IMG/VR virus record: IMGVR_UViG_3300042879_006196 | Location: 248,001-312,000 of that record | Reading direction: 5' to 3' (one strand) | DNA length: 64,000 bases | Part shown: one piece after another, positions 1 to 64,000 of the stretch | Position numbering within the stretch: position 1 is the first letter of the stretch | How the letters are laid out: each line of letters begins with the position of its first letter | Notes under the pieces: generated by a model | Databases searched by the model: none | Seen by the model: the letters and a program-made list of their open reading frames with translations, nothing else | What the model was told of the DNA's origin: nothing | Made by a program: the position numbers and the translations under genes

Positions 1-499
1 ATATGAGCTGATTGATCCAATTGAGAATTTTACATCTCTTGGCACATCAATTGATTCATCAGTGATGTTTTTTAATGCTACAAACACAAATTTTCAAGCT
101 GATCCAAAATTTCAATACTATCAAGGGAATGTTCCTGAATTATATTTAGATGGAGTGTTTCAAGCTACTGCAAAAGCTTTCAAAATTCCGCATCCGACAA
201 AGCCAAAAGTTCATCTTCAACATGGTTGTTTAGAAGGACCTGAATATGGGATTTATCTTCGAGGCACAGCATCAATAAATTACAAAACTTCTATAATTTT
301 GCCCGATTATTTTACAGCACTAACACAATCTGACTCTTACACTGTTAGTGTATCAAGTAATTCCTTTATACCAGTGAAACACAAGAAAGAAAAAAATAAA
401 GTGGTTTTTAGTTTATTATTTCCTACAATCAAGCCAATAGAAATAGATTTCTTAATCATAGATAAAAGAACAGACATTGATTTCAAATTGGAGGTTTAA
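1..499 (+). CDS. C-terminal part of a phage tail-fibre-associated protein (5' end lies outside the window)
   Basis: Frame is open from base 2 (YELIDPIENF...) into the listed ORF; KAFKIPHP..HLQHGCLEGPEYGIYLRG resembles the C-terminal domain of T4-like cyanophage fibre proteins (recall). Confidence 0.55.
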   Translation, partial: YELIDPIENFTSLGTSIDSSVMFFNATNTNFQADPKFQYYQGNVPELYLDGVFQATAKAFKIPHPTKPKVHLQHGCLEGPEYGIYLRGTASINYKTSIILPDYFTALTQSDSYTVSVSSNSFIPVKHKKEKNKVVFSLLFPTIKPIEIDFLIIDKRTDIDFKLEV

Positions 500-780
500 T
501 GTTTGGCGATTTAACTTTTGCAGGTGGCACATTTGCAGATATATTTGTAATATCTGGACAAATTGAATACTCTTATCGCAAAGGTCGCACTGCCGTTATT
601 GCTGTTATTCCTGAAAATGGTAGCGTGGTCACAGGTGTTAGTGCTAAATTCATTCGCTCTAAAGTTGAGGCAATTTTACCTGAAGAAGGAACAATAACAA
701 CTAATGTAATTGTGAGAAAATTAAGAACAAAAGTAGAAAAAACTAAAACTGTAAACACAAACCCTCAACCAGGTTTGTAG
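499..780 (+). CDS. hypothetical protein, probably virion-associated
   Basis: 93-aa ORF, GGAGG 5 nt upstream of ATG, start overlaps previous stop. Confidence 0.6.
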   Translation: MFGDLTFAGGTFADIFVISGQIEYSYRKGRTAVIAVIPENGSVVTGVSAKFIRSKVEAILPEEGTITTNVIVRKLRTKVEKTKTVNTNPQPGL

Positions 781-803
781 CTCCAAAACTTTAATATTAT
801 AAC

Positions 804-1160
804 GTGGCTAATTTATTTTATCGAAACACTAATGCTAAAATTTCTTTTGAAGTTCTTGATGCTAATAATAATTTAGTTGGCTTATCTACTTCAAGAGAGG
901 TATATTGGTATATTTTAACACCTGACAATCAGATTGTGTCAAATGATACAGATATTACCAGTTCTACATTTGCTAATGGCACACCAGTTTACTCTGCCAC
1001 ACCAGTAGTTCAAGAAGAAGAACCAGGCATTTATTACATTAATTATGTGTTGGCAAAGGTAGGTGAGTATAAATATAAATTTCAGGTGATTGACAATCCT
1101 ACATCAACAAATGTAGCTATTTCTGGAAATATAAAAGTAATAACTGACGGAATATTTTAA
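804..1160 (+). CDS. hypothetical beta-rich virion protein
   Basis: 118-aa ORF, GTG start 6 nt after TAATAT; GIYYINY/GEYKYKF strands suggest an Ig-like fold. Confidence 0.5.
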   Translation: MANLFYRNTNAKISFEVLDANNNLVGLSTSREVYWYILTPDNQIVSNDTDITSSTFANGTPVYSATPVVQEEEPGIYYINYVLAKVGEYKYKFQVIDNPTSTNVAISGNIKVITDGIF

Positions 1161-4100
1161 TGGCAAATACTAATAAAAATATATTGATTACTCCTGGTAT
1201 TGGTGGAATTTTATCTTCCTCAATATCACAAATCGATTTTATTTGGTATGAGTCTGGGATAGGCACAAATATTTTTGCTCCGAATATCAATGATCTACGT
1301 TCAACTATATACACTTGGGAACAAAATTCCGAGCCTGTGCTTTTGATTGGTGGTATAGGAACACTAAATAATCAACGAAAATTTGTTGGACCATATCAAG
1401 ATTTTGTTGGCAGTTTCACTGGTATATCAAGTTTTCCTAACATACAATTTTTTCCTTTGTCTGGAAAAATTGTAGGAAACACAATTTCAGTGAGTGGTGT
1501 ATCCACTTTAGCTGGTATATATTTATCAGGTCCTTTATATGATATAAACAACAGAAGTGGATCGTTTGGACAAATATTGTCATCTACCGCATCAGGTGTA
1601 GCCTGGACAAGCATTAGCTATACTGGAATTATTACTGCTATAGGTGGCATCACAAATAGATTAGCGAAATTTTTAGACGAAGATTCTTTAGGAAATAGTT
1701 CAATTATTGATAATGGTACACAAGTTATTTTTGGAGTGGGCGTATCAGTTTTAGGCTTCTCCACTTCTCTTGGGTTTTTTGGACCAGGTACTAATCTTAC
1801 TAATCTGAATGCATCTAATCTTTTCTTTGGCACAGTGCCTAGTTCAGTGGTATCAGGTTCTTATTCAGGCATAACATCTGTCGGAAATCTTTCCAACTTG
1901 TTTGTTACTGGTCTCAGTACATCTCTAGCTTATTTTGGTTTTGGTTCAAATCTTACTAATCTAAATGCATCTAATTTATTCTCTGGAACAGTGCCTAGTT
2001 CAGTGGTATCAGGATCTTATTCAGGTATTACATCTGTTGGTAATTTGTCTAGTTTGTTTGTTACTGGATTAACAACATCCTTCAGCTATTTTGGTTTTGG
2101 TTCAAACCTTACTAATCTAAATGCATCTAATTTATTCTCTGGAACAGTGCCAAGCTCAGTGGTATCAGGATCTTATTCAGGTATTACATCTGTTGGTAAT
2201 TTGTCTAGTTTGTTTGTGACTGGATTAACAACATCCTTCAGCTATTTTGGATTTGGTTCAAACCTTACTAATCTAAATGCATCTAATCTGTTTTCTGGTA
2301 CAGTGCCTTCCGCTCGTATTTCAGGTTCTTACTCAGGTATTACATCTGTTGGTAATTTGTCTAGTTTGTTTGTTACTGGATTAACAACATCCTTCAGCTA
2401 TTTTGGTTTTGGTTCAAACCTAACTAATCTAAATGCATCCAATCTGCTCTCTGGAACAGTGCCTAGTTCAGTGGTATCAGGTTCTTATTCAGGCATTACA
2501 TCTGTTGGTAATTTGTCTAGTTTGTTTGTTACTGGATTAACAACATCCTTCAGCTATTTTGGTTTTGGTTCAAACCTTACTAATCTAAATGCATCTAATT
2601 TATTCTCTGGAACAGTGCCAAGCTCAGTGGTATCAGGATCTTATTCAGGTATTACATCTGTTGGTAATTTGTCTAGTTTGTTTGTGACTGGATTAACAAC
2701 ATCCTTCAGCTATTTTGGATTTGGTTCAAACCTTACTAATCTAAATGCATCTAATCTGTTTTCTGGTACAGTGCCTTCCGCTCGTATTTCAGGTTCTTAC
2801 TCAGGTATTACATCTGTTGGTAATTTGTCTAGTTTGTTTGTTACTGGATTAACAACATCCTTCAGCTATTTTGGTTTTGGTTCAAACCTAACTAATCTAA
2901 ATGCATCCAATCTGCTCTCTGGAACAGTGCCTAGTTCAGTGGTATCAGGTTCTTATTCAGGCATTACATCTGTTGGTAATTTGTCTAGTTTGTTTGTTAC
3001 TGGATTAACAACATCCTTCAGCTATTTTGGATTTGGTTCAAATCTTACTAATCTGAATGCATCTAATCTGTTCTCTGGAACAGTGCCTAGTTCAGTGGTA
3101 TCAGGTTCTTATTCAGGCATTACATCTGTTGGCAATCTATCTAACTTATTTGTGACTGGATTAACAACATCCTTCAGCTATTTTGGATTTGGATCAAACC
3201 TCACTAATCTGAATGCATCCAATCTATTCTCTGGTACGGTGCCTAGCTCAGTGGTATCAGGCTCTTACTCAGGCATAACATCTGTTGGAAATTTGTCTAG
3301 TTTGTTTGTGACTGGATTAACAACATCCTTCAGCTATTTTGGTTTTGGTTCAAACCTAACTAATCTCAATGCATCTAATTTATTCTCTGGAACAGTGCCT
3401 AGTTCAGTGGTATCAGGATCTTACTCAGGTATTACATCTGTTGGAAATTTGTCTAGTTTGTTTGTGACTGGATTAACAACACTTAATAATATAGAAATTG
3501 ATGGTTGGTTAAGAGATTCAAATAACTCAATTGGTTTAAGTGGTCAAATTTTATCTTCTACCTCAAATGGAATTGCGTGGACTTCCATAAGTGCCACTGG
3601 TATTATTACTTCGATAGGAGGATTAACTAATCGTGTTTCAAAATTTGTAGATGAAGATTCTTTAACTAATTCCAATATTACAGACAATGGCTCAGTGGTA
3701 GATGTCAATTCAGTTTTTTCAGTTAGTGGTATTTCTACTTTTGCTAAGGACATAATTGTAAATTTTGTAAATATTGGACTTGGCGAAAATCAAAATATTT
3801 CAAACACTGTTTTTGGAAATCAAGCACTTGTAAATAACACAGGTATCTTTAACGTAGCGATAGGAGCATCTGTTTTAAATGCTAATACCACAGGTTTTTC
3901 AAATGTTGGTCTTGGCTTTAGCGCATTAGCTTTTAACTTATCTGGTTTTGCTAACATTGGTATTGGTGCGAGAGCTTTATCTGGAAATGTATCTGGAAAC
4001 AACAATATTGCAATTGGGCAATTTTCTTTAAGGAGTAATTTAACTGGTGGACAAAACGTAGCAGTAGGAAGGCTTACTTTATTCCAAAACATTTCTGGAA

Positions 4101-7100
4101 ATAACAATTCTGCTTTTGGTGATTTAGCTTTAAGAAACTGGGACGTGTCATCAAATCAAACTGGTATAGGATATCAGGCTTTACAAGGAAATTCTACTGT
4201 TACACTCAATACTGGCGTGTTCAATGTTGCTATTGGCAATATGGCTGGTATGGCTGTCAGTTCTGGATCTTATAATACTTTTGTGGGTTCACAAAGTGGT
4301 GATCAAACAACTACAGGAAGTAACAATACTTTCTTGGGCGGTTTCACAAATGGATTAATTTCTGGTGATTATCAAATTGCTATTGGTCAGTCTGTTGTTG
4401 TTTCTGGCTCCAATCAAGGAGCATGGGGAGGCACAACAAACGTTACTCGGACAAATTTAGGAATTGGAACTTTTAATCCTCTTTCAAGACTTCATGTAGA
4501 AACTCTTGCTGCTGGCAACATGGGGCTTTATATTGCTGGATCTGCATCTCAAACCGCCGATTTAGTAGAAATAAATGCCACAACAAATGGTCAAAATTAT
4601 TTTACAATTACTGGAATTGGCTCTGTTGGTATCTATACATCTTTGCCTTCACAGCAATTTCAAGTGAATGGCAATGCAAGGGTTACAGGTGGAATCTTTG
4701 ACTCAAATAACTTTATAGGTTCAGCTAATCAATTATTGTCATCAACAGGCTCTGGAATTGCGTGGACATCTACAGCAGGAGCAGGAATTGTAACTGGCGC
4801 TGGTGTAGCAACAAGAATTGCTTACTTTAGCGGTCCAAACACTTTAACAAGCAATTCTAATTTTATTATTGATTCCAACGGTAATTTTGGAATTAGCACA
4901 TCAGCTCCAAGAAACAGACTTGAAGTAAGTAGTTCAGCAAGATTCAGCGCAAGTGTTATTTTTTACGGTTCAACCGCAAATGAAGCTTTTGCACTCACAC
5001 AACTATTTGACACCACTTATTTTAACACTAACAACGTATTGAGATTCAGACAAGGAGGGTCCACTGCTGGAGCGATAGCATTCTCTTTTTATGACTTTTT
5101 GCCTAACTTGTTTATGACGTTAGATGGTTCTAATGCACCAAGAGTTGGGATAGGTACGACTGGACCTTTGCAAACGTTGCATGTTGGTGGAAATACATTA
5201 ATATCAGGATTGACAACAGCGTTTAGCTATTTTGGATTTGGTTCAAATCTTACTAATCTGAATGCATCAAATCTATTCTCTGGTACAGTTCCTAGTTCAG
5301 TGGTATCAGGTTCTTACACAGGTATCACTTCTGTTGGCAATTTAACTAATTTAAATGTAATAGGCATTTCAACGGTTACTAATTTTAGAGTATTAAATGG
5401 TTTATATGACTCAAATAATTTAGTTGGATTAGCAAATTCAGTTTTATCTTCAACAGGTTCTGGTGTGCTTTGGGTAGCCCCTGCGAGCGGAGGTCCAGGC
5501 GGTGGTACTATTAATGGCACGATAGAAGCAAATAGAATTGCTTTTGGGGCTGCGAGCAATACTATTACAGGCATTTCTACTTTTGTGTATAGTAACCAAG
5601 GCTTTATTGGCATAAACACTTCAAACCCAAACGCAAACTTAGATGTCCAAGGCACTTTCTTGGCAACAGGAATGTCCACTTTCTTAAATCTTAATGTTTT
5701 AGGTAGACTTTATGACAGAAGCGTTGGGAGTGGTAATACAGGTCAAATTTTAGTATCAACAAATTCTGGAGTAGCTTGGACAACAATTGATGCAATTTTT
5801 TATCAACTTGCAGATTCACAAATAGCATTTGGGCTAGGCAGTGATACCATTTATGGTGTTTCCACTTTTGTTTATAGTGGGGGTAACTTGGGTATTGGCA
5901 CTTCTGCGCCACTGCAGACACTTCATGTTGTCGGCAATGCGTTAATATCAGGTCTCACAACATCTTTAGCTTACTTTGGCTTTGGTTCAAACCTTACTAA
6001 TCTAAATGCATCTAATCTGTTCTCTGGAACAGTGCCAAGTTCAGTGGTGTCAGGTTCTTATGCAGGTATTACATCTGTTGGCAATCTATCTAACTTATTT
6101 GTAACTGGTATTGCTACTCTCGTTAATGCTGAAATAGATGGCTGGCTTAAAGACAGAAGTGGATCTATTGGCACTCTTGGTCAAGTGTTATCATCCACTG
6201 GTTCAGGTGTTGCATGGTCATCTGTTTCATCTATTGGCATTATTACTGGTTCAGGAACCATAAATACTATTGCTAAATTTGGTGCATCTAGCTCTTTAAT
6301 TAATTCAAATATCACTGATAATGGTATTGCTGTTACTGTAAACTCAAGAGTATTTGTCAACGGAATTGGGTCATTCTTGGGTGATATTTTTGTTAATCAA
6401 ATGACTGTTGGTCTAGGAAGTCAACAATCTACTGGTAATGTAGCAATTGGTTTTCAGGCTTTTCAGACAGCTTCTCCTTCTGCTAGTGGCAATGTTGCTG
6501 TTGGCGACAGGGCTATGCAAACTACTTCTAATGCAATTTTTGGAAATGTAGCTATTGGACAATTAGCTCTTGCGGTTAACCAAGCGAACAGAAACATTGC
6601 TATTGGCGCACAGGCTTTAAGCTCAAATACTTCTGGCACTGGAAATATAGCTATTGGTCATCAAGCTTTATCTTTAAGTACTGTTGATTTAGGAAATATT
6701 GCAATCGGCGATAGGGCAATGAGGTTCCTTACTGGAGGAAGTGGAGGAAATAACATTGCAATAGGTGGTGGTGCTAACTTAACTACAGCTGCTGAAACAA
6801 CTTTTGTTGGAGCTACCGCTGGCAATAATTACACCACTCAAGGGCAACACGTTGCAGTTGGGGCGTATGCTTTAGTTGGTGTGTCTACAACTGCTGCAAC
6901 TGGAACTCAAAATACAGCTATCGGATATTCAGTAATGACTGGAATTACAGGTGGCAGTGCAAACGTTGGATTAGGGCACTTTGCGTTAAATGCTCTTACT
7001 TCAGGTAATAGCAACACTGGATTGGGATATTTTGCATTGGTTTCAAATACCACAGGTAGCTTTAATGTGGCAGTGGGCAGAGAAGCGTTAAGATATTACA

Positions 7101-9538
7101 CAACTATAAGCAATCAAACAGCTGTTGGTTATCAAGCTTTGCGTGGTAATTCTGATACTACTTTGAATACTGGCACAAGCAATGTAGCTATTGGTTATCA
7201 GGCTGGTCTTGCTAATTCATCTGGATTTTTAAATACATACTTAGGACACCAAGCTGGTTTAGCCAATGCCAACGGAACTCACAATACTTTTATAGGCGCA
7301 ACTGTTGGATCGGCTTCTACATCTAATCACAACACGATTATTGGGGCGGCTTCATATCAGGCTAACAACTTGGGCGAAGCAAACATTGTTGTTGGTAGCC
7401 TTTCTGCACAACTAAACACTTCTGGCAGCTACAACACAGTTGTAGGATACAATGTGTTTAATAGTAACACTACTGGTGGTAACAATGCGGCGTTTGGCTT
7501 TAATGCATTAGCGTCTAATAATACTGGTGGTCAAAATATTGCGATTGGTAGATTTGCTTTAAGATACTATAATCAATCAAACCAGGTAGCAATAGGTGAC
7601 CAGGCATTACAAGGTAGTAGCACTGTATCCCTCAACACAGGAACACAAAATACTGCAATAGGATATCAAGCAGGTTTTGCAAATACTTCTGGCTCTAACA
7701 ATGTTTTTGTGGGTTATCAGGCAGGCTTAGCAAATACTTCTGGCACAGATAATACTTTTGTTGGAAGTACGTCAGGAAGAGTAAATGATTCTGGGAGCAA
7801 CAATACGGCAGTGGGTTCAGGATCTTTACCAAGTAACACTTCAGGAACTCTAAACTCTGCTTTTGGTGCTACAGCCCTTAACAGTAACTCTACTGGTTCA
7901 CAAAACTCTGCTTTTGGCTATGGAGCTTTAAATGCCACTATATCTGGTTCTAATAATTCCGCTTTTGGATTTAATGCTTTGCAAAATAATATTTTAACAA
8001 GCGGTAATACTGGCATGGGTAGAGATGCATTAAGATATTACGCTAACTCAGACAATCAAACTGCTGTAGGTTTTGGAGCTTTGCGAGGAAATGGTACTGT
8101 AGCCCTCAACACTGGAACCCAAAATACTGCTATGGGCTATCAGGCTGGTATAGCAAATACCTCTGGCTCTAACAACGTATTTGTCGGTTATCAGGCAGGC
8201 TTAGCAAATACTTCTGGGAGCAACAATACAGCCGTCGGCAATCAATCTTTAGCAAATAACTCAGTTGGTATTCAAAATGTAGCTGTTGGAAGTTTTGCAT
8301 TATTCTATAATTTAAATGGTAATTATAACATTGCTATAGGGCAAGATACTTTAAGAAATTATGAAACACAAGGTTTGCAAATAGCTATTGGGTATAGAGC
8401 TTTAAGAGGAAGTGACACAAGATCTTCTAACACAGGGTTTTCTAACGTTGCTGTAGGAAGAGAAACTTTAAGCATAAATACGTCTGGCTCTAACAACACT
8501 GCTCTTGGAACGTTAGCAGGTACTGTTAATAATAATGGTAATCAAAATACTTTTGTTGGAGCACAAAGTGGGGACGGAAATACTTCAGGGTCTTCAAACA
8601 CATATCTCGGTTATCTCACAGATGGAGCCCCTTCAGGCAACTATCAAATTGCAGTGGGTGATAGTGTAACGCTTACTGCATCCAATCTTGGTGCATGGGG
8701 TGGTAATACTAACTCCACTCGCACTGACCTTGGTATTGGTACTTTTACGCCACTAGCTCGTTTACATGTTGAAACATTAGCCGCTGGAAACATGGGCTTG
8801 TATATTGCAGGATCTGTATCACAAACTGGCGACTTAGTAGAGGTAAATGCCACGGCAAATGGTCAAAACTATTTCACGATTACTGGAATTGGCTCTGTTG
8901 GTATTTATACTTCATTACCTGCACAAGCCTTAGATGTAAGAGGCAATCAGATTGTGTCTGGTATATCAACAGCGTTTAGTTTCTTCGGTTTTGGTTCAAA
9001 CCTTACTAATTTAAATGCATCTAGTCTGTTCTCAGGAACAGTGCCAAGTTCAGTGGTATCAGGATCTTACTCAGGAATAACATCTGTTGGAACATTATCA
9101 CAATTGAGTGTTTCAGGATTTTCTACTTTAAAGAATTTTGAATCTAGTGGTCAATTTAATTTTTATGGAACTTCAAACCTTGATAACCAAAGAGTGTTTA
9201 CTGGAGCATCTTCTTCAATTAATCAAACTACATTTGTAGGCATGACTTCTATTGCAGTTCCTGTTGGTTATCAATTAACAATTGAAGGTAAAATCAATGG
9301 ATGGTTCAATGAAAGTTTCAATGAAAGCGGTAGATTCTTCGCTGTATTTAATAACTCAATTGGAATTGTTTCTATAATTGGTCAGCCAGACATTACATCT
9401 AAATTTGTTGGATCAAGTGGTAATTTTGACATACAAGCCCAAGGACCCAATGTTGTTATTGTTACTAAATCTAACGCATCTTCCAATATGTGGCTATGGA
9501 AAACATCTTATGATTACTTACTTACACAAAATGTATAA
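1160..9538 (+). CDS. giant tail fibre / adhesin-like protein (2792 aa) with 52-aa tandem repeats and YadA-head-like N(T/V)A(V/I)G repeats
   Basis: G/S/T/N-rich ORF; many NTAVG/NVAIG beta-roll repeats and GIGTxxP...LHV.G fibre motifs; tail-module context. Confidence 0.75.
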   Translation: MANTNKNILITPGIGGILSSSISQIDFIWYESGIGTNIFAPNINDLRSTIYTWEQNSEPVLLIGGIGTLNNQRKFVGPYQDFVGSFTGISSFPNIQFFPLSGKIVGNTISVSGVSTLAGIYLSGPLYDINNRSGSFGQILSSTASGVAWTSISYTGIITAIGGITNRLAKFLDEDSLGNSSIIDNGTQVIFGVGVSVLGFSTSLGFFGPGTNLTNLNASNLFFGTVPSSVVSGSYSGITSVGNLSNLFVTGLSTSLAYFGFGSNLTNLNASNLFSGTVPSSVVSGSYSGITSVGNLSSLFVTGLTTSFSYFGFGSNLTNLNASNLFSGTVPSSVVSGSYSGITSVGNLSSLFVTGLTTSFSYFGFGSNLTNLNASNLFSGTVPSARISGSYSGITSVGNLSSLFVTGLTTSFSYFGFGSNLTNLNASNLLSGTVPSSVVSGSYSGITSVGNLSSLFVTGLTTSFSYFGFGSNLTNLNASNLFSGTVPSSVVSGSYSGITSVGNLSSLFVTGLTTSFSYFGFGSNLTNLNASNLFSGTVPSARISGSYSGITSVGNLSSLFVTGLTTSFSYFGFGSNLTNLNASNLLSGTVPSSVVSGSYSGITSVGNLSSLFVTGLTTSFSYFGFGSNLTNLNASNLFSGTVPSSVVSGSYSGITSVGNLSNLFVTGLTTSFSYFGFGSNLTNLNASNLFSGTVPSSVVSGSYSGITSVGNLSSLFVTGLTTSFSYFGFGSNLTNLNASNLFSGTVPSSVVSGSYSGITSVGNLSSLFVTGLTTLNNIEIDGWLRDSNNSIGLSGQILSSTSNGIAWTSISATGIITSIGGLTNRVSKFVDEDSLTNSNITDNGSVVDVNSVFSVSGISTFAKDIIVNFVNIGLGENQNISNTVFGNQALVNNTGIFNVAIGASVLNANTTGFSNVGLGFSALAFNLSGFANIGIGARALSGNVSGNNNIAIGQFSLRSNLTGGQNVAVGRLTLFQNISGNNNSAFGDLALRNWDVSSNQTGIGYQALQGNSTVTLNTGVFNVAIGNMAGMAVSSGSYNTFVGSQSGDQTTTGSNNTFLGGFTNGLISGDYQIAIGQSVVVSGSNQGAWGGTTNVTRTNLGIGTFNPLSRLHVETLAAGNMGLYIAGSASQTADLVEINATTNGQNYFTITGIGSVGIYTSLPSQQFQVNGNARVTGGIFDSNNFIGSANQLLSSTGSGIAWTSTAGAGIVTGAGVATRIAYFSGPNTLTSNSNFIIDSNGNFGISTSAPRNRLEVSSSARFSASVIFYGSTANEAFALTQLFDTTYFNTNNVLRFRQGGSTAGAIAFSFYDFLPNLFMTLDGSNAPRVGIGTTGPLQTLHVGGNTLISGLTTAFSYFGFGSNLTNLNASNLFSGTVPSSVVSGSYTGITSVGNLTNLNVIGISTVTNFRVLNGLYDSNNLVGLANSVLSSTGSGVLWVAPASGGPGGGTINGTIEANRIAFGAASNTITGISTFVYSNQGFIGINTSNPNANLDVQGTFLATGMSTFLNLNVLGRLYDRSVGSGNTGQILVSTNSGVAWTTIDAIFYQLADSQIAFGLGSDTIYGVSTFVYSGGNLGIGTSAPLQTLHVVGNALISGLTTSLAYFGFGSNLTNLNASNLFSGTVPSSVVSGSYAGITSVGNLSNLFVTGIATLVNAEIDGWLKDRSGSIGTLGQVLSSTGSGVAWSSVSSIGIITGSGTINTIAKFGASSSLINSNITDNGIAVTVNSRVFVNGIGSFLGDIFVNQMTVGLGSQQSTGNVAIGFQAFQTASPSASGNVAVGDRAMQTTSNAIFGNVAIGQLALAVNQANRNIAIGAQALSSNTSGTGNIAIGHQALSLSTVDLGNIAIGDRAMRFLTGGSGGNNIAIGGGANLTTAAETTFVGATAGNNYTTQGQHVAVGAYALVGVSTTAATGTQNTAIGYSVMTGITGGSANVGLGHFALNALTSGNSNTGLGYFALVSNTTGSFNVAVGREALRYYTTISNQTAVGYQALRGNSDTTLNTGTSNVAIGYQAGLANSSGFLNTYLGHQAGLANANGTHNTFIGATVGSASTSNHNTIIGAASYQANNLGEANIVVGSLSAQLNTSGSYNTVVGYNVFNSNTTGGNNAAFGFNALASNNTGGQNIAIGRFALRYYNQSNQVAIGDQALQGSSTVSLNTGTQNTAIGYQAGFANTSGSNNVFVGYQAGLANTSGTDNTFVGSTSGRVNDSGSNNTAVGSGSLPSNTSGTLNSAFGATALNSNSTGSQNSAFGYGALNATISGSNNSAFGFNALQNNILTSGNTGMGRDALRYYANSDNQTAVGFGALRGNGTVALNTGTQNTAMGYQAGIANTSGSNNVFVGYQAGLANTSGSNNTAVGNQSLANNSVGIQNVAVGSFALFYNLNGNYNIAIGQDTLRNYETQGLQIAIGYRALRGSDTRSSNTGFSNVAVGRETLSINTSGSNNTALGTLAGTVNNNGNQNTFVGAQSGDGNTSGSSNTYLGYLTDGAPSGNYQIAVGDSVTLTASNLGAWGGNTNSTRTDLGIGTFTPLARLHVETLAAGNMGLYIAGSVSQTGDLVEVNATANGQNYFTITGIGSVGIYTSLPAQALDVRGNQIVSGISTAFSFFGFGSNLTNLNASSLFSGTVPSSVVSGSYSGITSVGTLSQLSVSGFSTLKNFESSGQFNFYGTSNLDNQRVFTGASSSINQTTFVGMTSIAVPVGYQLTIEGKINGWFNESFNESGRFFAVFNNSIGIVSIIGQPDITSKFVGSSGNFDIQAQGPNVVIVTKSNASSNMWLWKTSYDYLLTQNV
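1787..3480 (+). repeat. 11 tandem copies of a 156-bp (52-aa) coding repeat
   Basis: Units start at 1787, 1943, 2099, 2255, 2411, 2567, 2723, 2879, 3035, 3191, 3347; consensus GSNLTNLNASNLFSGTVPSSVVSGSYSGITSVGNLSSLFVTGLTTSFSYFGF. Confidence 0.95.
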
Positions 9539-9568
9539 TTTATTTAAAAATATGGAGGCAAATATTTA

Positions 9569-10288
9569 ATGGCATACTTTCTTGGTCCTGTTTCAGTAAC
9601 AAGCAACTTGTTATACTACTACGACGCCGCAAATCAATTTAGCTACCCCCAATCTGGTAGCACATGGAGAGATTTAAGTGGTTTATCTAATAATGCCACT
9701 TTATCAGGAACAGGATTTTCTACAGATTTCCAAGGTGCAATTACAATGCCAGCTGGCTCTGAAACTATTGTACTTAATGACAATACTTCTATATCAGCTG
9801 CATTCCCCTCAAGTAGCTTTACAATAATAATAGCTGTCAGAGCAAAAGATCAAGCAAGCCCAAGAAGTGCTCTGCCTATGTGGATTCAAGCATCAAACCC
9901 AGTTGCTGCGGCAATCAATAAAGGTTGGCAGGTTGGTGAGGGTGCAAGCTTAAGCGCAATAAATGTTGAAGTAAGTGATGGAGTAAATTATTCTACGATT
10001 GCTTTATCTCATGGTGTGGCACAGACAACTACATATCATAGAGCTTTTGTAGTTGATAGGACAAATGGATGTACAACAAACTATTTTGTTAATGGCGTGT
10101 TGGTTGGAATTGCATCAACTTCAGCTGTAACGGGGACTATATATACTTCAGGTGGTTTTACATTTGGAAACACAGCTGGATGGAGATTTGTGGGAGACAT
10201 TTATATGATACAAGTTTATAGCAGAGCTTTATCTACATCTGAAGTACAACAAAATTTTGCAGCTGTAAGGAGCAGGCTTGGTATATGA
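9569..10288 (+). CDS. LamG / concanavalin A-like lectin domain virion protein
   Basis: YYDAAN..SYP.SGSTWRDLSG N-terminus and F.GDI..IQVYSRALS.SEVQQNF C-terminus; GGAGG upstream. Confidence 0.75.
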   Translation: MAYFLGPVSVTSNLLYYYDAANQFSYPQSGSTWRDLSGLSNNATLSGTGFSTDFQGAITMPAGSETIVLNDNTSISAAFPSSSFTIIIAVRAKDQASPRSALPMWIQASNPVAAAINKGWQVGEGASLSAINVEVSDGVNYSTIALSHGVAQTTTYHRAFVVDRTNGCTTNYFVNGVLVGIASTSAVTGTIYTSGGFTFGNTAGWRFVGDIYMIQVYSRALSTSEVQQNFAAVRSRLGI

Positions 10289-11637
10289 GTGCTACTGGTG
10301 GACCTTCTATAAGCACAAGAAATCTTATCTTAAACTATGATCCAAGTAACTTTTTTTCATATAATGGTGTAGGTAACACTATTAACGACTTGTCTAGATC
10401 AAGTTTTTCTGGTGCATTGAATAATATTGTTTTCTCACAACAAAATCAAGGCATATTATCTTTTAATGGGTCTTCTTCTTTCATAACTGGAAATACTGGA
10501 TTTGGAACAATTTTAAATTCAGGTAATTACTCTGTGAATGCCTGGGTTTTTTTAAGCTCTTTAAGCACTGCTTCAATTTTCAATAACTTTTGCGTGGGTA
10601 TAGGTTCCACCTTTCTTGTGCCTTCAGTTTCTCAAAATGCTGGGCAAGCAGGCTCAGTTGCAGGAACTCTTACGCCAGGTTCGATTATTGTGGGCATGTC
10701 TGGCATAATTTCCACTTTACCAAATGTTTCATTATCAACAGTTTTTGATAATAGAAATGGAAATATTTATTCTATTACTGGTGGATTAACACAGCAAATT
10801 GTAGGTATTGATGCCATTAATAGGTTTTGTACTTTTTATCATTGGTATGGGGTTAATACATCTAGCGCCACAGGTTTGACTGTTAACTTTCAATACACTG
10901 GTGGTACTCCAACAATAAATTATAATAACTTTGTGGAAGTAATAAATTGTGATACAAAACCTGGTTTTGTAGAAAGTAGTGTTTCTGTGAATTATTTTGG
11001 GGCAGGTGCCACTAACACTCCGCTTTTTGCTTCAACTCGAATAAGGGATTTTGTTTACACTTCAAATTTTGGTAGATTTAACATCACTCCAACTTCGGGA
11101 ACTTTAAGTGGAAATTTGCAATTCACATCAGCGTTTGGAGGTAATGGTACTTATGGTTTATCTGCTAATTATGCGGTTCAAAACCCTATAGGATTTAACA
11201 GTGTTTATTATGCTGGCGGCTTAGGTGCCACTGGTTTTATTGGCGCAACTATAATAAAATCTTTAAATCCATACCGAGATGGAACACAAAACGCTGGAAT
11301 GGTTATAAATAATGGTGTAATTGCTTCAAGAACTACTACGCAAATTTACAACACCACACAATCTGTTTCAGTATCTAGATGGAATAATGTTTGCATTGTT
11401 TATTCTGGAATAGGTGCATCCACATATTTAAATGGCAATCTTGTGTCTACTCAAGATGCAGCTAAATTAGTTGCTTCAGTAGGGGTTACTAGTTTTGTCA
11501 TTGGTTCTAATGGTGTAACTACAAATTCTGAAGTATTAAATGGTAACATTGGATATATTGGAATTTACAACACAAACCTCACACAATCTGAAGTTACAAA
11601 CAATTTTAATGCTTTAGTGAGCAGGTTCATAGCTTAG
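10285..11637 (+). CDS. LamG-like virion protein with a large central insertion
   Basis: LNYDPSN..SY.G.G.T.NDLS start and WNNVCIVY..YLNG..NG.IG.I.IYN..LT.SEV.NNF end, separated by about 250 aa of unrelated beta-rich sequence. Confidence 0.65.
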   Translation: MSATGGPSISTRNLILNYDPSNFFSYNGVGNTINDLSRSSFSGALNNIVFSQQNQGILSFNGSSSFITGNTGFGTILNSGNYSVNAWVFLSSLSTASIFNNFCVGIGSTFLVPSVSQNAGQAGSVAGTLTPGSIIVGMSGIISTLPNVSLSTVFDNRNGNIYSITGGLTQQIVGIDAINRFCTFYHWYGVNTSSATGLTVNFQYTGGTPTINYNNFVEVINCDTKPGFVESSVSVNYFGAGATNTPLFASTRIRDFVYTSNFGRFNITPTSGTLSGNLQFTSAFGGNGTYGLSANYAVQNPIGFNSVYYAGGLGATGFIGATIIKSLNPYRDGTQNAGMVINNGVIASRTTTQIYNTTQSVSVSRWNNVCIVYSGIGASTYLNGNLVSTQDAAKLVASVGVTSFVIGSNGVTTNSEVLNGNIGYIGIYNTNLTQSEVTNNFNALVSRFIA

Positions 11638-11676
11638 GTAAAAACCCAAAAAAATAAGAATATTAATTTGTAGTGT

Positions 11677-14600
11677 ATGAGAATTTATAACGATTCAATA
11701 GAAAATGCAGTGGGGATAAGCTCATCTCAGTATGGGCTTTATGTTGGGTCTGGATATACATTTTTTACACCTCCTGTAAATGGTTTAATTATTCAAGGCT
11801 CTGTAGGAATTGCAACTTCAAGTCCAACACAAGCACTACACGTTTCTGGGTCTGCAAGAATTACAGGTGCAATTTATGATTCAAATAACGCCACAGGTTC
11901 TTTGAATCAAGTTTTAACATCTACTGGAGTTGGTATAACTTGGGCTACTGTAAGTTCAACAGGTGGGGTGTCTGGCTCTGGAACAACAAACACTGTTGCT
12001 AAATTTAATTCTTCAAGCTCTTTATCTAACTCAAACATCACAGATAATGGAATTGCAGTAACAGTAAATTCTCGCATTTTTGTTAATGGTTTTGGTTCTT
12101 TTTTAGGTGATTTGTTCGTTAATCTCATAACTGTTGGGAGAGGTGGTGGATCAAATACGCTTAATACTGTTGTAGGTTTTCAAGCTGGTCTTGCAAATAC
12201 GTCTGGTTCTAATAATACTTTTATTGGATATCAAGCTGGATTAGCTAATACTTCAGGATCAAACAACACTGCTCTTGGAGCTTCAGCCTTATTCAGTAAT
12301 AACACAGGTGCGTCTAATGTTGCTATAGGCTACAATGCTTTATATGCTACAACGTATGGTGCAAGAAATGTAACTGTAGGTTTTGAAGCTGGATATCAAA
12401 TTGTTAGTGCAAATGACAACACTTATATGGGTTACAGAGTTGGATATGCCAATACAAATGGTTCAGGAAATTCTGCATTTGGAATTAACGCCTTAAATTC
12501 AGCTACCACTCCTTTCTTCAACACAGCTATAGGTAGGCAGTCACTTTATTCTACTACAACTGGGGGCGACAATACAGCTGTTGGGAATAATGCTGGTTTT
12601 ACTAATACAACTGGAACATATAATGTCTACATTGGGGCTGGAGCTGGACAATATCAAACACAATCTTTTCTCACAGCAATTGGTGGAGTGGCGCTTAGAG
12701 GAAATGTTGACACAACTTTAAATACTGGGACTTTAAATGTTGCTGTTGGGTACGCTGCTGGAACTGCAAATACTTCAGGTAGTAGCAACACTTTTATTGG
12801 TCACACTGCAGGGGCAAACAACAGTACAGGAAATACAAATACTTTTGTAGGAAACTATGCTGGTTCAGCTAACACATCGGGTTCAAATAATAATTTTTTT
12901 GGTGCGAATACTGGAGCTAACAATTCCACAGGCACTGGAAACGTTGCTATGGGAATTTCTGCTTTCAATCAAAACAGGCATGGGATAAATAATGTTGCTA
13001 TTGGCAGACAAGCTTTCTATTATAATGTTTCAGGAAGTAGTAATGTTGCAGTGGGCAACAACGCTTTATTTTACTATGAATCTTCTTCAAGCAATACGGC
13101 TGTTGGAGACGCTGCGCTCTTAGGTAATTCTACCACTTCTTTAAACACTGCCTCAGGCAACGTGGCTTTGGGTGCTTCTGCAGGCATAGCTAATTCTTCT
13201 GGATCATTTAACGTATATATTGGCAATTCTGCTGGAAGCACAGTAACTACAGGCAATAATAATGTTTTTGTTGGTAATCAGTCAAATGGAATTGCGGCTG
13301 GCAGTAACCAAATAGCTATTGGTCAAGGCGTAATTATTACAGCATCTAACCAAGGAGCATGGGGTGGAAGCACTAATTCTACTCGAACTAACCTTGGTAT
13401 AGGTACTTTTTCACCTTTAGCGAGATTACACATTGAGACTTTAGCTGCAGCAAATATGGGTTTGTATATTGCTGGTTCTGCATCTCAGACTGGAGACTTG
13501 GTAGAAGTAAATGCCACTGCAAATGGTGCAAATTATTTCACAATAACAGGAATTGGCTCTGTGGGCATTTACACTGCTACCCCGACACAACAATTACATG
13601 TTTCTGGTAATGTCAGAATAAATGGTGGAATCTTTGATTCTAACAACAACATAGGTTTAGCAAACTCTGTTTTAAGCTCTACAGGCACAGGTTTAGCTTG
13701 GATTGCTCAGTCTGCTGCAGCTGCAGGCAGTGGAACAATTGGCGGCTCAATATCTACGAACCAAATTGCTTTTGGCAACACTTTAAATGTAATCACTGGT
13801 ATTTCAACTTTTGTTTATTCAAATAATCGTGTTGGTATTGGCACTGCTGTTCCTTTGTCTATTCTTCACACACGATCTGGTTTTGCTAATTCTTCAGCAT
13901 TGAGGGTAGATGGTATTTCTGGCAATCTTTTTGAAGTCACAGATATTCTAACAGGTAACTTGCAGTCTGTAAACAATATTTCTGGTTTACCTGTTTTTCA
14001 AGTTTTTGATGGTGTAAATAACCCATTGGTTGCAGTAAAAACTCCAGTGGGTCTCGCTTCTGAAGCATTCTCTGTTACATCACCTCTTAATTTTCCTTAT
14101 TTCAGTGTGAGCGGTTTAGGAAGCGTGGGTATTGGAACTTCCACCCCTTCAAGAACTATGCATGTTCAAGGAAATATGCGTGTTACAGGCGTGTTTGCCG
14201 ATACATTCAATGCTGCTGGTGCATCTAACAATTTATTACAATCTACAGGATCTGGAACTGCTTGGTCTTCCTTTGTTCAACTAGGTTTAGTTACAGGTGC
14301 AAGTGCTGGTTCTAGAATTGCTTTTTATGCTACTCCAAACTCTTTGATTGGTGTATCTACCTTCGTTTACACAGGTATAGGCTCTGTTGGAATAGGAACA
14401 GCTAACCCCACGCAACTATTACATGTCACTGGTATTGGTAGATTTGACCAAATTACATTGGGACCAACAGCCACTCCTGTTTCTGGATATCCACTTTCTC
14501 TATTTGGTAATTTTTATTTAAGAGCAAATGATGTTATTTCATGGTCAGCTGGAAATGCAAGTATTGTATCAGCAAGTGGTGTTTTTGATTTAAGATTCAG

Positions 14601-15381
14601 AACATATAACGGCTCTACTGCTGAGTTTGAGCATATGAGAATTTTGTCTAATGGAAATGTTGGCATCGGAACTACTGGACCTTTAGCAAAACTACATGTT
14701 CAAAGCTCTAATGTCGCTAATATACCATTAATTCTTTCAGGTTTTGGAATACAAACTGCTGATTATTTGAGAATTGAATCGCAAGTCAATGGAACAAGAT
14801 TAATTACAATTGATTCAACAGGAGAATTAGGTATTGGAACATCCACTCCTACTCAAACTCTGCATGTGCAAGCAGGATCTAGGTTTAATGGAGCAATTTT
14901 TGACACTAATAATCTTTCTGGTGGTCCGATTGGTATTGTAAGCCAAGTATTGCAATCAACTGGAACAGGTGTGACGTGGGCTCCAGTAAAAAGATCATTA
15001 ATCATACCATTGATGACAGCATTTACACCCACTGCTTCTGGAATTGATGCAGGTGTATTTATTGTACCACAAGATCCTATTAATGGTATTTCATCTGTAA
15101 ACTATAACTTACGAAGGGTTAATGTGCGAGTTGAAACTCCAGCAACAGGAATCACTACAATAAATGTATCTAAATCCACAAGTCCTGGCGTGTTCTCTGG
15201 TGCGAATATTTTATCTTCAGATATTCTTGTTACAGGTGCTTCTAATTATGAATTCGCATCTAGCTCCTTTACTGGATTTGGAGCAACAGCAACAAGTAAC
15301 GATAAATTTGCAGTGAACTTTATAGGGACAGCACCAACATTTGCTAACTTTACAGTGGAATTAATATTGAGAGAAGCATGA
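11677..15381 (+). CDS. second tail fibre / adhesin-like protein (1234 aa)
   Basis: Shares NTAVG repeats and whole modules (SNITDNGIAVTVNSR; WGG.TN.TRT.LGIGTF.PL.RLH.ETLAA.NMGLYIAGS) with the 2792-aa protein. Confidence 0.75.
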   Translation: MRIYNDSIENAVGISSSQYGLYVGSGYTFFTPPVNGLIIQGSVGIATSSPTQALHVSGSARITGAIYDSNNATGSLNQVLTSTGVGITWATVSSTGGVSGSGTTNTVAKFNSSSSLSNSNITDNGIAVTVNSRIFVNGFGSFLGDLFVNLITVGRGGGSNTLNTVVGFQAGLANTSGSNNTFIGYQAGLANTSGSNNTALGASALFSNNTGASNVAIGYNALYATTYGARNVTVGFEAGYQIVSANDNTYMGYRVGYANTNGSGNSAFGINALNSATTPFFNTAIGRQSLYSTTTGGDNTAVGNNAGFTNTTGTYNVYIGAGAGQYQTQSFLTAIGGVALRGNVDTTLNTGTLNVAVGYAAGTANTSGSSNTFIGHTAGANNSTGNTNTFVGNYAGSANTSGSNNNFFGANTGANNSTGTGNVAMGISAFNQNRHGINNVAIGRQAFYYNVSGSSNVAVGNNALFYYESSSSNTAVGDAALLGNSTTSLNTASGNVALGASAGIANSSGSFNVYIGNSAGSTVTTGNNNVFVGNQSNGIAAGSNQIAIGQGVIITASNQGAWGGSTNSTRTNLGIGTFSPLARLHIETLAAANMGLYIAGSASQTGDLVEVNATANGANYFTITGIGSVGIYTATPTQQLHVSGNVRINGGIFDSNNNIGLANSVLSSTGTGLAWIAQSAAAAGSGTIGGSISTNQIAFGNTLNVITGISTFVYSNNRVGIGTAVPLSILHTRSGFANSSALRVDGISGNLFEVTDILTGNLQSVNNISGLPVFQVFDGVNNPLVAVKTPVGLASEAFSVTSPLNFPYFSVSGLGSVGIGTSTPSRTMHVQGNMRVTGVFADTFNAAGASNNLLQSTGSGTAWSSFVQLGLVTGASAGSRIAFYATPNSLIGVSTFVYTGIGSVGIGTANPTQLLHVTGIGRFDQITLGPTATPVSGYPLSLFGNFYLRANDVISWSAGNASIVSASGVFDLRFRTYNGSTAEFEHMRILSNGNVGIGTTGPLAKLHVQSSNVANIPLILSGFGIQTADYLRIESQVNGTRLITIDSTGELGIGTSTPTQTLHVQAGSRFNGAIFDTNNLSGGPIGIVSQVLQSTGTGVTWAPVKRSLIIPLMTAFTPTASGIDAGVFIVPQDPINGISSVNYNLRRVNVRVETPATGITTINVSKSTSPGVFSGANILSSDILVTGASNYEFASSSFTGFGATATSNDKFAVNFIGTAPTFANFTVELILREA

Positions 15382-15872
15382 AATTAGAAAAACAAAAAAG
15401 AAATGATTTTGATATTTGGTTGAATGAAAATGGTGCAATTTATTCAATTATTCCAGTACCTAAAAATCTATGTTATCATTTTTGCTTACCTGAAACATTT
15501 TATCAAACAATCTTACAATTGGGATCATGTGGAAACTCACTGAGATATTTAATTAAACAAAAATACCCCGACACAATTTTAACAGATGTGGATGTAGAAG
15601 ATTACTCAGAATATTCCGATAATTTTATCCAAGACGATGCATATTCATTTATAAAAACCACTGTAATTGAATATGATTATTCAATTGTTGATTTAGCTAC
15701 CACAGATGATGTTTGTGATTTTATTACTGAATTAGATTTTCAATTAAATTTGAAAAGAATCAGCAAGCAAGGAGTGATAAATTGTGGGAGTAATTACAAA
15801 GATTTTTCTTTATTAAAATGTACAAAAAAAATAAAAGCAGAGGGTAATCACCTTTACTTTTGGGAGAGATAA
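15378..15872 (+). CDS. class I SAM-binding / spermidine-synthase-like protein (degenerate)
   Basis: LQLGSCG motif I-like, DVDVE acidic strand and DAYSFIK....YDYSIVDL resemble the spermidine synthase core. Confidence 0.4.
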   Translation: MKLEKQKRNDFDIWLNENGAIYSIIPVPKNLCYHFCLPETFYQTILQLGSCGNSLRYLIKQKYPDTILTDVDVEDYSEYSDNFIQDDAYSFIKTTVIEYDYSIVDLATTDDVCDFITELDFQLNLKRISKQGVINCGSNYKDFSLLKCTKKIKAEGNHLYFWER

Positions 15873-16826
15873 ATGGCAACAGCAGGACCTAATTATTCTG
15901 GAGCGGTGGCAAATGATGCTTCTATTGGCACAGTTGCATGGGTCAACCCTACAAATGCTCAAGGTAATCAAACAACAGTTTATGCTTATGTTGACCTTCT
16001 AAATGCGGGTGTTGTAGAGCTATCGATTAAATTAATTAAAGGTGGTGTTATATCTGGAACAGACAAATCTACTGGCGCAACAATACCTACAACTCTCACC
16101 ACGGTAAATTACGGAAGTGCTTCTGATTTATGGGGTCTGACATTCACTCCCACCGATATTAATTCATCAAATTTTGGCGTGGTATTTGCCTCACAGGAAC
16201 CCTTAGCACCAACAGAATCAAATTATCTTTCTGCAACTAATTTTGGATTTTCTATTCCTGCTGGTTCGACAATAAATGGAATATCATGTTCTATAACGCA
16301 GTTAGCGGCAAATGCAGCTTCTTTTGCTGAAGGCACACAAATTCAAACACAATCTGGAATTAAAAACATAGAAGAAATAACAAAAGATGATTTAGTTTTA
16401 AGTTTTAATAAAAATACAAAAAAATGCTCTTACAAAAAAGTAAAAGACGTAGTTTGCACAACAGTGCATGAATATTTAATCATCAACGAAAAAATAATCA
16501 CAACTTTTAATCACTTATTTTTTACTACAAGAGGCTGGGTTCAGGCGGCAGAACTAAAAAAAGATGATTACTTATGGAAACGAAAAAACAATAAGTGGTG
16601 CAAAGAAAAAATTAAGAAAATACAAACTGAAAAGCAAACTATTAATGTTTATAATTTTGAAGTAGAAGAAAACAACACTTACTTTGCTAATGATTTTGCT
16701 GTGCATAATGTGATTCTTGTGAACAGATATGTAAGAGTGTATAATTTTGGAATATCTGTAGACTATACAGCCTCAGGCGGAGGAGGAGTACAAAGAAGAA
16801 GAGTGATAGCTACTTCCCTTGATTAG
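15873..16826 (+). CDS. virion-type beta-sandwich protein interrupted by a Hint (intein-like) domain
   Basis: N-part with YGSASDLWG and SNYLSATNFGFSIP; Hint domain at residues 150-279; short beta-rich C-terminal part. Confidence 0.7.
   Translation: MATAGPNYSGAVANDASIGTVAWVNPTNAQGNQTTVYAYVDLLNAGVVELSIKLIKGGVISGTDKSTGATIPTTLTTVNYGSASDLWGLTFTPTDINSSNFGVVFASQEPLAPTESNYLSATNFGFSIPAGSTINGISCSITQLAANAASFAEGTQIQTQSGIKNIEEITKDDLVLSFNKNTKKCSYKKVKDVVCTTVHEYLIINEKIITTFNHLFFTTRGWVQAAELKKDDYLWKRKNNKWCKEKIKKIQTEKQTINVYNFEVEENNTYFANDFAVHNVILVNRYVRVYNFGISVDYTASGGGGVQRRRVIATSLD
16320..16709 (+). other. 130-aa Hint / mini-intein-like domain
   Basis: Block A SFAEGTQI, block B TFNHLF (TxxH), block F/G VYNFEVEENNTYFANDFAVHN; the +1 residue is Val. 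Confidence 0.85.
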
Positions 16827-17028
16827 AATTTTTAATTTTATTCTTAGATTGTGTTTTAATGTTTTTACCCATGTCTTCATTTGGAATTGTATCAACTACT
16901 TCAATCCCTTCTATTTTGTCTAAAAAAGCCATAAGCTCTAAACATTCAGAACCAGATGTTCCCTTTGGTGTAACGAGAATTTTACCCTTTTCATCAATCT
17001 CAATAACTAATTCCACTTTCTTGCTCAT
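16810..17028 (-). CDS. DUF2997-like small protein
   Basis: IEIDEKGKILV..KG.SGSECLE matches the recalled I..DG.V..EV.G..G..C pattern; adjacent to a DUF1257-like gene. Confidence 0.6.
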   Translation of the reverse strand: MSKKVELVIEIDEKGKILVTPKGTSGSECLELMAFLDKIEGIEVVDTIPNEDMGKNIKTQSKNKIKNSNQGK

Positions 17029-17423
17029 ATGATTTTACCTGCTGTAATTGTAATTGATTTGTCTGTATTTTTTACTTCAGCGCTGACAGTAAATTTATTC
17101 TTTTTTAATGCTGATTTGATTGCTGTCAAAGCGTAAGATTGTGTAACTTTATCTGCCACACCTTTGTGAGAATCATAATCAGAACAAATCATAATATATT
17201 CTTTAGAACTATCATCAAAAGAAAATCCTAAATCATTTGAAGCTAAAGAAATTTGTTTTCGTGGAACAATGATTTCAGCTTTTTCTTCTCTTGTGTCGTT
17301 CATGTAACCTTGAAGATTATGTTTTTCTTTATAAACTACAGGTTCATAACCTAAACTCTTTAAGCTCTCAATGAGAGTGGAGTGATCTTTGAATGAACAT
17401 TTAATTGTTTTATATGCTGACAT
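17025..17423 (-). CDS. DUF1257 / Ycf35-like protein
   Basis: MS.Y.TIK..FKD...L..SL..LGY..AEI.V..NDLGF......Y.MI.SDYD pattern. Confidence 0.7.
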   Translation of the reverse strand: MSAYKTIKCSFKDHSTLIESLKSLGYEPVVYKEKHNLQGYMNDTREEKAEIIVPRKQISLASNDLGFSFDDSSKEYIMICSDYDSHKGVADKVTQSYALTAIKSALKKNKFTVSAEVKNTDKSITITAGKII

Positions 17424-17742
17424 CTTTTACTTCCATATATTCATAACTAGGCAACAATTCTCTGAACAATCTAGAACAGACAGGACAAAGCCAACAATTA
17501 ATTGCAACTTCACCTGGTACAGAAGAATGTTCTTTATATTTTTCATTGTAATTGATGAGATTTCCTGCTGGAATTGTATATCCAGATTGTGTTGAAGTAG
17601 GTGTTACCATGTAACATGCTTTACAACCTAAAACAACAGGATACTTATCTTCAACAATGAGAACGAAATTATCTGTAAGTACAAATTTTTGTTTTAAAGA
17701 TTTTAATTCTTTAATTTTAAGTTCAAATAGATAATTTTCCAT
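17410..17742 (-). CDS. hypothetical protein with two CxxC motifs
   Basis: 110-aa ORF; GCKAC and CWLCPVC. Confidence 0.45.
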   Translation of the reverse strand: MENYLFELKIKELKSLKQKFVLTDNFVLIVEDKYPVVLGCKACYMVTPTSTQSGYTIPAGNLINYNEKYKEHSSVPGEVAINCWLCPVCSRLFRELLPSYEYMEVKDVSI

Positions 17743-17890
17743 TGTGTTTTGAAAAGATTATTCTTTACGCTTTTTTCCCATTTCGAAACGTGAATAATCT
17801 TTCTTCTTAATTCTACTTCAATTTCATTTAAAAAGTTTCCTTAATTATAATTAATCTAGATTAATATATATGTATATATATTTTCCCTTC

Positions 17891-18205
17891 TTAGTAAAGG
17901 TCATTTTTTTCATACACATAGAGATTAATTTCTTCTGTTAAGATTGTGTGCGTGGGATTTTCTTCGGGAAACAATATTGGCGACACAAATGGTTTTTGTG
18001 TGACGATGTTTGAAAATTTTAACACACAATTCGTATCGTCTCCATTTTTGAATTTTTCATAAACATCCAAGAATTTTTTATCTATTCTTACCTTTGAGCC
18101 AAAAACAAAATGTTTTTTTGCCCCTCCATATAGCTCATTTAAAATGTCGCAACCTTCTTCTAGCGTTAAAATTTGTTTTAATTTCCATTTATCAAAAACA
18201 TTCAT
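17891..18205 (-). CDS. hypothetical protein
   Basis: 104-aa ORF divergent from groEL; ATG 7 nt after TACAAA. Confidence 0.55.
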   Translation of the reverse strand: MNVFDKWKLKQILTLEEGCDILNELYGGAKKHFVFGSKVRIDKKFLDVYEKFKNGDDTNCVLKFSNIVTQKPFVSPILFPEENPTHTILTEEINLYVYEKNDLY

Positions 18206-18211
18206 AAAAAA

Positions 18212-18223
18212 TTTTGTACAAAA
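18212..18223. promoter_or_regulatory. palindromic bidirectional -10-like element TTTTGTACAAAA
   Basis: TACAAA on each strand is 7 nt from ATG 18230 (+) and ATG 18205 (-). Confidence 0.6.
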
Positions 18224-18226
18224 TAA

Positions 18227-19849
<1,623 letters not shown>

Positions 19850-19863
19850 CGTATATTAATGAT

Positions 19864-20400
19864 ATGAAAGTTAAAATGGGCAACAAAATATCTACTCTAA
19901 GCAAAGATGTAGTTGCATGTCACATGGCAAATTTCTTAAGCACAAGAGCGATTGTCTTGGGTAAAGAAAAAATATTTAAAGTTGCCTTCAATAAATACAA
20001 ACAGTTATGTTCATTATTTTTGAGAGAAAATAAAAAGTTTGTTTATGAATTTGGCGATGACAAATGGTTAGAAAAATTTATTGCTTTTCAATCAAAACAG
20101 CATGAATTAGCTTTACAAGAAATTTATTTCAAGTTCAGTGATGGTTCAGAATGGACTATCTTTTTACATGATATAGCTAATTTGAAAATGCTTTATGAGC
20201 CAGAAGAAAAACATGATAAATTTAAGTTATTAGAAAAACCTGTTGAGTTAGCAGATTGGGCGCAAAACAAGCTTACATGGGAACAAGTAAAAGATTTTTC
20301 TGTTTTGAGAAAAATTTCTGGTAACGAATCATCGTATATACACGAGTGGGCAGATGTAAAAAAACAAGTTCTGCAATATAAGTATGAAGCTGAAGACTGA
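19864..20400 (+). CDS. hypothetical protein
   Basis: 178-aa ORF; TATATT 6 nt before ATG. Confidence 0.55.
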   Translation: MKVKMGNKISTLSKDVVACHMANFLSTRAIVLGKEKIFKVAFNKYKQLCSLFLRENKKFVYEFGDDKWLEKFIAFQSKQHELALQEIYFKFSDGSEWTIFLHDIANLKMLYEPEEKHDKFKLLEKPVELADWAQNKLTWEQVKDFSVLRKISGNESSYIHEWADVKKQVLQYKYEAED

Positions 20401-20962
20401 TCTTTTAAATCCAAAAAACTTCAATCGCACACAATCTGAGCTTGAAGAATTTCTTTTATTATGCATATTTGTTGCAGGCAAAAGTAGTAAAACACAATAC
20501 AAAAAATTAGAATTATTTTTAGACGAACTAGATACTACTAATGGAATTTTTGATGCTTTATCTAAACTTTCTATTGATGAAATCAAGCAAAAATTAATTA
20601 AAGTAAAAGCTGGGCAATATAGCAGATTGTGTGGTTGTTTGTTTATTTTGTCTAGAAAAAATTTAGATCTTCAAACATGCACATGTGAAGAATTAGAATC
20701 AATCCCAGGCATAGGAATGAAAACCTCAAGGTTTTTTATCACTTATTCAAGGTTAACAAATAGTTATGCTATTTTAGACACCCACATTCTGGCTTGGTTA
20801 AAAAACATTTACCCAGATGCTCCAAAAGCCACACCTTCAAATAAAAAAGAATATTTGAAGTATGAAAAATTTTTTCTTTCTGAGTGTTTAAAGAGAAATT
20901 TACCTCCGCATGAGTTAGATTTACAAATTTGGAAAGAAAGGCAAAAATCATGGAAAGTTTAG
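20384..20962 (+). CDS. HhH-GPD superfamily DNA glycosylase (Ogg2 / endonuclease III-like)
   Basis: Helix-hairpin-helix LESIPGIGMKTSRFF followed by AILDTHIL (catalytic Lys/Asp positions). Confidence 0.75.
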   Translation: MKLKTDLLNPKNFNRTQSELEEFLLLCIFVAGKSSKTQYKKLELFLDELDTTNGIFDALSKLSIDEIKQKLIKVKAGQYSRLCGCLFILSRKNLDLQTCTCEELESIPGIGMKTSRFFITYSRLTNSYAILDTHILAWLKNIYPDAPKATPSNKKEYLKYEKFFLSECLKRNLPPHELDLQIWKERQKSWKV

Positions 20963-21300
20963 GACAACATATTTTATTAGACCTTTATGGTTGCCAGAAC
21001 ACAAATCAGCCTTGGGTTGAATTAAGAGAAATGTTCATGAATGGGTTAACGAAAGGTAATTTCACGGTATTGAATGACCACCATCATCAATTTGAACCTC
21101 ATGGCATCAGTGGGGTTTTCATTTTAGCAGAAAGCCATTTAAGTTTTCATATTTGGACTGAGCTTCAGTTTGTGTCTTTGGATATTTACTGGTGTGGCAA
21201 TTCATGTGATGAACAAAAACTAGTCAATAGGATTAGTGAATTTTTTGAACCAGAGGCTATAGAATATAAATTTATTGAGCGCGGAATTTTTTCAGAATAG
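20950..21300 (+). CDS. speD: S-adenosylmethionine decarboxylase proenzyme
   Basis: GQHILLDLYGC, HQFEPHGISGV.ILAESHLSFH.W.E, SLDIY.CG; ESH self-cleavage site. Confidence 0.93.
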   Translation: MESLGQHILLDLYGCQNTNQPWVELREMFMNGLTKGNFTVLNDHHHQFEPHGISGVFILAESHLSFHIWTELQFVSLDIYWCGNSCDEQKLVNRISEFFEPEAIEYKFIERGIFSE

Positions 21301-21331
21301 GTTTTTTTAATCTAATCTTGAAAAATAAAGT

Positions 21332-22417
21332 ATGATTCAACAAAATTTGAACGCCAAAATTATAAAACAGGTGTTTTACAATGCTTCATTGCAACCAGCA
21401 CAAGCAAGCACCATTGTTTTAACAGTTGAAAACTGCCATGTAAACGCTTTTGTTGAAGAGATCAACATTACTTTTGTCTCTGCAGACACAACCGCGAGTA
21501 GCATCACTTGCACATTGTTGGATAGAGGAAATGGTTACACTGGGCAAATTAATGGTTTTAACCCAATAACTTATACTCAAATAGGCTTGACAACAGCAGG
21601 CACAAATCAAAATTTAATTATTAATCCCGCAAACACACAAGTTAATGTTATGGTTAATGAGTCTGTACAGGACTCTGAAGGAATTGGAAACATTTATGTT
21701 CGTTTATCTAAACCTGCAGGTTTATTTAATGTAAGTTTTACTTTAGCTGTTACTTACAGACCTGAAATCACTTACAACATGAAACTGAACAATAGAAATC
21801 AGATTTCATCAGATAGACCACAGAGAGTGCTTTCTCAAACAGGAATTTTAACTTATGGTGATTTATCTACTGTAATGGTAGAGCAAACAAATTTCCAAGC
21901 AGATTATTTCAACCCAAGAAATAATGTTGATACCGCCACTTATGGCTTTGATGTCAATTCTACAAATCCAATTTTTTATTTTGGAACTCCATTCAAAACA
22001 AAAAGATGGTTTTTAGGATTTTCAAGTGATTGTACCCCTAATATAGGCGTAGTTACATTTTCTTACTTTAACGGCGCTAATTTTGTTGCTCTAGCTTCGA
22101 CTCAAGCGGCTATTGGATGTCAAGGTCCAGGAACATATAGATTTGCATATGATGGAGTTAATATATTTACACCTCCAGCAAACTGGTCAGCTGTTAAAAT
22201 GGATAATGATCCAAGAACAAAATACAATAATGTTATAATTGGTCTAGGGACTTTAGCCACAAATTCTACAATTAATAATCCTAATATGTATTGGATTCAA
22301 TGTCAAGTTGGGTTTGCCACAAATGATCCAGCAGTAAACCAAACAATAAAAATTTCTTCTATATGTCCTTTGATTGACCCAGACTTACCTTTAACAGTAA
22401 GAAGAAGGTTAATTTAG
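21332..22417 (+). CDS. hypothetical beta-rich protein, probably structural
   Basis: 361-aa N/T-rich ORF co-oriented with the next gene. Confidence 0.5.
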   Translation: MIQQNLNAKIIKQVFYNASLQPAQASTIVLTVENCHVNAFVEEINITFVSADTTASSITCTLLDRGNGYTGQINGFNPITYTQIGLTTAGTNQNLIINPANTQVNVMVNESVQDSEGIGNIYVRLSKPAGLFNVSFTLAVTYRPEITYNMKLNNRNQISSDRPQRVLSQTGILTYGDLSTVMVEQTNFQADYFNPRNNVDTATYGFDVNSTNPIFYFGTPFKTKRWFLGFSSDCTPNIGVVTFSYFNGANFVALASTQAAIGCQGPGTYRFAYDGVNIFTPPANWSAVKMDNDPRTKYNNVIIGLGTLATNSTINNPNMYWIQCQVGFATNDPAVNQTIKISSICPLIDPDLPLTVRRRLI

Positions 22418-22436
22418 GAATGTTTTAGAAATATAT

Positions 22437-22462
22437 AAAGAGCCCAAAAAGGTGGGCTCTTT
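22437..22462 (+). terminator. stem-loop AAAGAGCCCA-N6-TGGGCTCTTT (terminator or 5' stabiliser) abutting SD AAGGAG
   Basis: 10-bp perfect inverted repeat between genes; SD at 22464-22469. Confidence 0.6.
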
Positions 22463-22477
22463 AAAGGAGAAAAACTT

Positions 22478-23542
22478 ATGCCAAAATACCCATCAGGATA
22501 CTATGGAGTCTCTACAGGCTCAACATATAATAACGTTGTTACTCGAAGGCTTGCAATCAAAGACAGAGTTGCTTTTGCACAATCTTCTCGATTCGGTGGT
22601 CAATGGATCGAACCAAAAGGCGCACCAGTGCCTTACAATGGCACTATCATTGACGCTGTTGGAGCTATTCAACAGCTCGTTAACGAACTTAATTTGATTT
22701 CGCCAATTCTTCCAGATTTAGGCGAACCAGTCATTCTTAGCCAAGTTGGTTTGGCAACTAACATTCTTAGGAATAATGTTGGTGTTGCTGTTTCCTTCAT
22801 TGGTGATATGCAAGGCACAATTGGTACTGCTTTGAACATTGATGGTGTTGGTATTGGCACAAACACACGTGTATTGTTCTACGGTCTTACTACAGCAGCA
22901 TTAAATGGTGTTTATAATGTAAACTACAATAACCCTAACGTGTTGGCAACTGGTATCACAACTCTTAACGTGCCACTTTACACATTCTCAAGAGCTCAAG
23001 ATCTTAGATTTTGGTGGCAGTTCTGCAAACCAAAAGCTTTTGTCGTTGCTGGCGGAACAAACAACAGAGGTAGCGTATTCTCACTACAATCAGATGCTTG
23101 GGAATTAGGTAATGCTTTTGCTATTGCAACTGGTACAGCTGTTACACAGATTGCTGGTACATCAATTACATTCACTGCTACTAACTACAGTCCAAATTCG
23201 CCATCTGGTGTGAATGCTGCTATACTTGGTACAGTTGGTGCTGGTAATACTTCGGTTATTTCTCCAGCGTACAACCCATCTCTCAACCAAAACACAGGTG
23301 AGTATGACTTCTTATCACAAGCTTCTATGGCTAAATTTATCCACTTGAAGAACAGAGCACGAAGACTTGCTTATCATGTATTCAAACTCAGAGAAAATTA
23401 TACTCCATTTGTTTCTCAGTACCAAAACAATGTTATTACAGCAATTGGTGCAGGAAACACAGACAACAACATCGGATTCTCGATCGGAAACGACTTGCCA
23501 GCACAAGGACGTTACCCTTCTGGATTCAACCGAGGCTTCTAA
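22478..23542 (+). CDS. probable abundant virion protein
   Basis: Clear SD, higher GC than neighbours, flanking hairpins, and an IDGV.IG...RVL......NGVY.V motif seen in phage structural proteins (recall). Confidence 0.55.
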   Translation: MPKYPSGYYGVSTGSTYNNVVTRRLAIKDRVAFAQSSRFGGQWIEPKGAPVPYNGTIIDAVGAIQQLVNELNLISPILPDLGEPVILSQVGLATNILRNNVGVAVSFIGDMQGTIGTALNIDGVGIGTNTRVLFYGLTTAALNGVYNVNYNNPNVLATGITTLNVPLYTFSRAQDLRFWWQFCKPKAFVVAGGTNNRGSVFSLQSDAWELGNAFAIATGTAVTQIAGTSITFTATNYSPNSPSGVNAAILGTVGAGNTSVISPAYNPSLNQNTGEYDFLSQASMAKFIHLKNRARRLAYHVFKLRENYTPFVSQYQNNVITAIGAGNTDNNIGFSIGNDLPAQGRYPSGFNRGF

Positions 23543-23560
23543 ACCACCTCATATCACACA

Positions 23561-23588
23561 AAAAAGACCAGCTATGCTGGTCTTTTTT
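23561..23588. terminator. bidirectional rho-independent terminator
   Basis: AAAAAGACCAGC-TAT-GCTGGTCTTTTT with A/T tails on both sides, between convergent genes. Confidence 0.9.
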
Positions 23589-23603
23589 TTATATTTTATT
23601 AAT

Positions 23604-24482
23604 TTATTTTACTTCAAAAGAACTAATATCAATTGGAGGAAGGACAAATTCTCCATACTCTTCTGTTATAGCTGCCACTACCCATGCATCCTCAGATTTT
23701 GAAAATCCACGCACATCCATTCCAGATTGTAAACAAATTCTTTGTGCTAAATAAATTGGTGCAGCATAATAATTTTCGGTTTGTGCAAAATATACTAATC
23801 TGTCAAATAATTTATTTGTAGCTTTTTCATCTAAATAGTCATTTATTTCTTCATCAAAATCAGGCAAATCATCAATTGATTCAAATACTGCCCAGGCTTG
23901 CGGAAGTAAAAGTGCTTTTGAAAAATCCCGTTGTGCATCTTTTGCTAAAGCGTAAACAGAATTAGAAACAATTGCAATTCTTTCATCTTGCGAAATATAG
24001 TCTTTTACTTCTATTAAATTTGTTTCAGTGAGTTTTTTGTAATTTTCAAGCATCTCATTCAATTTTAAATTACAAAAACTAGTTTGTTTTTCTTCAGCTG
24101 CGCTTGAGAGTTCATAAAATGTATTCATTTCTTGATCAAGCGTGTCTAACCAATAATGACAATCTTCAACGCTTGTCACATAATATGATGAGTGCCATGT
24201 ATTTGGACAAGTAACACCTAATAGATCATCTTCTGAAATCTCAATAGTGAAGAAGCCATATATAGGATTTTCTAAATTTACAAACAGTTTACAAATCAAA
24301 TCACCATTAGAGTCAGAAATATCAGTGGGCAAAATTTGAAAAGGCAGTGTTTTTGATGGATCAATAAATCCATATTCTAATATTTTCTTGGCTAAATCTT
24401 GTGCAACTAGCACTTTATTTAAATTATTTGAGATCCAACTTTCAATTACTTTTTGTAAAATTAATGTTTCTTTAGCTTCCAT
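23604..24482 (-). CDS. hypothetical acidic protein
   Basis: Long ORF; start reassigned to ATG 24482 (MEAKE), 7 nt after TATAAT. Confidence 0.6.
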   Translation of the reverse strand: MEAKETLILQKVIESWISNNLNKVLVAQDLAKKILEYGFIDPSKTLPFQILPTDISDSNGDLICKLFVNLENPIYGFFTIEISEDDLLGVTCPNTWHSSYYVTSVEDCHYWLDTLDQEMNTFYELSSAAEEKQTSFCNLKLNEMLENYKKLTETNLIEVKDYISQDERIAIVSNSVYALAKDAQRDFSKALLLPQAWAVFESIDDLPDFDEEINDYLDEKATNKLFDRLVYFAQTENYYAAPIYLAQRICLQSGMDVRGFSKSEDAWVVAAITEEYGEFVLPPIDISSFEVK

Positions 24483-24498
24483 CTTACTAATTATACAA

Positions 24499-24798
24499 TT
24501 AATTTTCAATTATATAAGTTACATTGATTTTTGAGAGAGCATCACCTATCTTATGACAATGTGTTTTTGCACCTCTATAAACTACAGCACTGCCTTTTGT
24601 ATGTATTTCAAAAGCTTTATCATATGCTTCTTGATCAGACATTGGAACTACATTTTTGAATACATAAAAAACTAATTGGAAGGGAGTGGTATCATTATTA
24701 TAAACAATAATTTGATAACCGTCATCTAATGAAAAAATATCATCAATTAATGATTTTGAAACTTGTATTTCTTCAGCAATATTAGAATTAACACTCAC
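24499..24798 (-). CDS. clpS: ClpS-like Clp protease adaptor
   Basis: YQIIVYNNDTTPFQLV....A...A.EIH.KGSAVV matches the ClpS core; GTG 6 nt after TAGAAT. Confidence 0.8.
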   Translation of the reverse strand: MSVNSNIAEEIQVSKSLIDDIFSLDDGYQIIVYNNDTTPFQLVFYVFKNVVPMSDQEAYDKAFEIHTKGSAVVYRGAKTHCHKIGDALSKINVTYIIEN

Positions 24799-24826
24799 AA
24801 TATAATTCTACGATTCAAAATTAATT

Positions 24827-25465
24827 TTATTCAGCTCTTCTGACCATTTCGCCAGCATTATCATTAATTTCTTCCGTTAATTCTTCTTCAAAATCTTTAT
24901 CTGTAAGAATTCCTTCAGTCTGTCCCATCATCAAATCATAATTTTCTAATTCTTTTTCATATTCTTCTCTATTTTTAAAATAATAAGATATTAGATTTTC
25001 TGGGTTCAAAGGCTCTTTTTTTTCTTTTTTAAAATCGTCTACAACATGATCAACTAAAAAATTTATAAAAGTTTCTCTCAAGTCAGTGAAGAATTTTTCT
25101 TTGTCTTCATTATCTTCAGAATTTTCTTCATCTGATTCTTTGTTCATCCACAACACATACTCATGGAAGTCAGTGTCTTGTTTATCAATTTTTTTATCAG
25201 GGCAATTATCTTCAAGTTTCTGATTTATTTCTTCTAAATCAGATTGTGTAACATTATTTTTTTTGAATTTTTCAAAATACTCTTTAGTGTCAACACCAGC
25301 TTTTTCAAGCATAAGAAGTTTGGTTGGGATTTCTGAGTCTATCGTGGAAGATTTCAATGCTTTTGATTTTGAAAATTCAATCAAATAATTAGCTATTGAA
25401 TCTGCTTGATTAAATTTTTTCTCATCATCTAATTTATTAGCTAATTTAATTAATTCTGTTACCAC
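24827..25465 (-). CDS. hypothetical acidic protein with N-terminal IKLANKLD...ADSI motif
   Basis: 212-aa ORF. Confidence 0.6.
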   Translation of the reverse strand: MVTELIKLANKLDDEKKFNQADSIANYLIEFSKSKALKSSTIDSEIPTKLLMLEKAGVDTKEYFEKFKKNNVTQSDLEEINQKLEDNCPDKKIDKQDTDFHEYVLWMNKESDEENSEDNEDKEKFFTDLRETFINFLVDHVVDDFKKEKKEPLNPENLISYYFKNREEYEKELENYDLMMGQTEGILTDKDFEEELTEEINDNAGEMVRRAE

Positions 25466-25499
25466 ATTTAATATTTCATTGCCACTGTATAATATTCCT

Positions 25500-25931
25500 A
25501 TGAAACTGATTTCGCATAGAGGTAACTTAATAGGAGCAAAGACATGTTTGGAAAATCACCCAGATTCCATAAAACATGCATTAGAAAAAGGATTTGATTG
25601 TGAAATAGACGTATGGAAAAAACAAAACAAATTTTACTTAGGTCATGATTTTGCCCAATATCAAATTGATAGAGAATTCTTATTACAAGATAAACTATGG
25701 ATACATTGTAAAAATTTACAAGCATTAGTGGATTTGAAATCTGAAGCGAATGTTTTTTTCCACAATATAGACAGTTATACGCTTACATCTAAAGGCTATG
25801 TGTGGGCGTATCCAGGCTCAGAAGTTATAGAAGATTGTGTAAGAGTGCAGTTTGGTGTAGAAGATATTCCAGAAAATATTTATGGTATATGCTCAGATTG
25901 TGTTGAAGAGTATGCAAAATTAATCAACTAA
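25500..25931 (+). CDS. glycerophosphodiester phosphodiesterase-like (PLC-like) protein
   Basis: ISHRGN, DCEIDVW, LGHD, WIHCKN, GICSD; start reassigned to ATG 6 nt after TATAAT. Confidence 0.75.
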   Translation: MKLISHRGNLIGAKTCLENHPDSIKHALEKGFDCEIDVWKKQNKFYLGHDFAQYQIDREFLLQDKLWIHCKNLQALVDLKSEANVFFHNIDSYTLTSKGYVWAYPGSEVIEDCVRVQFGVEDIPENIYGICSDCVEEYAKLIN

Positions 25932-26243
25932 ATATTTATCGTTTTTAGATGAAGGTATTTTAACAACACAAGTGACACAATCTTCTAATGCTTCAAAATC
26001 AGTGGATTCACCTTTATTTATTTGAATAATGTCATTTGCTTGATAAATTGTGTCGTTCATTCTAGCTGAACCTGAAACAATTACTGTAATTTCATCTGAT
26101 AGCAAATGATAATGCTTATGGTCATAATCACCTTTTGTGTATCTTTTAATGCACACTTCAAAATTTTGTGATTTTTCAATTGAAGGATTGAAGTCACCAA
26201 CAAACCAACCACCAACAAAATCTTGCAAATTGTATTTTATCAT
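25920..26243 (-). CDS. cupin-domain protein
   Basis: GGWFVGDF.P, KHYH...DEIT, CV.VK.PS. Confidence 0.7.
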   Translation of the reverse strand: MIKYNLQDFVGGWFVGDFNPSIEKSQNFEVCIKRYTKGDYDHKHYHLLSDEITVIVSGSARMNDTIYQANDIIQINKGESTDFEALEDCVTCVVKIPSSKNDKYLVD

Positions 26244-27604
26244 TTTTTTGTAGACAAGAAATAATTTAAATCTTCAGGAGTACCAATTCCCCACATTTCA
26301 TCAACATTAAAAATTCCAATCTTTTTATCTTCTGCAATTGCTTCATTAAAAACAGGACAAATGTAAAATTCATTGTTTACTCTAATATCTTTTTCAATCA
26401 TTTTTTCTGCATACTTAACAAAATCAGATCCTTTTAACCACCAATAAATTCCTACTGTTGCAATATTGCTTATTGGTTTCTTTTCAGCCACTTCTGTGAC
26501 AAAACCTTCATTATCTATTTTGACAAAACTCCATTTTGGATGAGTTGCTTCAAAAGTTAAAATTGAGCCATCGAAATTATTATTTATGTTGTTCTTCATG
26601 AACTCAAACGCATCCCATTCAATATATTGGTCAGAATTTGCCATTAGAATAGGATTATCGTTATCAATAAATTCTTTTGCAAGTAACACTGTACATGCCG
26701 ATCCTTCTGTTAAGCCGTCAGTGGTTATTACTTCACATCCAGGAGCAATTTGATTCAAAAATTCTTTTAAAGAGTACTTTGCTATGTGTTCTTTTCTCAC
26801 GATAAAGATATATTTAGCTTCAATATTTAGTGTTTCTAAAACTAATTGTATCATTGGCTTCCCTTTTACTTCAATCAAAGGCTTAGGGAAGGTGTAGCCT
26901 GCCACTTCAAATCTTGATCCAGCTCCAGCCATAGGAATTACTACTGTAAGCTTAGAATTTTTATATTTTTGTTTTAATGATTTTATCACCAAGTTATCTA
27001 AATGATCCTTGATTTTTTCAAGCGTCACTTCTTTTGCATTTACCACTCTTAGCACTTCTGCATTTGTTGAAATGGCAGATTCATATCCAACCTTTGAATC
27101 TTCAATTATCAATGTGTTTGATGGATTACAATTGAGATCAATCATTGTTTTCAAATATATTTCAGCAGAAGGCTTAGGGTTATTTACATTTTCATTTGAT
27201 AAAATTAAATCAAAATATTCCAAAATCTGCATTTTTTCAAGAATGCTTTCAACGGTGCGGTGAATTGCATTTGAGGCACATGCTATTTTGTAACCTTCGT
27301 TTTTTAAAAATCTCAAAAGCTCAATCTTAGTTTCATCCACGCATATTTTTTCTCTGATAAAGTCAAATGTATAATCTTGTTTTTTATTCCAGATATTTTG
27401 TTTTGTCGTAGATTCTAAGTTATCTCTTTCACCAAGAATTTTTAATTTTGTCTTAGTGCTTCTTCCATTGAAGTCCAAATCATGTTCTTTTTTAGTTATT
27501 GAAATATTTGTAAAGTCATAATAAGCTTGTGCAAAAGTTTCAAAATGCATATCAGGCGTATCTACTAAAACACCATCCAAATCAAAAATCACAAGTTTTA
27601 TCAT
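26240..27604 (-). CDS. HAD phosphatase fused to a sugar nucleotidyltransferase
   Basis: N-terminal IFDLDGVLVD, KPSAE, EDS; C-terminal IPMAGAGSRF....PKPLI, NSDQ, EKKPIS, GTPEDL. Confidence 0.85.
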   Translation of the reverse strand: MIKLVIFDLDGVLVDTPDMHFETFAQAYYDFTNISITKKEHDLDFNGRSTKTKLKILGERDNLESTTKQNIWNKKQDYTFDFIREKICVDETKIELLRFLKNEGYKIACASNAIHRTVESILEKMQILEYFDLILSNENVNNPKPSAEIYLKTMIDLNCNPSNTLIIEDSKVGYESAISTNAEVLRVVNAKEVTLEKIKDHLDNLVIKSLKQKYKNSKLTVVIPMAGAGSRFEVAGYTFPKPLIEVKGKPMIQLVLETLNIEAKYIFIVRKEHIAKYSLKEFLNQIAPGCEVITTDGLTEGSACTVLLAKEFIDNDNPILMANSDQYIEWDAFEFMKNNINNNFDGSILTFEATHPKWSFVKIDNEGFVTEVAEKKPISNIATVGIYWWLKGSDFVKYAEKMIEKDIRVNNEFYICPVFNEAIAEDKKIGIFNVDEMWGIGTPEDLNYFLSTKK

Positions 27605-28566
27605 ATTGCATTTACTCTCCATTCAATCATTTCATCAATCATGCTTTCAAAACTGTATTCTGGTTGCCATCCTAATTCAGCTCTGATAGGGAAAGAATCA
27701 CCTTTTAAGACATTTAATTCTTCTGGTCTTAAAAATCTTTCATCTTGAGTAACATAATCTAAATAATTCATGTCTAGTTTGTTAAAAACATATTGTGTTA
27801 AATCTTTAACTGTTCTGCTTTCGCCAGTTGCAACAACGTAATCCTTAGGGGATGTATTCTGCATCATTAAATGCATAGCTTTTATATAATCTTTGGAATG
27901 TCCCCAGTCTCTAGCGGCGTCTAAATTACCTAACTTTAATTCTGATTTGATTCCTTTTTTAATTGTCACAGCCCCTTCCACAACTTTTGCTGTTACAAAA
28001 TTAGTTGCTCTTTGTGGGCTTTCATGATTGAATAAAACGCCTGAAACTATAAACATATCATAAGAATGTTTGTAATTCATTGCCAGATTGTGTGCTACTA
28101 ATTTTGAACAACCATATGGGCTAACTGGGTGCATTGGTGTGGTTATTCTTTGGAATCCATCTTCATCAATTGAATTACCGAACATTTCACTTGATGAAGC
28201 TTGATAAATTTTTATGTCTTTATCTATTACCCTCACTGCTTCTAAAATATTTAAAAAACCTTGAGCATTGACTTGGTTAGTGTATCCAGGCATGTCAAAA
28301 CTAATTCGTACATGCGATTGCGCTGCAAGGTTATAAATTTCATCTGGTCGGATTCTATTTATGAGGTTAAAAATACACATAGGGTCAGTTAAATCACCAT
28401 AATGCAATTTTAATTCTTCAAAATAACTATTCAATCTATAGCTTTGATTTTGTGGCACAGAATGTCTCCTTACAACTCCATGAACATCATATCCAAGGTC
28501 TAAGAGATGTCGCGCTAAATACGAACCATCTTGTCCAGAAATTCCTGTGATTAAAGCTTTTTTCAT
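27601..28566 (-). CDS. gmd: GDP-mannose 4,6-dehydratase
   Basis: ITGISGQDGSYLA, NLAAQSHV, YQASSSEMFG, SPYGCSK, FNHESP, LGNLDA.RDWGH. Confidence 0.96.
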   Translation of the reverse strand: MKKALITGISGQDGSYLARHLLDLGYDVHGVVRRHSVPQNQSYRLNSYFEELKLHYGDLTDPMCIFNLINRIRPDEIYNLAAQSHVRISFDMPGYTNQVNAQGFLNILEAVRVIDKDIKIYQASSSEMFGNSIDEDGFQRITTPMHPVSPYGCSKLVAHNLAMNYKHSYDMFIVSGVLFNHESPQRATNFVTAKVVEGAVTIKKGIKSELKLGNLDAARDWGHSKDYIKAMHLMMQNTSPKDYVVATGESRTVKDLTQYVFNKLDMNYLDYVTQDERFLRPEELNVLKGDSFPIRAELGWQPEYSFESMIDEMIEWRVNAI

Positions 28567-29465
28567 TTTCTTATTTGTTCATAATTTGTAACAAACCATT
28601 CAATTGATTCATTTATTGCATCTTCAAATGGTGTAAAAGTCAAATCTGGGATTAATTCTTTTAACCTTGAAATGTCTGTTGGTTTCCTGAATTGTCCATC
28701 GGGCTTAGATGAATCGTAAACAATGTTACCTTTAAACCCAAAAGCCTTTGCAATTGTATAAGCGCATTCCTCAATAGATATTTCATTTCCGTTAGAAACA
28801 ATTACAGAATCATAATCATGATCAATATTAGTTAGTTGTTTTGTGATTCTTGCTAAATCCTTGGAATAAATAAATTCTCTCAAGGGTTTGCCAGATCCCC
28901 AAATGACAAATTCAGTATTATTCTGTTTAGCCAAAAAACATTTGTGAATCATTCCAGGTAAAACATGAGAATTTTGAAGATTATAATAATCATTTAATCC
29001 AAAAACATTTGTTGGCACAATTGTGAAGTAATTATGTCCTAACTTTTTAGCCTCTATACAAAGATGTTGCATCATTCTTTTAGCATAAGCATAAGAATCA
29101 TTCGTGTAGTGAGGAGGACCCTCAAAAATATACTCTTCCTTTAATGGGTACTCTACTTTGTCTGGAAATACACAAGTAGAAGAAAAATTAATAAGTTTTT
29201 TTACATTTGTCTTAAGAGCAGCCTCAAAAACAATGTTATTCAAGTTACTATTTAACAAATAAAAGTCAATTTTATTGTTGTAATTACTTACAACTCCACC
29301 AACTTTAGCAGCTGTGTGTATTATTGTATCAATTTGATTTTCTGTTAAAAAATTTGAATAATCTTCTAAATTATTAATTCTTTTAGTGTAATCAATAGTT
29401 GAAATTTCTGCTTTGATTGCTGATCCTACCAATCCTTTATGTCCAGTGAGATTTATTTTAGGCAT
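28563..29465 (-). CDS. fcl: GDP-L-fucose synthase-like reductase/epimerase
   Basis: AAKVGG, SSTCVFP, YAYAKR, PTNVFG, SHVLPG, WGSG.PLREF, KPDGQ.RK. Confidence 0.9.
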   Translation of the reverse strand: MPKINLTGHKGLVGSAIKAEISTIDYTKRINNLEDYSNFLTENQIDTIIHTAAKVGGVVSNYNNKIDFYLLNSNLNNIVFEAALKTNVKKLINFSSTCVFPDKVEYPLKEEYIFEGPPHYTNDSYAYAKRMMQHLCIEAKKLGHNYFTIVPTNVFGLNDYYNLQNSHVLPGMIHKCFLAKQNNTEFVIWGSGKPLREFIYSKDLARITKQLTNIDHDYDSVIVSNGNEISIEECAYTIAKAFGFKGNIVYDSSKPDGQFRKPTDISRLKELIPDLTFTPFEDAINESIEWFVTNYEQIRK

Positions 29466-29473
29466 ATTAAAAA

Positions 29474-30172
29474 TTATACAATTTTTTTAACGTATGCAGT
29501 TGGACAAATGTAGTTTAGAGAAATAATTTCAATATTTTTGTCTTTGAAGAATCTGTCTACCCCTTCAGATTCAGACCATTTAGCGTAGCCATATTCATCA
29601 AAAATAACTAAGCCGCCAACTGAAACTCTATCCCATAGTGCGCACAATGTATCATAAGTTGGCTCACCTAGATCTAAATCTAAATATAAAAGAGAAATTT
29701 TAAAACCTGGGTTTTCCTCTACATATTTTAAAGCAGTTTTAGATATGTCTCCTTGAATTAATTCAAATTCATGTGGCAAAAAGCCATTTGATAAAATATT
29801 TGCCTCTAAATAGTTTTTGTAATTTTGCTCGTGTTTAAAGTTGCGCCCATTGAAAAGCTCGGACATTGCTTCTTTATCTACACTTTTTAAACTATTTATT
29901 AATTCTTCAGAATTGAACATGTCAAAACCAATAACTTTTTTACTGGTGTTCGGACATAAATATCTTTTTAATTTCAGAAAACTATATATACCAGATCCTT
30001 TGAAAACACCACATTCTACAATATCACCTGGGATATTTTTAACACTTTCGAACAATAAAGTACGTGCTAAAAGTTTACCAAATACTTTGACATCATCACT
30101 CATTATAAAGCTATTAAATCCATCATAAAGTGATTGTTCTGAAACAATAATTTCTATATTTTCTCTTTTCAT
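29474..30172 (-). CDS. TylF/MycF-family sugar O-methyltransferase
   Basis: GDIVECGVFKG, GFDMF, LLYLD.D..EPT, G.VIFDEY. Confidence 0.8.
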   Translation of the reverse strand: MKRENIEIIVSEQSLYDGFNSFIMSDDVKVFGKLLARTLLFESVKNIPGDIVECGVFKGSGIYSFLKLKRYLCPNTSKKVIGFDMFNSEELINSLKSVDKEAMSELFNGRNFKHEQNYKNYLEANILSNGFLPHEFELIQGDISKTALKYVEENPGFKISLLYLDLDLGEPTYDTLCALWDRVSVGGLVIFDEYGYAKWSESEGVDRFFKDKNIEIISLNYICPTAYVKKIV

Positions 30173-30173
30173 C

Positions 30174-30962
30174 TTATCCTTGATCCCTATCGGTGTGAAA
30201 ATACATTAAAGGTTTATTATTTGCAAAACACGATAAATTTCTTGCGCCAAATCTGATCCAATCAATGGAAATGTTTTTAAATATATTTCTTTCACTTTCT
30301 TTCATGTCTTCAGGGTATTCAAGCCTATATTGAATATCGCTTATTTTATACAAATTTTTAGAAATTAACCATGCTTGATAGCTTAATTGGTCGAACACCT
30401 CCCAATCACACTTAAAGAAAAAACCTTCATCATATTTTATGTCTTTAAAATATGATCCCAAATGCTGATCTACAAACCAAGGTATTGTATTCCAAACAGA
30501 ATACATTTTTTTGAATTTTTTCAGCTCTTCATTTTCTTTAAAAAACTTTGAACTTTGGTGTTGAATATTTATCAAGAAATCCACATCTGTAGGATAGCAA
30601 TATAAAACTTTGTCATTATAGAATCTCATGAATGATTCCTCAAACCCCGTATTTATAAATAAACTTTCAGAATCTACACACGCATATCCATAGTATTTTT
30701 GCATTTTATAAACTTCATGTAACCCATACATTTTTTTATATGTTACAGGGCTTCTGCTTGAATTTACATTTGGGCAAATTATAATTTGATGTGGGTTTAC
30801 TATTTCCTGGTAAAAATTTAATTTATTTTGCTCTTCTTCACTTACAACTATATATAAATCAATATCTGGCTTAATCAAATTGTAGCTCTCACATAGTTTT
30901 TTTAACCATTCAATTTTTGGAAAATGTATTGGAACAATAATTGCAAGGTTATTTCCATTCAT
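30174..30962 (-). CDS. hypothetical, possible GT-A glycosyltransferase
   Basis: AIIVPIH, ACVDSE; start reassigned to ATG 30962. Confidence 0.45.
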   Translation of the reverse strand: MNGNNLAIIVPIHFPKIEWLKKLCESYNLIKPDIDLYIVVSEEEQNKLNFYQEIVNPHQIIICPNVNSSRSPVTYKKMYGLHEVYKMQKYYGYACVDSESLFINTGFEESFMRFYNDKVLYCYPTDVDFLINIQHQSSKFFKENEELKKFKKMYSVWNTIPWFVDQHLGSYFKDIKYDEGFFFKCDWEVFDQLSYQAWLISKNLYKISDIQYRLEYPEDMKESERNIFKNISIDWIRFGARNLSCFANNKPLMYFHTDRDQG

Positions 30963-30968
30963 TTCTAA

Positions 30969-30978
30969 ATTGTACAAT
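30969..30978. promoter_or_regulatory. palindromic bidirectional -10 element ATTGTACAAT
   Basis: TACAAT is 6 nt from ATG 30985 (+) and 6 nt from ATG 30962 (-). Confidence 0.7.
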
Positions 30979-30984
30979 TAATGA

Positions 30985-31671
30985 ATGGAATTTACTTTTG
31001 GGATTTGTGCCTCTCGCTCAAATAAAGACTTACATCAAACTTTAGCCAGAAGCATTCATCTTTTAAATATACCTAATTATGAAATACTTTTTATCGGTGA
31101 CATAGAAGATGTAGACAGTAAATCAAAAGTAATTTATTTTGATGAAACACAAAAAGAAGGATGGATTACAAAGAAAAAAAATATACTATGCCAAAATGCA
31201 AATTTTGAAAATATTGTGCTTTTACACGATTATATAGAATTTGAAGCAAATTGGTATAAAGGTTTTTTAAATTTTGGCAATGATTTTGATATTGCAATGA
31301 ATGTAATTTTGAATAGTAACAATACTAGATTCAGAGATTGGTGTCTGAATCCATTTGATATTATACCTCCTAAAGGACCTGTTGTAACAAGAGAATTCTT
31401 TTTACCATACAATATCACGCATTTAACAAATTTGATGTATATATCTGGAACTTACTGGGTTGCTAAGACTAAATTTATGTTGGATAATCCTTTGGATGAA
31501 AATTTGATATGGGGACAAAGTGAAGATTTAAAATGGTCTGAGCAGGTAAGATCAAAAACACAATTTAAAATGAACACTAATTCAATAGTCAGATGTATGA
31601 AGTTAAAATATTGTGATTTTACTGAAATATCTCCTGAAAATCTTATGAAGATAGAAGCTCTTTCATCTTAG
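30985..31671 (+). CDS. GT2-like glycosyltransferase
   Basis: FTFGIC, GWITKKKN, VLLHDY, WGQSED.KWS; paralog of 43846-44556. Confidence 0.7.
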   Translation: MEFTFGICASRSNKDLHQTLARSIHLLNIPNYEILFIGDIEDVDSKSKVIYFDETQKEGWITKKKNILCQNANFENIVLLHDYIEFEANWYKGFLNFGNDFDIAMNVILNSNNTRFRDWCLNPFDIIPPKGPVVTREFFLPYNITHLTNLMYISGTYWVAKTKFMLDNPLDENLIWGQSEDLKWSEQVRSKTQFKMNTNSIVRCMKLKYCDFTEISPENLMKIEALSS

Positions 31672-32341
31672 TTAAATCCATAGATGTGTCTTTTGGCACG
31701 TTATTAGGCGAACACACTTTCTTAACATTTTTATTTGATTGCACAGCTAATTCATAAATTGATTTTTTTTCAGTTCCTATATTAAATAAACCTTGAGCAT
31801 TTTTTTCTATCATTTTTATTATTATATCTGCAATTACATTAGTATAATCAAAATTGCCAATTCTGTCCACAAAAGCTTCATTATAGGGAAAAGGGAAATT
31901 TTTGTGTGTGCATCTTAGTATTAAATAATTATCACAAACTAATTCAATTACACAATCTGCAAGAAGTTTTGTCACGGAATACCAATTTTCACTAGGAATT
32001 GGAGGCTGTAATTCCGACGGCTCAACTATTGAATTGTTCGCATAAACAAAATCGCTACTTATATGAACTAATTTTATATTATTATCTTTGCAAAACAAAC
32101 ACAAATCATACACTGCTTTATAATTTACGTTCCAATGTTCTTCCTTCGATTCAGAGTAAGTGTTGGTATTAGCAATACAATTAACAATTGTATCATAGTT
32201 CAACATAGTTTTTTTAAAATTTTCAAAATTACAAATATCAAATTTATGATCTTTTCTAGACAAGTAGTTCCAATTTGTTTGTTTAGTTATTTCAGTGCCT
32301 AATAAACCTTGACCCAAAACTAATATTTTTTTACTGTGCAT
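31643..32341 (-). CDS. RmlD-like NAD(P)-dependent sugar reductase
   Basis: LVLGQGLLG, HISSDFVY, YSVTK. Confidence 0.75.
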   Translation of the reverse strand: MHSKKILVLGQGLLGTEITKQTNWNYLSRKDHKFDICNFENFKKTMLNYDTIVNCIANTNTYSESKEEHWNVNYKAVYDLCLFCKDNNIKLVHISSDFVYANNSIVEPSELQPPIPSENWYSVTKLLADCVIELVCDNYLILRCTHKNFPFPYNEAFVDRIGNFDYTNVIADIIIKMIEKNAQGLFNIGTEKKSIYELAVQSNKNVKKVCSPNNVPKDTSMDLTKMKELLSS

Positions 32342-33626
32342 TTGAAAAACCTTTAACTACTTTTTCTATGTAATTGAAAACAGAATCACTATAATGCGGC
32401 GCAGCTCCAACAAAAAAAACTTTATCTAACACTTGATTCGCTTCTGGATATTTATTGAAATCATCTAGGAAACTATATCCAGGATGTAACAGAATATTTC
32501 CAGCAAAATAATTTCTTGTTTGTATTTTGTTTTTTTCTAAATAAGAAACAAGTGATTGTTTAATATCAAAGTTTTCACAAATAAATGGAGTGCCAAACCA
32601 ACAAGGGTCAGATTTTTCTAAAGTTTTTACCCCTCTTATTCCTTTAATATTATCAATAAAAATCTTTTCAATTGTTTGTTTTGATTTTTTTCTTCTTAAA
32701 TCAATTTCATCAAATTTCTTTAATTGCTCTAAACCTATTGCGCCTTGTAAATCTAATGGTTTCAAATTATATCCCATGTTTGCAAAAACGTATTTGTGAT
32801 CAATTATCCCATGATAATTAGGTAACCAATTATCAAATCTTCTCTGACATGTACCACAAGCAGATAAATTTGCAGAACCAACACAATAACAATCTCGACC
32901 CCACCATGATAAACTTACAAACAGAGATTTTAATTCGTTGTCGTTGCTACAAACCATGCCACCTTCACCAGTAGATATGTGATGCGCAGGGTAGAAAGAG
33001 TTTGAAAAAGCAGAGTAGTAATCTGATATATTTTTTCCATCATATTTGCTACCCAAACTGTCACAATTGTCTCCAATTAAAATGAGATTGTGTTTGTTTG
33101 CTATTTCCTGTAATTTATCCATATCAGGCGGATTACCAAGAACAGGTGAAACAAAAATACCTTTTGTTCTAGACGTAATTTTGTTTTCAATTTGTGAAAT
33201 ATCAAAGTTGAGTGTGTCCCACTCAATATCCACAAAAACTGGTTTAAGTCTATTTTGATATATCACTGAAATTGTAGTGGCAAATCCCACTGGCGACACA
33301 ATGATTTCATCTTCATCACGCCAATCGTATCTTTTCTTTAAAGCTGCAATCAATACTAAATTAGCTGAACTACCAGAATTGACCATATGTGAATGCTTCA
33401 CTCCAAATTTTTTACTGAATTCATATTCAAATTTGTGTACTTTTTCACCAGCAGTAATCCATTTACCATTCAAAAAAGAATTTATTGCTGCTTCAATTTC
33501 TTTGTTGTCCCAATATGGTCCAGAGTAATAAATAGATGTTTTTCCTTCTTCAAAAACATCTGAATTGTATATATATGGTGCAACGTGATTGCCCACCAAA
33601 TTTTGTATGTTTTGTAATTCAACCAC
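32331..33626 (-). CDS. RfbH/E1-like PLP/PMP-dependent NDP-4-keto-6-deoxyhexose 3-dehydratase (DegT family)
   Basis: VNSGSSANL, GDNCDSLGS, SFYPAHHISTGEGG (His at the Schiff-base Lys position), WGRDCYC.....CG.C..RF; GTG start 33626. Confidence 0.85.
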   Translation of the reverse strand: MVELQNIQNLVGNHVAPYIYNSDVFEEGKTSIYYSGPYWDNKEIEAAINSFLNGKWITAGEKVHKFEYEFSKKFGVKHSHMVNSGSSANLVLIAALKKRYDWRDEDEIIVSPVGFATTISVIYQNRLKPVFVDIEWDTLNFDISQIENKITSRTKGIFVSPVLGNPPDMDKLQEIANKHNLILIGDNCDSLGSKYDGKNISDYYSAFSNSFYPAHHISTGEGGMVCSNDNELKSLFVSLSWWGRDCYCVGSANLSACGTCQRRFDNWLPNYHGIIDHKYVFANMGYNLKPLDLQGAIGLEQLKKFDEIDLRRKKSKQTIEKIFIDNIKGIRGVKTLEKSDPCWFGTPFICENFDIKQSLVSYLEKNKIQTRNYFAGNILLHPGYSFLDDFNKYPEANQVLDKVFFVGAAPHYSDSVFNYIEKVVKGFSNAQ

Positions 33627-33632
33627 TTTATA

Positions 33633-33642
33633 ATTGTACAAT
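33633..33642. promoter_or_regulatory. palindromic bidirectional -10 element ATTGTACAAT
   Basis: 6 nt to ATG 33649 (+) and 6 nt to GTG 33626 (-). Confidence 0.7.
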
Positions 33643-33648
33643 TTGATT

Positions 33649-34314
33649 ATGCAAGACAAGTTTAATATTTATTTTCATATTGCAGTGGCACAAAATTGGA
33701 AGCAAAGTTTTGACAGAGTGAACGGTCATTTAGTTGATTCTGGAATACTTGAAGACTGTAATGCTATTGTGTATTCAATTAATGGCAATATTAAAGAAGT
33801 GGCAGATTATGTAAAGGGTAAAATTGCAAATAACGTTTTGTTTTATGCAAAAAACACCTATCATGAAGAATTTGAATTTCCAACTATAAACCTTTTAAAA
33901 TCAGATTGTGAACATGATAATATAAAAGCTCTATACGTTATGTCAAAAAGTGCAACCACTCCATTTACACAACAACAAAAAGATCATATTGATGTAATGT
34001 CGTATTTTAACATTACACAATATAAAAAATGTTTAGAGCTTTTAAATAGTTATGATGCAGTGGGGGTAGATTATCATGACCATCCATATAAACACTTTAG
34101 TGGGAACTTTTTTTGGACAAAATCCTCACATGCTAAAAAACTACAATATTTGTATTGGGAGCCTTGGCGTGAAAATGCTCCTTTGGGAGAAGAAAGACAC
34201 GCCGCTGAAGCATGGGTTTGCAAACCAGATGGAAAATATTATTCTTTACACAATACTGGTATTCCAGTATTTGAAAGACATATTCATGAATATCCATCAT
34301 CCAAATATAGATAA
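33649..34314 (+). CDS. hypothetical, glycosyltransferase-like
   Basis: HEEFEFPT, DAVGVD, HFSGNFFW, RH.AE.W motifs recurrent in viral glycan clusters (recall). Confidence 0.5.
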   Translation: MQDKFNIYFHIAVAQNWKQSFDRVNGHLVDSGILEDCNAIVYSINGNIKEVADYVKGKIANNVLFYAKNTYHEEFEFPTINLLKSDCEHDNIKALYVMSKSATTPFTQQQKDHIDVMSYFNITQYKKCLELLNSYDAVGVDYHDHPYKHFSGNFFWTKSSHAKKLQYLYWEPWRENAPLGEERHAAEAWVCKPDGKYYSLHNTGIPVFERHIHEYPSSKYR

Positions 34315-35109
34315 TATTCTTGTTTCAGGAAGCCAATACTCTTTGCTTATTTCAAAGTTTTCTTTAATTGCATTTTGATCAATTTCAAACTTTTCATAAT
34401 TATCAAGCACGTGCACTAATTCATCATAGTCATCCACTTCTATGATTCCTTTGGTGTTGAAATAATTTGAGATATTTTTGCATCCCCAATAAATTGGAAT
34501 TGTTCCTGTCGCAAAACAATCTACTATCTTTTCTGTGAAATATGAATTGTTGCTAACATTTTCAATACAAACATGGAATTGAAAATCTTTCATAGCATCA
34601 AGCTTGTAATCTAAAGGTCTAAATTGCGGTCCAAAATTAGTAATGGCTTTGTGAGTTGAAATTCTATGTCTAAGCACTTGCCCTGCCGTGAATACCTTTG
34701 TAGATGTAACCATAGAAACAGAGTTTTTATTCTTTTCATAAACATTACAATCTTGCTCTCTAACCCAACATCCACCAACTGGGAAGTTGATTACATTAGG
34801 TAAATGTAATAGTCTGTCATCGTGTGTTAAAATTGTTTTAAAATCGGTGTAGTTTTGAAGTAAATCTTCAACTATGCTATCACCAACCATAAAAGGGCTT
34901 TCTAGCACCCATAAAATTTTATTCGGTGCAGAAATATTTTTGGACATTTCATAACATGATTCCGTGAAAAAGATTGGTCTTTCGTCAATGATTATTTCTT
35001 TTCTTTTCCAATCAAATGGAATAGAAATATCATTGTAAGGACTCCCTGCTGAAATAGCATGAGAAAATTGAGTGTCAAATATTTGAAAAGAATTTTTTAC
35101 TGATGTCAT
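34297..35109 (-). CDS. GT10-like glycosyltransferase
   Basis: ESP, K..A...F.FH.CIEN....YFTEKIVDCF..GTIPIYWG. Confidence 0.75.
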   Translation of the reverse strand: MTSVKNSFQIFDTQFSHAISAGSPYNDISIPFDWKRKEIIIDERPIFFTESCYEMSKNISAPNKILWVLESPFMVGDSIVEDLLQNYTDFKTILTHDDRLLHLPNVINFPVGGCWVREQDCNVYEKNKNSVSMVTSTKVFTAGQVLRHRISTHKAITNFGPQFRPLDYKLDAMKDFQFHVCIENVSNNSYFTEKIVDCFATGTIPIYWGCKNISNYFNTKGIIEVDDYDELVHVLDNYEKFEIDQNAIKENFEISKEYWLPETRILSIFG

Positions 35110-35998
35110 TATATATTATTCCTATTGTGTTATAGCTTGGATGAACTGCCACTGAGTTCAAATTAAAAACGAAATTTTTATTTTTATCCGAAACATATTG
35201 ATTCAAGCCCACTTCATCGAATCCATCCATCACGTATTTTTCAGACATCATGCCTTGATAAGCTTCTTTATAAAAACTTGTAGGCATCATATATGCACTA
35301 TTACAAAAATAAGCTGGATTTGATTGAAGAAGATTGTCTTTAATTTTTGGATTTTTCCATGCACTGTTACTTAAAACATAATCCACTAAAAGATTTTGTA
35401 TTTCACTTGAAACCCTTAATGGGTGTATGCCTTTGTAATAGTGAGTTAATTTATTTACTTGATCAAAAAAATCATATGGATTTTCTTTTGAGTAATTTAG
35501 AGATTCAAAATTCGCACCCCACATGTTTTCAATTTTAATTTGTTCAAAAAGCATTCTAAAGTAACTTCTAGTGTCCACGTCACAGAAATAATCTAAAAAC
35601 GTTTCTATGCTAGGAATTCCTGTGTTAATCAATGGCGCATAGCAAGCAGTTTTGTTCCAATCAATTTTATCTGCATCAGACAAAAAATTATTCCAAGCTT
35701 CAGTGGTTAGAAAAATGTCTTCGTCATACTTGATTATATAATCAGTTTTAGATTCAGACATTATTCTACATTTATCAATGTAACAAGGTTGCAACTGTAT
35801 GTAGTTATTGAAAACTATTCCAGATTGTCGAAATTTATTTTCTAATTCGTCAATGACATTTTTTTTACAAAATATATCATTCAACACATTGATTTGTATT
35901 TGAGATTTCAAATCATCATCAATTTTATAAATTTCCTCACAAATTCTTGTTAAATTTTCTTGTCTTGTATGTGCAATAAAATTAATCTGAAATTTCAT
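35075..35998 (-). CDS. hypothetical, GT-A-like
   Basis: IIKYDED DxD-like motif; cluster context. Confidence 0.45.
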   Translation of the reverse strand: MKFQINFIAHTRQENLTRICEEIYKIDDDLKSQIQINVLNDIFCKKNVIDELENKFRQSGIVFNNYIQLQPCYIDKCRIMSESKTDYIIKYDEDIFLTTEAWNNFLSDADKIDWNKTACYAPLINTGIPSIETFLDYFCDVDTRSYFRMLFEQIKIENMWGANFESLNYSKENPYDFFDQVNKLTHYYKGIHPLRVSSEIQNLLVDYVLSNSAWKNPKIKDNLLQSNPAYFCNSAYMMPTSFYKEAYQGMMSEKYVMDGFDEVGLNQYVSDKNKNFVFNLNSVAVHPSYNTIGIIYNDISKKFFSNI

Positions 35999-36813
35999 TA
36001 ATAATTCTTATACGTTTTTTCTTTGATATATTGCTTTAAATGACAGTCTTTCTTATAACCAACTCGCTTCACTGAACAATAATTTTCAATTAACTTTTGA
36101 TCAATTTGTGATTCTGTAATGACTGAATTGTGATTATTTATTCTATTTGAAGGATCAAATGTGCCGAAAAATGGCGGAAACATCCAAGGTTGACCTGTTT
36201 TTAATGCCATGTAGCCTGGAAACAATTGTATTAAGTCTCTATTAGGGTATATATCGAATGCATTATCTAAATACATCTGGCACAATCTTACAGCTTCATC
36301 AGTGAGAAATGCATACTCCCAGTTACTCACCATTGCATTTTCAACCTCTAAAAATAAGTTCATTCCTTTTTCATCCCAATTATGTGTTTCATATTGTATT
36401 AAAGGATTACCAATTGTAATGTTTGTAAAATCTTTTCCTGTATATGTAAAGTCCCAATTTGGGCAATTATAAAATTGCAAATAATTGACATTTCTTTCAG
36501 GATTAAAAGAATTGATCAAATATTGATTGGCTGAAAATAAACAAAGATGATCAAAATCTATAGGATTAGATCGTAAAAAATAAAGTAAATCAACAAAAAC
36601 TCCAAAAATAAATCTTGATTGATTTACAGGTTGCACCACATGTTTTAATTTTACATTTGGATGATCAACATATGGATGATTGATTATAATTTCGCAATTC
36701 TTGTCAAAATAATTAATATTTTCACACATGTCTTGCAAATCATCATAATCTTGATTTCTTGCATCTCCAAAAATCAAATACAGTGTTTTTGTTTTTTTTA
36801 CACAATCTGACAT
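35998..36813 (-). CDS. hypothetical protein in glycan cluster
   Basis: 271-aa ORF overlapping its neighbours. Confidence 0.5.
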   Translation of the reverse strand: MSDCVKKTKTLYLIFGDARNQDYDDLQDMCENINYFDKNCEIIINHPYVDHPNVKLKHVVQPVNQSRFIFGVFVDLLYFLRSNPIDFDHLCLFSANQYLINSFNPERNVNYLQFYNCPNWDFTYTGKDFTNITIGNPLIQYETHNWDEKGMNLFLEVENAMVSNWEYAFLTDEAVRLCQMYLDNAFDIYPNRDLIQLFPGYMALKTGQPWMFPPFFGTFDPSNRINNHNSVITESQIDQKLIENYCSVKRVGYKKDCHLKQYIKEKTYKNY

Positions 36814-37688
36814 ATTTGTTCTAATCTTTCTCCCACAAGTGAAATTATGTCTTGCTCATATTTTACTACATATTCTTTCATTTTGTCATCTGAATCTAAA
36901 TAATGCAAACAGCTTTTGATTGTTTTTTCTTCATTTTCTAGATTGTGTAACCATCTTCGCCAAGGAGCATTTTTTTCAATTTGTTCTAAGAAATATGTTT
37001 TATCTTCAAGCTTTAAATTGTCAAAAATCACACTATTACTTATGTAAGTAAATTCAGGGGCGTAATTGTAAGCTGATATACCTAGATCGCACAAGATTTT
37101 CAATTCTTCATCAGAATGAAAATCACAATTGTGTCTTTTCACTTTCACTTTATACTTTTCAGCTTTAGCCACGTAACATTTTGTTTTTTCAATATCAATT
37201 GGCGAAATATTTTTACAATCAAAAACCACTGATCCTCCTTGGCACACAATATATTCAACTTTATCCAAAAAAGGTGTAATGTCGTTCAAAGCAATGTCAA
37301 ACAACAATGTTGAAAATTTAGCAATAAAATCTTCTGTTCCAAATTCAAATTTTATATTTTTGTTAGCTTCAGTGAATTCATGCATCCATTTTATACATTC
37401 TGAACTATAACGTCCAGAAAAGTACCAGGGATCTATATGAATCATATCAAATTTTTCAGCATCGAAGGCAATAATTTTTTTATCAAATTTTTCCATACAA
37501 AAATGATCTCTTTCAACTATTAGCTCAGATTTTAAGACTTGATCAATAATTGTTTTGCTTACATAACCATTTTCATGATTGAATTGCCGTTGTGAAAGAA
37601 TAAAACCAATTGGTAATCCACTTTTTAAAATAGATTTAAGAATTGGTTCATTTACTGGAGATATAAATAGTTTAGGAAGTTTTTTCAT
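36798..37688 (-). CDS. tagatose-bisphosphate-aldolase-like TIM-barrel protein
   Basis: SQRQ....GY, ERDH, IHIDPW, FEFGTE, K.HN.D, N.APE pattern. Confidence 0.6.
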   Translation of the reverse strand: MKKLPKLFISPVNEPILKSILKSGLPIGFILSQRQFNHENGYVSKTIIDQVLKSELIVERDHFCMEKFDKKIIAFDAEKFDMIHIDPWYFSGRYSSECIKWMHEFTEANKNIKFEFGTEDFIAKFSTLLFDIALNDITPFLDKVEYIVCQGGSVVFDCKNISPIDIEKTKCYVAKAEKYKVKVKRHNCDFHSDEELKILCDLGISAYNYAPEFTYISNSVIFDNLKLEDKTYFLEQIEKNAPWRRWLHNLENEEKTIKSCLHYLDSDDKMKEYVVKYEQDIISLVGERLEQICQIV

Positions 37689-37695
37689 TTGATTT

Positions 37696-39234
37696 CTACT
37701 CGTTCATTGTCATAAGTTTATTTAAGTTGTACCAACCCATACAATAAAGCAATGTAGCTTCTTCACCTGTGTGTACTCCAGATGAAGATAATTGTATTAG
37801 CGCCACTATAGTGTCAATAACATTCATGTTTATGTTTCTTTGTAAACAAAACGCCTCTAACGTTTTCATTAGTTCAAGATTTTTTTCTGGAGTTCCAGCA
37901 TCAAAAAAACATTGATTGTTTTCAAGCTTCACATAAAATTTATTGTTTTTAATCGCTTCATGATCAAATATCAGATTGTGTTTCATTTTAGCAATATCAT
38001 AATACCAATCACCTTTACTATTGCCAAAACCTTCTCTCCAATCAATTAAAATAAACCCTTCATTTGTTTTAATAACATTTTCAAAAACCAAATCTCCATG
38101 AGCAATGCACTGTTGTGTTGGAAACTTTTCAAATAGTTCGCTTGCGATGTTTATAAGTTCCGATAAAGGTTTTACTTTTCTAAAGTTTATGTTTTGAATT
38201 TCAGAAAAATTGTTTTTTTTGTTTTTATGAAAGTTTTCTATTCTTTTGGAAGCTTTGTCAATGTAAAAATTTTTGAAAAAATTCAAACTAGTGTGTTTAT
38301 ATTTTTGCCATAAATTGTTTTCACACCAAATTAAAAAATTTTCAAGCAAATCTTGTGTTAATATTTTTGATAAAGTAATTCCCTTTACAAAATTGTAGTA
38401 AATGAAATTATTTTTTGAATAACATTCAGGAGCACATGAAGATAACACCTTGCTTCTTTCATAAAGTTTTTTTACTTTTTCTTTATCACTGAAAAATTTA
38501 ACAATTTTTTCATTAACATAATATGTTTCTTCATTCATTTTTGGCAACACGCAAATCTCTTGTTTGAATTGTTTTTGCGCACTTCTTAAAGCAATAAAAT
38601 TACCAATATCTATCCAGTTTTTTGTTTCAACAAAGTCAATGTTCATTTGTTGAAGAATGTGTGCGTCAGATAAATTTTGTGTTTTATTTTTATTCAATTC
38701 TTTTATTGTTAATTCTTTAAATAAATCTATATTTTCAATATAAGCCACACCTGTATAGCAAAATTCTCCCTCTTTGGCAGGCGTATCTTCGATTTTTTTT
38801 GATTCATCATTCAATTCGCTTATTTTTCTATATTGGTTGCTTACAAATGTTTTTGAAAAAACGGCAAAATCATTACTTTTATGAGGCACATTTGAAATAT
38901 AAGTATCACAAGCATTGTAATAAAAAGGTTTATCAATCACGTCGAATGTGCATGATAAAGAGTAAAGCAATGAAGATTGTGTGCTTTCATAGTCATCTAC
39001 TTCAACAAATTCTATATTTAAATCAGAGTGGTTAATCTCAATATAATCTTTAACTTGCTCTTTTAAATACCCTAAAGTTATAATAAATTTTGAAGCTCCT
39101 GGATAACTATCAAATATGTGCGAAATTATAGCTTTATCGCCAAGTTTGATCAAAGCTTTGTTTAGGAAATCAGTAATTGGCTTCAATCTTGAACCAGTTC
39201 CTGAGCAAGTAATTACCACGTCAAAATTTTTCAT
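37696..39234 (-). CDS. nucleotidyltransferase fused to an APH/choline-kinase-like phosphotransferase
   Basis: N-terminal VITCSGTGSRL......NKAL, ACD; C-terminal HGDL.FENV, LIDWR, D..YD.AK. Confidence 0.75.
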   Translation of the reverse strand: MKNFDVVITCSGTGSRLKPITDFLNKALIKLGDKAIISHIFDSYPGASKFIITLGYLKEQVKDYIEINHSDLNIEFVEVDDYESTQSSLLYSLSCTFDVIDKPFYYNACDTYISNVPHKSNDFAVFSKTFVSNQYRKISELNDESKKIEDTPAKEGEFCYTGVAYIENIDLFKELTIKELNKNKTQNLSDAHILQQMNIDFVETKNWIDIGNFIALRSAQKQFKQEICVLPKMNEETYYVNEKIVKFFSDKEKVKKLYERSKVLSSCAPECYSKNNFIYYNFVKGITLSKILTQDLLENFLIWCENNLWQKYKHTSLNFFKNFYIDKASKRIENFHKNKKNNFSEIQNINFRKVKPLSELINIASELFEKFPTQQCIAHGDLVFENVIKTNEGFILIDWREGFGNSKGDWYYDIAKMKHNLIFDHEAIKNNKFYVKLENNQCFFDAGTPEKNLELMKTLEAFCLQRNINMNVIDTIVALIQLSSSGVHTGEEATLLYCMGWYNLNKLMTMNE

Positions 39235-39274
39235 TCATGCATATTATACATAAACTTCGATGTACAATAAAATA

Positions 39275-39949
39275 ATGATTGTAATTTGCACTCATAAAAG
39301 TCCAGATATTTTAGAAAGATTTTTATCTTCAATCAAAAACCATCAAACTGAAAATCATAAAATTTTGATTGTAGAAACATCTGATAGCCAAGATTCTAAA
39401 GTTTTATCTGAAAAGTATCAATGCTTATTTTCAAATACAAATTTGAAATATGAAATTGGCGCTTATGTGCATGCAATTAATTTATATCCTGATGAAGATG
39501 AATATTTTTTATTTCAAGACTCATTAGAAATAGTCAATGATAATTGGGAAGATAATTTCAGGAAATTGTCTCAAGGAGAAAAGCTTGTCACATTGTGTGG
39601 ATATTTTTTAAAAGATGATCCATGCCCTGGGTGCGGAGTTGAAGAATTTGAGTCGTTATTTAATTGTAAGTTTCCAACCGAAGAAGGCTATGCAGTGATG
39701 ACGAATAGCTTTTATATTACACAATCTGCAAAACAAAAACTTAAAAATTTTGGTATTGATAGGTTATTTGCTCATGAAAAAAACGACACTTATAAAACAG
39801 AAAGAATTTTAGGAGCAATGGCACACTATACTTGTGGTATAGCAGATTTATCAGAACTTTTAGGAAATTATATTTGGCAAGTAGATCAGTTTTTGCCTGG
39901 TTTTGGTTTTACAAAATTTATTTTAAAACATATCAGAAAAAGACAATGA
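39275..39949 (+). CDS. hypothetical, GT2-like
   Basis: IVICTH, YEIGA, FQDS; ATG 6 nt after TACAAT. Confidence 0.5.
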   Translation: MIVICTHKSPDILERFLSSIKNHQTENHKILIVETSDSQDSKVLSEKYQCLFSNTNLKYEIGAYVHAINLYPDEDEYFLFQDSLEIVNDNWEDNFRKLSQGEKLVTLCGYFLKDDPCPGCGVEEFESLFNCKFPTEEGYAVMTNSFYITQSAKQKLKNFGIDRLFAHEKNDTYKTERILGAMAHYTCGIADLSELLGNYIWQVDQFLPGFGFTKFILKHIRKRQ

Positions 39950-41085
39950 AAAATATAATCACAAGAAAAAATTGTTTAATTGATCAAAATGAAAATTTAG
40001 AAAATCTTCATGTATTTAAGAATGTTCCTGTCTTCATGGGTTGCGTAGACACTTGTCCAGAAGATGACCTTAAACATGACATGATTTGGCAAATTGACAA
40101 AACTACAGGCTTTATACAATTGAAAGAATTAATTCCACTTGACATTCTGTATCCAGAAGCTCACAATGCAGGAGCTATAGGCAAAATATGGTCTGAACAT
40201 CATCGCGCTTTTGCTAATTTTATCAGAAAAACAAATCCAAACCAAGTTTTGGAAATTGGTGGATCTCATGGAATTTTATATGAGAAATATTGTTCTGAAA
40301 AAACAATACCTTGGACAATTATAGATTTGAACCCTATTCCGATAGATAATTGTAAAGCTGTTTTCAAAAAAGATATTTTTGATGAAAATTTCGAATATGA
40401 TGAAGATTTTGATTGTTTAATTCATAGTCATTTTTATGAACACATTTATGAACCAATGGCAATCATGAAAAAAATGGCATCTTTGATTAAAAAAGATAAA
40501 AAAATGATTTTTTCAGTACCAAACATGCAAAAAATGCTAGAAAAAAAATATAGTAATTGTTTAAATTTTGAACACACTTTCTTTTTGTCAGAACCTTACA
40601 CCGAATATTTATTATCATTATTTAATTTGAAAATATTAGAAAAAGAATATTTTTTAGAAGATCATAGCATTTTTTATTGCGTACAGCATGATGAAAACTA
40701 TGATATAATAGAATTGCCTAATGATTTGTATACTCACAATAAGAATGTTTTTGAAAGTTATGTTAACTATTACCAATCACTCATAATTGATATAAATGAA
40801 AAAATTAAAAATTGTGGTCCAGAAAGCATATTTTTATTCGGTGCACATATTTTTTCACAAAACTTAATAATGTTTGGTCTCGATGTTTCAAAGATTCGCT
40901 GTATTATAGATAACGATGTAGCAAAGCAAGGCAAGAGGTTATATGGCACTCCTTTTGAAGTTTGCTCTCCAAATATTTTAAAAGATATTGAGAAACCTAT
41001 AATAGTTTTGAAGGCTGGAGTATATAACGAAGAAATTAAAAACCAAATAAATGATCTTAACTCTGAAACACTTTTTTATGAATGA
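39946..41085 (+). CDS. NDP-hexose C-methyltransferase-like class I SAM methyltransferase
   Basis: LEIGGSHG, SHFYEH, SVPN, NFEH, FLFGA, DND..KQG.RLYG. Confidence 0.75.
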   Translation: MKNIITRKNCLIDQNENLENLHVFKNVPVFMGCVDTCPEDDLKHDMIWQIDKTTGFIQLKELIPLDILYPEAHNAGAIGKIWSEHHRAFANFIRKTNPNQVLEIGGSHGILYEKYCSEKTIPWTIIDLNPIPIDNCKAVFKKDIFDENFEYDEDFDCLIHSHFYEHIYEPMAIMKKMASLIKKDKKMIFSVPNMQKMLEKKYSNCLNFEHTFFLSEPYTEYLLSLFNLKILEKEYFLEDHSIFYCVQHDENYDIIELPNDLYTHNKNVFESYVNYYQSLIIDINEKIKNCGPESIFLFGAHIFSQNLIMFGLDVSKIRCIIDNDVAKQGKRLYGTPFEVCSPNILKDIEKPIIVLKAGVYNEEIKNQINDLNSETLFYE

Positions 41086-41787
41086 TTAGACTCTACCAAA
41101 TTGATCTTCATATCTTGTTATGTCATCTTCAGAGAATTTCTCTCCAGTTTGAATTTCAATAAAAATCAAATCTGTGTCTCCAGTGTTAACTACTCTATGT
41201 TTTTCATTTTTTTTGACCTGACACACAGATCCTTTTTCAATTGGATGTTGATTATCTTCAAGAACAAAGATGCCATTCCCCTCAATAATTAACCATAACT
41301 CATCACGATGCTGATGAGATTGTAAACTTGATGCTTTTCCTGGCAACACTTTTATTTCTTTCACGTGATATTTTTTATTATAAGCTAGAGTGGAAAAATT
41401 ACCCCAAGGTCTTTCTTCACAAGGCTTGATTATTTTTTCAATTTCATCTTCAGTGATTCCATTTCTATTGGGAGTAAAACTGAAGGCTGTTTTCATGTTT
41501 GAGTTGGGCTTAAGATCATTAACAACAATTCTTTCACCTCTTCCGCAACCCATTACTAATTCATCATAAAATATATTTAACTTTCTTAATTGATCTTCGG
41601 TTTGTTTTCTTGTTGAATTTCTTCTACCTGTCGTTAATACAATTTTAGCCCCGTTTTTTTCAATAGTATCTAAAAACTGCCTTGTCATCGTAATCATTGA
41701 TAAATTCTGGTCTGAAAGCTGTGCTCTAAGAGAACCATAATGCACCAATAGCACCCCATCTATGTCAAGAAAGTAAGTTTGTGTCAT
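41086..41787 (-). CDS. HAD-like domain fused to a type II mannose-6-phosphate isomerase cupin
   Basis: FLDIDGVL, TTGR, NDLKP; RPWG, SLQ.H.HR.E.W, EIQTG....EDDI.R..D.FGR. Confidence 0.8.
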   Translation of the reverse strand: MTQTYFLDIDGVLLVHYGSLRAQLSDQNLSMITMTRQFLDTIEKNGAKIVLTTGRRNSTRKQTEDQLRKLNIFYDELVMGCGRGERIVVNDLKPNSNMKTAFSFTPNRNGITEDEIEKIIKPCEERPWGNFSTLAYNKKYHVKEIKVLPGKASSLQSHQHRDELWLIIEGNGIFVLEDNQHPIEKGSVCQVKKNEKHRVVNTGDTDLIFIEIQTGEKFSEDDITRYEDQFGRV

Positions 41788-41793
41788 ATAATT

Positions 41794-41803
41794 GTTGTAC
41801 AAC
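41794..41803. promoter_or_regulatory. palindromic bidirectional element GTTGTACAAC
   Basis: TACAAC is 6 nt from ATG 41810 (+) and 6 nt from ATG 41787 (-). Confidence 0.7.
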
Positions 41804-41809
41804 TAATAG

Positions 41810-42352
41810 ATGCTTTGGGATTTAGCAATTAAAAACATTTGTAAAGAATCAAATTTAGTTTTAGAATTTGGCGTACACACAGGGAGCACAATCACGTATT
41901 TTAGAAATAGACTACCTGCTTTTTATAATTTTTATGGATTTGATAGTTTTGAGGGTTTACCAGAAGATTGGACTGGAACAGATTTAGAAAAGGGATTTTT
42001 CAGTTTGAACGGAGAAGTGCCTGATATTGAAGGAGTTAATTTAGTAAAAGGTTGGTTCTCTGAAAGTTTACCTAAATGGCTTGAAGGACGTGAGCCTGAA
42101 AAAATTGCATTGCTACATATTGATTGTGATTTATATTCTAGCACAAAAACAGTTTTAGATAACCTCACTCATATGATTCAACCTGGCACTCTTATTTTAT
42201 TTGACGAGTGGTTTTACCCAGCACCAGAAAAGTTGAATCAACATGAGCAAAAAGCATTTTTTGAATGGGTTTTAGCCAATCAAATCGATTTTACTTTTAT
42301 TGAAAGTAATTATCATGGCGATCAACCCAGAAAGCTAGTGAAGATTAAATAA
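41810..42352 (+). CDS. TylF/MycF-like class I methyltransferase
   Basis: LEFGV..G, GFDSFEGLPEDW, LHIDCDLYSST, LFDEW. Confidence 0.85.
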   Translation: MLWDLAIKNICKESNLVLEFGVHTGSTITYFRNRLPAFYNFYGFDSFEGLPEDWTGTDLEKGFFSLNGEVPDIEGVNLVKGWFSESLPKWLEGREPEKIALLHIDCDLYSSTKTVLDNLTHMIQPGTLILFDEWFYPAPEKLNQHEQKAFFEWVLANQIDFTFIESNYHGDQPRKLVKIK

Positions 42353-43217
42353 TCTTGCCGAATAATTCAACAAGATAATCTATATCAAAATATTTATTAT
42401 ATGTGACATAAGGTTGCATCAAATAATAAATATATAGGTCTTTGTCGTTGTTAATTTCAATTACTTTATCTGCAAGTTCATCAAAATCTTTGAATGCTTT
42501 AACGTTAAGAAAACTTTCGCTATTAAAGTCATCATTAATCAAATCACTGCCCCAATAAATAGGAATACAATTTGCTATCATTGGTTCAAAAATCTTTTCT
42601 GTAGTGTACCCTTTGTAGCCATTGAATTCATCATTGTTTTCAATAGCAAAGCAAAACTTGTATTGTCTAAGAAAATCAATTTTAGCTTGTGATCCTGTAA
42701 TGGCACCAGGCTCTCCTGGTATGACTGGGTGGTTGTTCATGTGTCTACCTGCACAGTCAACATGCATCCTGGTCAAAAAATGATTAACAATTGCTTCTCT
42801 GGGACATTTGCCACCCGCACCTTGTGAAATGTATGTAATCAGTTTAGATTTTTCATTTAAAATTTCTTTTGTGTAATCTCTTGTTAAAATTGATTTATAA
42901 GATTTTGTTATTCCGAATTTCCATAAATCATAGGCATATAGCGGATACAAAGGTAGCCTTAAATGTGTCTCACTGTCCACATAAAATGAAGTAAGTGCAT
43001 AATCACATGCGCCTGAGTTGAAAAAAGGCTCTCCGCTAAAATAGACAGCCTTAGCATTGCCATTTTTTTGGAAATTAGGTGAATCAGTGAAAATAATATC
43101 AGGATTTTCACTTGTCACTTCTACGTCATGTGTTTGGCTTAAAACCCAAACAAAAAAGTTATCCTTCTTATCGAAGGTGCCCCAGAAACTATCGAACCAT
43201 ACTTTTAATTTTTTCAT
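42345..43217 (-). CDS. GT10 alpha-1,3-fucosyltransferase-like
   Basis: FSGEP, YKF.FAIEN, YTTEKI..PM.A.CIPIYWG, FNS.SFLN. Confidence 0.85.
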   Translation of the reverse strand: MKKLKVWFDSFWGTFDKKDNFFVWVLSQTHDVEVTSENPDIIFTDSPNFQKNGNAKAVYFSGEPFFNSGACDYALTSFYVDSETHLRLPLYPLYAYDLWKFGITKSYKSILTRDYTKEILNEKSKLITYISQGAGGKCPREAIVNHFLTRMHVDCAGRHMNNHPVIPGEPGAITGSQAKIDFLRQYKFCFAIENNDEFNGYKGYTTEKIFEPMIANCIPIYWGSDLINDDFNSESFLNVKAFKDFDELADKVIEINNDKDLYIYYLMQPYVTYNKYFDIDYLVELFGKII

Positions 43218-43219
43218 AT

Positions 43220-43849
43220 TTAATAAAACCCATTAACTATAATTGAAGGTGAGTCATCACAAGAACACACTGGAGGATAAACAGCATAAATCTTTTTATC
43301 ACTCCTCATGATTACACCATCCGCTGTATTCATTTTTTTAACTTGCGATTCATAAAGATCACAAGCTATATTAGACGTTCTGATAACATAAGCTGAAGTT
43401 CCAGCTCTTGTATATTTATCAGTGTACGGACTTGCTAAATGCGGAGTAGTGTACAAATCACAATCAGCTGTGAACAATGCCAAAATATCATAATCAGAAT
43501 TTAAAGCAATTTCTAAATTTGATAATGTATTAAAAACAGAGTCGTCCTCTAAAATCAAACAATTACTTAAATTTTCATTAGCAATTATTTGATAAATCAA
43601 CATGTGTGCCAAAGCACAAGCAACTTGACCATCACTTAATGGATCAAGCAAAGGAATATCATTAGGTATACTTGGTAGATTATGTACGGCTAAGCCATCT
43701 TTAGAAACACAATTCAAACCTTGCATTACAAATTGACACAATCTATAATTTAAACCTTCCCATCTTTCATTAAATGCTTGAAATCTTTGAGACTCAGGGT
43801 GAGCAATTACAAATACGTTTTCAAAATAATTATTGATTATATGATTCAT
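43220..43849 (-). CDS. GT25-like glycosyltransferase
   Basis: GQVACALAH, LILEDD, GT.AYVI. Confidence 0.7.
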   Translation of the reverse strand: MNHIINNYFENVFVIAHPESQRFQAFNERWEGLNYRLCQFVMQGLNCVSKDGLAVHNLPSIPNDIPLLDPLSDGQVACALAHMLIYQIIANENLSNCLILEDDSVFNTLSNLEIALNSDYDILALFTADCDLYTTPHLASPYTDKYTRAGTSAYVIRTSNIACDLYESQVKKMNTADGVIMRSDKKIYAVYPPVCSCDDSPSIIVNGFY

Positions 43850-44556
43850 TGTTCACCGAAGTAATTATTATAAAAGTTTTTTACCAAATTTAACGATTCT
43901 TTGCTCATTTCATTTAAAACATATTCTTTTTGTTTAAGAAATTTAACAGCAGAATGGGAATTCATAGTAAATTTATATTTACTCCTCACTCTTTTTGACC
44001 ATTCAACATCTTCTGCCTCACCCCATATCAAATTTTCATTAAGCGGAAATTCTTGCATTACATTTTTTTTTGCCACCCAATAAAACCCAGGAATGTACAT
44101 AATTTTTGAAAACTCTTGATCATAAGGTAAGAGTTGTTCGGCATTTGGCAACTGATAATCTTGATAATAAACCAACCAATCTATATTTCTTTTTCCATCG
44201 AGATTGTGTACACGGTTCATGCACACTTGAAAGTCATTACCAAACTTTAAAAATCCTTCATACCAGCCATTTTCTAAAACAATATAATCATGCATTAAAA
44301 CTATATTTTCATATTTTGCGTTTTCTACAATCAAATTTTTTTTCTTTGTGATCCATCCAGTTTTTTGTGTTTCGTCAAAATGAATATAATCATCATAGAG
44401 GTTTTCACATAACCAATCTTTGTTCAAATTATCATAGATATCTCCAATGAATATTATTTGTTTATTTGGTATTTTCTGATTTTTAATTTGATTATAAATA
44501 ATTGGATGTAAGTGTTTATTTTCTTTAGTCACACAAATTCCAAAAGTAAAATCCAT
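43846..44556 (-). CDS. GT2-like glycosyltransferase (paralog of 30985-31671)
   Basis: FTFGIC, FDETQK.GWITKKKN, VLMHDY, WGEAEDVEWS. Confidence 0.7.
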   Translation of the reverse strand: MDFTFGICVTKENKHLHPIIYNQIKNQKIPNKQIIFIGDIYDNLNKDWLCENLYDDYIHFDETQKTGWITKKKNLIVENAKYENIVLMHDYIVLENGWYEGFLKFGNDFQVCMNRVHNLDGKRNIDWLVYYQDYQLPNAEQLLPYDQEFSKIMYIPGFYWVAKKNVMQEFPLNENLIWGEAEDVEWSKRVRSKYKFTMNSHSAVKFLKQKEYVLNEMSKESLNLVKNFYNNYFGEQ

Positions 44557-44562
44557 TTACAT

Positions 44563-44572
44563 ATTGTACAAT
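44563..44572. promoter_or_regulatory. palindromic bidirectional -10 element ATTGTACAAT
   Basis: 6 nt to ATG 44556 (-); 4 or 7 nt to ATG 44577/44580 (+). Confidence 0.65.
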
Positions 44573-44576
44573 TTAC

Positions 44577-45206
44577 ATGATGAGCGAATTCTACAGTCAA
44601 TACGGTCAAGACCAATATATTTACGAAACTTTCTTCAAAAACAAAACGGACGGAGTATTTGTAGATATAGGAGCTTATGATGGAATAAAACTTTCTAATA
44701 GTTACTTTTTTGAAAAACTAGGTTGGACAGGTTTTTGTTTTGAGCCAGTAGATGACGCTTTTCAAAAATTAATATCGAATAGATCTCACTCTAAATGCTT
44801 TAACTGTGCAATTGGACATGAAAATAAAAAAGTACAATTCTTGAAAGTAGTTGGAAACGCAGATATGCTCAGTGGCGTATTAGATTATTATGATGCAAAT
44901 CATATGTTTAGAATAAACAAAGAAACTTATGAATCAAATGGAGAACAAATTGGAATTGAAGTTGAAATGTTCACGCTTGATCATTTCCTTCCTATAAATT
45001 CTCCAATTGATTATTTGTCAATTGATACTGAAGGTGGTGAATCTAAAATATTAAAAAATATTTTAGAAAATTTCAATCCAAAAATCATTTCTGTAGAAGT
45101 GAATTATGAAGCAGATTCAAAGAAACTTTTTGAAGTTCTTGACAAACAATATGAGGTAGTTAAAAATTTAGGATGCGATCTTATTTTAAAGGATAAAAAA
45201 TGGTAG
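44577..45206 (+). CDS. FkbM-family methyltransferase
   Basis: FYSQYGQD, FVDIGAYDG...SN, FEP, LSIDTEG.E. Confidence 0.9.
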   Translation: MMSEFYSQYGQDQYIYETFFKNKTDGVFVDIGAYDGIKLSNSYFFEKLGWTGFCFEPVDDAFQKLISNRSHSKCFNCAIGHENKKVQFLKVVGNADMLSGVLDYYDANHMFRINKETYESNGEQIGIEVEMFTLDHFLPINSPIDYLSIDTEGGESKILKNILENFNPKIISVEVNYEADSKKLFEVLDKQYEVVKNLGCDLILKDKKW

Positions 45207-46006
45207 TTACATATATAGAAGGCGGATTAGGCAACATGTTATTTCAACTTTGCTTCAGCTATGCTAAGGCAAAAGAAAATAACACGACATTTCATACATT
45301 GAATTATAGAGAAAATCTTGATATTATCAAGGATAAACATAAAGCTGATATTGAATCTTATGAAAAAACGATTCTCAGAAATTTCAGTATTTCTCCTCCT
45401 CCACTGCTGTATCAAGCACAAATTCAACATTTTTGCCCTTTTAATTTTGAAGAAATTCCTTATGAGCCAGATTGTTACAATTTGTATAAAGGGTATTTTC
45501 AATCAGAAAAGTATTTTGAAAAAAGCCAAGAAGATTTAGCACAAATTTTTCAACCAACCGAAGAAATCATTGACCACATGAAAGAAAAATACCCTTTTCT
45601 TTTTACTTTAGATTGTGTGGCTTTGCACATTAGACGAGGAGATTATTTGCAATTACCAAATCATCATCCAATTGTTCCCACCGATCATTATCATAAAGCA
45701 TTAAAGAAACTTGGTGATTTTGAAAAAATCTTAGTGTTTACAAATGATATGGATTGGTGCTACAAGAATTTTGTAGAATCGCGAGCTATTTTCATTGAAG
45801 AGTCAGATTGGATGAGTTTATATCTTATGAGCTTTTGCACTAAGCATGTTATTGCTAATTCATCTTTTTCTTGGTGGGGTGCAAAATTAGCTGAGATGTT
45901 TTTCCCAGAAAAAAACATCGAAGTAGTTGCTCCTCCAGTGTGGTTTGGACCTGCTGTTGATGGCGATGAAAAAGATTTAGTTCCATCAAGATGGATGAAA
46001 GTGTAA
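45200..46006 (+). CDS. GT11 alpha-1,2-fucosyltransferase-like
   Basis: GGLGNMLFQ, GYFQSEKYF, HIRRGDY, IANSSFSWWGA, P..WF. Confidence 0.9.
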   Translation: MVVTYIEGGLGNMLFQLCFSYAKAKENNTTFHTLNYRENLDIIKDKHKADIESYEKTILRNFSISPPPLLYQAQIQHFCPFNFEEIPYEPDCYNLYKGYFQSEKYFEKSQEDLAQIFQPTEEIIDHMKEKYPFLFTLDCVALHIRRGDYLQLPNHHPIVPTDHYHKALKKLGDFEKILVFTNDMDWCYKNFVESRAIFIEESDWMSLYLMSFCTKHVIANSSFSWWGAKLAEMFFPEKNIEVVAPPVWFGPAVDGDEKDLVPSRWMKV

Positions 46007-46650
46007 TGACTAAATTAGATTTGTTTAATAACACACATGTAATATCTTTAGCACATAGATTGGATAGAAGAAGTGTCATAGCTAAGCAATTTGAGTTATA
46101 TCAAATTCCTTATTCTTTTTTTGATGCTATCAATGGACATGAATTAGATTATAATGGTCCGTTGTTAAAAGGCGAGGAGGGTGTAAGATTATCACATATT
46201 GAGTTATTAAACAAATCAATCAAAAACAATGAAAAATCACTTTTTATTTTTGAAGATGATGTTGAGTTTTCAGAAAGCTTTAACGAAGATTTACACAGAG
46301 CTTTAAATGTAGTTCCTGATAATTTTGATATGTTATATTTGGGGGCTTCACATCATCTAAAGCCAGAATTAGTAAAAGATAACTTATATAAAATTTCACA
46401 TTCTTACACCGCACATGCACTTTGTATAAAAAACAACCTTTTTGCACCACTCAGAGACACAATCTCAAACAATAAAAATTTACCAGTGGATGTAATTTAT
46501 GCATTAGTTCAACCGCAAGTAAATGCATTTGCTATTTATCCACATCTTGCATGGCAATTCAACAGTTATTCAGACATACAAAACAAATTTGTTGATTATG
46601 AATTCCTTAAAAAAGAATTTGTTAGATTTGAAAATCAAACTATTCTTTGA
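46006..46650 (+). CDS. GT25-family glycosyltransferase
   Basis: ISL.HR.DRR, FFDA..G, G...SH, IFEDD, MLYLG, Q....SDI. Confidence 0.85.
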   Translation: MTKLDLFNNTHVISLAHRLDRRSVIAKQFELYQIPYSFFDAINGHELDYNGPLLKGEEGVRLSHIELLNKSIKNNEKSLFIFEDDVEFSESFNEDLHRALNVVPDNFDMLYLGASHHLKPELVKDNLYKISHSYTAHALCIKNNLFAPLRDTISNNKNLPVDVIYALVQPQVNAFAIYPHLAWQFNSYSDIQNKFVDYEFLKKEFVRFENQTIL

Positions 46651-47270
46651 GCTTCCCAATTATGTTCTCTTGGCGCTAAATTCACAATATATGTTGGAGA
46701 GTTCTGCATGAATTGGTATTGACACCCAGCATTTACGGCGTTCACAATAAATTCCCAATCATGACCATAATTTCTTGTGTGAGCTGGTAATTTTTTAACC
46801 ATATCATTACTCACACATAATTCTGAATGCCCTATTTTGCTTGGGGCAAGCTCTGGAACTCTTAACTCAAGAATTCCATTACCTCTATCTATACTCGTGT
46901 TAAAAAGCCCAAAATCTTTTCCGCTTTTAGCAGACATCTCATAGTAAAGCTCAAAATGATTGTTGAAAATATTATCATCATTACTCAGAAACATAAAAAA
47001 ATCACCAGTGCAATTTTTCATAGCGTAGTTAATTGCTTGACAAGAAGTGCCATCATGTGTGTCAAAGTTTTTAACAATCATTCTATCACCAATAATTTTT
47101 TTAAAAAACGCAAAATCTTCACTTGCCACAATTTTATCAAAAACAGGGCATTTATCTCCTAAGAAAAAAAATTCATAGTCGTCTAAAGTTTGCAAACTTA
47201 TAGAATTCAATAATCTAAGAGTAAGCATTTCTCTACCCCAACTTGGAAGAACTACACTTAATTTTGCCAT
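46635..47270 (-). CDS. GT2-family glycosyltransferase
   Basis: LSVVLPSW, GD.C, FLSNDD, DW.F. Confidence 0.75.
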   Translation of the reverse strand: MAKLSVVLPSWGREMLTLRLLNSISLQTLDDYEFFFLGDKCPVFDKIVASEDFAFFKKIIGDRMIVKNFDTHDGTSCQAINYAMKNCTGDFFMFLSNDDNIFNNHFELYYEMSAKSGKDFGLFNTSIDRGNGILELRVPELAPSKIGHSELCVSNDMVKKLPAHTRNYGHDWEFIVNAVNAGCQYQFMQNSPTYIVNLAPREHNWEAQRIV

Positions 47271-47276
47271 TAAATT

Positions 47277-47291
47277 ATTATACTGTAAAAT
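47277..47291. promoter_or_regulatory. back-to-back -10 elements
   Basis: TATAAT(-) 6 nt before ATG 47270; TAAAAT(+) 6 nt before ATG 47298. Confidence 0.6.
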
Positions 47292-47297
47292 ACATTC

Positions 47298-48233
47298 ATG
47301 ATAAAACGAGAGTTCAAAAAAATTTTAGTTACAGGAGGGGCAGGATTTATTGGAAGTTATTTTGTTGATTTGTGCTTAGAAAAAAATATTTTTGTAATTA
47401 ATTATGACGCATTAAAAACAGGAAGCATGCTTGAACATGGACCTCTTAAAAAACATCAAAATTATCATTTCATGCCATTTGATGTTTCAAACCCACAATT
47501 AATTATTCCAGAAGACATTGAGGCAATTGTTCATTTTGCGGCTGAAACACATGTAGATAGAAGTGTAACAAACCCATTTTCATTTGTTCAATCAAATGTT
47601 GTGGGGACATATAATCTTTTGGAAAAATGCAAAGACAAAAACATTTGGTTTCATTTAGTTTCTACTGATGAAGTGTATGGAGATATATGGGGAACAAAAA
47701 GGTCTACAGAAACTGATCCTATTAATTGCTCTTCTCCTTATTCTGCTACTAAGTCGGCCTCTGAGCAATTAGTTATTGCATATGGGCGCACCTATGGCTT
47801 AAAGTACACAATCACAAGAGGTTGCAACACTGTGGGTGGAAGACAGAACAACGAGAAATTAATTCCTAAATTTGTGTACAATGCTAAAAACAATTTACCT
47901 TTGCCAGTTTATGGCAACGGAGAAGCAATTAGGCAGTACATTCATGTCACTGATCATGCAGAAGCAATTTACGCTGTTCTTACTAAAGGAATGCTTAATA
48001 ACATTTTTAATGTGGGCACAGATGCTAAGTTTTCAATTAATGAAATTGTTAATATCATAAAAGAATTTTATCCTAATTTAACTATCACAGATAAAGAAAA
48101 CAGACCTGGGCATGATCTGCGATATTGTATGAATTGTGGGCTCATTCAAGCCTGGGTAACATGGCAACCAAAAATAAAAGGCAAAGATATTATTCTTAAA
48201 TCTATTTCAGAATTGTGTAATTCTTACGTATAA
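47298..48233 (+). CDS. rmlB: dTDP-glucose 4,6-dehydratase
   Basis: VTGGAGFIGS, HFAAETHVDRS, VSTDEVYG, SPYSATK, EKLIP, RPGHD.RY. Confidence 0.93.
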   Translation: MIKREFKKILVTGGAGFIGSYFVDLCLEKNIFVINYDALKTGSMLEHGPLKKHQNYHFMPFDVSNPQLIIPEDIEAIVHFAAETHVDRSVTNPFSFVQSNVVGTYNLLEKCKDKNIWFHLVSTDEVYGDIWGTKRSTETDPINCSSPYSATKSASEQLVIAYGRTYGLKYTITRGCNTVGGRQNNEKLIPKFVYNAKNNLPLPVYGNGEAIRQYIHVTDHAEAIYAVLTKGMLNNIFNVGTDAKFSINEIVNIIKEFYPNLTITDKENRPGHDLRYCMNCGLIQAWVTWQPKIKGKDIILKSISELCNSYV

Positions 48234-48263
48234 TAAATATATCAATGAAAAAGGAGAAAAAAG

Positions 48264-48470
48264 ATGCAGACACAATTTTCAGGCTTAAGAGTTGGCTTAA
48301 TGGTCAAAAACAAAAAAACATCCAAGAATTGGATGATAACAGATCTAATTACATCTTTTTCCTCTGTGAAAAAACAAATTCCTGACGAATTTAAGGTGCG
48401 TTTATCTAATGGTTCTGGAAAAACTTTAATCGTAACTGTTGATAATTTAAATAAAAACTACACCTGGTAA
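48264..48470 (+). CDS. hypothetical protein
   Basis: 68-aa ORF with AAGGAG SD. Confidence 0.55.
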   Translation: MQTQFSGLRVGLMVKNKKTSKNWMITDLITSFSSVKKQIPDEFKVRLSNGSGKTLIVTVDNLNKNYTW

Positions 48471-48476
48471 CCGCTT

Positions 48477-48875
48477 ATGCATTTAATAGACAAATCACAT
48501 ACAGAACATTTTAATTATTATGGTCCTTATCCCGCAAAACAAAAAACAAAAGATGGATATATATGGTATATGAATCGTGGGAATACTTATTTTTTAACTC
48601 ATGATGGTTTAACTCGCAACATAGCTGATTTTTACTACAGAGAAGGTGGCTGGATACGTGAACCTATATCTGTCCAAGATTTAAGTGAAGCAAAATTTCC
48701 AGAAGGGTTTATATGCAAAGGCATTCCACCAGATTGTGCTAAAGGCACTCATACACAAGAATGGAATATTTTAGATTATCTTAACCATGAATCAAGTACA
48801 GAGCTAATTGTTGATTTAATTATTACAGCACAAAAGATGATTAAAAATCAAGACAAAGAAACATCAAACATTTAA
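48477..48875 (+). CDS. hypothetical protein
   Basis: 132-aa ORF. Confidence 0.5.
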   Translation: MHLIDKSHTEHFNYYGPYPAKQKTKDGYIWYMNRGNTYFLTHDGLTRNIADFYYREGGWIREPISVQDLSEAKFPEGFICKGIPPDCAKGTHTQEWNILDYLNHESSTELIVDLIITAQKMIKNQDKETSNI

Positions 48876-48949
48876 GTTTTCTCGTATAATAATTATGTCA
48901 AAAAATTTTTCTTGTATTTGTTAAAATTTATTGATAATCGGTAAACATC

Positions 48950-50182
48950 ATGTCATTAATTGAAAAAGGAAAACTTAGAATTGAATGGGCAGCAAGAGAA
49001 ATGCCTGTTCTTGAATCAATCTATCAAAAATTTCTCCAAGAACAACCTTTCACTGGGAAAAGTGTTGCTGCTTGTATGCATATCACCACTGAAACAGCAA
49101 ATCTAATTAAAACTTTAGCTGCGGGAGGGGCTACAATTTATCTTTGTGCTTCCAATCCACTTTCTACACAAGATGACGTAGTTGAGGCTCTCAATTCTGA
49201 AGATAATATTCATGTATTTGCCAAACATGGTGATGACACTGAATCCTACTATTCTCATATCAAAAAAGTTTTGAGTTACAAGCCACATCTTGTTATGGAT
49301 GATGGCTGCGATTTGGTCAATTATTTGTATACTCAAGAGCCACTTCTTTTAGAAAACGTAATTGGTGGAACCGAAGAAACTACTACAGGAGTTCAAAGAC
49401 TCACTGCTATGGAAAAAGATGGCATTTTGAAATATCCAATTATTTGTGTTAATGATGCCCTCACAAAACATATGTTCGATAATCAGTATGGCACAGGACA
49501 ATCAACAATAGATGGTATTATACGTGCGACAAATATTCTTCTTGCTGGAAAAGTAGTGGTAGTGGCTGGGTATGGTTGGTGTGGAAAAGGTTTAGCTGCT
49601 AAAGCCAAAGGTATGGGCGCTAGAGTGGTTATTACTGAAGTGGATCCAATTAAAGCATTGCAAGCTCACATGGATGGATTTGATGTTTTAACAATGGATG
49701 TAGCTTCTGCTTGTGGTGAAATATTCATTACTGTGACTGGTAACAAAAATGTTATTGACGTTAAACATTTCAAACAAATGAAAGATGGAGCAATTTTATG
49801 CAATTCTGGTCATTTTGATTCTGAAATAAACATTAAAGGTTTAGAAGAATTTTCATTAAGCTTTAGACCTGTAAAAGATAATATAGAAGAATATACCTTA
49901 GAAGAAGGTAGAAAAATTTATGTACTTGGTGAAGGAAGGCTTGTAAATCTTGCGTGTGCAGAAGGACATCCGTCGTGCGTTATGGATATGTCTTTCGCTA
50001 ACCAAGCTTTATGTGCACAATTTTTATGTGCAGATTCAAATTTGCAACCAGGCTTGTATACAGTGCCAGCGGATATTGATCAACTTGTTGCTGAACTTAA
50101 ACTGCAATCCTTAGATTTGCAAATTGATGAACTTACTGAAGAGCAATTCAACTACATTAATAGCTGGCAAGAAGGCACTTAA
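48950..50182 (+). CDS. ahcY: adenosylhomocysteinase (SAH hydrolase), short type
   Basis: CMHIT.ETA, SNPLSTQD, EETTTG, K..FDN.YGTGQS, GYGWCGKG, N.GHFD.EI, GRLVNL.CA.GHP. Confidence 0.97.
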   Translation: MSLIEKGKLRIEWAAREMPVLESIYQKFLQEQPFTGKSVAACMHITTETANLIKTLAAGGATIYLCASNPLSTQDDVVEALNSEDNIHVFAKHGDDTESYYSHIKKVLSYKPHLVMDDGCDLVNYLYTQEPLLLENVIGGTEETTTGVQRLTAMEKDGILKYPIICVNDALTKHMFDNQYGTGQSTIDGIIRATNILLAGKVVVVAGYGWCGKGLAAKAKGMGARVVITEVDPIKALQAHMDGFDVLTMDVASACGEIFITVTGNKNVIDVKHFKQMKDGAILCNSGHFDSEINIKGLEEFSLSFRPVKDNIEEYTLEEGRKIYVLGEGRLVNLACAEGHPSCVMDMSFANQALCAQFLCADSNLQPGLYTVPADIDQLVAELKLQSLDLQIDELTEEQFNYINSWQEGT

Positions 50183-50206
50183 TACAATACTAAAGAATAA
50201 AATATT

Positions 50207-50470
50207 ATGTCAGAATATCCGATTGTCACCTTACAAAATGAAGTAGAAGTACAAGCTGCTATTACCACAAACACTTTCAAGATTTTACAAGTCTTAGAAA
50301 ATCCTGATGAAATGTGGGTAAATGCCTTTGTTTCTGGAGCTCCACAAAATTCATGGGTGTCTGTTTTAAATCCAGAAAATTACACTCATGAATGGACAGA
50401 TCAAACGGTAGTAGATGCTGTTACCTTATGGGCTGAAACTAATTTCCCTCCTGCTATAAAAAGATCATGA
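50207..50470 (+). CDS. hypothetical protein
   Basis: 87-aa ORF. Confidence 0.5.
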   Translation: MSEYPIVTLQNEVEVQAAITTNTFKILQVLENPDEMWVNAFVSGAPQNSWVSVLNPENYTHEWTDQTVVDAVTLWAETNFPPAIKRS

Positions 50471-50805
50471 CAAACCTTTACCATTTAAATACAAAAAATT
50501 TTAGTACTCATTGTTTTGCTCATACTCCTGAGGAAGCTTTAGAGCACATTAAAGAAAATTGTAATTTTAGACCATGTTATTCATATGTAATCAAATTGGT
50601 AGAAGACGATACACTAAATGAAGATGGTGTTAGTTTTTTGAGAGAAAAGAATTTTATTGGTATACCAAAAGTAAAATTCTTTCTACTTAATGGCTCGGAA
50701 GCACATTGGTATGATCATTTTCACAATCAGAAAAAAACTCACTCTTTGTGGTGGTCTGAAAAAGTTCCTGGTTCAGAAAATCTTTGGAAGAAAGAAACCG
50801 TATAA
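50467..50805 (+). CDS. hypothetical protein
   Basis: 112-aa ORF, ATGA overlap with the previous gene. Confidence 0.5.
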   Translation: MTNLYHLNTKNFSTHCFAHTPEEALEHIKENCNFRPCYSYVIKLVEDDTLNEDGVSFLREKNFIGIPKVKFFLLNGSEAHWYDHFHNQKKTHSLWWSEKVPGSENLWKKETV

Positions 50806-50811
50806 TTATTC

Positions 50812-51195
50812 ATGAATGTTAAAAAAGTGAAGTGGTTTACTGAAGAATTAGTAAAATCTAATCCAGATTGTGTATTTATTTTTGGTGACAATCTTTTAAA
50901 AGTGGGTAAAGGTGGTCAAGCTATAATACGTGACCATTTCAACGCTTATGGAATTCCAACAAAAAAGCACCCTTCAATGTCACAAAATTCATTTTTTTAT
51001 GATAGTGAGTATGATGATAATTGCCAAATTATTTTATCTGCAATAGATAATATCCCAAAGAATTTTTCACAGATTGTGTTCCCTATAGATGGACTGGGGA
51101 CTGGACTTGCAAAACTTAATGTTACAGCTCCAAAAACATATAAATTTCTGATTGATACAATAAATAATAGATTCGGAGATATATATGAATACTGA
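50812..51195 (+). CDS. conserved phage protein (FGDN...G.GGQA...R...N..GIPTK family, macro-like)
   Basis: Motif recall; TATAAT 5 nt before ATG. Confidence 0.65.
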   Translation: MNVKKVKWFTEELVKSNPDCVFIFGDNLLKVGKGGQAIIRDHFNAYGIPTKKHPSMSQNSFFYDSEYDDNCQIILSAIDNIPKNFSQIVFPIDGLGTGLAKLNVTAPKTYKFLIDTINNRFGDIYEY

Positions 51196-51637
51196 TATGC
51201 GAGATAAACTGTGGGAATCATTCCCTGATTTAATTTTTTTTGATGGTCCAGTAAACGACACATCAATTGTTGGCTTAGCAATGATAGAAGATGATGGGTA
51301 CCACATTGTCACTGTTTATGACAAAGAAATGGTTTTAAGAGACCTAGTTAATTCTAGTGCTGCCGAATCAATAGAAGAAGCAGAGTTAGATGCAATTGAA
51401 TGGTTTGATTTCAATATTATTGGCGCATATGTTGGGACATTCACTCCTCTTTTCATTTGTGAAGATTTAGATGAAGATTGTGCAGCTATGAGGTTTTCTG
51501 AAAGCTATAGTGATTATTTTAGCCTTAAAGATGTAAATACTTTACTTGAATGCTATGATTTAATTAATTCAACAAATAAATTTTTATTTGTTCCTTTGAA
51601 TGATGCAAATAATTTAGCTGAATTTATAAAAATATGA
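51185..51637 (+). CDS. conserved phage hypothetical protein
   Basis: VYD..........EA.EWFDFNI.GAY.G..TP.F pattern. Confidence 0.6.
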   Translation: MNTDMRDKLWESFPDLIFFDGPVNDTSIVGLAMIEDDGYHIVTVYDKEMVLRDLVNSSAAESIEEAELDAIEWFDFNIIGAYVGTFTPLFICEDLDEDCAAMRFSESYSDYFSLKDVNTLLECYDLINSTNKFLFVPLNDANNLAEFIKI

Positions 51638-51984
51638 AAGAAAGGTGGATTTTATATTTTGATGGTGCATGCCCTCTGTGTATCAAATCCCAAAATTCTT
51701 TGAAAAAGTATTTACCTGAACACATCAAACTCACTGCTGTAGATTTGAATAGTCAAATAGCTAAAAATAAAGGATATGATTTAAAACAGGTTGTGCTTGA
51801 GACTACAGAAGGTGTTTTCTTTGGGTACAATGCTTGGTTAAAGATTTTAGCCCAAACAAAATTTGCGTGGGCTACTTCTTTATTTTTCAGACCGTGTTTT
51901 ATTGTGTGTTATTTTTTAATATCAAAAAACAGAAAAATAATTTCAAAGTTTTTCATTAACTTTATCAAAAATTATACTTTTTAA
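51634..51984 (+). CDS. DCC1-like (DUF393) thiol-disulfide oxidoreductase family protein
   Basis: LYFDGACPLC (DxxCxxC). Confidence 0.8.
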   Translation: MKERWILYFDGACPLCIKSQNSLKKYLPEHIKLTAVDLNSQIAKNKGYDLKQVVLETTEGVFFGYNAWLKILAQTKFAWATSLFFRPCFIVCYFLISKNRKIISKFFINFIKNYTF

Positions 51985-54447
51985 CTCGTCATATTTTTTA
52001 CCTTGTTCAAGTTCTGGCAAAATATCTGAAAATTCACTTGAATTAATTACATCATACATCGCTTGTTCTTCTATTCCTCTAAGTTCTTGAGGCATATCAC
52101 CTTGTGTTTTTAAATTATCATCTGTAGTTGGAGTGGGCACTCTTGGAAACAAATTTTCCGTATCTTCTGAATCAATAATTGTATCTGAAACTGGCATGTC
52201 ATTTGCTAAGTTTCCTATTTCATCATCAATTAATTTTGTTGCTTCTGCTGATTCACTATCAGTATTTTCATCAAGTATATCTGCAATTCTTGAAAGTCGC
52301 ACGATGTTTTTTAGAATATTTGCTTTTGTGATGTTGTACATTAATGTTTTATTCTCCAATAAATCAAAAGAACCTGTTTTTAAATTTTTACTCAAGTTAA
52401 AAGAAACCACTGTGTTTTCACAAAAAGTGAGTAGTTCTAATTCTTTATCATCTTTATTTTTGATATCATTGCACCACTGAATTATTTTTTCTAAATCATT
52501 ATCTGATAATCTTAGTTGCTTGATACAATTTTTTAATTCGTTAATCTTTTGAAATTTAACTTTGAATGAAGGAGTACTTTGTCTCATTTTGTTTATTTCT
52601 TCTTTGAGAGAGCTTAGTTCTTGTTCATTTTCATTCAATGAATTGAGTTTAAATCTTATGTTTTTTTCTTGTTCAATTATAATTCTTTGCAGTTCTTGAT
52701 TATAAATTGCATAATTTGATTCTCCAAGTACTGTTCTAATCAAATTAAGATATTTTGATTTCATTTCCTTTGGAGATAAATCAAAATAAAAATTTCTCAA
52801 CATAGATTTTATTTGATTTTTTTGATCTTTTATTGCTGGAAATGTTTTAGAAATTTTATCAATTACACTATCGTCAATCATCCAAGGTTTAGTTATTTTA
52901 ATTGATTCTTCTAATATTTTTCTAGAAATTGCTGCATCCAGTTCTTTTTCTGTCGCAAGTATGAATGAAAGTGCACTAGATTTTATTTTTATTTCAGCAT
53001 TGTTAGGATTATTGATGTTTAAAAAATTGGATAAAAATTGTTTTTGTTCATCAGTTTGATTACATGATTTATACCAAGTGATTAATCTTCCCAAAGGGGT
53101 ATCACGTTGTGGCGCTCTGTTTACCGTAAAAAGGATATTCTTTTTTGTTAATTCCTTTTGAATCATTTTTATAATTTCTTCTGGATTGTCGGTTTTTGGC
53201 TCAGTAAAATGTATTATGTTACAATTAATTGTTTTTGCGAAATTATCTTCTGCATTTACTTTGACTTTGTGTTTAAAATCATATTGAGCAACTTTAAATT
53301 CATTTTTACTTAATGATTTATATTCATCAATGTTTGGGTTTTCAGATCTTTGTTGCAAAAAAGAATCAAATTTTCTTCGATCACTTTCACTTAAGGTGTA
53401 TCCGAAATATTCACCAACAAGCATTATTTCCGTTTCAATTTCAGGAATTTCATTTTGTTTTATTTCATTCAAATCGCTTTTTAACACATCGCAAACCACA
53501 ATGAAGTCAATTAAAAAGTATTCATAAATTGATTCTTCTGGTGATGGAATTTTCATTTTTGAGGGAATATATCTTATATTAAAAACTTCTTTTAAAGTAG
53601 ATAAAACTTTTTTTTCTTTGAGTGATGAATATGTAAATTTAAATTTTTCTGGAAATTCTTCTACAAATAATTTATTTTCTTTTAATGGTTGAATTCTTTC
53701 TTTCAAAAGTTTCAAATCTTCACCATATAAATCACACAAATATGCATAAAATTTTTCTTCATTTCTATCTGATTTATTATAGGCTGTATTTAGTTTTTGG
53801 AGTATTTTTGTATTATCATCTACCATAGAGCGATAGATTTGTTCAGGTGCTTCTTCAGACCAAAAATCAAAACCCAAGTCATTTAATTGTCTTTTAAAAG
53901 TTTCTTTTCCAAATTCAGTGTCAATTGTTTTTATTCGAGACATGTTTGTTTCTGAACTTCTTCCCAGCATCTCATTTAATTTATTTAGAACTTCAGATTT
54001 TTCCACTGACTTCATGTCTAATTTTTTTTCAAGATCTTCTCTGTTATATTTCACTGATAATTTTGCTAAAATTTCTTCAGGTAATTGACCATTAATCAAA
54101 AATTTGTTCCACCATTGATCAGATTTATATTTAAAAACATTTTTTGACATTGTGCCAGCTAAATCTTTAATCTCGTCATCAGTGTAATTTTCTATGCCAG
54201 GTGTTTTATTTATTTTTTCTTTGACTTTTTCTTCTATTATTTTATTTCTTTCGAATCTTAAAAAATTTTGAATTATACTTAAATCAATATTGTTAATCAA
54301 ATCATAAATAAAATTTTGTGTTATTGTAACTTTGTGTTCAATTATTTCTTTAAAAATTTCTTCTGTGATTACAGTAGCCCAATATTGTTTTTGAGCTTCG
54401 GTTAATTTTGTAGCTGCAAACAAAAGTTTATTTTTTATATCTAACAC
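51943..54447 (-). CDS. large hypothetical protein (834 aa)
   Basis: GTG 6 nt after TAAAAT; helical and coiled-coil rich; LSRIADILD motif near the C-terminus. Confidence 0.65.
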   Translation of the reverse strand: MLDIKNKLLFAATKLTEAQKQYWATVITEEIFKEIIEHKVTITQNFIYDLINNIDLSIIQNFLRFERNKIIEEKVKEKINKTPGIENYTDDEIKDLAGTMSKNVFKYKSDQWWNKFLINGQLPEEILAKLSVKYNREDLEKKLDMKSVEKSEVLNKLNEMLGRSSETNMSRIKTIDTEFGKETFKRQLNDLGFDFWSEEAPEQIYRSMVDDNTKILQKLNTAYNKSDRNEEKFYAYLCDLYGEDLKLLKERIQPLKENKLFVEEFPEKFKFTYSSLKEKKVLSTLKEVFNIRYIPSKMKIPSPEESIYEYFLIDFIVVCDVLKSDLNEIKQNEIPEIETEIMLVGEYFGYTLSESDRRKFDSFLQQRSENPNIDEYKSLSKNEFKVAQYDFKHKVKVNAEDNFAKTINCNIIHFTEPKTDNPEEIIKMIQKELTKKNILFTVNRAPQRDTPLGRLITWYKSCNQTDEQKQFLSNFLNINNPNNAEIKIKSSALSFILATEKELDAAISRKILEESIKITKPWMIDDSVIDKISKTFPAIKDQKNQIKSMLRNFYFDLSPKEMKSKYLNLIRTVLGESNYAIYNQELQRIIIEQEKNIRFKLNSLNENEQELSSLKEEINKMRQSTPSFKVKFQKINELKNCIKQLRLSDNDLEKIIQWCNDIKNKDDKELELLTFCENTVVSFNLSKNLKTGSFDLLENKTLMYNITKANILKNIVRLSRIADILDENTDSESAEATKLIDDEIGNLANDMPVSDTIIDSEDTENLFPRVPTPTTDDNLKTQGDMPQELRGIEEQAMYDVINSSEFSDILPELEQGKKYDELKSIIFDKVNEKL

Positions 54448-54496
54448 AATCTTATTTTAAAAGAAATTTAATCAAAAACCTACCGTATATATAATA

Positions 54497-55171
54497 ATGA
54501 TTATAAGCTGTTCGTACAAAAAAAGAGTGGGCAAAGATACATTTTGCCGAATTGTTAAAGAACTTTATCCTGATAAGAAGGTGGAAAGAGTAGCTTTCGC
54601 TGATGAGCTCAAAAAAGAATTAGACACAATCTTACTTATACCTAATGGCTTATCAAGAAATATGTTTGAGGATGACAATGTAAAAGAAATTGCCAGACCT
54701 TTACTACAAGGATGGGGCACAATTCGTAGAGAGTTTTGTGATAAGAATTATTGGGTAAAACTGGCTTTTTGGAGAATGCAAGACCCAGACACAATCTACA
54801 TTATCACTGACGCAAGATATTTAAATGAAATCGAATTTATCAACTCTCAAGGTGGGCACACTGTTCATATTAAAAGGGATTTACACGGATATAAGGCGTG
54901 GCTCAAAAGTCTTTCACATACTAAGTATTCTTGGGCTTCACACATTCTGCTCAGACCGTTTTTGATTGTGTTTTATCAGATTGTGTCTAGAAATAAAAAG
55001 TTTTTGAGCAAATCTGCAGACCCATCATCTTCTCATTCTTCAGAAACTGAATTAGACAATTATCATCATTTGTTTAAATACACAATCGAGAATAATGGAA
55101 CAGAAGCTGAGTTCAAAGAAAAAATTAAAATAGTTGTAGAAGATATATTTAAGCAGGAAAAAAAAATTTAA
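54497..55171 (+). CDS. deoxynucleoside monophosphate kinase (T4 gp1-like) with a 43-aa insertion
   Basis: KRVGKDT, FAD.LK, R.LLQ.WGT..R, WV, ITDARY.NE, H.SETELD. Confidence 0.8.
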   Translation: MIISCSYKKRVGKDTFCRIVKELYPDKKVERVAFADELKKELDTILLIPNGLSRNMFEDDNVKEIARPLLQGWGTIRREFCDKNYWVKLAFWRMQDPDTIYIITDARYLNEIEFINSQGGHTVHIKRDLHGYKAWLKSLSHTKYSWASHILLRPFLIVFYQIVSRNKKFLSKSADPSSSHSSETELDNYHHLFKYTIENNGTEAEFKEKIKIVVEDIFKQEKKI

Positions 55172-55188
55172 ATACCTAAAAACAGATT

Positions 55189-58014
55189 GTGTGGTATCGG
55201 TATTGCAGATTAATTATAGCGAAAAAAGAACATATAATTGCCAAAATTTACAATCATTTTAGGGAAGAATATGAAAATTCTCCAAATGATTTATATATTC
55301 TTGATGATATAAAAGAAAAATTATTAAAATTAGATGAAATAAATTTTTTTGATCAAAACATAATTGAATTAAACACTGATAAAAACACTAATAAAAAAAC
55401 TGTTAATTTTTTAGGAAAAGTTTGTGAAAGTTTAACTGATTTAGCAGAAGCTGTTGATCCCGTGTACGATGAAGTAATGTACAAAAAAGAATATAAACAA
55501 GAAAAGAAAAAACAACAAAGTTTACAAGCTTTAGAGTTTATTGCTGGAGAAGTTCAAGTATATCCCTGCAATGATGTCAATGATACAATAAGATTTGGAA
55601 GGGGTACCACTTGGTGCATTTCTCAACCTGGTACAGGTATTAAAGCTTATAACTCATACAGACTTAATCACCAATCTACTTTTTACTATGTGCAAGATGG
55701 AACAAGAACAGACAATTTGAAAAGAGTGATGGTAGATATGCAAGCAAACGGTGTTGTCAAACTCACTGATTTTGGTAACACCACTGGTACAATAGCTGAA
55801 TTTGGTACAGATTGGCAAGCATATTTTGACTATTTGAAAGAAGAAAAAGAAGTAGATATTTCTCAATTTGTTAATAAACCATTAACAGAAGAAGAAAAAA
55901 AAGAAATCAATACACTTAGTGAAAGAAACACCGATTACGAATGGTTTAAAAAATTATCATCAGATTATAAATCTAAATATATTGGCATGGGTCATCTTTT
56001 GTCTGATGATCAACTAAGATATATTTTGAAAAGTTCTTTGAAAGACATTTTAATTCGGGAGTACTTGAATACAGGTACCTGTATTACAGAAAGCCAAAAA
56101 AATATGTTATTTACAAATAATCAATACAAAAATACTTATGAGTTTAGAAGAACAAATTATATTAATGAAATAAAAGCACAAGTTACTGAAGATTACAAAC
56201 TTAAAAATTTAGCACTGGGTTCAAATGATTTCGATTTAATCACAGAACTTATAAATGAAGGAAAAATTACAAAAGACCAATTCATGAAAGTTCAGTCTCC
56301 TGAAATGTTCTTTTTTTTGATGGATCAAGATTTTGATAAAAAGCGTTTAGTTGAATCTAATGCAGAACATAATTTTACAATTGACTATTTAAGTTCATTG
56401 CCTGCAAACGAGAGCAAAAATCTTTTATCTGGGGTTCTTTTAAGTAATCTGGCTGCAATTAGAAAACTTTATGCTAATGGTATGATAACTAGCAATAATA
56501 TAAATTGGTATGCCGTATTTATATGGAATTATGGATTTGAATTTTCAGATATCGAATTGTTTAGTAACTTGTATAAACAAAGTGTTTTTCAGGAAGATAT
56601 CGATCAAAAATTGAAACAAACTGAAGTTAAAACTCAATATAAAGCAGCTTTTTACCTTTCCAATAATATTAAAACAGATAAACCAATTGATTTCGCAACT
56701 ATATTATCTATAGGTATTGATGAAAAGCTTAAAGCTTTTTATTATCAATATTTTGATACCTTAACGCCAGATCAAAAAAAATATATTCTTGATAGAGTAT
56801 CTTTTGGTTATGGAAATAATAATTTCTTAATATCATTGGGTAAAAAAATAGATTCTCTTGATGAAAAAGATCTATTTAGAGTCATAAACTCAGCTGACGC
56901 ACAAGCAATGTTTGCTTTATCAAAACAACTTGCAAAAAATGATTTGCAAATTTTGATCAACGATGATAAAGCAAGATTCAGTAATCAACTTACCATACAA
57001 TGGCTTTTAAGTAATAATTTTGATGTGCAAGCCAAGAATATGGATTTTGCAGCACTTTTTTCTTCTGATCATGAAATAGCAGATTTTGTTTTTGAAAAAT
57101 TTGAAAACTTAAGTAGTGAGGAACAAAAAAAACTGTTTGGTAGCTTTTACGTCCAACCAAAATCTATTAAAGTAGCAAAATATTTATTTGAAAAAGGCGC
57201 ATCTTATTTCTTAAGGTTTGTTACATTCGACATCATTGATGCAATAATTAGTTCTATGACTAATCTGCCTTATGAAGCATGGGATAATATTTCAGGTAAT
57301 GAAAAAATTTATAACAACAACGAATTTATTATGAAGTATATACCAAATTTAATTGGTAAATTTAGTTTTGCATATAGTGCTCCGTTAAGATTTTTTGACC
57401 TTATCTTTGAGAAATTTAACAATTTTGAACGTAATCAAGATTGGATAGTAAGACAATTTTGTTCTCATAATAAATCTTGCAATGAACAAGTGGCAGAAAA
57501 ATATATAAAAAAATATCCTAGCTTAAAAGAAGTTATTATTCAAGCTTTTGTGGATAATTATAGCGGTAAAATTCCTTCAGAAGATTTTATAAATAAATAT
57601 TACGATGAAATTTCAGAATTTATTGGTTATCTTTATCGCTATAAAAATTTTACTGAAGATTACATAAGAAAATTTGCTGACAAAATAAAATTTGATAGAG
57701 TTCTTATGTCAACAAAAAATTTATCAAATGAATTTTTTGTTGATTTTGAAGAAAAAATTGCTGAGATTCCTGATCGTGAAATGAATGATATACTAGAAAA
57801 TACAACGTTACCTGAATATTTTTTGAGTAAATTTGCACATAAATTTAATGATTATAATTGGCGCCAAATATCAAGAAAATTTCAATTATCTGAAAATTTT
57901 ATTATAAAATTTGCAGATAAATTAGATTTTCAATATATTAAATATAATGAAAATATTCCAGACGTAGTGAAACAAAATTTAAAAGTAAAAGGATATGCAG
58001 TTGATATATTATGA
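55189..58014 (+). CDS. large mosaic protein (941 aa) with C-terminal (L/F)SE.FI..F.DK helical repeats
   Basis: GTTWCIS..YNSY..FYYV.D N-terminal domain; repeats such as LPEYFLSKFAHK, LSENFIIKFADK. Confidence 0.6.
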   Translation: MWYRYCRLIIAKKEHIIAKIYNHFREEYENSPNDLYILDDIKEKLLKLDEINFFDQNIIELNTDKNTNKKTVNFLGKVCESLTDLAEAVDPVYDEVMYKKEYKQEKKKQQSLQALEFIAGEVQVYPCNDVNDTIRFGRGTTWCISQPGTGIKAYNSYRLNHQSTFYYVQDGTRTDNLKRVMVDMQANGVVKLTDFGNTTGTIAEFGTDWQAYFDYLKEEKEVDISQFVNKPLTEEEKKEINTLSERNTDYEWFKKLSSDYKSKYIGMGHLLSDDQLRYILKSSLKDILIREYLNTGTCITESQKNMLFTNNQYKNTYEFRRTNYINEIKAQVTEDYKLKNLALGSNDFDLITELINEGKITKDQFMKVQSPEMFFFLMDQDFDKKRLVESNAEHNFTIDYLSSLPANESKNLLSGVLLSNLAAIRKLYANGMITSNNINWYAVFIWNYGFEFSDIELFSNLYKQSVFQEDIDQKLKQTEVKTQYKAAFYLSNNIKTDKPIDFATILSIGIDEKLKAFYYQYFDTLTPDQKKYILDRVSFGYGNNNFLISLGKKIDSLDEKDLFRVINSADAQAMFALSKQLAKNDLQILINDDKARFSNQLTIQWLLSNNFDVQAKNMDFAALFSSDHEIADFVFEKFENLSSEEQKKLFGSFYVQPKSIKVAKYLFEKGASYFLRFVTFDIIDAIISSMTNLPYEAWDNISGNEKIYNNNEFIMKYIPNLIGKFSFAYSAPLRFFDLIFEKFNNFERNQDWIVRQFCSHNKSCNEQVAEKYIKKYPSLKEVIIQAFVDNYSGKIPSEDFINKYYDEISEFIGYLYRYKNFTEDYIRKFADKIKFDRVLMSTKNLSNEFFVDFEEKIAEIPDREMNDILENTTLPEYFLSKFAHKFNDYNWRQISRKFQLSENFIIKFADKLDFQYIKYNENIPDVVKQNLKVKGYAVDIL

Positions 58015-58524
58015 GCTCAAAATATGCTTTTTAAATTTATCTAAATCATCTTTGAAATATAAATTAAATATGGGGATTTTTTTATTCTTAGCTATTCTTA
58101 AAGCTTGCCCTGTTCCCCCTTGCCAATTTTCTTCATCATCTACTTCACAATAGCAGATAATAAAATCAGATTTTGTTCGGCAATTTTTACCAAGCACTTG
58201 ATATGTGTTTCTCGCCATTAGTTTTTGTACGCCTTCACTTGTGCCAAATAAGTTTGGATGAAATTGAAAAGCAATTTCATAAGCTTTTTCACATTGTGCG
58301 TAGAGGTCAGAATTATTTCCATTGAAACCTTTCCAGGGGAGATAAATTTCTTTGAGCCCACAGGCTTTATCACAGCCTTTTTCAAATGCTTTATCAGCTC
58401 CATCAGCCCCTCCTGATCTTAAAACATAACCTTTTTTAGCTAAAACAGCGCCAAGTTTTTCCATTATAACAAGAACGTTTTCTGGTGTTGATCTTGACCC
58501 TATTCCTGCATAATATTTTTCCAT
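58009..58524 (-). CDS. SLOG / DprA-like superfamily protein
   Basis: YAGIGSR.TP, LRSGGADGAD.AFE.G, RN..QVLG, GGTGQA.RIA. Confidence 0.8.
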   Translation of the reverse strand: MEKYYAGIGSRSTPENVLVIMEKLGAVLAKKGYVLRSGGADGADKAFEKGCDKACGLKEIYLPWKGFNGNNSDLYAQCEKAYEIAFQFHPNLFGTSEGVQKLMARNTYQVLGKNCRTKSDFIICYCEVDDEENWQGGTGQALRIAKNKKIPIFNLYFKDDLDKFKKHILSS

Positions 58525-58611
58525 TAATTTATATACGAAAAAAGAATTGTCATTTTTTATTAGAAATAGAAACTATACGATAAATTTATCGTCTAAAAAA
58601 TAAGGTCAAAA

Positions 58612-59181
58612 ATGAAAAAAAAAATTTTTAAAATAATCTTTACTGTTGTAACCGTTTTTATGCTGGCATCAATTTCTTTTGCACAATTCGATGGAGCTGA
58701 TAAAAAACTCACTGTGGAATACAAAAATTCAGATGTGAGAGAAGTGGTGATTTCAATTCTGAAATCCGTAAATTTGAGCTACACTCTTTTTCCAGAAGTA
58801 CAAGGACAAGTGACTGTATCAGTAAAGGACGTGCCTCTTTTAACAGTATTAGAGAACATTCTTCAGCAAGTGGACTGTACATGGTCTTATGCAGGTGGAG
58901 TTGTTGTTATCAAAAAAAGAGAATTACCTCCTACCGAACCACAATCTCAAGAAATTACTTCAACACAATCTGGAAAACCTGCAAAAGTAATCAGAAAACT
59001 TATCATTCGCAGTAGTGACCCTTTGCTTATTGCTATGCTGTTAAGTGGAAGCCAAAATTATTTTGGTTCACCTGAGCCAACACAATCTTCATATTCTTTT
59101 GGTGGCTTTGGAAACAATATGATGGGTGGTTTTGGTGGATTTAGTGGGCAGGGCGGTTTTGGAGGAAATAACCTTAGATAA
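58612..59181 (+). CDS. secreted secretin N-terminal (STN/N0-like) domain protein lacking the secretin barrel
   Basis: Signal peptide (..ASISFA/Q), LTVEYKNSDVREVV....QGQVTVSVKDVP....LENILQQ, RKLIIRSSDP.LIAMLL, Gly/Phe-rich tail. Confidence 0.7.
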   Translation: MKKKIFKIIFTVVTVFMLASISFAQFDGADKKLTVEYKNSDVREVVISILKSVNLSYTLFPEVQGQVTVSVKDVPLLTVLENILQQVDCTWSYAGGVVVIKKRELPPTEPQSQEITSTQSGKPAKVIRKLIIRSSDPLLIAMLLSGSQNYFGSPEPTQSSYSFGGFGNNMMGGFGGFSGQGGFGGNNLR

Positions 59182-59182
59182 A

Positions 59183-59207
59183 AAAGGCTTCCATTATGGA
59201 AGCCTTT
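59183..59207. terminator. hairpin terminator between convergent genes
   Basis: AAAGGCTTCCA-TTA-TGGAAGCCTTT. Confidence 0.8.
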
Positions 59208-59211
59208 CAAA

Positions 59212-59535
59212 TTAGTTGTTTAGATTAGCTATCTCTTCAGCTTGCTCTAATGTATAAGAATCAACTAAGCCAAGTGCTGGTTGTTCCAGAGCTTCTGTCG
59301 CAGCTTTAACTTTTTCAAGTTCTGACAATATATTACTTAAGTGTTTTTCCACTTCTGTAAGTTTTGTCTCAGACCATGTGCCAGCTCTTCCCATTAAAAA
59401 GTTCAAATTCATGAATTGTACTTTGTTGTGGAATTTGTTGACAATAATATCTATCTTGTAAACGTGCAAAAGCACTTCTTTTAATTTTTCGACTTTTAAT
59501 TTTTCGTCCATGTTTATTTTATACATTTTTTTCAA
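59212..59535 (-). CDS. hypothetical coiled-coil protein
   Basis: 107-aa ORF. Confidence 0.5.
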   Translation of the reverse strand: MKKMYKINMDEKLKVEKLKEVLLHVYKIDIIVNKFHNKVQFMNLNFLMGRAGTWSETKLTEVEKHLSNILSELEKVKAATEALEQPALGLVDSYTLEQAEEIANLNN

Positions 59536-59602
59536 AAGCTTAATTGTTTCTTAACATAATTAAGAAGATTATAGTAACCAAAAAATGTAAATAAATAATG
59601 TT

Positions 59603-60634
59603 ATGCTAAAATCTAAAGCTTTCACTTTAATAGAGCTTTTGGTGGTAATTGCCATCATAGCCATTCTCGCCGCAATTCTGTTCCCTGTTTTCGCTCAAGC
59701 AAAATTAGCCGCTAAAAAAGCGTCTGATTTAAGCAATGTTAAACAAATGGGTCTTGGTATTACTTTATATACAGGTGACAATGATGATATGTATCCTTCT
59801 GCTTACTATCACAGAGCTTTTAATCCTGCTCTTGGTGGAACCAACGCTGGATATATTCACTGGTCAGGCATGGTGATGCCTTATGTTAAAAACGTACAAA
59901 TGTTTGTATCACCTGGTGATACCATTCGTGGTCATGCTCCAACATGTTTCTCTTCAGCTGATAACAATAGTGGCGCAGGTGCTCCAGGCGGACAGGCAGC
60001 AAACGTATGTACAGCTAACCCTGCAATTGTTCCACCTCAATTTGTACGAGGTGGTGCGATTGTGGATGAGCAAGTTCCCCGCATTTCTTACACTGTTAAT
60101 TCTTTGGTAATTCCTAGATACCGAAATATTGGTGATGTCAATAGAGGCATTTCTTTGGTGAGCCAAACTCAGTTGGATAATGTTTCAAACATCATCTTGC
60201 TTGCTGGATTTACAAGAAATCTTCCCTGTCTTTCATCAGCTTCTATCACTTCAACGACTAGAAGTGCATCGCACCGATCAACCAATGCAGTCACAAGAGA
60301 CTCAGCAAATACTCAGGTTTATTTTGGTAGTCAAGAAGACGGGGCTTCACGACCTTCTAGTTTGTTTGCTCTGAATTGGAACAATCTTGCTTCTAGTAAT
60401 ATTTTCAATTTATGTGCAACAAATCCACGAACAGATTACCCTCTCATTGTGTATCATGGTTATAACAATTGGAATAACTCTGGTGATAATTATGGCATGG
60501 CAGATGGTTCTGCTAAATATCGACCATTCAGACAAACAATTGCTCCAACAAACTATCTTTGGGGGACAAGAGCGTATACTGATGGCAATCTTCCTATCTT
60601 AGATCCAGTGTCTGGCTTGCCAGTGCAAGGTTAA
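59603..60634 (+). CDS. prepilin-type N-terminal cleavage/methylation protein with a C-terminal H...DG-like motif
   Basis: KA/FTLIELLVVIAIIAILAAILFPVFAQAK..AKK.SDLSNVKQMGL....Y..D.DD.YP; C-terminal H...NYGMADGSAK. Confidence 0.92.
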   Translation: MLKSKAFTLIELLVVIAIIAILAAILFPVFAQAKLAAKKASDLSNVKQMGLGITLYTGDNDDMYPSAYYHRAFNPALGGTNAGYIHWSGMVMPYVKNVQMFVSPGDTIRGHAPTCFSSADNNSGAGAPGGQAANVCTANPAIVPPQFVRGGAIVDEQVPRISYTVNSLVIPRYRNIGDVNRGISLVSQTQLDNVSNIILLAGFTRNLPCLSSASITSTTRSASHRSTNAVTRDSANTQVYFGSQEDGASRPSSLFALNWNNLASSNIFNLCATNPRTDYPLIVYHGYNNWNNSGDNYGMADGSAKYRPFRQTIAPTNYLWGTRAYTDGNLPILDPVSGLPVQG

Positions 60635-60637
60635 TAA

Positions 60638-60659
60638 AAAGCCCTCAATTGAGGGCTTT
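60638..60659. terminator. palindromic bidirectional terminator
   Basis: Perfect 22-bp palindrome AAAGCCCTCAATTGAGGGCTTT between convergent stops. Confidence 0.8.
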
Positions 60660-61113
60660 AAGCATCTTGAAAAACTAATTTTTGAATTCCATCTTCCTTA
60701 ACTGTTCCAACCTGAACAGCACCTGCAGAATTTATAAGTTGGTCTGCTCCTCCAGAAGATCGATTAATTTTTGAGCCATTACATGAAATATATGGCAAAT
60801 CTGGATAACCATTTGATCTCAGCCAATCTTTGAAAGCATTTGCATCTCCTGCGATAAGGTTTCCTCTTTCTCCAAAAACTAATTTTCCATCTTCAGTGCC
60901 GTGTAGCAACCAAATACTCCTTTGTGTTCCATCGCTTGTTTTGATTTGCACTTGTTTAGGTGGGTCATCAGGTCCCATAAAAAACTGACCTCCTACCAAT
61001 TCTACTTCAAGCCTTCCTTCACTTCCTGAGGGAATCATTTGCCTATAAGAATTGGGATCTAATTCTTGAACATTAGGATTTTGTGAACTGAGTTTGCTGA
61101 ATTTGTACCACAC
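60658..61113 (-). CDS. hypothetical protein (MWYK N-terminus)
   Basis: 151-aa ORF, GTG start. Confidence 0.55.
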   Translation of the reverse strand: MWYKFSKLSSQNPNVQELDPNSYRQMIPSGSEGRLEVELVGGQFFMGPDDPPKQVQIKTSDGTQRSIWLLHGTEDGKLVFGERGNLIAGDANAFKDWLRSNGYPDLPYISCNGSKINRSSGGADQLINSAGAVQVGTVKEDGIQKLVFQDA

Positions 61114-61124
61114 AATTTATATTT

Positions 61125-61661
61125 TCAGCTAAAAAAAGTAAAATCCTTGTCGGTAAATTTTTCACATTCTTCAAAAGGTTTACCAAGTTTGTCTTTATCT
61201 GACACAATCTGAGGAAAATCTTTCCAAGGAATGTCAAGACTGTTGTAAAGTAAAGATCTGTCATTTTCTTGACAATAATAATTAGAGCATTTGTAATAAA
61301 CCACGCTATTATCTTCTAGCGATTGAAATCCATGTGCAAAGCCTTCTGGAATAAATATAGCCAAATGATTTTCGCTTGATAATTCGATGTCAAACCATTT
61401 ACCAAAATAGGGCGATTGCTCTCTTAAATCTACAGCAACATCATATATTTTTCCTGCCAAACAATACACTAATTTTGCTTGTGGAATTTGAACTTGATAA
61501 TGCATGCCTCTAATCACTCCTTGTTTAGAAATTGAACAATTATCTTGAACAAATTTAACAGGAAAAATTTTATCTTTATGCAAAAAAGTTTCAGTGAATT
61601 GTCCTCTATAATCTTGGAAACATTTTAAATTAACTATTTTAATTCCACCAAAAGGCTCCAT
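61125..61661 (-). CDS. rmlC: dTDP-4-dehydrorhamnose 3,5-epimerase
   Basis: D.RG.F.E, VQDN.S.S..GVIRGMHYQ, QAKLV, DVAVDLR.QSP.FG.W, IPEGFAHGF. Confidence 0.95.
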   Translation of the reverse strand: MEPFGGIKIVNLKCFQDYRGQFTETFLHKDKIFPVKFVQDNCSISKQGVIRGMHYQVQIPQAKLVYCLAGKIYDVAVDLREQSPYFGKWFDIELSSENHLAIFIPEGFAHGFQSLEDNSVVYYKCSNYYCQENDRSLLYNSLDIPWKDFPQIVSDKDKLGKPFEECEKFTDKDFTFFS

Positions 61662-61711
61662 ACACTATTTATACACCAGGAAAATATTGATGATAAGTTT
61701 AAATTAATAAA

Positions 61712-62506
61712 ATGGATAGAATTTCAATGATCAAATGCTGCAATGATCTTGATAAAAATGGTTTTTTTAAAGAATCTGAGTTGATAGAAAATTTCATAAA
61801 ACTATCCGCTATGCCTTTAGGAAATGATTTAAAAGATACAATCAGGAATTTATTACCTCCCTCTGCAAAAGCAATCTTTGATAAATACTTACCTCCTAAA
61901 AAAACACAAGCCCCTGCACCAAAACAAAACCAAAAATCACTAAGAGAGAAAATATTACAACAAAGAAACAATCCTCAAATACCTTGGGGTAATTATGGCA
62001 AATTTAAAACAAAGCTTGAAAAGTATGAGGGCGGTTTATCTAATAGACCACTTAAAGATGACCCTGGTGGATTAACTAACAAAGGCGTGACAGATGTAAC
62101 ATATAACAGATGGAGAAAAAGTAAAGGGCTAGGATATAAATCTGTTAGATATATCACTGACGAAGAAGTTAATCTTATCACTAAAAACTTATATTGGGAT
62201 CAAATTAAAGGCGATTTTATTCCTCATCCAATTGCAATAGTTTTAGCAGATTGGAAATTCCTTGGTGGTAGTCCTGTACAAGAATTACAAAAATTGATTG
62301 GAGTAAGCCCTGATGGTTTAATGGGCACAGCAACTGTGAAAGCTTTGTGGAGATACACTGGTCGTGATAATGAAAAAGCTAAACAGCTTGCTTTGAAATT
62401 ATTAGATTCAAGAGAAAAATATATGAGAAAACTTCCAAATGCAGCCACTAATGGAGGTTGGTGGATAAGATTGGATGACATGAGAAAAACAATTAGGGCT
62501 TTGTAG
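61712..62506 (+). CDS. GH108 lysozyme (glycosyl hydrolase 108 plus peptidoglycan-binding region) with an N-terminal extension
   Basis: YEGG......DDPGGLTNKGVT, Y...YWD, LQ..IGV.PDG..G..T, GWW.RL. Confidence 0.85.
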   Translation: MDRISMIKCCNDLDKNGFFKESELIENFIKLSAMPLGNDLKDTIRNLLPPSAKAIFDKYLPPKKTQAPAPKQNQKSLREKILQQRNNPQIPWGNYGKFKTKLEKYEGGLSNRPLKDDPGGLTNKGVTDVTYNRWRKSKGLGYKSVRYITDEEVNLITKNLYWDQIKGDFIPHPIAIVLADWKFLGGSPVQELQKLIGVSPDGLMGTATVKALWRYTGRDNEKAKQLALKLLDSREKYMRKLPNAATNGGWWIRLDDMRKTIRAL

Positions 62507-62654
62507 AAGTTTTTTTGAGTGCTTCGCTAATTTGTTTAAAAATCTCATCTATATCTTCTGGCTCAACATCCTCAAAAGTGTTGTCATTTAAGGTTATTGA
62601 AATTTTAACATTCTTGTCTTTTTTTCTAAATATATTTTTAATTTTTTCCCACAT
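62493..62654 (-). CDS. 53-aa hypothetical protein absent from the ORF track
   Basis: MWEKIKNIFRKKDKNVKISITLNDNTFEDVEPEDIDEIFKQISEALKKTSTKP; ATG exactly 6 nt after the minus-strand TACAAT. Confidence 0.6.
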   Translation of the reverse strand: MWEKIKNIFRKKDKNVKISITLNDNTFEDVEPEDIDEIFKQISEALKKTSTKP

Positions 62655-62660
62655 GATGTA

Positions 62661-62670
62661 ATTGTACAAT
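62661..62670. promoter_or_regulatory. palindromic bidirectional -10 element ATTGTACAAT
   Basis: 6 nt to ATG 62677 (+) and 6 nt to ATG 62654 (-). Confidence 0.7.
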
Positions 62671-62676
62671 CATAAC

Positions 62677-62970
62677 ATGGAAAGTTTTCAGAAAGATAGA
62701 AATATTACTGAAATTCCCATTCACCCCACTTATGAAAAAAAAACTGATGGTCATCTTGAGTGGTATAATCATTTAGATTCTATTTACTTTTTTAAAAACC
62801 AAAATGAACTTTTTGATTGTTTTTTTATTATCTTGAACAAAAAAATTTATATATCCTATAATGTTAGAAATAATCTTTCAATAGATTTCATGAAATTTGT
62901 GAAAATCACCGCCCCCACTAATATCAAAGATAAAAAAAGAAGAATATATAAACCCACAAAATTAATGTAA
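62677..62970 (+). CDS. hypothetical protein
   Basis: Start reassigned from TTG 62662 to ATG 62677. Confidence 0.45.
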   Translation: MESFQKDRNITEIPIHPTYEKKTDGHLEWYNHLDSIYFFKNQNELFDCFFIILNKKIYISYNVRNNLSIDFMKFVKITAPTNIKDKKRRIYKPTKLM

Positions 62971-62989
62971 AAAAATTGTATAAAAGATA

Positions 62990-63493
62990 GTGATGAATCA
63001 AATCTGTATCGCTAAAAAACTTTCATATAACAACGTCGAGTTTTTAGATTTTGCAATCAATTCGCAAGATCAAGACAAGCTAATGACTTTTGCCACTTAC
63101 AAAGAGGCTCATGAATACTTAAAAAGTGAGGTTGAAAAACCTGAGGAATTGCTTGATTTCATAATTACAACTATTGACGCTCAAAAAGACAATCCTCGAA
63201 TGAAAGAGCTGTTGGCATTGGGTACTTCAAACCAAGCTCCAACTACTGCCACTCCTCCATCAGCACCAGTAGCTGATGTATCAAGCACCACTGAGGAAGT
63301 GGAATGTTATTTTCTTTTAGATTGTTCAAATTTTGAAATTCTTAATAATGATTCAATTATCGAAAGAGCGACCAATCGTCAGCTTATTCCTGTATTAGCT
63401 TTTGTTGACGCCACTAATCCAGAATCTTTAGTACAAGCTCCAAATTTCAAGCTCAAACAAGCATACATTGGTGTTGCTAAAGACCCTCAATAA
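62990..63493 (+). CDS. hypothetical protein
   Basis: 167-aa ORF; TATAAA 5 nt before GTG. Confidence 0.6.
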   Translation: MMNQICIAKKLSYNNVEFLDFAINSQDQDKLMTFATYKEAHEYLKSEVEKPEELLDFIITTIDAQKDNPRMKELLALGTSNQAPTTATPPSAPVADVSSTTEEVECYFLLDCSNFEILNNDSIIERATNRQLIPVLAFVDATNPESLVQAPNFKLKQAYIGVAKDPQ

Positions 63494-63496
63494 TAA

Positions 63497-64000
63497 ATGA
63501 TTGAAGCCGTTGATGTAATTTTTGGTGCTTCTTGGGGAGACGAAGGTAAAGGGAAAATCTCCTCAAGAATTGCCAAAAACTATGATTATGTTTGTAGGTT
63601 TAATGGTGGCTCAAATGCTGGTCATACATTTTATGTCAATGACAAAAAAGTAATCACTCATGTCATCCCATCAGGAATTGCATTTAATATACCATCAATC
63701 ATTGGACCAAATTGTGTAGTTTGCATTGAAGAATTCTTTGCAGAGCTATCATATTTAGAGCATTTAGGCTTTAATCCTAAGCTAGTGAAGATAAGTCCAA
63801 AAGCACATATTGTCACGCCTCATCATAAAGAACAAGATGCTAATTATTATTCAAAATTAATAGGTACCACTTCTAAAGGCATTGGTTTGTGTTATGCTGA
63901 CAAGGCGCTTAGAACAGGTGTAAGAGCAGATACTGTTATGCCAAAGGAGTATCTCTGGGATGAAAAACTTGATGGTCATGTTCTTTGTGAGGGCGCACAA
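63497..64000 (+). CDS. purA: adenylosuccinate synthetase, truncated at the window end and absent from the ORF track
   Basis: Own translation: MIEAVDVIFGASWGDEGKGK...RFNGGSNAGHT...H.IPSG...IGTTSKGIG.CYADK...LCEGAQ. Confidence 0.92.
   Translation, partial: MIEAVDVIFGASWGDEGKGKISSRIAKNYDYVCRFNGGSNAGHTFYVNDKKVITHVIPSGIAFNIPSIIGPNCVVCIEEFFAELSYLEHLGFNPKLVKISPKAHIVTPHHKEQDANYYSKLIGTTSKGIGLCYADKALRTGVRADTVMPKEYLWDEKLDGHVLCEGAQ

What the first reader, a model, noticed from the sequence alone, without database searches (positions are those of the whole stretch)
25500..48233. About 23-kb, 28-gene glycan factory for fucose, 6-deoxy/dideoxy and methylated sugars
Seen: Gmd+Fcl, RmlB, an RmlD-like gene, a distant RmlC (61125), an RfbH-like dehydratase, two GT10-like, one GT11, two GT25-like and several GT2-like enzymes, plus two TylF-like, one FkbM and one C-methyltransferase. 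No flippase, polymerase, ligase or undecaprenyl-phosphate initiating transferase is recognisable, and the proteins look soluble. Established: LPS-like gene islands occur in large cyanophages, and giant viruses glycosylate their own particles. Inference: the absence of membrane assembly genes favours cytoplasmic glycosylation of virion proteins or DNA over rebuilding the host O-antigen.
Basis: partly seen in the sequence, partly recalled or inferred. Interest (0 to 1): 0.7.

Follow-up and report, generated by a model that had tools for sequence, protein, structure and literature searches.

The report
Conserved sugar-coat gene module in lake jumbo phage
A 347-kb uncultured lake phage carries an intact, conserved 23-kb block of 28 soluble enzymes that make fucose-type, deoxy and methylated sugars and string them into a glycan; similar blocks are known in large cyanophages, and what they decorate (the phage particle or the host surface) is still unknown.

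Summary
Window 25479-48233 contains exactly 28 tightly packed ORFs. They include Gmd and Fcl, an RmlB-like dehydratase, a short RmlD-like reductase, an E1/RfbH-type 3-dehydratase and 11 glycosyltransferases (2 GT10, 1 GT11, 2 GT25, 6 GT-A/GT2-like). There are also 5 methyltransferases. SAH hydrolase lies next door; RmlC and an RmlA-like gene lie elsewhere.

No island protein has a transmembrane segment. The whole 347-kb phage genome lacks Wzx, Wzy/WaaL, WbaP, WecA and GtrA homologues and has no protein with more than four membrane spans.

The module is under purifying selection and is collinear in uncultured relatives, where it diverges at the same rate as the phage backbone.

DNA glycosylation is disfavoured: the genome has no ThyA-like hydroxymethylase, TET/JBP or C5-methylase.

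The missing membrane genes do not separate virion glycosylation from remodelling of host lipid-linked glycans, because cytoplasmic transferases could use host carriers and host export. I lean towards virion glycosylation (about 0.42) because the module co-inherits with the phage backbone, but this is unproven. I class it as a new variant of the known phage glycan ("LPS") islands.

The parts
25479..25931 (+). g1, 150 aa, unknown function; travels with the module
   Evidence: phrog_34507 at 2e-24. Homologues lie inside or next to the island in L006, L009, L010 and L015.
25920..26243 (-). g2, 107 aa, unknown function; travels with the module
   Evidence: phrog_24762 at 6e-39. Homologues occur in the L010 island and in L015.
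26240..27622 (-). g3, fusion of a beta-phosphoglucomutase-like HAD domain and a sugar-1-phosphate nucleotidyltransferase
   Evidence: HAD_2 104.7 bits and NTP_transferase 49.1 bits. TIGR02009 and rmlA_long hits. Conserved at 53-75% identity in all relatives.
27601..28566 (-). g4, GDP-mannose 4,6-dehydratase (Gmd)
   Evidence: PF16363 361 bits. TIGR01472 373.6 bits. GxxGxxG and YxxxK motifs present.
28563..29465 (-). g5, GDP-L-fucose synthase (Fcl)-like
   Evidence: NF047922 223.9 bits over the full length. Epimerase 126.9 bits.
29474..30172 (-). g6, TylF-like sugar O-methyltransferase
   Evidence: PF05711 48.5 bits.
30174..30977 (-). g7, 267 aa, conserved, no family assigned
   Evidence: No Pfam, PHROG or PDB hit. 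64-78% identical in L003, L005 and L015.
30985..31671 (+). g8, GT-A-fold glycosyltransferase of a large unannotated aquatic-virus family
   Evidence: 471 homologues. AF2 pLDDT 96.8. Foldseek hits are GT-A enzymes. Invariant H81-D82-Y83 and E180-D181.
31643..32341 (-). g9, short (232 aa) RmlD-like SDR, probable 4-ketoreductase paired with g10
   Evidence: RmlD_sub_bind 60.3 bits. Syntenic with g10 in LR756502.1, L003 and L009.
32331..33659 (-). g10, E1/RfbH-type NDP-4-keto-6-deoxyhexose 3-dehydratase
   Evidence: NF011936 360.8 bits. 251 bits to PDB 3bcx; keeps the active-site His (YPAHH) and the Cys cluster.
33634..34314 (+). g11, 226 aa, unknown; relatives carry DUF8361; a real gene
   Evidence: Relatives are annotated PF27674. 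6 of 6 population variants are synonymous.
34297..35109 (-). g12, GT10 fucosyltransferase-like
   Evidence: PF00852 43.1 bits. Motif ENVSNNSYFTEK.
35075..35998 (-). g13, GT-A/GT2-like glycosyltransferase of a viral family
   Evidence: Atlas structure TM 0.71-0.82 to viral and GT2 clusters.
35998..36813 (-). g14, GT-A glycosyltransferase (GT14 Branch / GT2-like) of a viral family
   Evidence: Atlas TM 0.70-0.82.
36798..37688 (-). g15, class-II-aldolase / GatZ-KbaZ-like TIM-barrel enzyme
   Evidence: Atlas TM 0.94 to a viral family and 0.68-0.78 to F_bP_aldolase clusters. Invariant D61-H62, H84, H186 and H262. Always adjacent to g16.
37696..39234 (-). g16, fusion of a LicC/MurU-type nucleotidyltransferase (aa 1-225) and an APH/choline-kinase-fold kinase (aa ~235-512)
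   Evidence: AF2 pLDDT 92.5. LicC Z 23.2 and LicA Z 14.7. Further structure and profile hits. Invariant HGD..N and DWR kinase motifs.
39260..39949 (+). g17, tentative GT2-like transferase
   Evidence: PF00535 20.0 bits, under the cut-off. Conserved in relatives.
39832..41085 (+). g18, SAM methyltransferase with sugar C-methyltransferase-like architecture; start codon uncertain
   Evidence: Methyltransf_23 42 bits and Methyltransf_14 19.9 bits. PDB 4rv9 (mycarose 3-C-MT) at E 0.0034. Replaced in L003.
41086..41802 (-). g19, fusion of an HAD phosphatase-like domain and a type II mannose-6-phosphate-isomerase cupin
   Evidence: MannoseP_isomer 88.1 bits plus HAD hits. TIGR01479 C-terminus.
41810..42352 (+). 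g20, TylF-like methyltransferase
   Evidence: PF05711 47.3 bits.
42345..43217 (-). g21, GT10 alpha-1,3-fucosyltransferase-like with a FucT_N domain
   Evidence: PF00852 59.8 bits and PF18025 39 bits. YTTEK motif.
43220..43849 (-). g22, GT25
   Evidence: PF01755 45.8 bits.
43846..44556 (-). g23, GT-A glycosyltransferase, paralogue of g8
   Evidence: 47.8% identity to g8. Included in alignment A1.
44577..45206 (+). g24, FkbM methyltransferase
   Evidence: PF05050 67.9 bits.
45200..46006 (+). g25, GT11 alpha-1,2-fucosyltransferase-like
   Evidence: PF01531 68.6 bits. Motif HIRRGDY.
45991..46650 (+). g26, GT25
   Evidence: PF01755 67.9 bits.
46635..47270 (-). g27, GT2
   Evidence: PF00535 25.8 bits.
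47298..48233 (+). g28, NDP-glucose 4,6-dehydratase (RmlB-like)
   Evidence: TIGR01181 307 bits. PF16363 198.6 bits.
48950..50182 (+). S-adenosylhomocysteine hydrolase; probable support for the five methyltransferases
   Evidence: AdoHcyase_NAD 208.6 bits and AdoHcyase 189.9 bits.
61125..61661 (-). RmlC (dTDP-4-dehydrorhamnose 3,5-epimerase), detached from the island
   Evidence: TIGR01221 184.5 bits against a cut-off of 155.75. PF00908 187 bits.

Best explanation
The block is a self-contained cytoplasmic glycan-assembly module of an uncultured, probably lytic, 347-kb freshwater jumbo phage.

What homology and motifs show:
1. It makes its own sugar nucleotides. An HAD-isomerase and an HAD-nucleotidyltransferase feed Gmd and Fcl to give GDP-L-fucose. 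An RmlB-like dehydratase, together with RmlA-like and RmlC genes elsewhere in the genome and a short reductase, gives a 6-deoxyhexose. An E1-type 3-dehydratase gives a 3,6-dideoxyhexose.
2. Eleven soluble Leloir transferases assemble an oligosaccharide.
3. Five SAM methyltransferases cap it, with SAH hydrolase next door to remove the by-product.

What is inferred:
- A conserved cassette (HAD phosphatase, cupin isomerase, kinase + nucleotidyltransferase, class-II-aldolase-like enzyme) makes one further, unidentified activated sugar without a phosphomutase.
- The acceptor is most likely the phage's own virion proteins, such as the Ser/Thr-rich fibre or decoration proteins. That would give the particle a fucose-rich, methylated coat, as in chloroviruses, mimiviruses and some mycobacteriophages.

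The stated confidence applies to the acceptor claim. Confidence that the block is a working cytoplasmic glycan factory is about 0.85.
For: Enzymology:
- Family and motif evidence for every step.
- Structure-based assignment of g8/g23, g13, g14, g15 and g16.

The genes are intact and under selection:
- 36 of 40 natural variants are synonymous.

The module behaves like a phage core, not a recent host-derived insertion:
- Same locus and same order in a 239.5-kb relative. Island genes are 51-91% identical (mean about 73%), against 52-92% (mean about 72%) for 16 backbone genes.
- Same locus downstream of GroEL and ClpS in a 262-kb relative, with island genes at 50-79% and backbone genes at 45-67% identity.
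- A core set is kept at 40-66% identity in two more distant contigs where GroEL is only 38% identical.
- Island GC (28-32%) is not above the genome's 33.6%.

Other points in favour:
- No integrase.
- No lipid-carrier or export genes anywhere in the genome.
- Transferase families g8, g13 and g14 are almost exclusively viral and include Nucleocytoviricota clusters.
- Giant virion-like ORFs have 20-25% Ser+Thr against 14% genome-wide. One has a ~120-aa Ser/Thr/Pro tract.
- Precedents: virion glycosylation by virus-encoded enzymes in giant viruses (PMC9614988, PMC10117803) and in mycobacteriophages (Freeman 2023, as cited in PMC12619734).
Against: - There is no direct evidence of any glycan on any protein.
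- No recognisable protein-initiating transferase was found. GT41 is absent. The O-FucT search found nothing, but its control was silent.
- In bacteria, GT10, GT11 and GT25 enzymes work on LPS/LOS intermediates.
- Most relatives were found by searching with island genes, so 'always present' is partly ascertainment. Only one informative relative was found with a non-island gene.
- Ser/Thr-rich tail fibres are common without glycosylation.
- The E1 dehydratase lacks its E3 reductase in the phage, so at least one step depends on the host.
Confidence: 0.42

Rival explanations
1. Host-envelope remodelling. The soluble phage transferases extend or cap host lipid-linked intermediates (Und-PP-linked O-units, lipid A-core, capsule or S-layer/pilin glycan precursors) at the cytoplasmic face. 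Host machinery then exports them. The changed cell surface blocks superinfection, or stops progeny from being lost on debris. This is the standard hypothesis for cyanophage 'LPS' islands.
For: - The gene families are those of bacterial O-antigen and LOS loci: GT10, GT11, GT25, GT2, Gmd/Fcl, RfbH and Rml.
- Analogous islands in P-SSM2, S-SCSM1, S-SCSM2R and RN05-S are interpreted this way (PMC1079782, PMC9602691, PMC12801897).
- Absence of phage membrane genes is fully compatible, because host Wzx/Wzy/WaaL/MsbA could be used.
- The E1 step already needs a host reductase.
- Two phage pilin-like proteins sit beside the stray Rml genes.
Against: - The same eleven-transferase set is kept collinear over deep divergence and across lakes. 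Host surface glycans, by contrast, are typically hypervariable.
- There is no integrase or other sign of lysogeny.
- No initiating phosphoglycosyl transferase, Gtr or acetyltransferase-type seroconversion genes were found.
- Several of the transferases belong to virus-restricted families.
Confidence: 0.35
2. DNA hypermodification. The glycan is built on a modified base of the phage genome to evade restriction, as with glucosyl-hmC in T4 or the oligosaccharide-like thymidine modification of YerA41.
For: - Phage transferases can place multi-sugar glycans on DNA (Pyle 2024, as cited in PMC12619734; YerA41, PMC9023294).
- A T4 gp1-like dNMP kinase lies at 54497-55171.
Against: - No ThyA-family dCMP/dUMP hydroxymethylase, no TET/JBP dioxygenase and no C5 DNA methyltransferase exist anywhere in the genome, with positive or partly positive controls.
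- Eleven transferases plus five sugar methyltransferases far exceed any known DNA glycan.
- The genome assembles at full identity from at least 18 Illumina lake metagenomes. This is only weak evidence.
Confidence: 0.04
3. A non-virion, non-envelope product. The module would make a soluble or secreted methylated oligosaccharide or glycolipid, or glycosylate host cytoplasmic proteins, to rewire host metabolism or to act as a decoy.
For: - All enzymes are soluble and no acceptor is identifiable.
- The conserved cassette of g15, g16 and g19 makes an unknown activated compound.
Against: - There is no precedent in phages.
- The large number of linkage-specific transferases points to a defined, templated glycan on a defined acceptor.
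Confidence: 0.1

Closest known systems
'LPS' / cell-wall synthesis and modification gene islands of large T4-like cyanomyoviruses (P-SSM2 with 24 genes; S-SCSM1; S-SCSM2R with 22 genes and 13 glycosyltransferases; RN05-S / S-B05 with an ~18-kb cluster)
   Same: - A lytic tailed phage carries a 15-25-kb cluster of NDP-sugar dehydratases and epimerases, a DegT-family enzyme, MPI, FkbM and other methyltransferases, and GT2/GT10/GT11/GT25 transferases, with no export genes.
- The target is unknown in both cases.
- There is direct homology for some genes: g10 is 56% identical, g28 36% and g25 32% (PMC1079782, PMC12801897, PMC9602691).
   Different: - The phage lineage differs: psbA is absent, there is no megablast match to any deposited phage, and GroEL is present.
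- The sample source is a freshwater lake.
- Here the module sits at a fixed locus and co-diverges with the backbone. In P-SSM2 against P-SSM4 the clusters are present or absent.
- This module has the g15-g16-g19 cassette and the g8/g23 transferase family, which have no homologue in any cultured phage.
Autonomous virion glycosylation of giant viruses (chlorovirus PBCV-1 capsid glycans; Mimivirus/Megavirinae fibril glycan gene clusters)
   Same: - Virus-encoded Gmd and GDP-fucose synthase or rhamnose pathways, soluble virus-encoded transferases and sugar methyltransferases.
- Clade-conserved clusters with clade-specific additions.
- Transferase families g13, g14 and g8 have Nucleocytoviricota members or fold matches (PMC9614988, PMC10117803, PMC4691112).
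   Different: - Those are eukaryotic viruses whose virion glycans have been demonstrated chemically.
- Here the virus is a tailed phage and no glycan has been observed.
- The sequence relationship is at family or fold level only.
Mycobacteriophage virion O-glycosylation (Che8, Corndog and similar phages; Freeman et al. 2023)
   Same: - Phage-encoded GT-A transferases act in the cytoplasm on phage structural proteins.
- The Che8 glycosyltransferase is among the fold matches of g8.
   Different: - Those phages carry one to four transferases, have no sugar-nucleotide pathway, and use host sugars.
- The host is Gram-positive-like.
- The resemblance is generic GT-A fold (TM about 0.54), not orthology.
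Bacterial O-antigen / LOS loci containing fucose and 3,6-dideoxyhexoses (for example the Yersinia/Salmonella rfb ddh genes and the Helicobacter Lewis-antigen FucTs)
   Same: The same enzyme families and motifs are present: an E1 with the active-site His and the Fe-S cysteines, the GT10 YxTEK motif, the GT11 HxRRxD motif, and Gmd/Fcl.
   Different: There is no Wzx, Wzy, WaaL, Wzm-type polytopic protein, phosphoglycosyl transferase or E3 reductase anywhere in the genome.
LicC-LicA (CDP-choline) and MurU-AmgK (UDP-MurNAc salvage) enzyme pairs, as models for g16
   Same: - The N-terminal domain is structurally closest to LicC, MurU and PntC (Z 20-23).
- The C-terminal domain is closest to the choline kinase LicA and to fructosamine-3-kinase (Z about 14.7).
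- The kinase catalytic motifs are invariant.
   Different: - In g16 the two activities are fused in one 512-aa protein.
- No LicD transferase is present in the genome.
- g16 is always linked to an aldolase-like enzyme, an HAD domain and a cupin isomerase, which points to a sugar rather than choline.
- The substrate is unknown.

Membership tests
Phage glycan ('LPS'/CWSM) island as in large cyanomyoviruses | A contiguous cluster in a tailed-phage genome that combines NDP-sugar modifying enzymes with several glycosyltransferase families | tested here: met
   28 ORFs; 11 GTs in at least 4 families; 5 MTs; at least 8 sugar-nucleotide enzymes. The phage context is shown by GroEL, virion proteins, a lysin, 23 tRNAs and an IMG/VR record that CheckV rates 99% complete.
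Phage glycan ('LPS'/CWSM) island as in large cyanomyoviruses | Carried by a T4-like cyanophage (psbA, gp23-type capsid) | tested here: not met
   PF00124 is absent and its control was positive. PF07068 is absent, but its control was silent, so that result is uninformative. No nucleotide match to any deposited phage.
Wzx/Wzy-dependent O-antigen or capsule locus | Flippase (Wzx), polymerase (Wzy) or ligase (WaaL), and an initiating phosphoglycosyl transferase (WbaP/WecA) | tested here: not met
   PF01943, PF04932, PF02397 and PF00953 are all negative in the 347-kb genome, while the controls hit 10-13 of 14 genomes. No ORF has more than 4 TM segments.
Gtr-type seroconversion module of temperate phages | GtrA flippase, GtrB and a polytopic GtrC, plus an integrase | tested here: not met
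   PF04138 is negative. No polytopic protein is present. PF00589 is negative.
Phage DNA glycosylation systems | A route to a hydroxymethyl-pyrimidine handle, by a ThyA-family hydroxymethylase or by TET/JBP acting on 5mC or T | tested here: not met
   PF00303, PF12851 and PF00145 are all negative in the genome.
Phage DNA glycosylation systems | A DNA-specific glycosyltransferase (T4 alpha/beta-GT type or 5hmC GT families) | not tested
   No search with those families was run. None of the 11 GTs hit them in Pfam.
Virus-autonomous virion glycosylation (giant-virus type) | Virus-encoded sugar-nucleotide pathways plus soluble virus-encoded transferases and methyltransferases | tested here: met
Virus-autonomous virion glycosylation (giant-virus type) | The glycan is demonstrated on virion proteins | not testable with these tools
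   This needs particles. Only candidate acceptors were seen: the Ser/Thr-rich giant ORFs and the mucin-like tract at C1:196685-200530.
GDP-L-fucose de novo pathway (Gmd + Fcl) | Both enzymes are present with SDR catalytic motifs | tested here: met
   Best NCBIfam hits are gmd (373.6 bits) and Fcl (223.9 bits). Both are under the strict equivalog cut-offs of 415 and 500 but match over the full length. GxxGxxG and YxxxK motifs are present.
E1 (RfbH/DdhC/AscC) 3-dehydratase of 3,6-dideoxyhexose synthesis | Active-site His in place of the aminotransferase Lys, and a Cys cluster for [2Fe-2S] | tested here: met
   In the alignment to 3bcx, the query reads 'YPAHH' against 'YPAHH' in E1 (the 3bb8 variant chain reads 'YPAKH'). 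The cysteines 'DCYC...ACGTC' align with 'DCYC..GC..TC'.
E1 (RfbH/DdhC/AscC) 3-dehydratase of 3,6-dideoxyhexose synthesis | A partner E3 reductase (FNR-like, RfbI/AscD) | tested here: not met
   PF00175 is negative in the genome. A host reductase or another partner would be needed.
dTDP-L-rhamnose pathway (RmlABCD) | All four enzymes are present | tested here: inconclusive
   RmlA-like at C1:150977-151843 (PF00483 235.8 bits). RmlB-like g28 (307 bits). RmlC is above its cut-off. The RmlD candidate g9 is short (232 aa) and scores only 59 bits against a cut-off of 224.
GT10 fucosyltransferases | The alpha-1,3-FucT motif (..EN..Y.TEK) | tested here: met
   g12 has ENVSNNSYFTEK. g21 has AIEN...YTTEK plus a FucT_N domain.
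GT11 alpha-1,2-fucosyltransferases | Motif I, HxRRxD | tested here: met
   g25 has HIRRGDY at residue 143. PF01531 68.6 bits.
LicC/LicA phosphocholine activation (considered for g16) | A LicD phosphocholine transferase to use the CDP-choline | tested here: not met
   PF04991 is negative in the genome. This lowers the reading 'g16 makes CDP-choline', but not the reading 'g16 works like LicC+LicA'.

The most novel reading that the evidence does not exclude
A clade of uncultured aquatic jumbo phages builds, with its own roughly 28-gene inherited module, a complex fucose/deoxyhexose-rich, methylated glycan on its own virion. That would be a tailed-phage counterpart of chlorovirus and mimivirus glycosylation. 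The module would include a previously undescribed four-enzyme route (aldolase-like enzyme, cupin isomerase, HAD phosphatase, fused anomeric kinase-nucleotidyltransferase) to an unidentified activated sugar. That route is shared from lake phages to Pacific marine phages.
Probability: 0.35. Interest if true: 0.8.

Novelty: new variant of a known kind. Interest (0 to 1): 0.6.

Why it matters
Large phages in oceans and lakes repeatedly carry 'LPS-like' islands whose purpose has been guessed at since 2005 and never tested.

This example shows three things. Such a module can be a vertically inherited, selected core of a phage lineage rather than a recent insertion. It can be self-sufficient from fructose-6-phosphate to methylated glycan. 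It can lack every membrane step.

That sharpens the question into a testable one: does the glycan end up on the virion or on the host envelope? The phage recurs in at least 18 lake metagenomes, so lectin capture or glycoproteomics of lake viral fractions could answer it without a cultured host.

The module also points to sizeable unannotated enzyme families. These are the g8/g23 transferases (more than 470 homologues) and the g15-g16 cassette (more than 270 homologues), which are candidates for new sugar-nucleotide chemistry.

Tried and rejected
Steps that led nowhere:
- Megablast of the island and of the structural region against 50,697 phage records found no match.
- Single-protein scans of IMG/VR with g15 and GroEL, and an alignment-based scan with a backbone gene, found nothing.
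- phmmer against the PDB for g7, g8, g11, g13, g14 and g15 found nothing significant.
- Relaxed Pfam scans of the unknowns and their relatives found nothing, so g7 and g11 stay unassigned.
- Two runs labelled RNA-Seq that hold about 22% of the island's words proved to be probably DNA. There is therefore no expression evidence.
- Complex prediction for g16 + g15 returned 'no answer' and is not used as evidence.
- The promoter and terminator scan showed no enrichment over shuffles, so expression timing could not be inferred.
- Searching the relatives' whole contigs for the Ser/Thr-rich protein was not possible, because those records are not held.

Readings rejected:
- Cyanophage identity: no psbA.
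- Lysogenic seroconversion: no integrase and no Gtr.
- Phosphocholine decoration through g16: no LicD.
- Collagen-type acceptors for the GT25 enzymes: no Gly-X-Y repeats in this genome, although one relative has a collagen-repeat gene beside its GT25.
- ColD-type chemistry for g10: it is the longer E1 type with the Cys cluster.

Full report
WHAT THE WINDOW IS. The window is bases 248001-312000 of a single 347,392-bp contig with 33.6% GC. It is an IMG/VR virus record that CheckV rates 99% complete. The genome encodes a GroEL, virion and tail-fibre-like proteins up to 4138 aa long, a GH108 lysin, ClpS, a T4 gp1-like dNMP kinase and 23 tRNAs. It has no nucleotide match in 50,697 deposited phage genomes. 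It has no psbA and no tyrosine integrase. At least 18 lake-water metagenome runs from 2020-2024 hold 98-100% of the sampled words of a 6-kb stretch of the island. This is therefore a recurrent, uncultured, probably lytic freshwater jumbo phage whose host is unknown.

CHECK OF THE OBSERVATION. Exactly 28 ORFs fill 25479-48233, with gaps of 0-25 bp or overlaps and 12 strand switches.
- Gmd (g4), Fcl (g5) and an RmlB-like dehydratase (g28).
- A short RmlD-like SDR (g9) and an RfbH-like enzyme (g10).
- Two GT10 (g12, g21), one GT11 (g25) and two GT25 (g22, g26).
- GT2 (g27, and weakly g17).
- Two TylF (g6, g20), FkbM (g24), and a methyltransferase with a weak C-methyltransferase C-terminal domain (g18). 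g18 also hits mycarose 3-C-methyltransferase 4rv9 at E 0.0034.
- The distant RmlC at 61125-61661 scores above the equivalog cut-off.

Diagnostic motifs are intact. The GT10 YxTEK motif is present in both copies, the GT11 HIRRGDY motif is exact, and the four SDRs keep GxxGxxG and YxxxK.

g10 aligns end to end with the Yersinia E1 dehydratase (3bcx, 251 bits). It keeps the histidine that replaces the aminotransferase lysine, and it keeps the cysteine cluster. It is therefore the Fe-S E1 type and not ColD. No FNR-like E3 partner exists in the genome.

- g13 and g14 are GT-A transferases. They belong to families that are almost entirely viral, including Nucleocytoviricota clusters (Atlas structure TM 0.7-0.8).
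- g8 and g23 are paralogues, 47.8% identical, of a family with 471 homologues in aquatic metagenomes.
  - The AF2 model (pLDDT 96.8) matches GT-A enzymes in the PDB and in BFVD.
  - This brings the count to eleven transferases.
- g3 fuses a beta-phosphoglucomutase-like HAD domain to a sugar-1-phosphate nucleotidyltransferase.
- g19 fuses an HAD domain to a type II mannose-6-phosphate-isomerase cupin.
- g16 (512 aa; model pLDDT 92.5) is a two-domain fusion.
  - Its N-terminal domain is closest to LicC, MurU and PntC (Z 20-23).
  - Its C-terminal domain is closest to the choline kinase LicA and to fructosamine-3-kinase (Z about 14.7).
  - The kinase motifs HGD..N and DWR are invariant.
- g15 is a class-II-aldolase / GatZ-like TIM barrel (Atlas TM 0.94 to a viral family of more than 200 members; 0.68-0.78 to aldolases). 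It has invariant D61-H62, H84, H186 and H262.
- g7 and g11 (whose relatives carry DUF8361), and g1 and g2, remain unassigned. All four travel with the module.
- Outside the stated coordinates, SAH hydrolase lies directly downstream at 48950-50182. An RmlA-like gene lies 97 kb upstream.

MEMBRANE MACHINERY. None of the 28 proteins has a hydrophobic 19-residue window typical of a TM helix. The single window over threshold is the Rossmann strand of g28. Among 444 non-overlapping ORFs of the whole genome, none has more than four predicted TM segments, and the largest such proteins are 133-158 aa. HMM searches of the six-frame genome were all negative for:
- Wzx (PF01943)
- Wzy_C/WaaL (PF04932)
- Bac_transf (PF02397)
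- the WecA/MraY family (PF00953)
- GtrA (PF04138)
The same searches hit 10-13 of 14 control genomes.

THE MODULE IS SELECTED AND INHERITED WITH THE PHAGE.
- Population variation. A 90-99% identical variant in other aquatic metagenomes differs from the window at 40 listed sites in g10-g15. Of these, 36 are synonymous, including 6 of 6 in the unannotated g11.
- The 239.5-kb relative. Homologues of g15, g16 and g8 led to large uncultured contigs. This relative is Ga0304730_1000015, and the same phage also appears as Ga0114969_10000023.
  - It has g1-g28 in the same order and orientation.
  - Its island genes are 51-91% identical (mean about 73%). Sixteen backbone genes upstream are 52-92% identical (mean about 72%).
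  - It was also recovered independently with a non-island gene.
- The 262-kb relative. It has the module at the same place downstream of GroEL and ClpS but lacks g4-g7. Its island genes are 50-79% identical and its backbone genes 45-67%.
- More distant contigs. Two keep a core at 40-66% identity (g3, g8/g23, g12, g14, g15, g16, g17, g19, g21, g22, g25), although GroEL is only 38% identical.
- Overall pattern. There is a conserved core with an accessory layer that comes and goes (Gmd/Fcl, E1 + reductase, RmlB). Island GC (28-32%) is at or below the genome mean.
- Caveat. Most relatives were found with island genes, so the universality of the module in the clade is not established.

A CONSERVED CASSETTE. 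Three far more distant contexts have g16 only 30-34% identical. They are a 253-kb ENA contig, a 74-kb JGI contig and the Pacific single-virus genome MH319741.1. In all three the genes HAD, MPI-cupin, g16 and g15-like lie directly adjacent in that order, inside otherwise different transferase and methyltransferase islands. No cultured phage has a homologue of g8. Cultured phages offer only a partial nucleotidyltransferase hit to g16.

I infer that these four domains plus the aldolase-like enzyme form one pathway. A ketose phosphate would be made or epimerised by g15, isomerised by the cupin, dephosphorylated by the HAD domain, re-phosphorylated at the anomeric carbon by the kinase, and activated by the nucleotidyltransferase. 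That is a mutase-free route to an unidentified NDP-sugar. The alternative, CDP-choline synthesis of the LicA/LicC type, is weakened by the absence of LicD in the genome. The pathway is inference only. A complex prediction for g15 and g16 gave no answer.

WHAT IS THE ACCEPTOR?
- DNA is unlikely. The genome has no ThyA-family hydroxymethylase, no TET/JBP and no C5 DNA methylase. No known handle for a DNA glycan can therefore be made, and the enzyme set is far larger than any known DNA glycosylation system.
- The absence of membrane genes does not decide between virion proteins and host lipid-linked glycans.
  - Bacterial GT10, GT11, GT25 and GT2 enzymes are themselves soluble or peripheral, and a phage can borrow the host's initiating transferase and exporters.
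  - No known protein-initiating transferase was found. GT41 is negative. The O-FucT search is negative but its control was silent. GT1/GT4 enzymes are absent.
- Evidence leaning towards a phage-encoded acceptor:
  - The fixed locus and backbone-like divergence of a large, linkage-specific transferase set across phages that very probably infect different strains or species.
  - The lack of any lysogeny gene.
  - The virus-restricted transferase families shared with giant viruses, where virion glycosylation is proven (PMC9614988, PMC10117803).
  - The autonomy of precursor supply, including SAH hydrolase.
  - Giant virion-like proteins with 20-25% Ser+Thr, one with a ~120-residue mucin-like Ser/Thr/Pro tract.
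- Evidence leaning the other way:
  - The bacterial roles of these enzyme families.
  - The standing interpretation of cyanophage islands as host-surface modifiers (PMC1079782, PMC9602691, PMC12801897).
  - The dependence of the E1 step on a host reductase.
- My estimates are virion glycosylation 0.42, host-envelope remodelling 0.35, another product 0.10 and DNA 0.04.

COMPARISON WITH WHAT IS KNOWN. The closest known systems are the 'LPS' or cell-wall synthesis and modification islands of large cyanomyoviruses:
- P-SSM2 has 24 such genes (PMC1079782).
- S-SCSM2R has 22, with 13 transferases in at least seven families including GT10, GT11, GT25, GT2 and GT1 (PMC12801897).
- Synechococcus phage RN05-S has an ~18-kb cluster with MPI, Gmd, RmlC, SDRs, FkbM, DegT, GT2, GT11, GT17, GT25 and an O-fucosyltransferase.

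This island is the same kind of thing. It shares a few orthologues with them (g10 is 56% identical). It differs in phage lineage, habitat, apparent vertical inheritance, the E1-type dideoxy branch, and the g15-g16-g19 cassette and g8/g23 family, which are absent from cultured phages.

It is not a member of the Wzx/Wzy, Gtr or DNA-glycosylation systems, because defining features of each were tested and not met. Functionally it most resembles giant-virus glycosylation clusters, but the defining feature of those, a glycan on the particle, cannot be tested here.

VERDICT.
- Novelty: a new variant of a known kind.
- Interest is moderate to high (0.6). The module makes a twenty-year-old open question directly testable in an abundant, recurrent lake phage, and it exposes unannotated enzyme families.

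Noticed in passing
window 48950-50182 (+): An S-adenosylhomocysteine hydrolase lies directly downstream of the island. It is a plausible support gene for the five methyltransferases. The finding's coordinates do not include it.
   Followed up: partly
window 59603-60634 (+), and genome C1:147447-148430 (L007 448-1431, -): There are two phage-encoded type-IV-pilin-like proteins with the N-terminal methylation motif. Each lies one or two genes from a stray rhamnose-pathway gene: RmlC at 61125-61661, and the RmlA-like gene at C1:150977-151843. Pilins are common O-glycosylation targets in bacteria.
   Followed up: no
genome C1:196685-200530 (L008 2686-6531), outside the window: A 1281-aa virion-like protein with a weak Gly_rich_2 hit has a ~120-residue tract of almost pure Ser/Thr/Pro/Gly (aa ~1013-1130), resembling mucin-type O-glycosylation linkers. 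The neighbouring giant ORFs have 20-25% Ser+Thr, against 14% genome-wide.
   Followed up: partly
window 25479-48233: There are twelve strand switches among 28 genes, with intergenic gaps of 0-25 bp (7 bp at the divergent pair g7/g8). The arrangement is kept in the 239.5-kb relative. The distant L010, L011 and L018 islands are co-directional instead. Sigma-70-like promoters and terminators are not enriched, so the way the module is transcribed is unexplained.
   Followed up: partly
L010 7602-10521; L011 7311-11033; L018 8317-11483; window 36798-39234 and 41086-41802: The cassette HAD, MPI-cupin, nucleotidyltransferase-kinase (g16) and aldolase-like enzyme (g15) is adjacent in the same order in distant freshwater contigs and in a Pacific marine single-virus genome. 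It appears to be a widespread, undescribed sugar-activation unit of aquatic phages.
   Followed up: partly
L006 16001-17569: In one distant relative a 522-aa collagen-repeat protein follows the GT11-GT25 pair. GT25 includes collagen galactosyltransferases. The window's genome has no Gly-X-Y repeat protein.
   Followed up: partly
whole contig (C1:1-347392): IMG/VR classes the record as a 'provirus'. However, it has no tyrosine integrase, begins at an ATG and ends at a TGA. This looks like trimming at gene borders by CheckV, possibly triggered by bacterial-like genes, rather than a real prophage.
   Followed up: partly
window 18230-19849 (+), 24499-24798 (-), 20929-21300 (+): A phage GroEL (phrog_5725, 479 bits), a ClpS adaptor, and a small ORF whose homologue in a relative is annotated AdoMet decarboxylase sit just upstream of the island. 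The same neighbourhood is found in the relatives.
   Followed up: partly
window 1160-9538 (+): A 2792-aa ORF with 25% Ser+Thr has no Pfam family. It lies next to tail-fibre / virion-structural-like ORFs at 9569-16826.
   Followed up: no
window 33634-34314 (+): g11 starts at a TTG, overlaps the end of g10 and has no family. It is nevertheless a real gene: all six population variants in it are synonymous, and its relatives carry DUF8361. Its weak resemblance to IscU/NifU (E about 0.3) is not significant, but it is noteworthy next to an Fe-S enzyme that lacks its reductase.
   Followed up: partly

What the first reader, a model, noticed from the sequence alone, without database searches (positions are those of the whole stretch)
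51823..55015. dNMP kinase carries a 43-aa insert homologous to the C-terminus of the DCC1-like gene 3 kb away
Seen: DCC1-like 51823-51951 GYNAWLKILAQTKFAWATSLFFRPCFIVCYFLISKNRKIISKF aligns without gaps to kinase 54887-55015 GYKAWLKSLSHTKYSWASHILLRPFLIVFYQIVSRNKKFLSKS. The insert sits between VHIKRD and HSSETELD, normally a short linker (recall). The DNA has diverged while the protein pattern and frame are kept, implying selection. Inference: intragenomic domain capture gave the kinase an amphipathic, possibly membrane-binding or partner-binding helix pair.
Basis: partly seen in the sequence, partly recalled or inferred. Interest (0 to 1): 0.6.

Follow-up and report, generated by a model that had tools for sequence, protein, structure and literature searches.

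The report
Phage kinase carrying a borrowed gene fragment
A jumbo phage's nucleotide kinase carries a real 44-residue in-frame insert copied from the tail of a neighbouring redoxin-like (DCC1-like) gene. The copy came from a sister phage lineage, is present in only some otherwise near-identical phages, and shows no clear sign of having gained a function.

Summary
Kinase residues 130-172 (window 54884-55015) align without gaps to DCC1-like residues 63-105 (51820-51951): 48% identity, E 4e-14.

About 40 homologous kinases lack the segment. So do phage contigs 98.8% identical to the window over 9.5 kb, where the insert is the only gap.

The interpretation needs three corrections.
1. The resident DCC1-like gene is not the donor. 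The insert is 81% aa / 86% nt identical to the DCC1-like gene of a sister phage lineage (L012, L016), against 48% / 58% for the resident gene. The filled kinase allele then reached the window's lineage by homologous recombination.
2. The captured piece is a fragment, not a domain. It holds only the helices after the last strand of a thioredoxin-like fold and has no CxxC.
3. The "selection" argument compared the insert with a distant orthologue of its donor. On the insert's own branch, changes are mostly non-synonymous (omega about 0.4-0.6, against 0.07 for DCC1). The AlphaFold2 (AF2) model of the insert is of low confidence.

The insert lies at the LID position of the NMP-kinase fold, a site that tolerates insertions. 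The best reading is a tolerated fragment insertion made by illegitimate recombination, now an indel that is still polymorphic (segregating) in a recombining jumbo-phage population. An adaptive role is not excluded.

The parts
54497..55171 (+). T4 gp1-like deoxynucleoside monophosphate kinase gene, 224 aa, insert-bearing allele
   Evidence: ORF. Pfam PF21448 and PF04275. PHROG 139, E 2e-35. Profile match to PDB 1dek, E 2e-20, and 3ch4. Foldseek finds 3ch4, adenylate kinases and 1dek. Family invariants are kept: G12 K13 D14 T15, D105, R107, E111, R127, S182, E183.
54884..55015 (+). The insert: 44 codons (HGYKAW...FLSKS) homologous to codons 63-106 of a 107-codon DCC1-like gene. Net gain over empty alleles is 129 nt, because one Ala codon of the target was replaced.
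   Evidence: Absent from L011, L030, L031 and L032, which are 98.6-98.8% identical to the window on both sides. 86% nt identical to L012:5103-5234. AF2 pLDDT 35-49, after strand 121-126 and before HSSE.
54866..54883 (+). Left flank (HIKRDL): end of the strand that precedes the LID position, including the nearly invariant R127
   Evidence: Junction alignment. Empty alleles read RD-L/S-A-V/F-D at this point.
55016..55036 (+). Right flank (ADPSSSH): resumption of the kinase, leading into the conserved HSSE motif
   Evidence: Some filled alleles keep the target's Val codon here (SKS-V-D in L023/L024).
51634..51984 (+). Resident DCC1-like thiol-disulfide oxidoreductase gene, 116 aa, intact. It is an orthologue of the donor, not the donor itself.
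   Evidence: PF04134, 36.6 bits, profile 1-110/113. CxxC motif DGACPLC is invariant in the family alignment. Only 58% nt / 48% aa identical to the insert over the shared segment.
51820..51951 (+). Segment of the resident DCC1-like gene (codons 63-106) homologous to the insert
   Evidence: It corresponds to helices 65-73, 78-81, 86-98 and 100-106 of the DCC1 model.
51943..54447 (-). 834-aa ORF of unknown function between the two genes (context only). It overlaps the DCC1-like 3' end by 42 nt.
   Evidence: no Pfam family reaches its cut-off. The same ORF is in the empty-allele contigs L030-L032.

Best explanation
The window is part of a 347-kb jumbo phage genome. In the ancestor of a sister lineage ('B': L012, L016, L023, L025), 132 nt of the DCC1-like gene were copied in frame into the dNMP kinase gene. 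The copied stretch is codons 63-106 of 107, stopping one codon before the last. The kinase gene lies about 3 kb downstream on the same strand. The copy replaced a single Ala codon in the short loop between the HIKRD strand and the HSSE motif. The mechanism inferred is illegitimate recombination or a replication template switch. The donor gene stayed intact, so the event was duplicative.

The loop is the LID position of the NMP-kinase fold, where length variation is tolerated. The kinase core and all its conserved residues are unchanged. The filled allele then spread by homologous recombination among co-circulating relatives. It now sits on several kinase backbones, including that of the window's lineage ('A'), whose own DCC1-like gene is a diverged orthologue. 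In both lineages filled and empty alleles coexist.

The inserted peptide is a fragment of a thioredoxin-like domain without its sheet or CxxC. It has evolved under relaxed constraint. It is most likely a tolerated, nearly neutral surface excursion of the LID loop rather than a new functional module.

Shown: the homology, the donor lineage, the polymorphism, the mosaic backbones and the insertion site. Inferred: the mechanism of copying, the order of events and the near-neutrality.
For: Homology. Insert vs resident DCC1: E 4e-14, 48%. Insert vs sister-lineage DCC1 P0079: E 9e-24, 81% aa, with 18 of 132 nt different against 55 of 132 for the resident gene. All cluster-3 DCC1 proteins score 34-36 of 44 identical and every other DCC1 cluster scores lower.

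Direction. The C-terminal helices belong to the Pfam DCC1 profile and to all 28 aligned DCC1 homologues. The segment is absent from about 40 kinase homologues.

Polarity. The insert shares derived states with cluster-3 DCC1 (His at codon 12, Val at 29, Gln at 32, Arg at 36). It also keeps four ancestral codons that cluster 3 has changed.

Polymorphism. L011 and L030-L032 are 98.6-98.8% identical to the window with the insert as the only gap. B-lineage contigs L016, L017, L019 and L020 are empty, while L012 and L023-L026 are filled. The 90%-identity clusters hold 20 filled and 44 empty members.

Introgression. Window and L012 are 69-80% identical in neighbouring genes but 93% in the kinase. Window and L016 are 99% identical just 3' of the insert. 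Kinase alleles are mosaics, and P0092 combines an A-type N-terminus with a B-type C-terminus.

Site. The AF2 model places the insert after strand 121-126 and before HSSE, with core pLDDT 85-95. The linker aligned at this site is 8 residues in 1dek and 19 in 3ch4. Long-type adenylate kinases have a LID 27 residues longer than short-type ones (PMC8197361).

Relaxed constraint. The insert stem has 7 N and 3-5 S changes, the DCC1 branch 1 N and 4 S. Within filled alleles the insert has 4 N: 3 S, the flanks 26 N: 60 S. The otherwise conserved Cys of RPC and Arg of NRK are lost. The insert's pLDDT is 35-49.
Against: Omega on the insert branch (about 0.4-0.6) is below 1. With 11 changes it cannot be told apart from 1 (binomial P about 0.18, my calculation), nor, with confidence, from moderate constraint.

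The filled allele has persisted through about 14% nt divergence from its donor. It is common (roughly a third of observed alleles) and occurs on several backbones in two lineages, which would also fit a benefit.

One change, Ile to Ser, looks like adaptation of a formerly buried position to solvent.

The copying mechanism is not shown. The junctions have at most a 5-nt ATTTA microhomology, offset by one base, on the left, and none on the right.

The true donor allele may not have been sampled.

Confidence: 0.62

Rival explanations
1. Adaptive LID extension. The captured helices were kept because they change the kinase usefully, for example by altering lid dynamics or substrate range, mediating oligomerisation or docking to a partner or membrane, or evading a host factor that recognises the kinase.
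For: The frame is intact in all 20 filled cluster members. The filled allele is found on A, B and mosaic backbones and in many samples. Omega is below 1 on the insert stem and within the filled population. The Ile-to-Ser and other changes are all derived on the insert side. The LID is functionally important in NMP kinases (PMC8197361).
Against: Empty alleles are about twice as common. They coexist in genomes 98.8% identical to the window, so the insert is not required. An intact frame is enforced anyway by the essential HSSE motif and C-terminal part downstream. Constraint is several-fold weaker than in either parent gene. Diversity in the insert (0.6-4.4%) matches the adjacent 3' kinase part in both allele classes (1.5-2.7% downstream of the insert), so there is no sweep signal. 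The AF2 model gives no confident packing. The piece is a fold fragment.
Confidence: 0.25
2. The insert damages the enzyme. Filled alleles would then be decaying or non-catalytic kinases that persist because the gene is dispensable.
For: A hydrophobic 44-residue fragment sits next to the nearly invariant Arg127 at the LID. One empty allele (L018) is itself split into two ORFs, hinting that the gene may be dispensable.
Against: All family-invariant residues are retained in filled alleles. No stops or frameshifts occur in any filled allele. The flanks of filled alleles show mostly synonymous variation, 60 S: 26 N. The L018 split may be an assembly error.
Confidence: 0.08
3. A self-mobile element (mini-intein, intron, bypass element, or an in-frame palindromic repeat like those of Rickettsia) that has landed in both genes.
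For: Patchy presence among near-identical genomes. An 8-nt inverted repeat lies near the two ends of the insert. IS605-type TnpB genes move around this neighbourhood in sister contigs.
Against: The genome holds only two copies, and one of them is the native C-terminus of the DCC1 fold. There are no terminal inverted repeats or target duplication at the borders. No intein splice residues are present (sequence). RNA folding is no better than shuffles, z -1.5 and -0.5. No other protein of 123-392 aa carries the segment. The patchiness is explained by the mosaic, recombining kinase alleles.
Confidence: 0.03

Closest known systems
Phage T4 gp1 deoxynucleoside monophosphate kinase (PDB 1dek; Pfam PF21448) and animal-type phosphomevalonate kinase (PDB 3ch4; PF04275)
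   Same: Same P-loop NMP-kinase fold and the same motifs: GKD(T) P-loop, D-x-R-x-x-x-E after strand 3, Arg at the end of strand 4, and the H-x-S/T-E motif.
   Different: The linker between strand 4 and the H-x-S/T-E motif is 8 residues in 1dek, 19 in 3ch4 and 6-9 in this phage clade. It is 50-52 residues in the filled alleles. In this clade the first Gly of the Walker A motif is replaced by Tyr.
Short-type versus long-type adenylate kinases (LID length variants)
   Same: Both are length polymorphisms at the LID position of the same fold. Long-type AK has a LID 27 residues longer than the short type, yet both are active (PMC8197361).
   Different: The AK LID insert is an old, structured, family-wide module. 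Here the insert is recent, derived from an unrelated gene, polymorphic within a population and modelled with low confidence. That the site is equivalent to the LID is inferred from the order of secondary-structure elements, not from a superposition.
DCC1-like / YuxK (DUF393) thiol-disulfide oxidoreductases, Pfam PF04134
   Same: The insert is homologous to the last 44 residues of these proteins.
   Different: It lacks the N-terminal sheet and the CxxC, so it cannot be a redox domain. The conserved Cys after Arg-Pro and the Arg of Asn-Arg-Lys are substituted.
Phage gene mosaicism by illegitimate recombination followed by homologous exchange (the Hendrix-type model; from my own knowledge)
   Same: A non-homologous join creates a novel in-frame junction, and homologous recombination in the flanks then spreads it among relatives.
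   Different: Here the new join lies inside an enzyme's loop, and the donor is a fragment of a neighbouring gene of the same genome. Donor, empty site and filled site are all still observable.

Membership tests
T4 gp1-like dNMP kinase (PF21448 / PHROG 139): the whole ORF 54497-55171 | Profile match above the curated threshold | tested here: met
   PF21448, 36.4 bits against a cut-off of 27.1; PF04275, 34.4 against 33.8. PHROG 139, E 1.7e-35. Family profile vs 1dek, E 1.9e-20.
T4 gp1-like dNMP kinase (PF21448 / PHROG 139): the whole ORF 54497-55171 | P-loop G-K-D/S-T and the conserved Asp/Arg/Glu after strand 3, Arg after strand 4, and Ser-Glu motif | tested here: met
   G12 K13 D14 T15, D105 and E111 are invariant; R107, R127, S182 and E183 are nearly invariant. 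All are present in the window protein.
T4 gp1-like dNMP kinase (PF21448 / PHROG 139): the whole ORF 54497-55171 | NMP-kinase fold | tested here: met
   The AF2 core has pLDDT 85-95. Foldseek finds 3ch4 (TM by target 0.71), adenylate kinases and 1dek at probability 1.00.
T4 gp1-like dNMP kinase (PF21448 / PHROG 139): the whole ORF 54497-55171 | Phosphorylation of dNMPs | not testable with these tools
   Needs an enzyme assay of the filled and empty natural alleles.
DCC1-like thiol-disulfide oxidoreductase (PF04134): ORF 51634-51984 | Profile match above the gathering score, N-terminal D-x-x-C-x-x-C, and a thioredoxin-like fold | tested here: met
   36.6 bits against 27.8, profile 1-110/113. D10 G11 A12 C13 P14 L15 C16 are invariant. 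The model of orthologue P0079 resembles NrdH, glutaredoxin and thioredoxin; the top hit has probability 0.99 but a weak E-value of 0.016.
DCC1-like domain: the insert 54884-55015 | A complete domain with the CxxC redox motif | tested here: not met
   It covers only donor residues 63-106, the helices after strand 4. Pfam finds nothing in the insert alone.
Self-mobile in-frame elements (intein, intron, palindromic repeat) | Multiple copies or copies in unrelated genes; terminal repeats or target duplication; splice residues or a structured RNA | tested here: not met
   Two copies only. No other carrier protein of 123-392 aa. No terminal repeats or duplication at the borders. RNA z-scores -1.5 and -0.5. 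The borders read L|H...S|A, not Cys/Ser...His-Asn.
Long-LID NMP kinases (an analogy, not a family assignment) | Insert located at the LID position, after strand 4 of the core sheet | tested here: inconclusive
   The order of secondary-structure elements in the AF2 model and the HMM alignments to 1dek and 3ch4 place it there. No residue-level superposition on an adenylate kinase was available.

The most novel reading that the evidence does not exclude
The captured DCC1 helices are a young functional module. A natural LID graft would change how the phage dNMP kinase is regulated, assembled or localised, or would let it escape a host factor. It would be spreading between diverged jumbo-phage lineages because it is beneficial. 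With donor, empty and filled alleles all extant, this would be a rare snapshot of protein innovation by reuse of a gene fragment.
Probability: 0.2. Interest if true: 0.6.

Novelty: new variant of a known kind. Interest (0 to 1): 0.38.

Why it matters
This is a clean natural example of how proteins gain length. A fragment of one gene was pasted in frame into a loop of a neighbouring enzyme, and the donor, the empty site and the filled site all still exist in closely related genomes.

The natural filled and empty alleles differ by little else: the genomes are 98.8% identical. That makes them a ready-made pair for asking what a large graft in the LID loop does to an NMP kinase.

The case also shows how fast homologous recombination moves such an allele between phage lineages that are only 70-80% identical elsewhere. 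And it warns that the nearest paralogue in the same genome need not be the donor.

If the insert proves neutral, the finding is an instructive but ordinary case of phage mosaicism.

Tried and rejected
- Scans of IMG/VR viral contigs with the kinase, the DCC1-like protein and a 28-nt degenerate pattern from the insert found no relatives. Relatives came instead from the protein word search and from contig look-ups.
- The cultured-phage collection has no near DNA match and no DCC1 match. It holds only distant kinases under 35% identical, without the insert.
- Pfam on the insert alone found nothing. The homology rests on the phage DCC1 alignment.
- A word search restricted to the insert found only the filled-kinase cluster among proteins of 123-392 aa. 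DCC1 proteins are too short for that length window.
- Mobile-element reading: no extra copies, no terminal repeats or target duplication, no RNA structure beyond shuffles.
- I looked for a recombination tract around the insert by mapping window-vs-L011 differences. The differences are patchy over the whole 6 kb, not specific to the insert.
- I first read the low diversity of the insert relative to the 'flanks' as a sign of recent spread. A sliding-window analysis showed that the whole 3' part of the kinase is equally low in both allele classes, and that only the 5' half is diverse. The sweep argument was dropped.
- An 8-nt match between the empty junction of L011 and an internal site of the L012 insert was considered as a deletion scar. 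I rejected it because the empty junction matches the ancestral Ala-Val/Phe-Asp of all other homologues.
- One script call returned no answer and was repeated.
- Complex prediction was not used, because I make no binding claim. The large representative search was not used, because the word search had settled the question.
- Only genetic code 11 was used.
Full report
**Setting.** The window is bases 248001-312000 of a 347-kb virus record that is about 30% G+C. It encodes a GroEL-like chaperonin, virion structural and tail-fibre proteins with PHROG matches, and many sugar and nucleotide-metabolism genes. It is therefore an uncultivated jumbo phage. No cultured phage in the collection is close to it.

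The two 43-residue peptides are read exactly as quoted.
- The DCC1-like ORF (51634-51984, 116 aa) matches Pfam PF04134 above its threshold over profile positions 1-110 of 113.
- The kinase ORF (54497-55171, 224 aa) matches PF21448, PF04275, PHROG 139 and PDB 1dek and 3ch4.
- BLASTP between the two whole proteins gives one ungapped match, 62-105 against 129-172, 48% identity, E 4e-14.
- The genome holds no further copy, as protein or as DNA.

**It is an insert, and a young one.** The word search found 46 kinase clusters. All but one are 173-219 aa, with only 6-9 residues between the HIKRD strand and the HSSE motif. One cluster (P0003, 20 members, the window's protein among them) carries the segment.

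Contigs L011 and L030-L032 have the window's gene order: DCC1-like 116 aa, an 834-aa ORF, the kinase, then a 941-aa ORF. They are 98.6-98.8% identical to the window over up to 9.5 kb, and the only gap is the 129-nt insert. The segment is therefore neither a normal part of the family nor an assembly artefact. It recurs, with variants, in contigs from at least nine other samples.

**The donor is not the resident gene.** Contig L012 belongs to a sister lineage, which I call B. It is only 69-80% identical to the window in neighbouring genes. It has the same local gene order, a filled kinase, and a 107-aa DCC1-like gene (P0079).
- The C-terminus of P0079 is 81% aa identical to the insert, E 9e-24.
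- At DNA level it differs from the window's insert at 18 of 132 positions (86% identity), against 55 of 132 for the resident gene.
- All members of that DCC1 cluster (P0108-P0121) score 34-36 identities out of 44. Every other DCC1 cluster scores less, and the window's own type scores 21-22.
- Codon by codon, the insert shares derived states with this cluster (His 12, Val 29, Gln 32, Arg 36). It also keeps four ancestral codons that the cluster has since changed. The insert is thus a sister of the cluster-3 DCC1 C-terminus.

The direction of copying is clear. These helices belong to the DCC1 profile and to all 28 aligned DCC1 homologues, and they are foreign to the kinases. Both filled genomes (window, L012) keep an intact DCC1-like gene, so the event was duplicative.

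**The junction.** Empty alleles read RD-(L/S)-A-(V/F)-D. Filled alleles read RD-L-[44 residues]-(A/V)-D. The simplest account is that the single Ala codon was replaced by donor codons 63-106 of 107, a net gain of 129 nt. Filled alleles L023 and L024 still carry the target's Val codon. Donor and target lie on the same strand about 3 kb apart. Microhomology is at best a 5-nt ATTTA on the left, offset by one base, and there is none on the right. Illegitimate recombination or a template switch is therefore an inference, not a demonstration.

**How the window got the insert.** Kinase alleles are mosaics of an A-type and a B-type N-terminus, middle block and C-terminal tail. The insert is present or absent on A, on B and on mixed backbones; P0092, for example, has an A-type head, a B-type tail and the insert. 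The kinase is 93% identical between the window and L012 while its neighbours are 69-80% identical. The 113 nt just 3' of the insert are 99% identical between the window and the empty B contig L016. Differences between the window and L011 are patchy over the whole 6 kb. This is a recombining population in which the insert is still polymorphic. The filled allele arose in B and reached A by homologous exchange.

Diversity among filled alleles is 0.6-4.4% inside the insert. That is similar to the adjacent 3' kinase part in both allele classes (1.5-2.7% downstream of the insert) and far below the 5' half (10-13%). I see no sweep signal. My earlier impression is withdrawn.

**What the piece is.** The AF2 model of the donor-type DCC1 (mean pLDDT 76) shows strands and helices in the order b1-a1-b2-a2-b3-b4, followed by helices at 65-73, 78-81, 86-98 and 100-106. 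Foldseek places it with NrdH, glutaredoxin and thioredoxin, weakly but consistently. The captured residues 63-106 are therefore only the helices after the last strand. They include neither the sheet nor the CxxC, so the piece is a fragment and not a domain.

In the kinase model the core is confident (pLDDT 85-95). The insert is not (35-49). It emerges after strand 121-126 and returns at HSSE. By the order of secondary-structure elements this is the LID position of the NMP-kinase fold. The aligned linker there is 8 residues in 1dek and 19 in 3ch4. Adenylate kinases come in short and long LID types that differ by 27 residues (PMC8197361). All family-invariant kinase residues are retained.

That comparison mostly measures purifying selection between two DCC1 orthologues. 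I made three more direct comparisons.
- Polarised with outgroups, the insert's stem branch has 7 non-synonymous and 3-5 synonymous changes, omega about 0.4-0.6. The DCC1 branch has 1 and 4, omega about 0.07.
- Within eight filled alleles the insert has 4 N and 3 S polymorphisms, against 26 N and 60 S in the flanks (Fisher p = 0.2).
- The otherwise conserved Cys of Arg-Pro-Cys and Arg of Asn-Arg-Lys are replaced.

Constraint on the insert is thus several-fold weaker than in either parent gene. With 11 changes it cannot be told apart from neutrality (binomial P about 0.18, my calculation). An intact frame is no argument either, because the essential HSSE motif lies downstream.

Against pure neutrality: the allele has lasted through about 14% divergence from its donor, it is common, and one change (Ile to Ser) suits a newly exposed position.

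**Rivals.** A self-mobile element is rejected: two copies only, no terminal repeats or target duplication, no splice residues, no RNA structure, no other carrier protein. A damaged enzyme is unlikely: all motifs are kept, there are no stops, and flank variation is mostly synonymous. An adaptive LID graft remains possible, at about 0.25.

**Verdict.** This is a dNMP kinase variant with a LID-loop insert made from the 3' end of a DCC1-like gene. It was captured in a sister lineage, passed on by recombination, and is most likely tolerated rather than functional. It is a new variant of a known kind, of moderate interest. Its main value is as a natural filled/empty pair for experiment.

**Limits.** The codon counts are small. 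The true donor allele may not be sampled. The equivalence of the site to the LID is inferred from topology. Only genetic code 11 was used, and no step needed referral.

Noticed in passing
L016:3162-4349, L019:3162-4349, L020:2512-3777, L023/L024/L025:2634-3842 (not in the window): IS605-family TnpB/OrfB genes (PF01385 + PF07282, 395-421 aa) sit at three different places in this neighbourhood in sister-lineage contigs. One replaces the DUF7831 gene, one lies just upstream of the DCC1-like gene, and one lies just upstream of the filled kinase. The elements are evidently active in these phages. No link to the fragment capture is shown.
   Followed up: partly
L018:8085-8623: An empty kinase allele is split into two overlapping ORFs (108 and 86 aa) in one Logan contig. 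This is either a frameshift, hinting that the gene is dispensable, or an assembly error.
   Followed up: no
window 54497-54545: In this phage clade the Walker A motif reads S-Y-K-K-R-V-G-K-D-T. The first Gly of the classical G-x4-G-K motif (Gly in T4 gp1 and in human PMK) is Tyr, and this is nearly invariant in the clade.
   Followed up: partly
window 51943-51984: The resident DCC1-like gene has a 9-residue C-terminal extension compared with its 107-aa orthologues. Its 3' end overlaps the convergent 834-aa ORF by 42 nt. In the sister lineage the corresponding minus-strand region is two ORFs (183 aa plus 698 or 715 aa).
   Followed up: no
window 54497-54710 versus 54711-55171: Nucleotide diversity among kinase alleles falls from 10-13% in the first 215 nt or so to 2-9% beyond, in both filled and empty alleles. 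This suggests recent homogenisation of the 3' part across lineages, or different recombination histories for the two halves.
   Followed up: partly
window 18230-19849 and 48950-50182: The phage encodes a GroEL-type chaperonin (PHROG 5725, E 3e-143) and an S-adenosylhomocysteine hydrolase (PF05221 in the sister contigs). These are auxiliary genes typical of very large phages.
   Followed up: no
window 54901-54908 / 55002-55009: A perfect 8-nt inverted repeat lies near the two ends of the insert. Three of the changes derived on the insert branch create it, and the donor lacks it. Predicted folding is no better than shuffles, so it is probably chance.
   Followed up: yes
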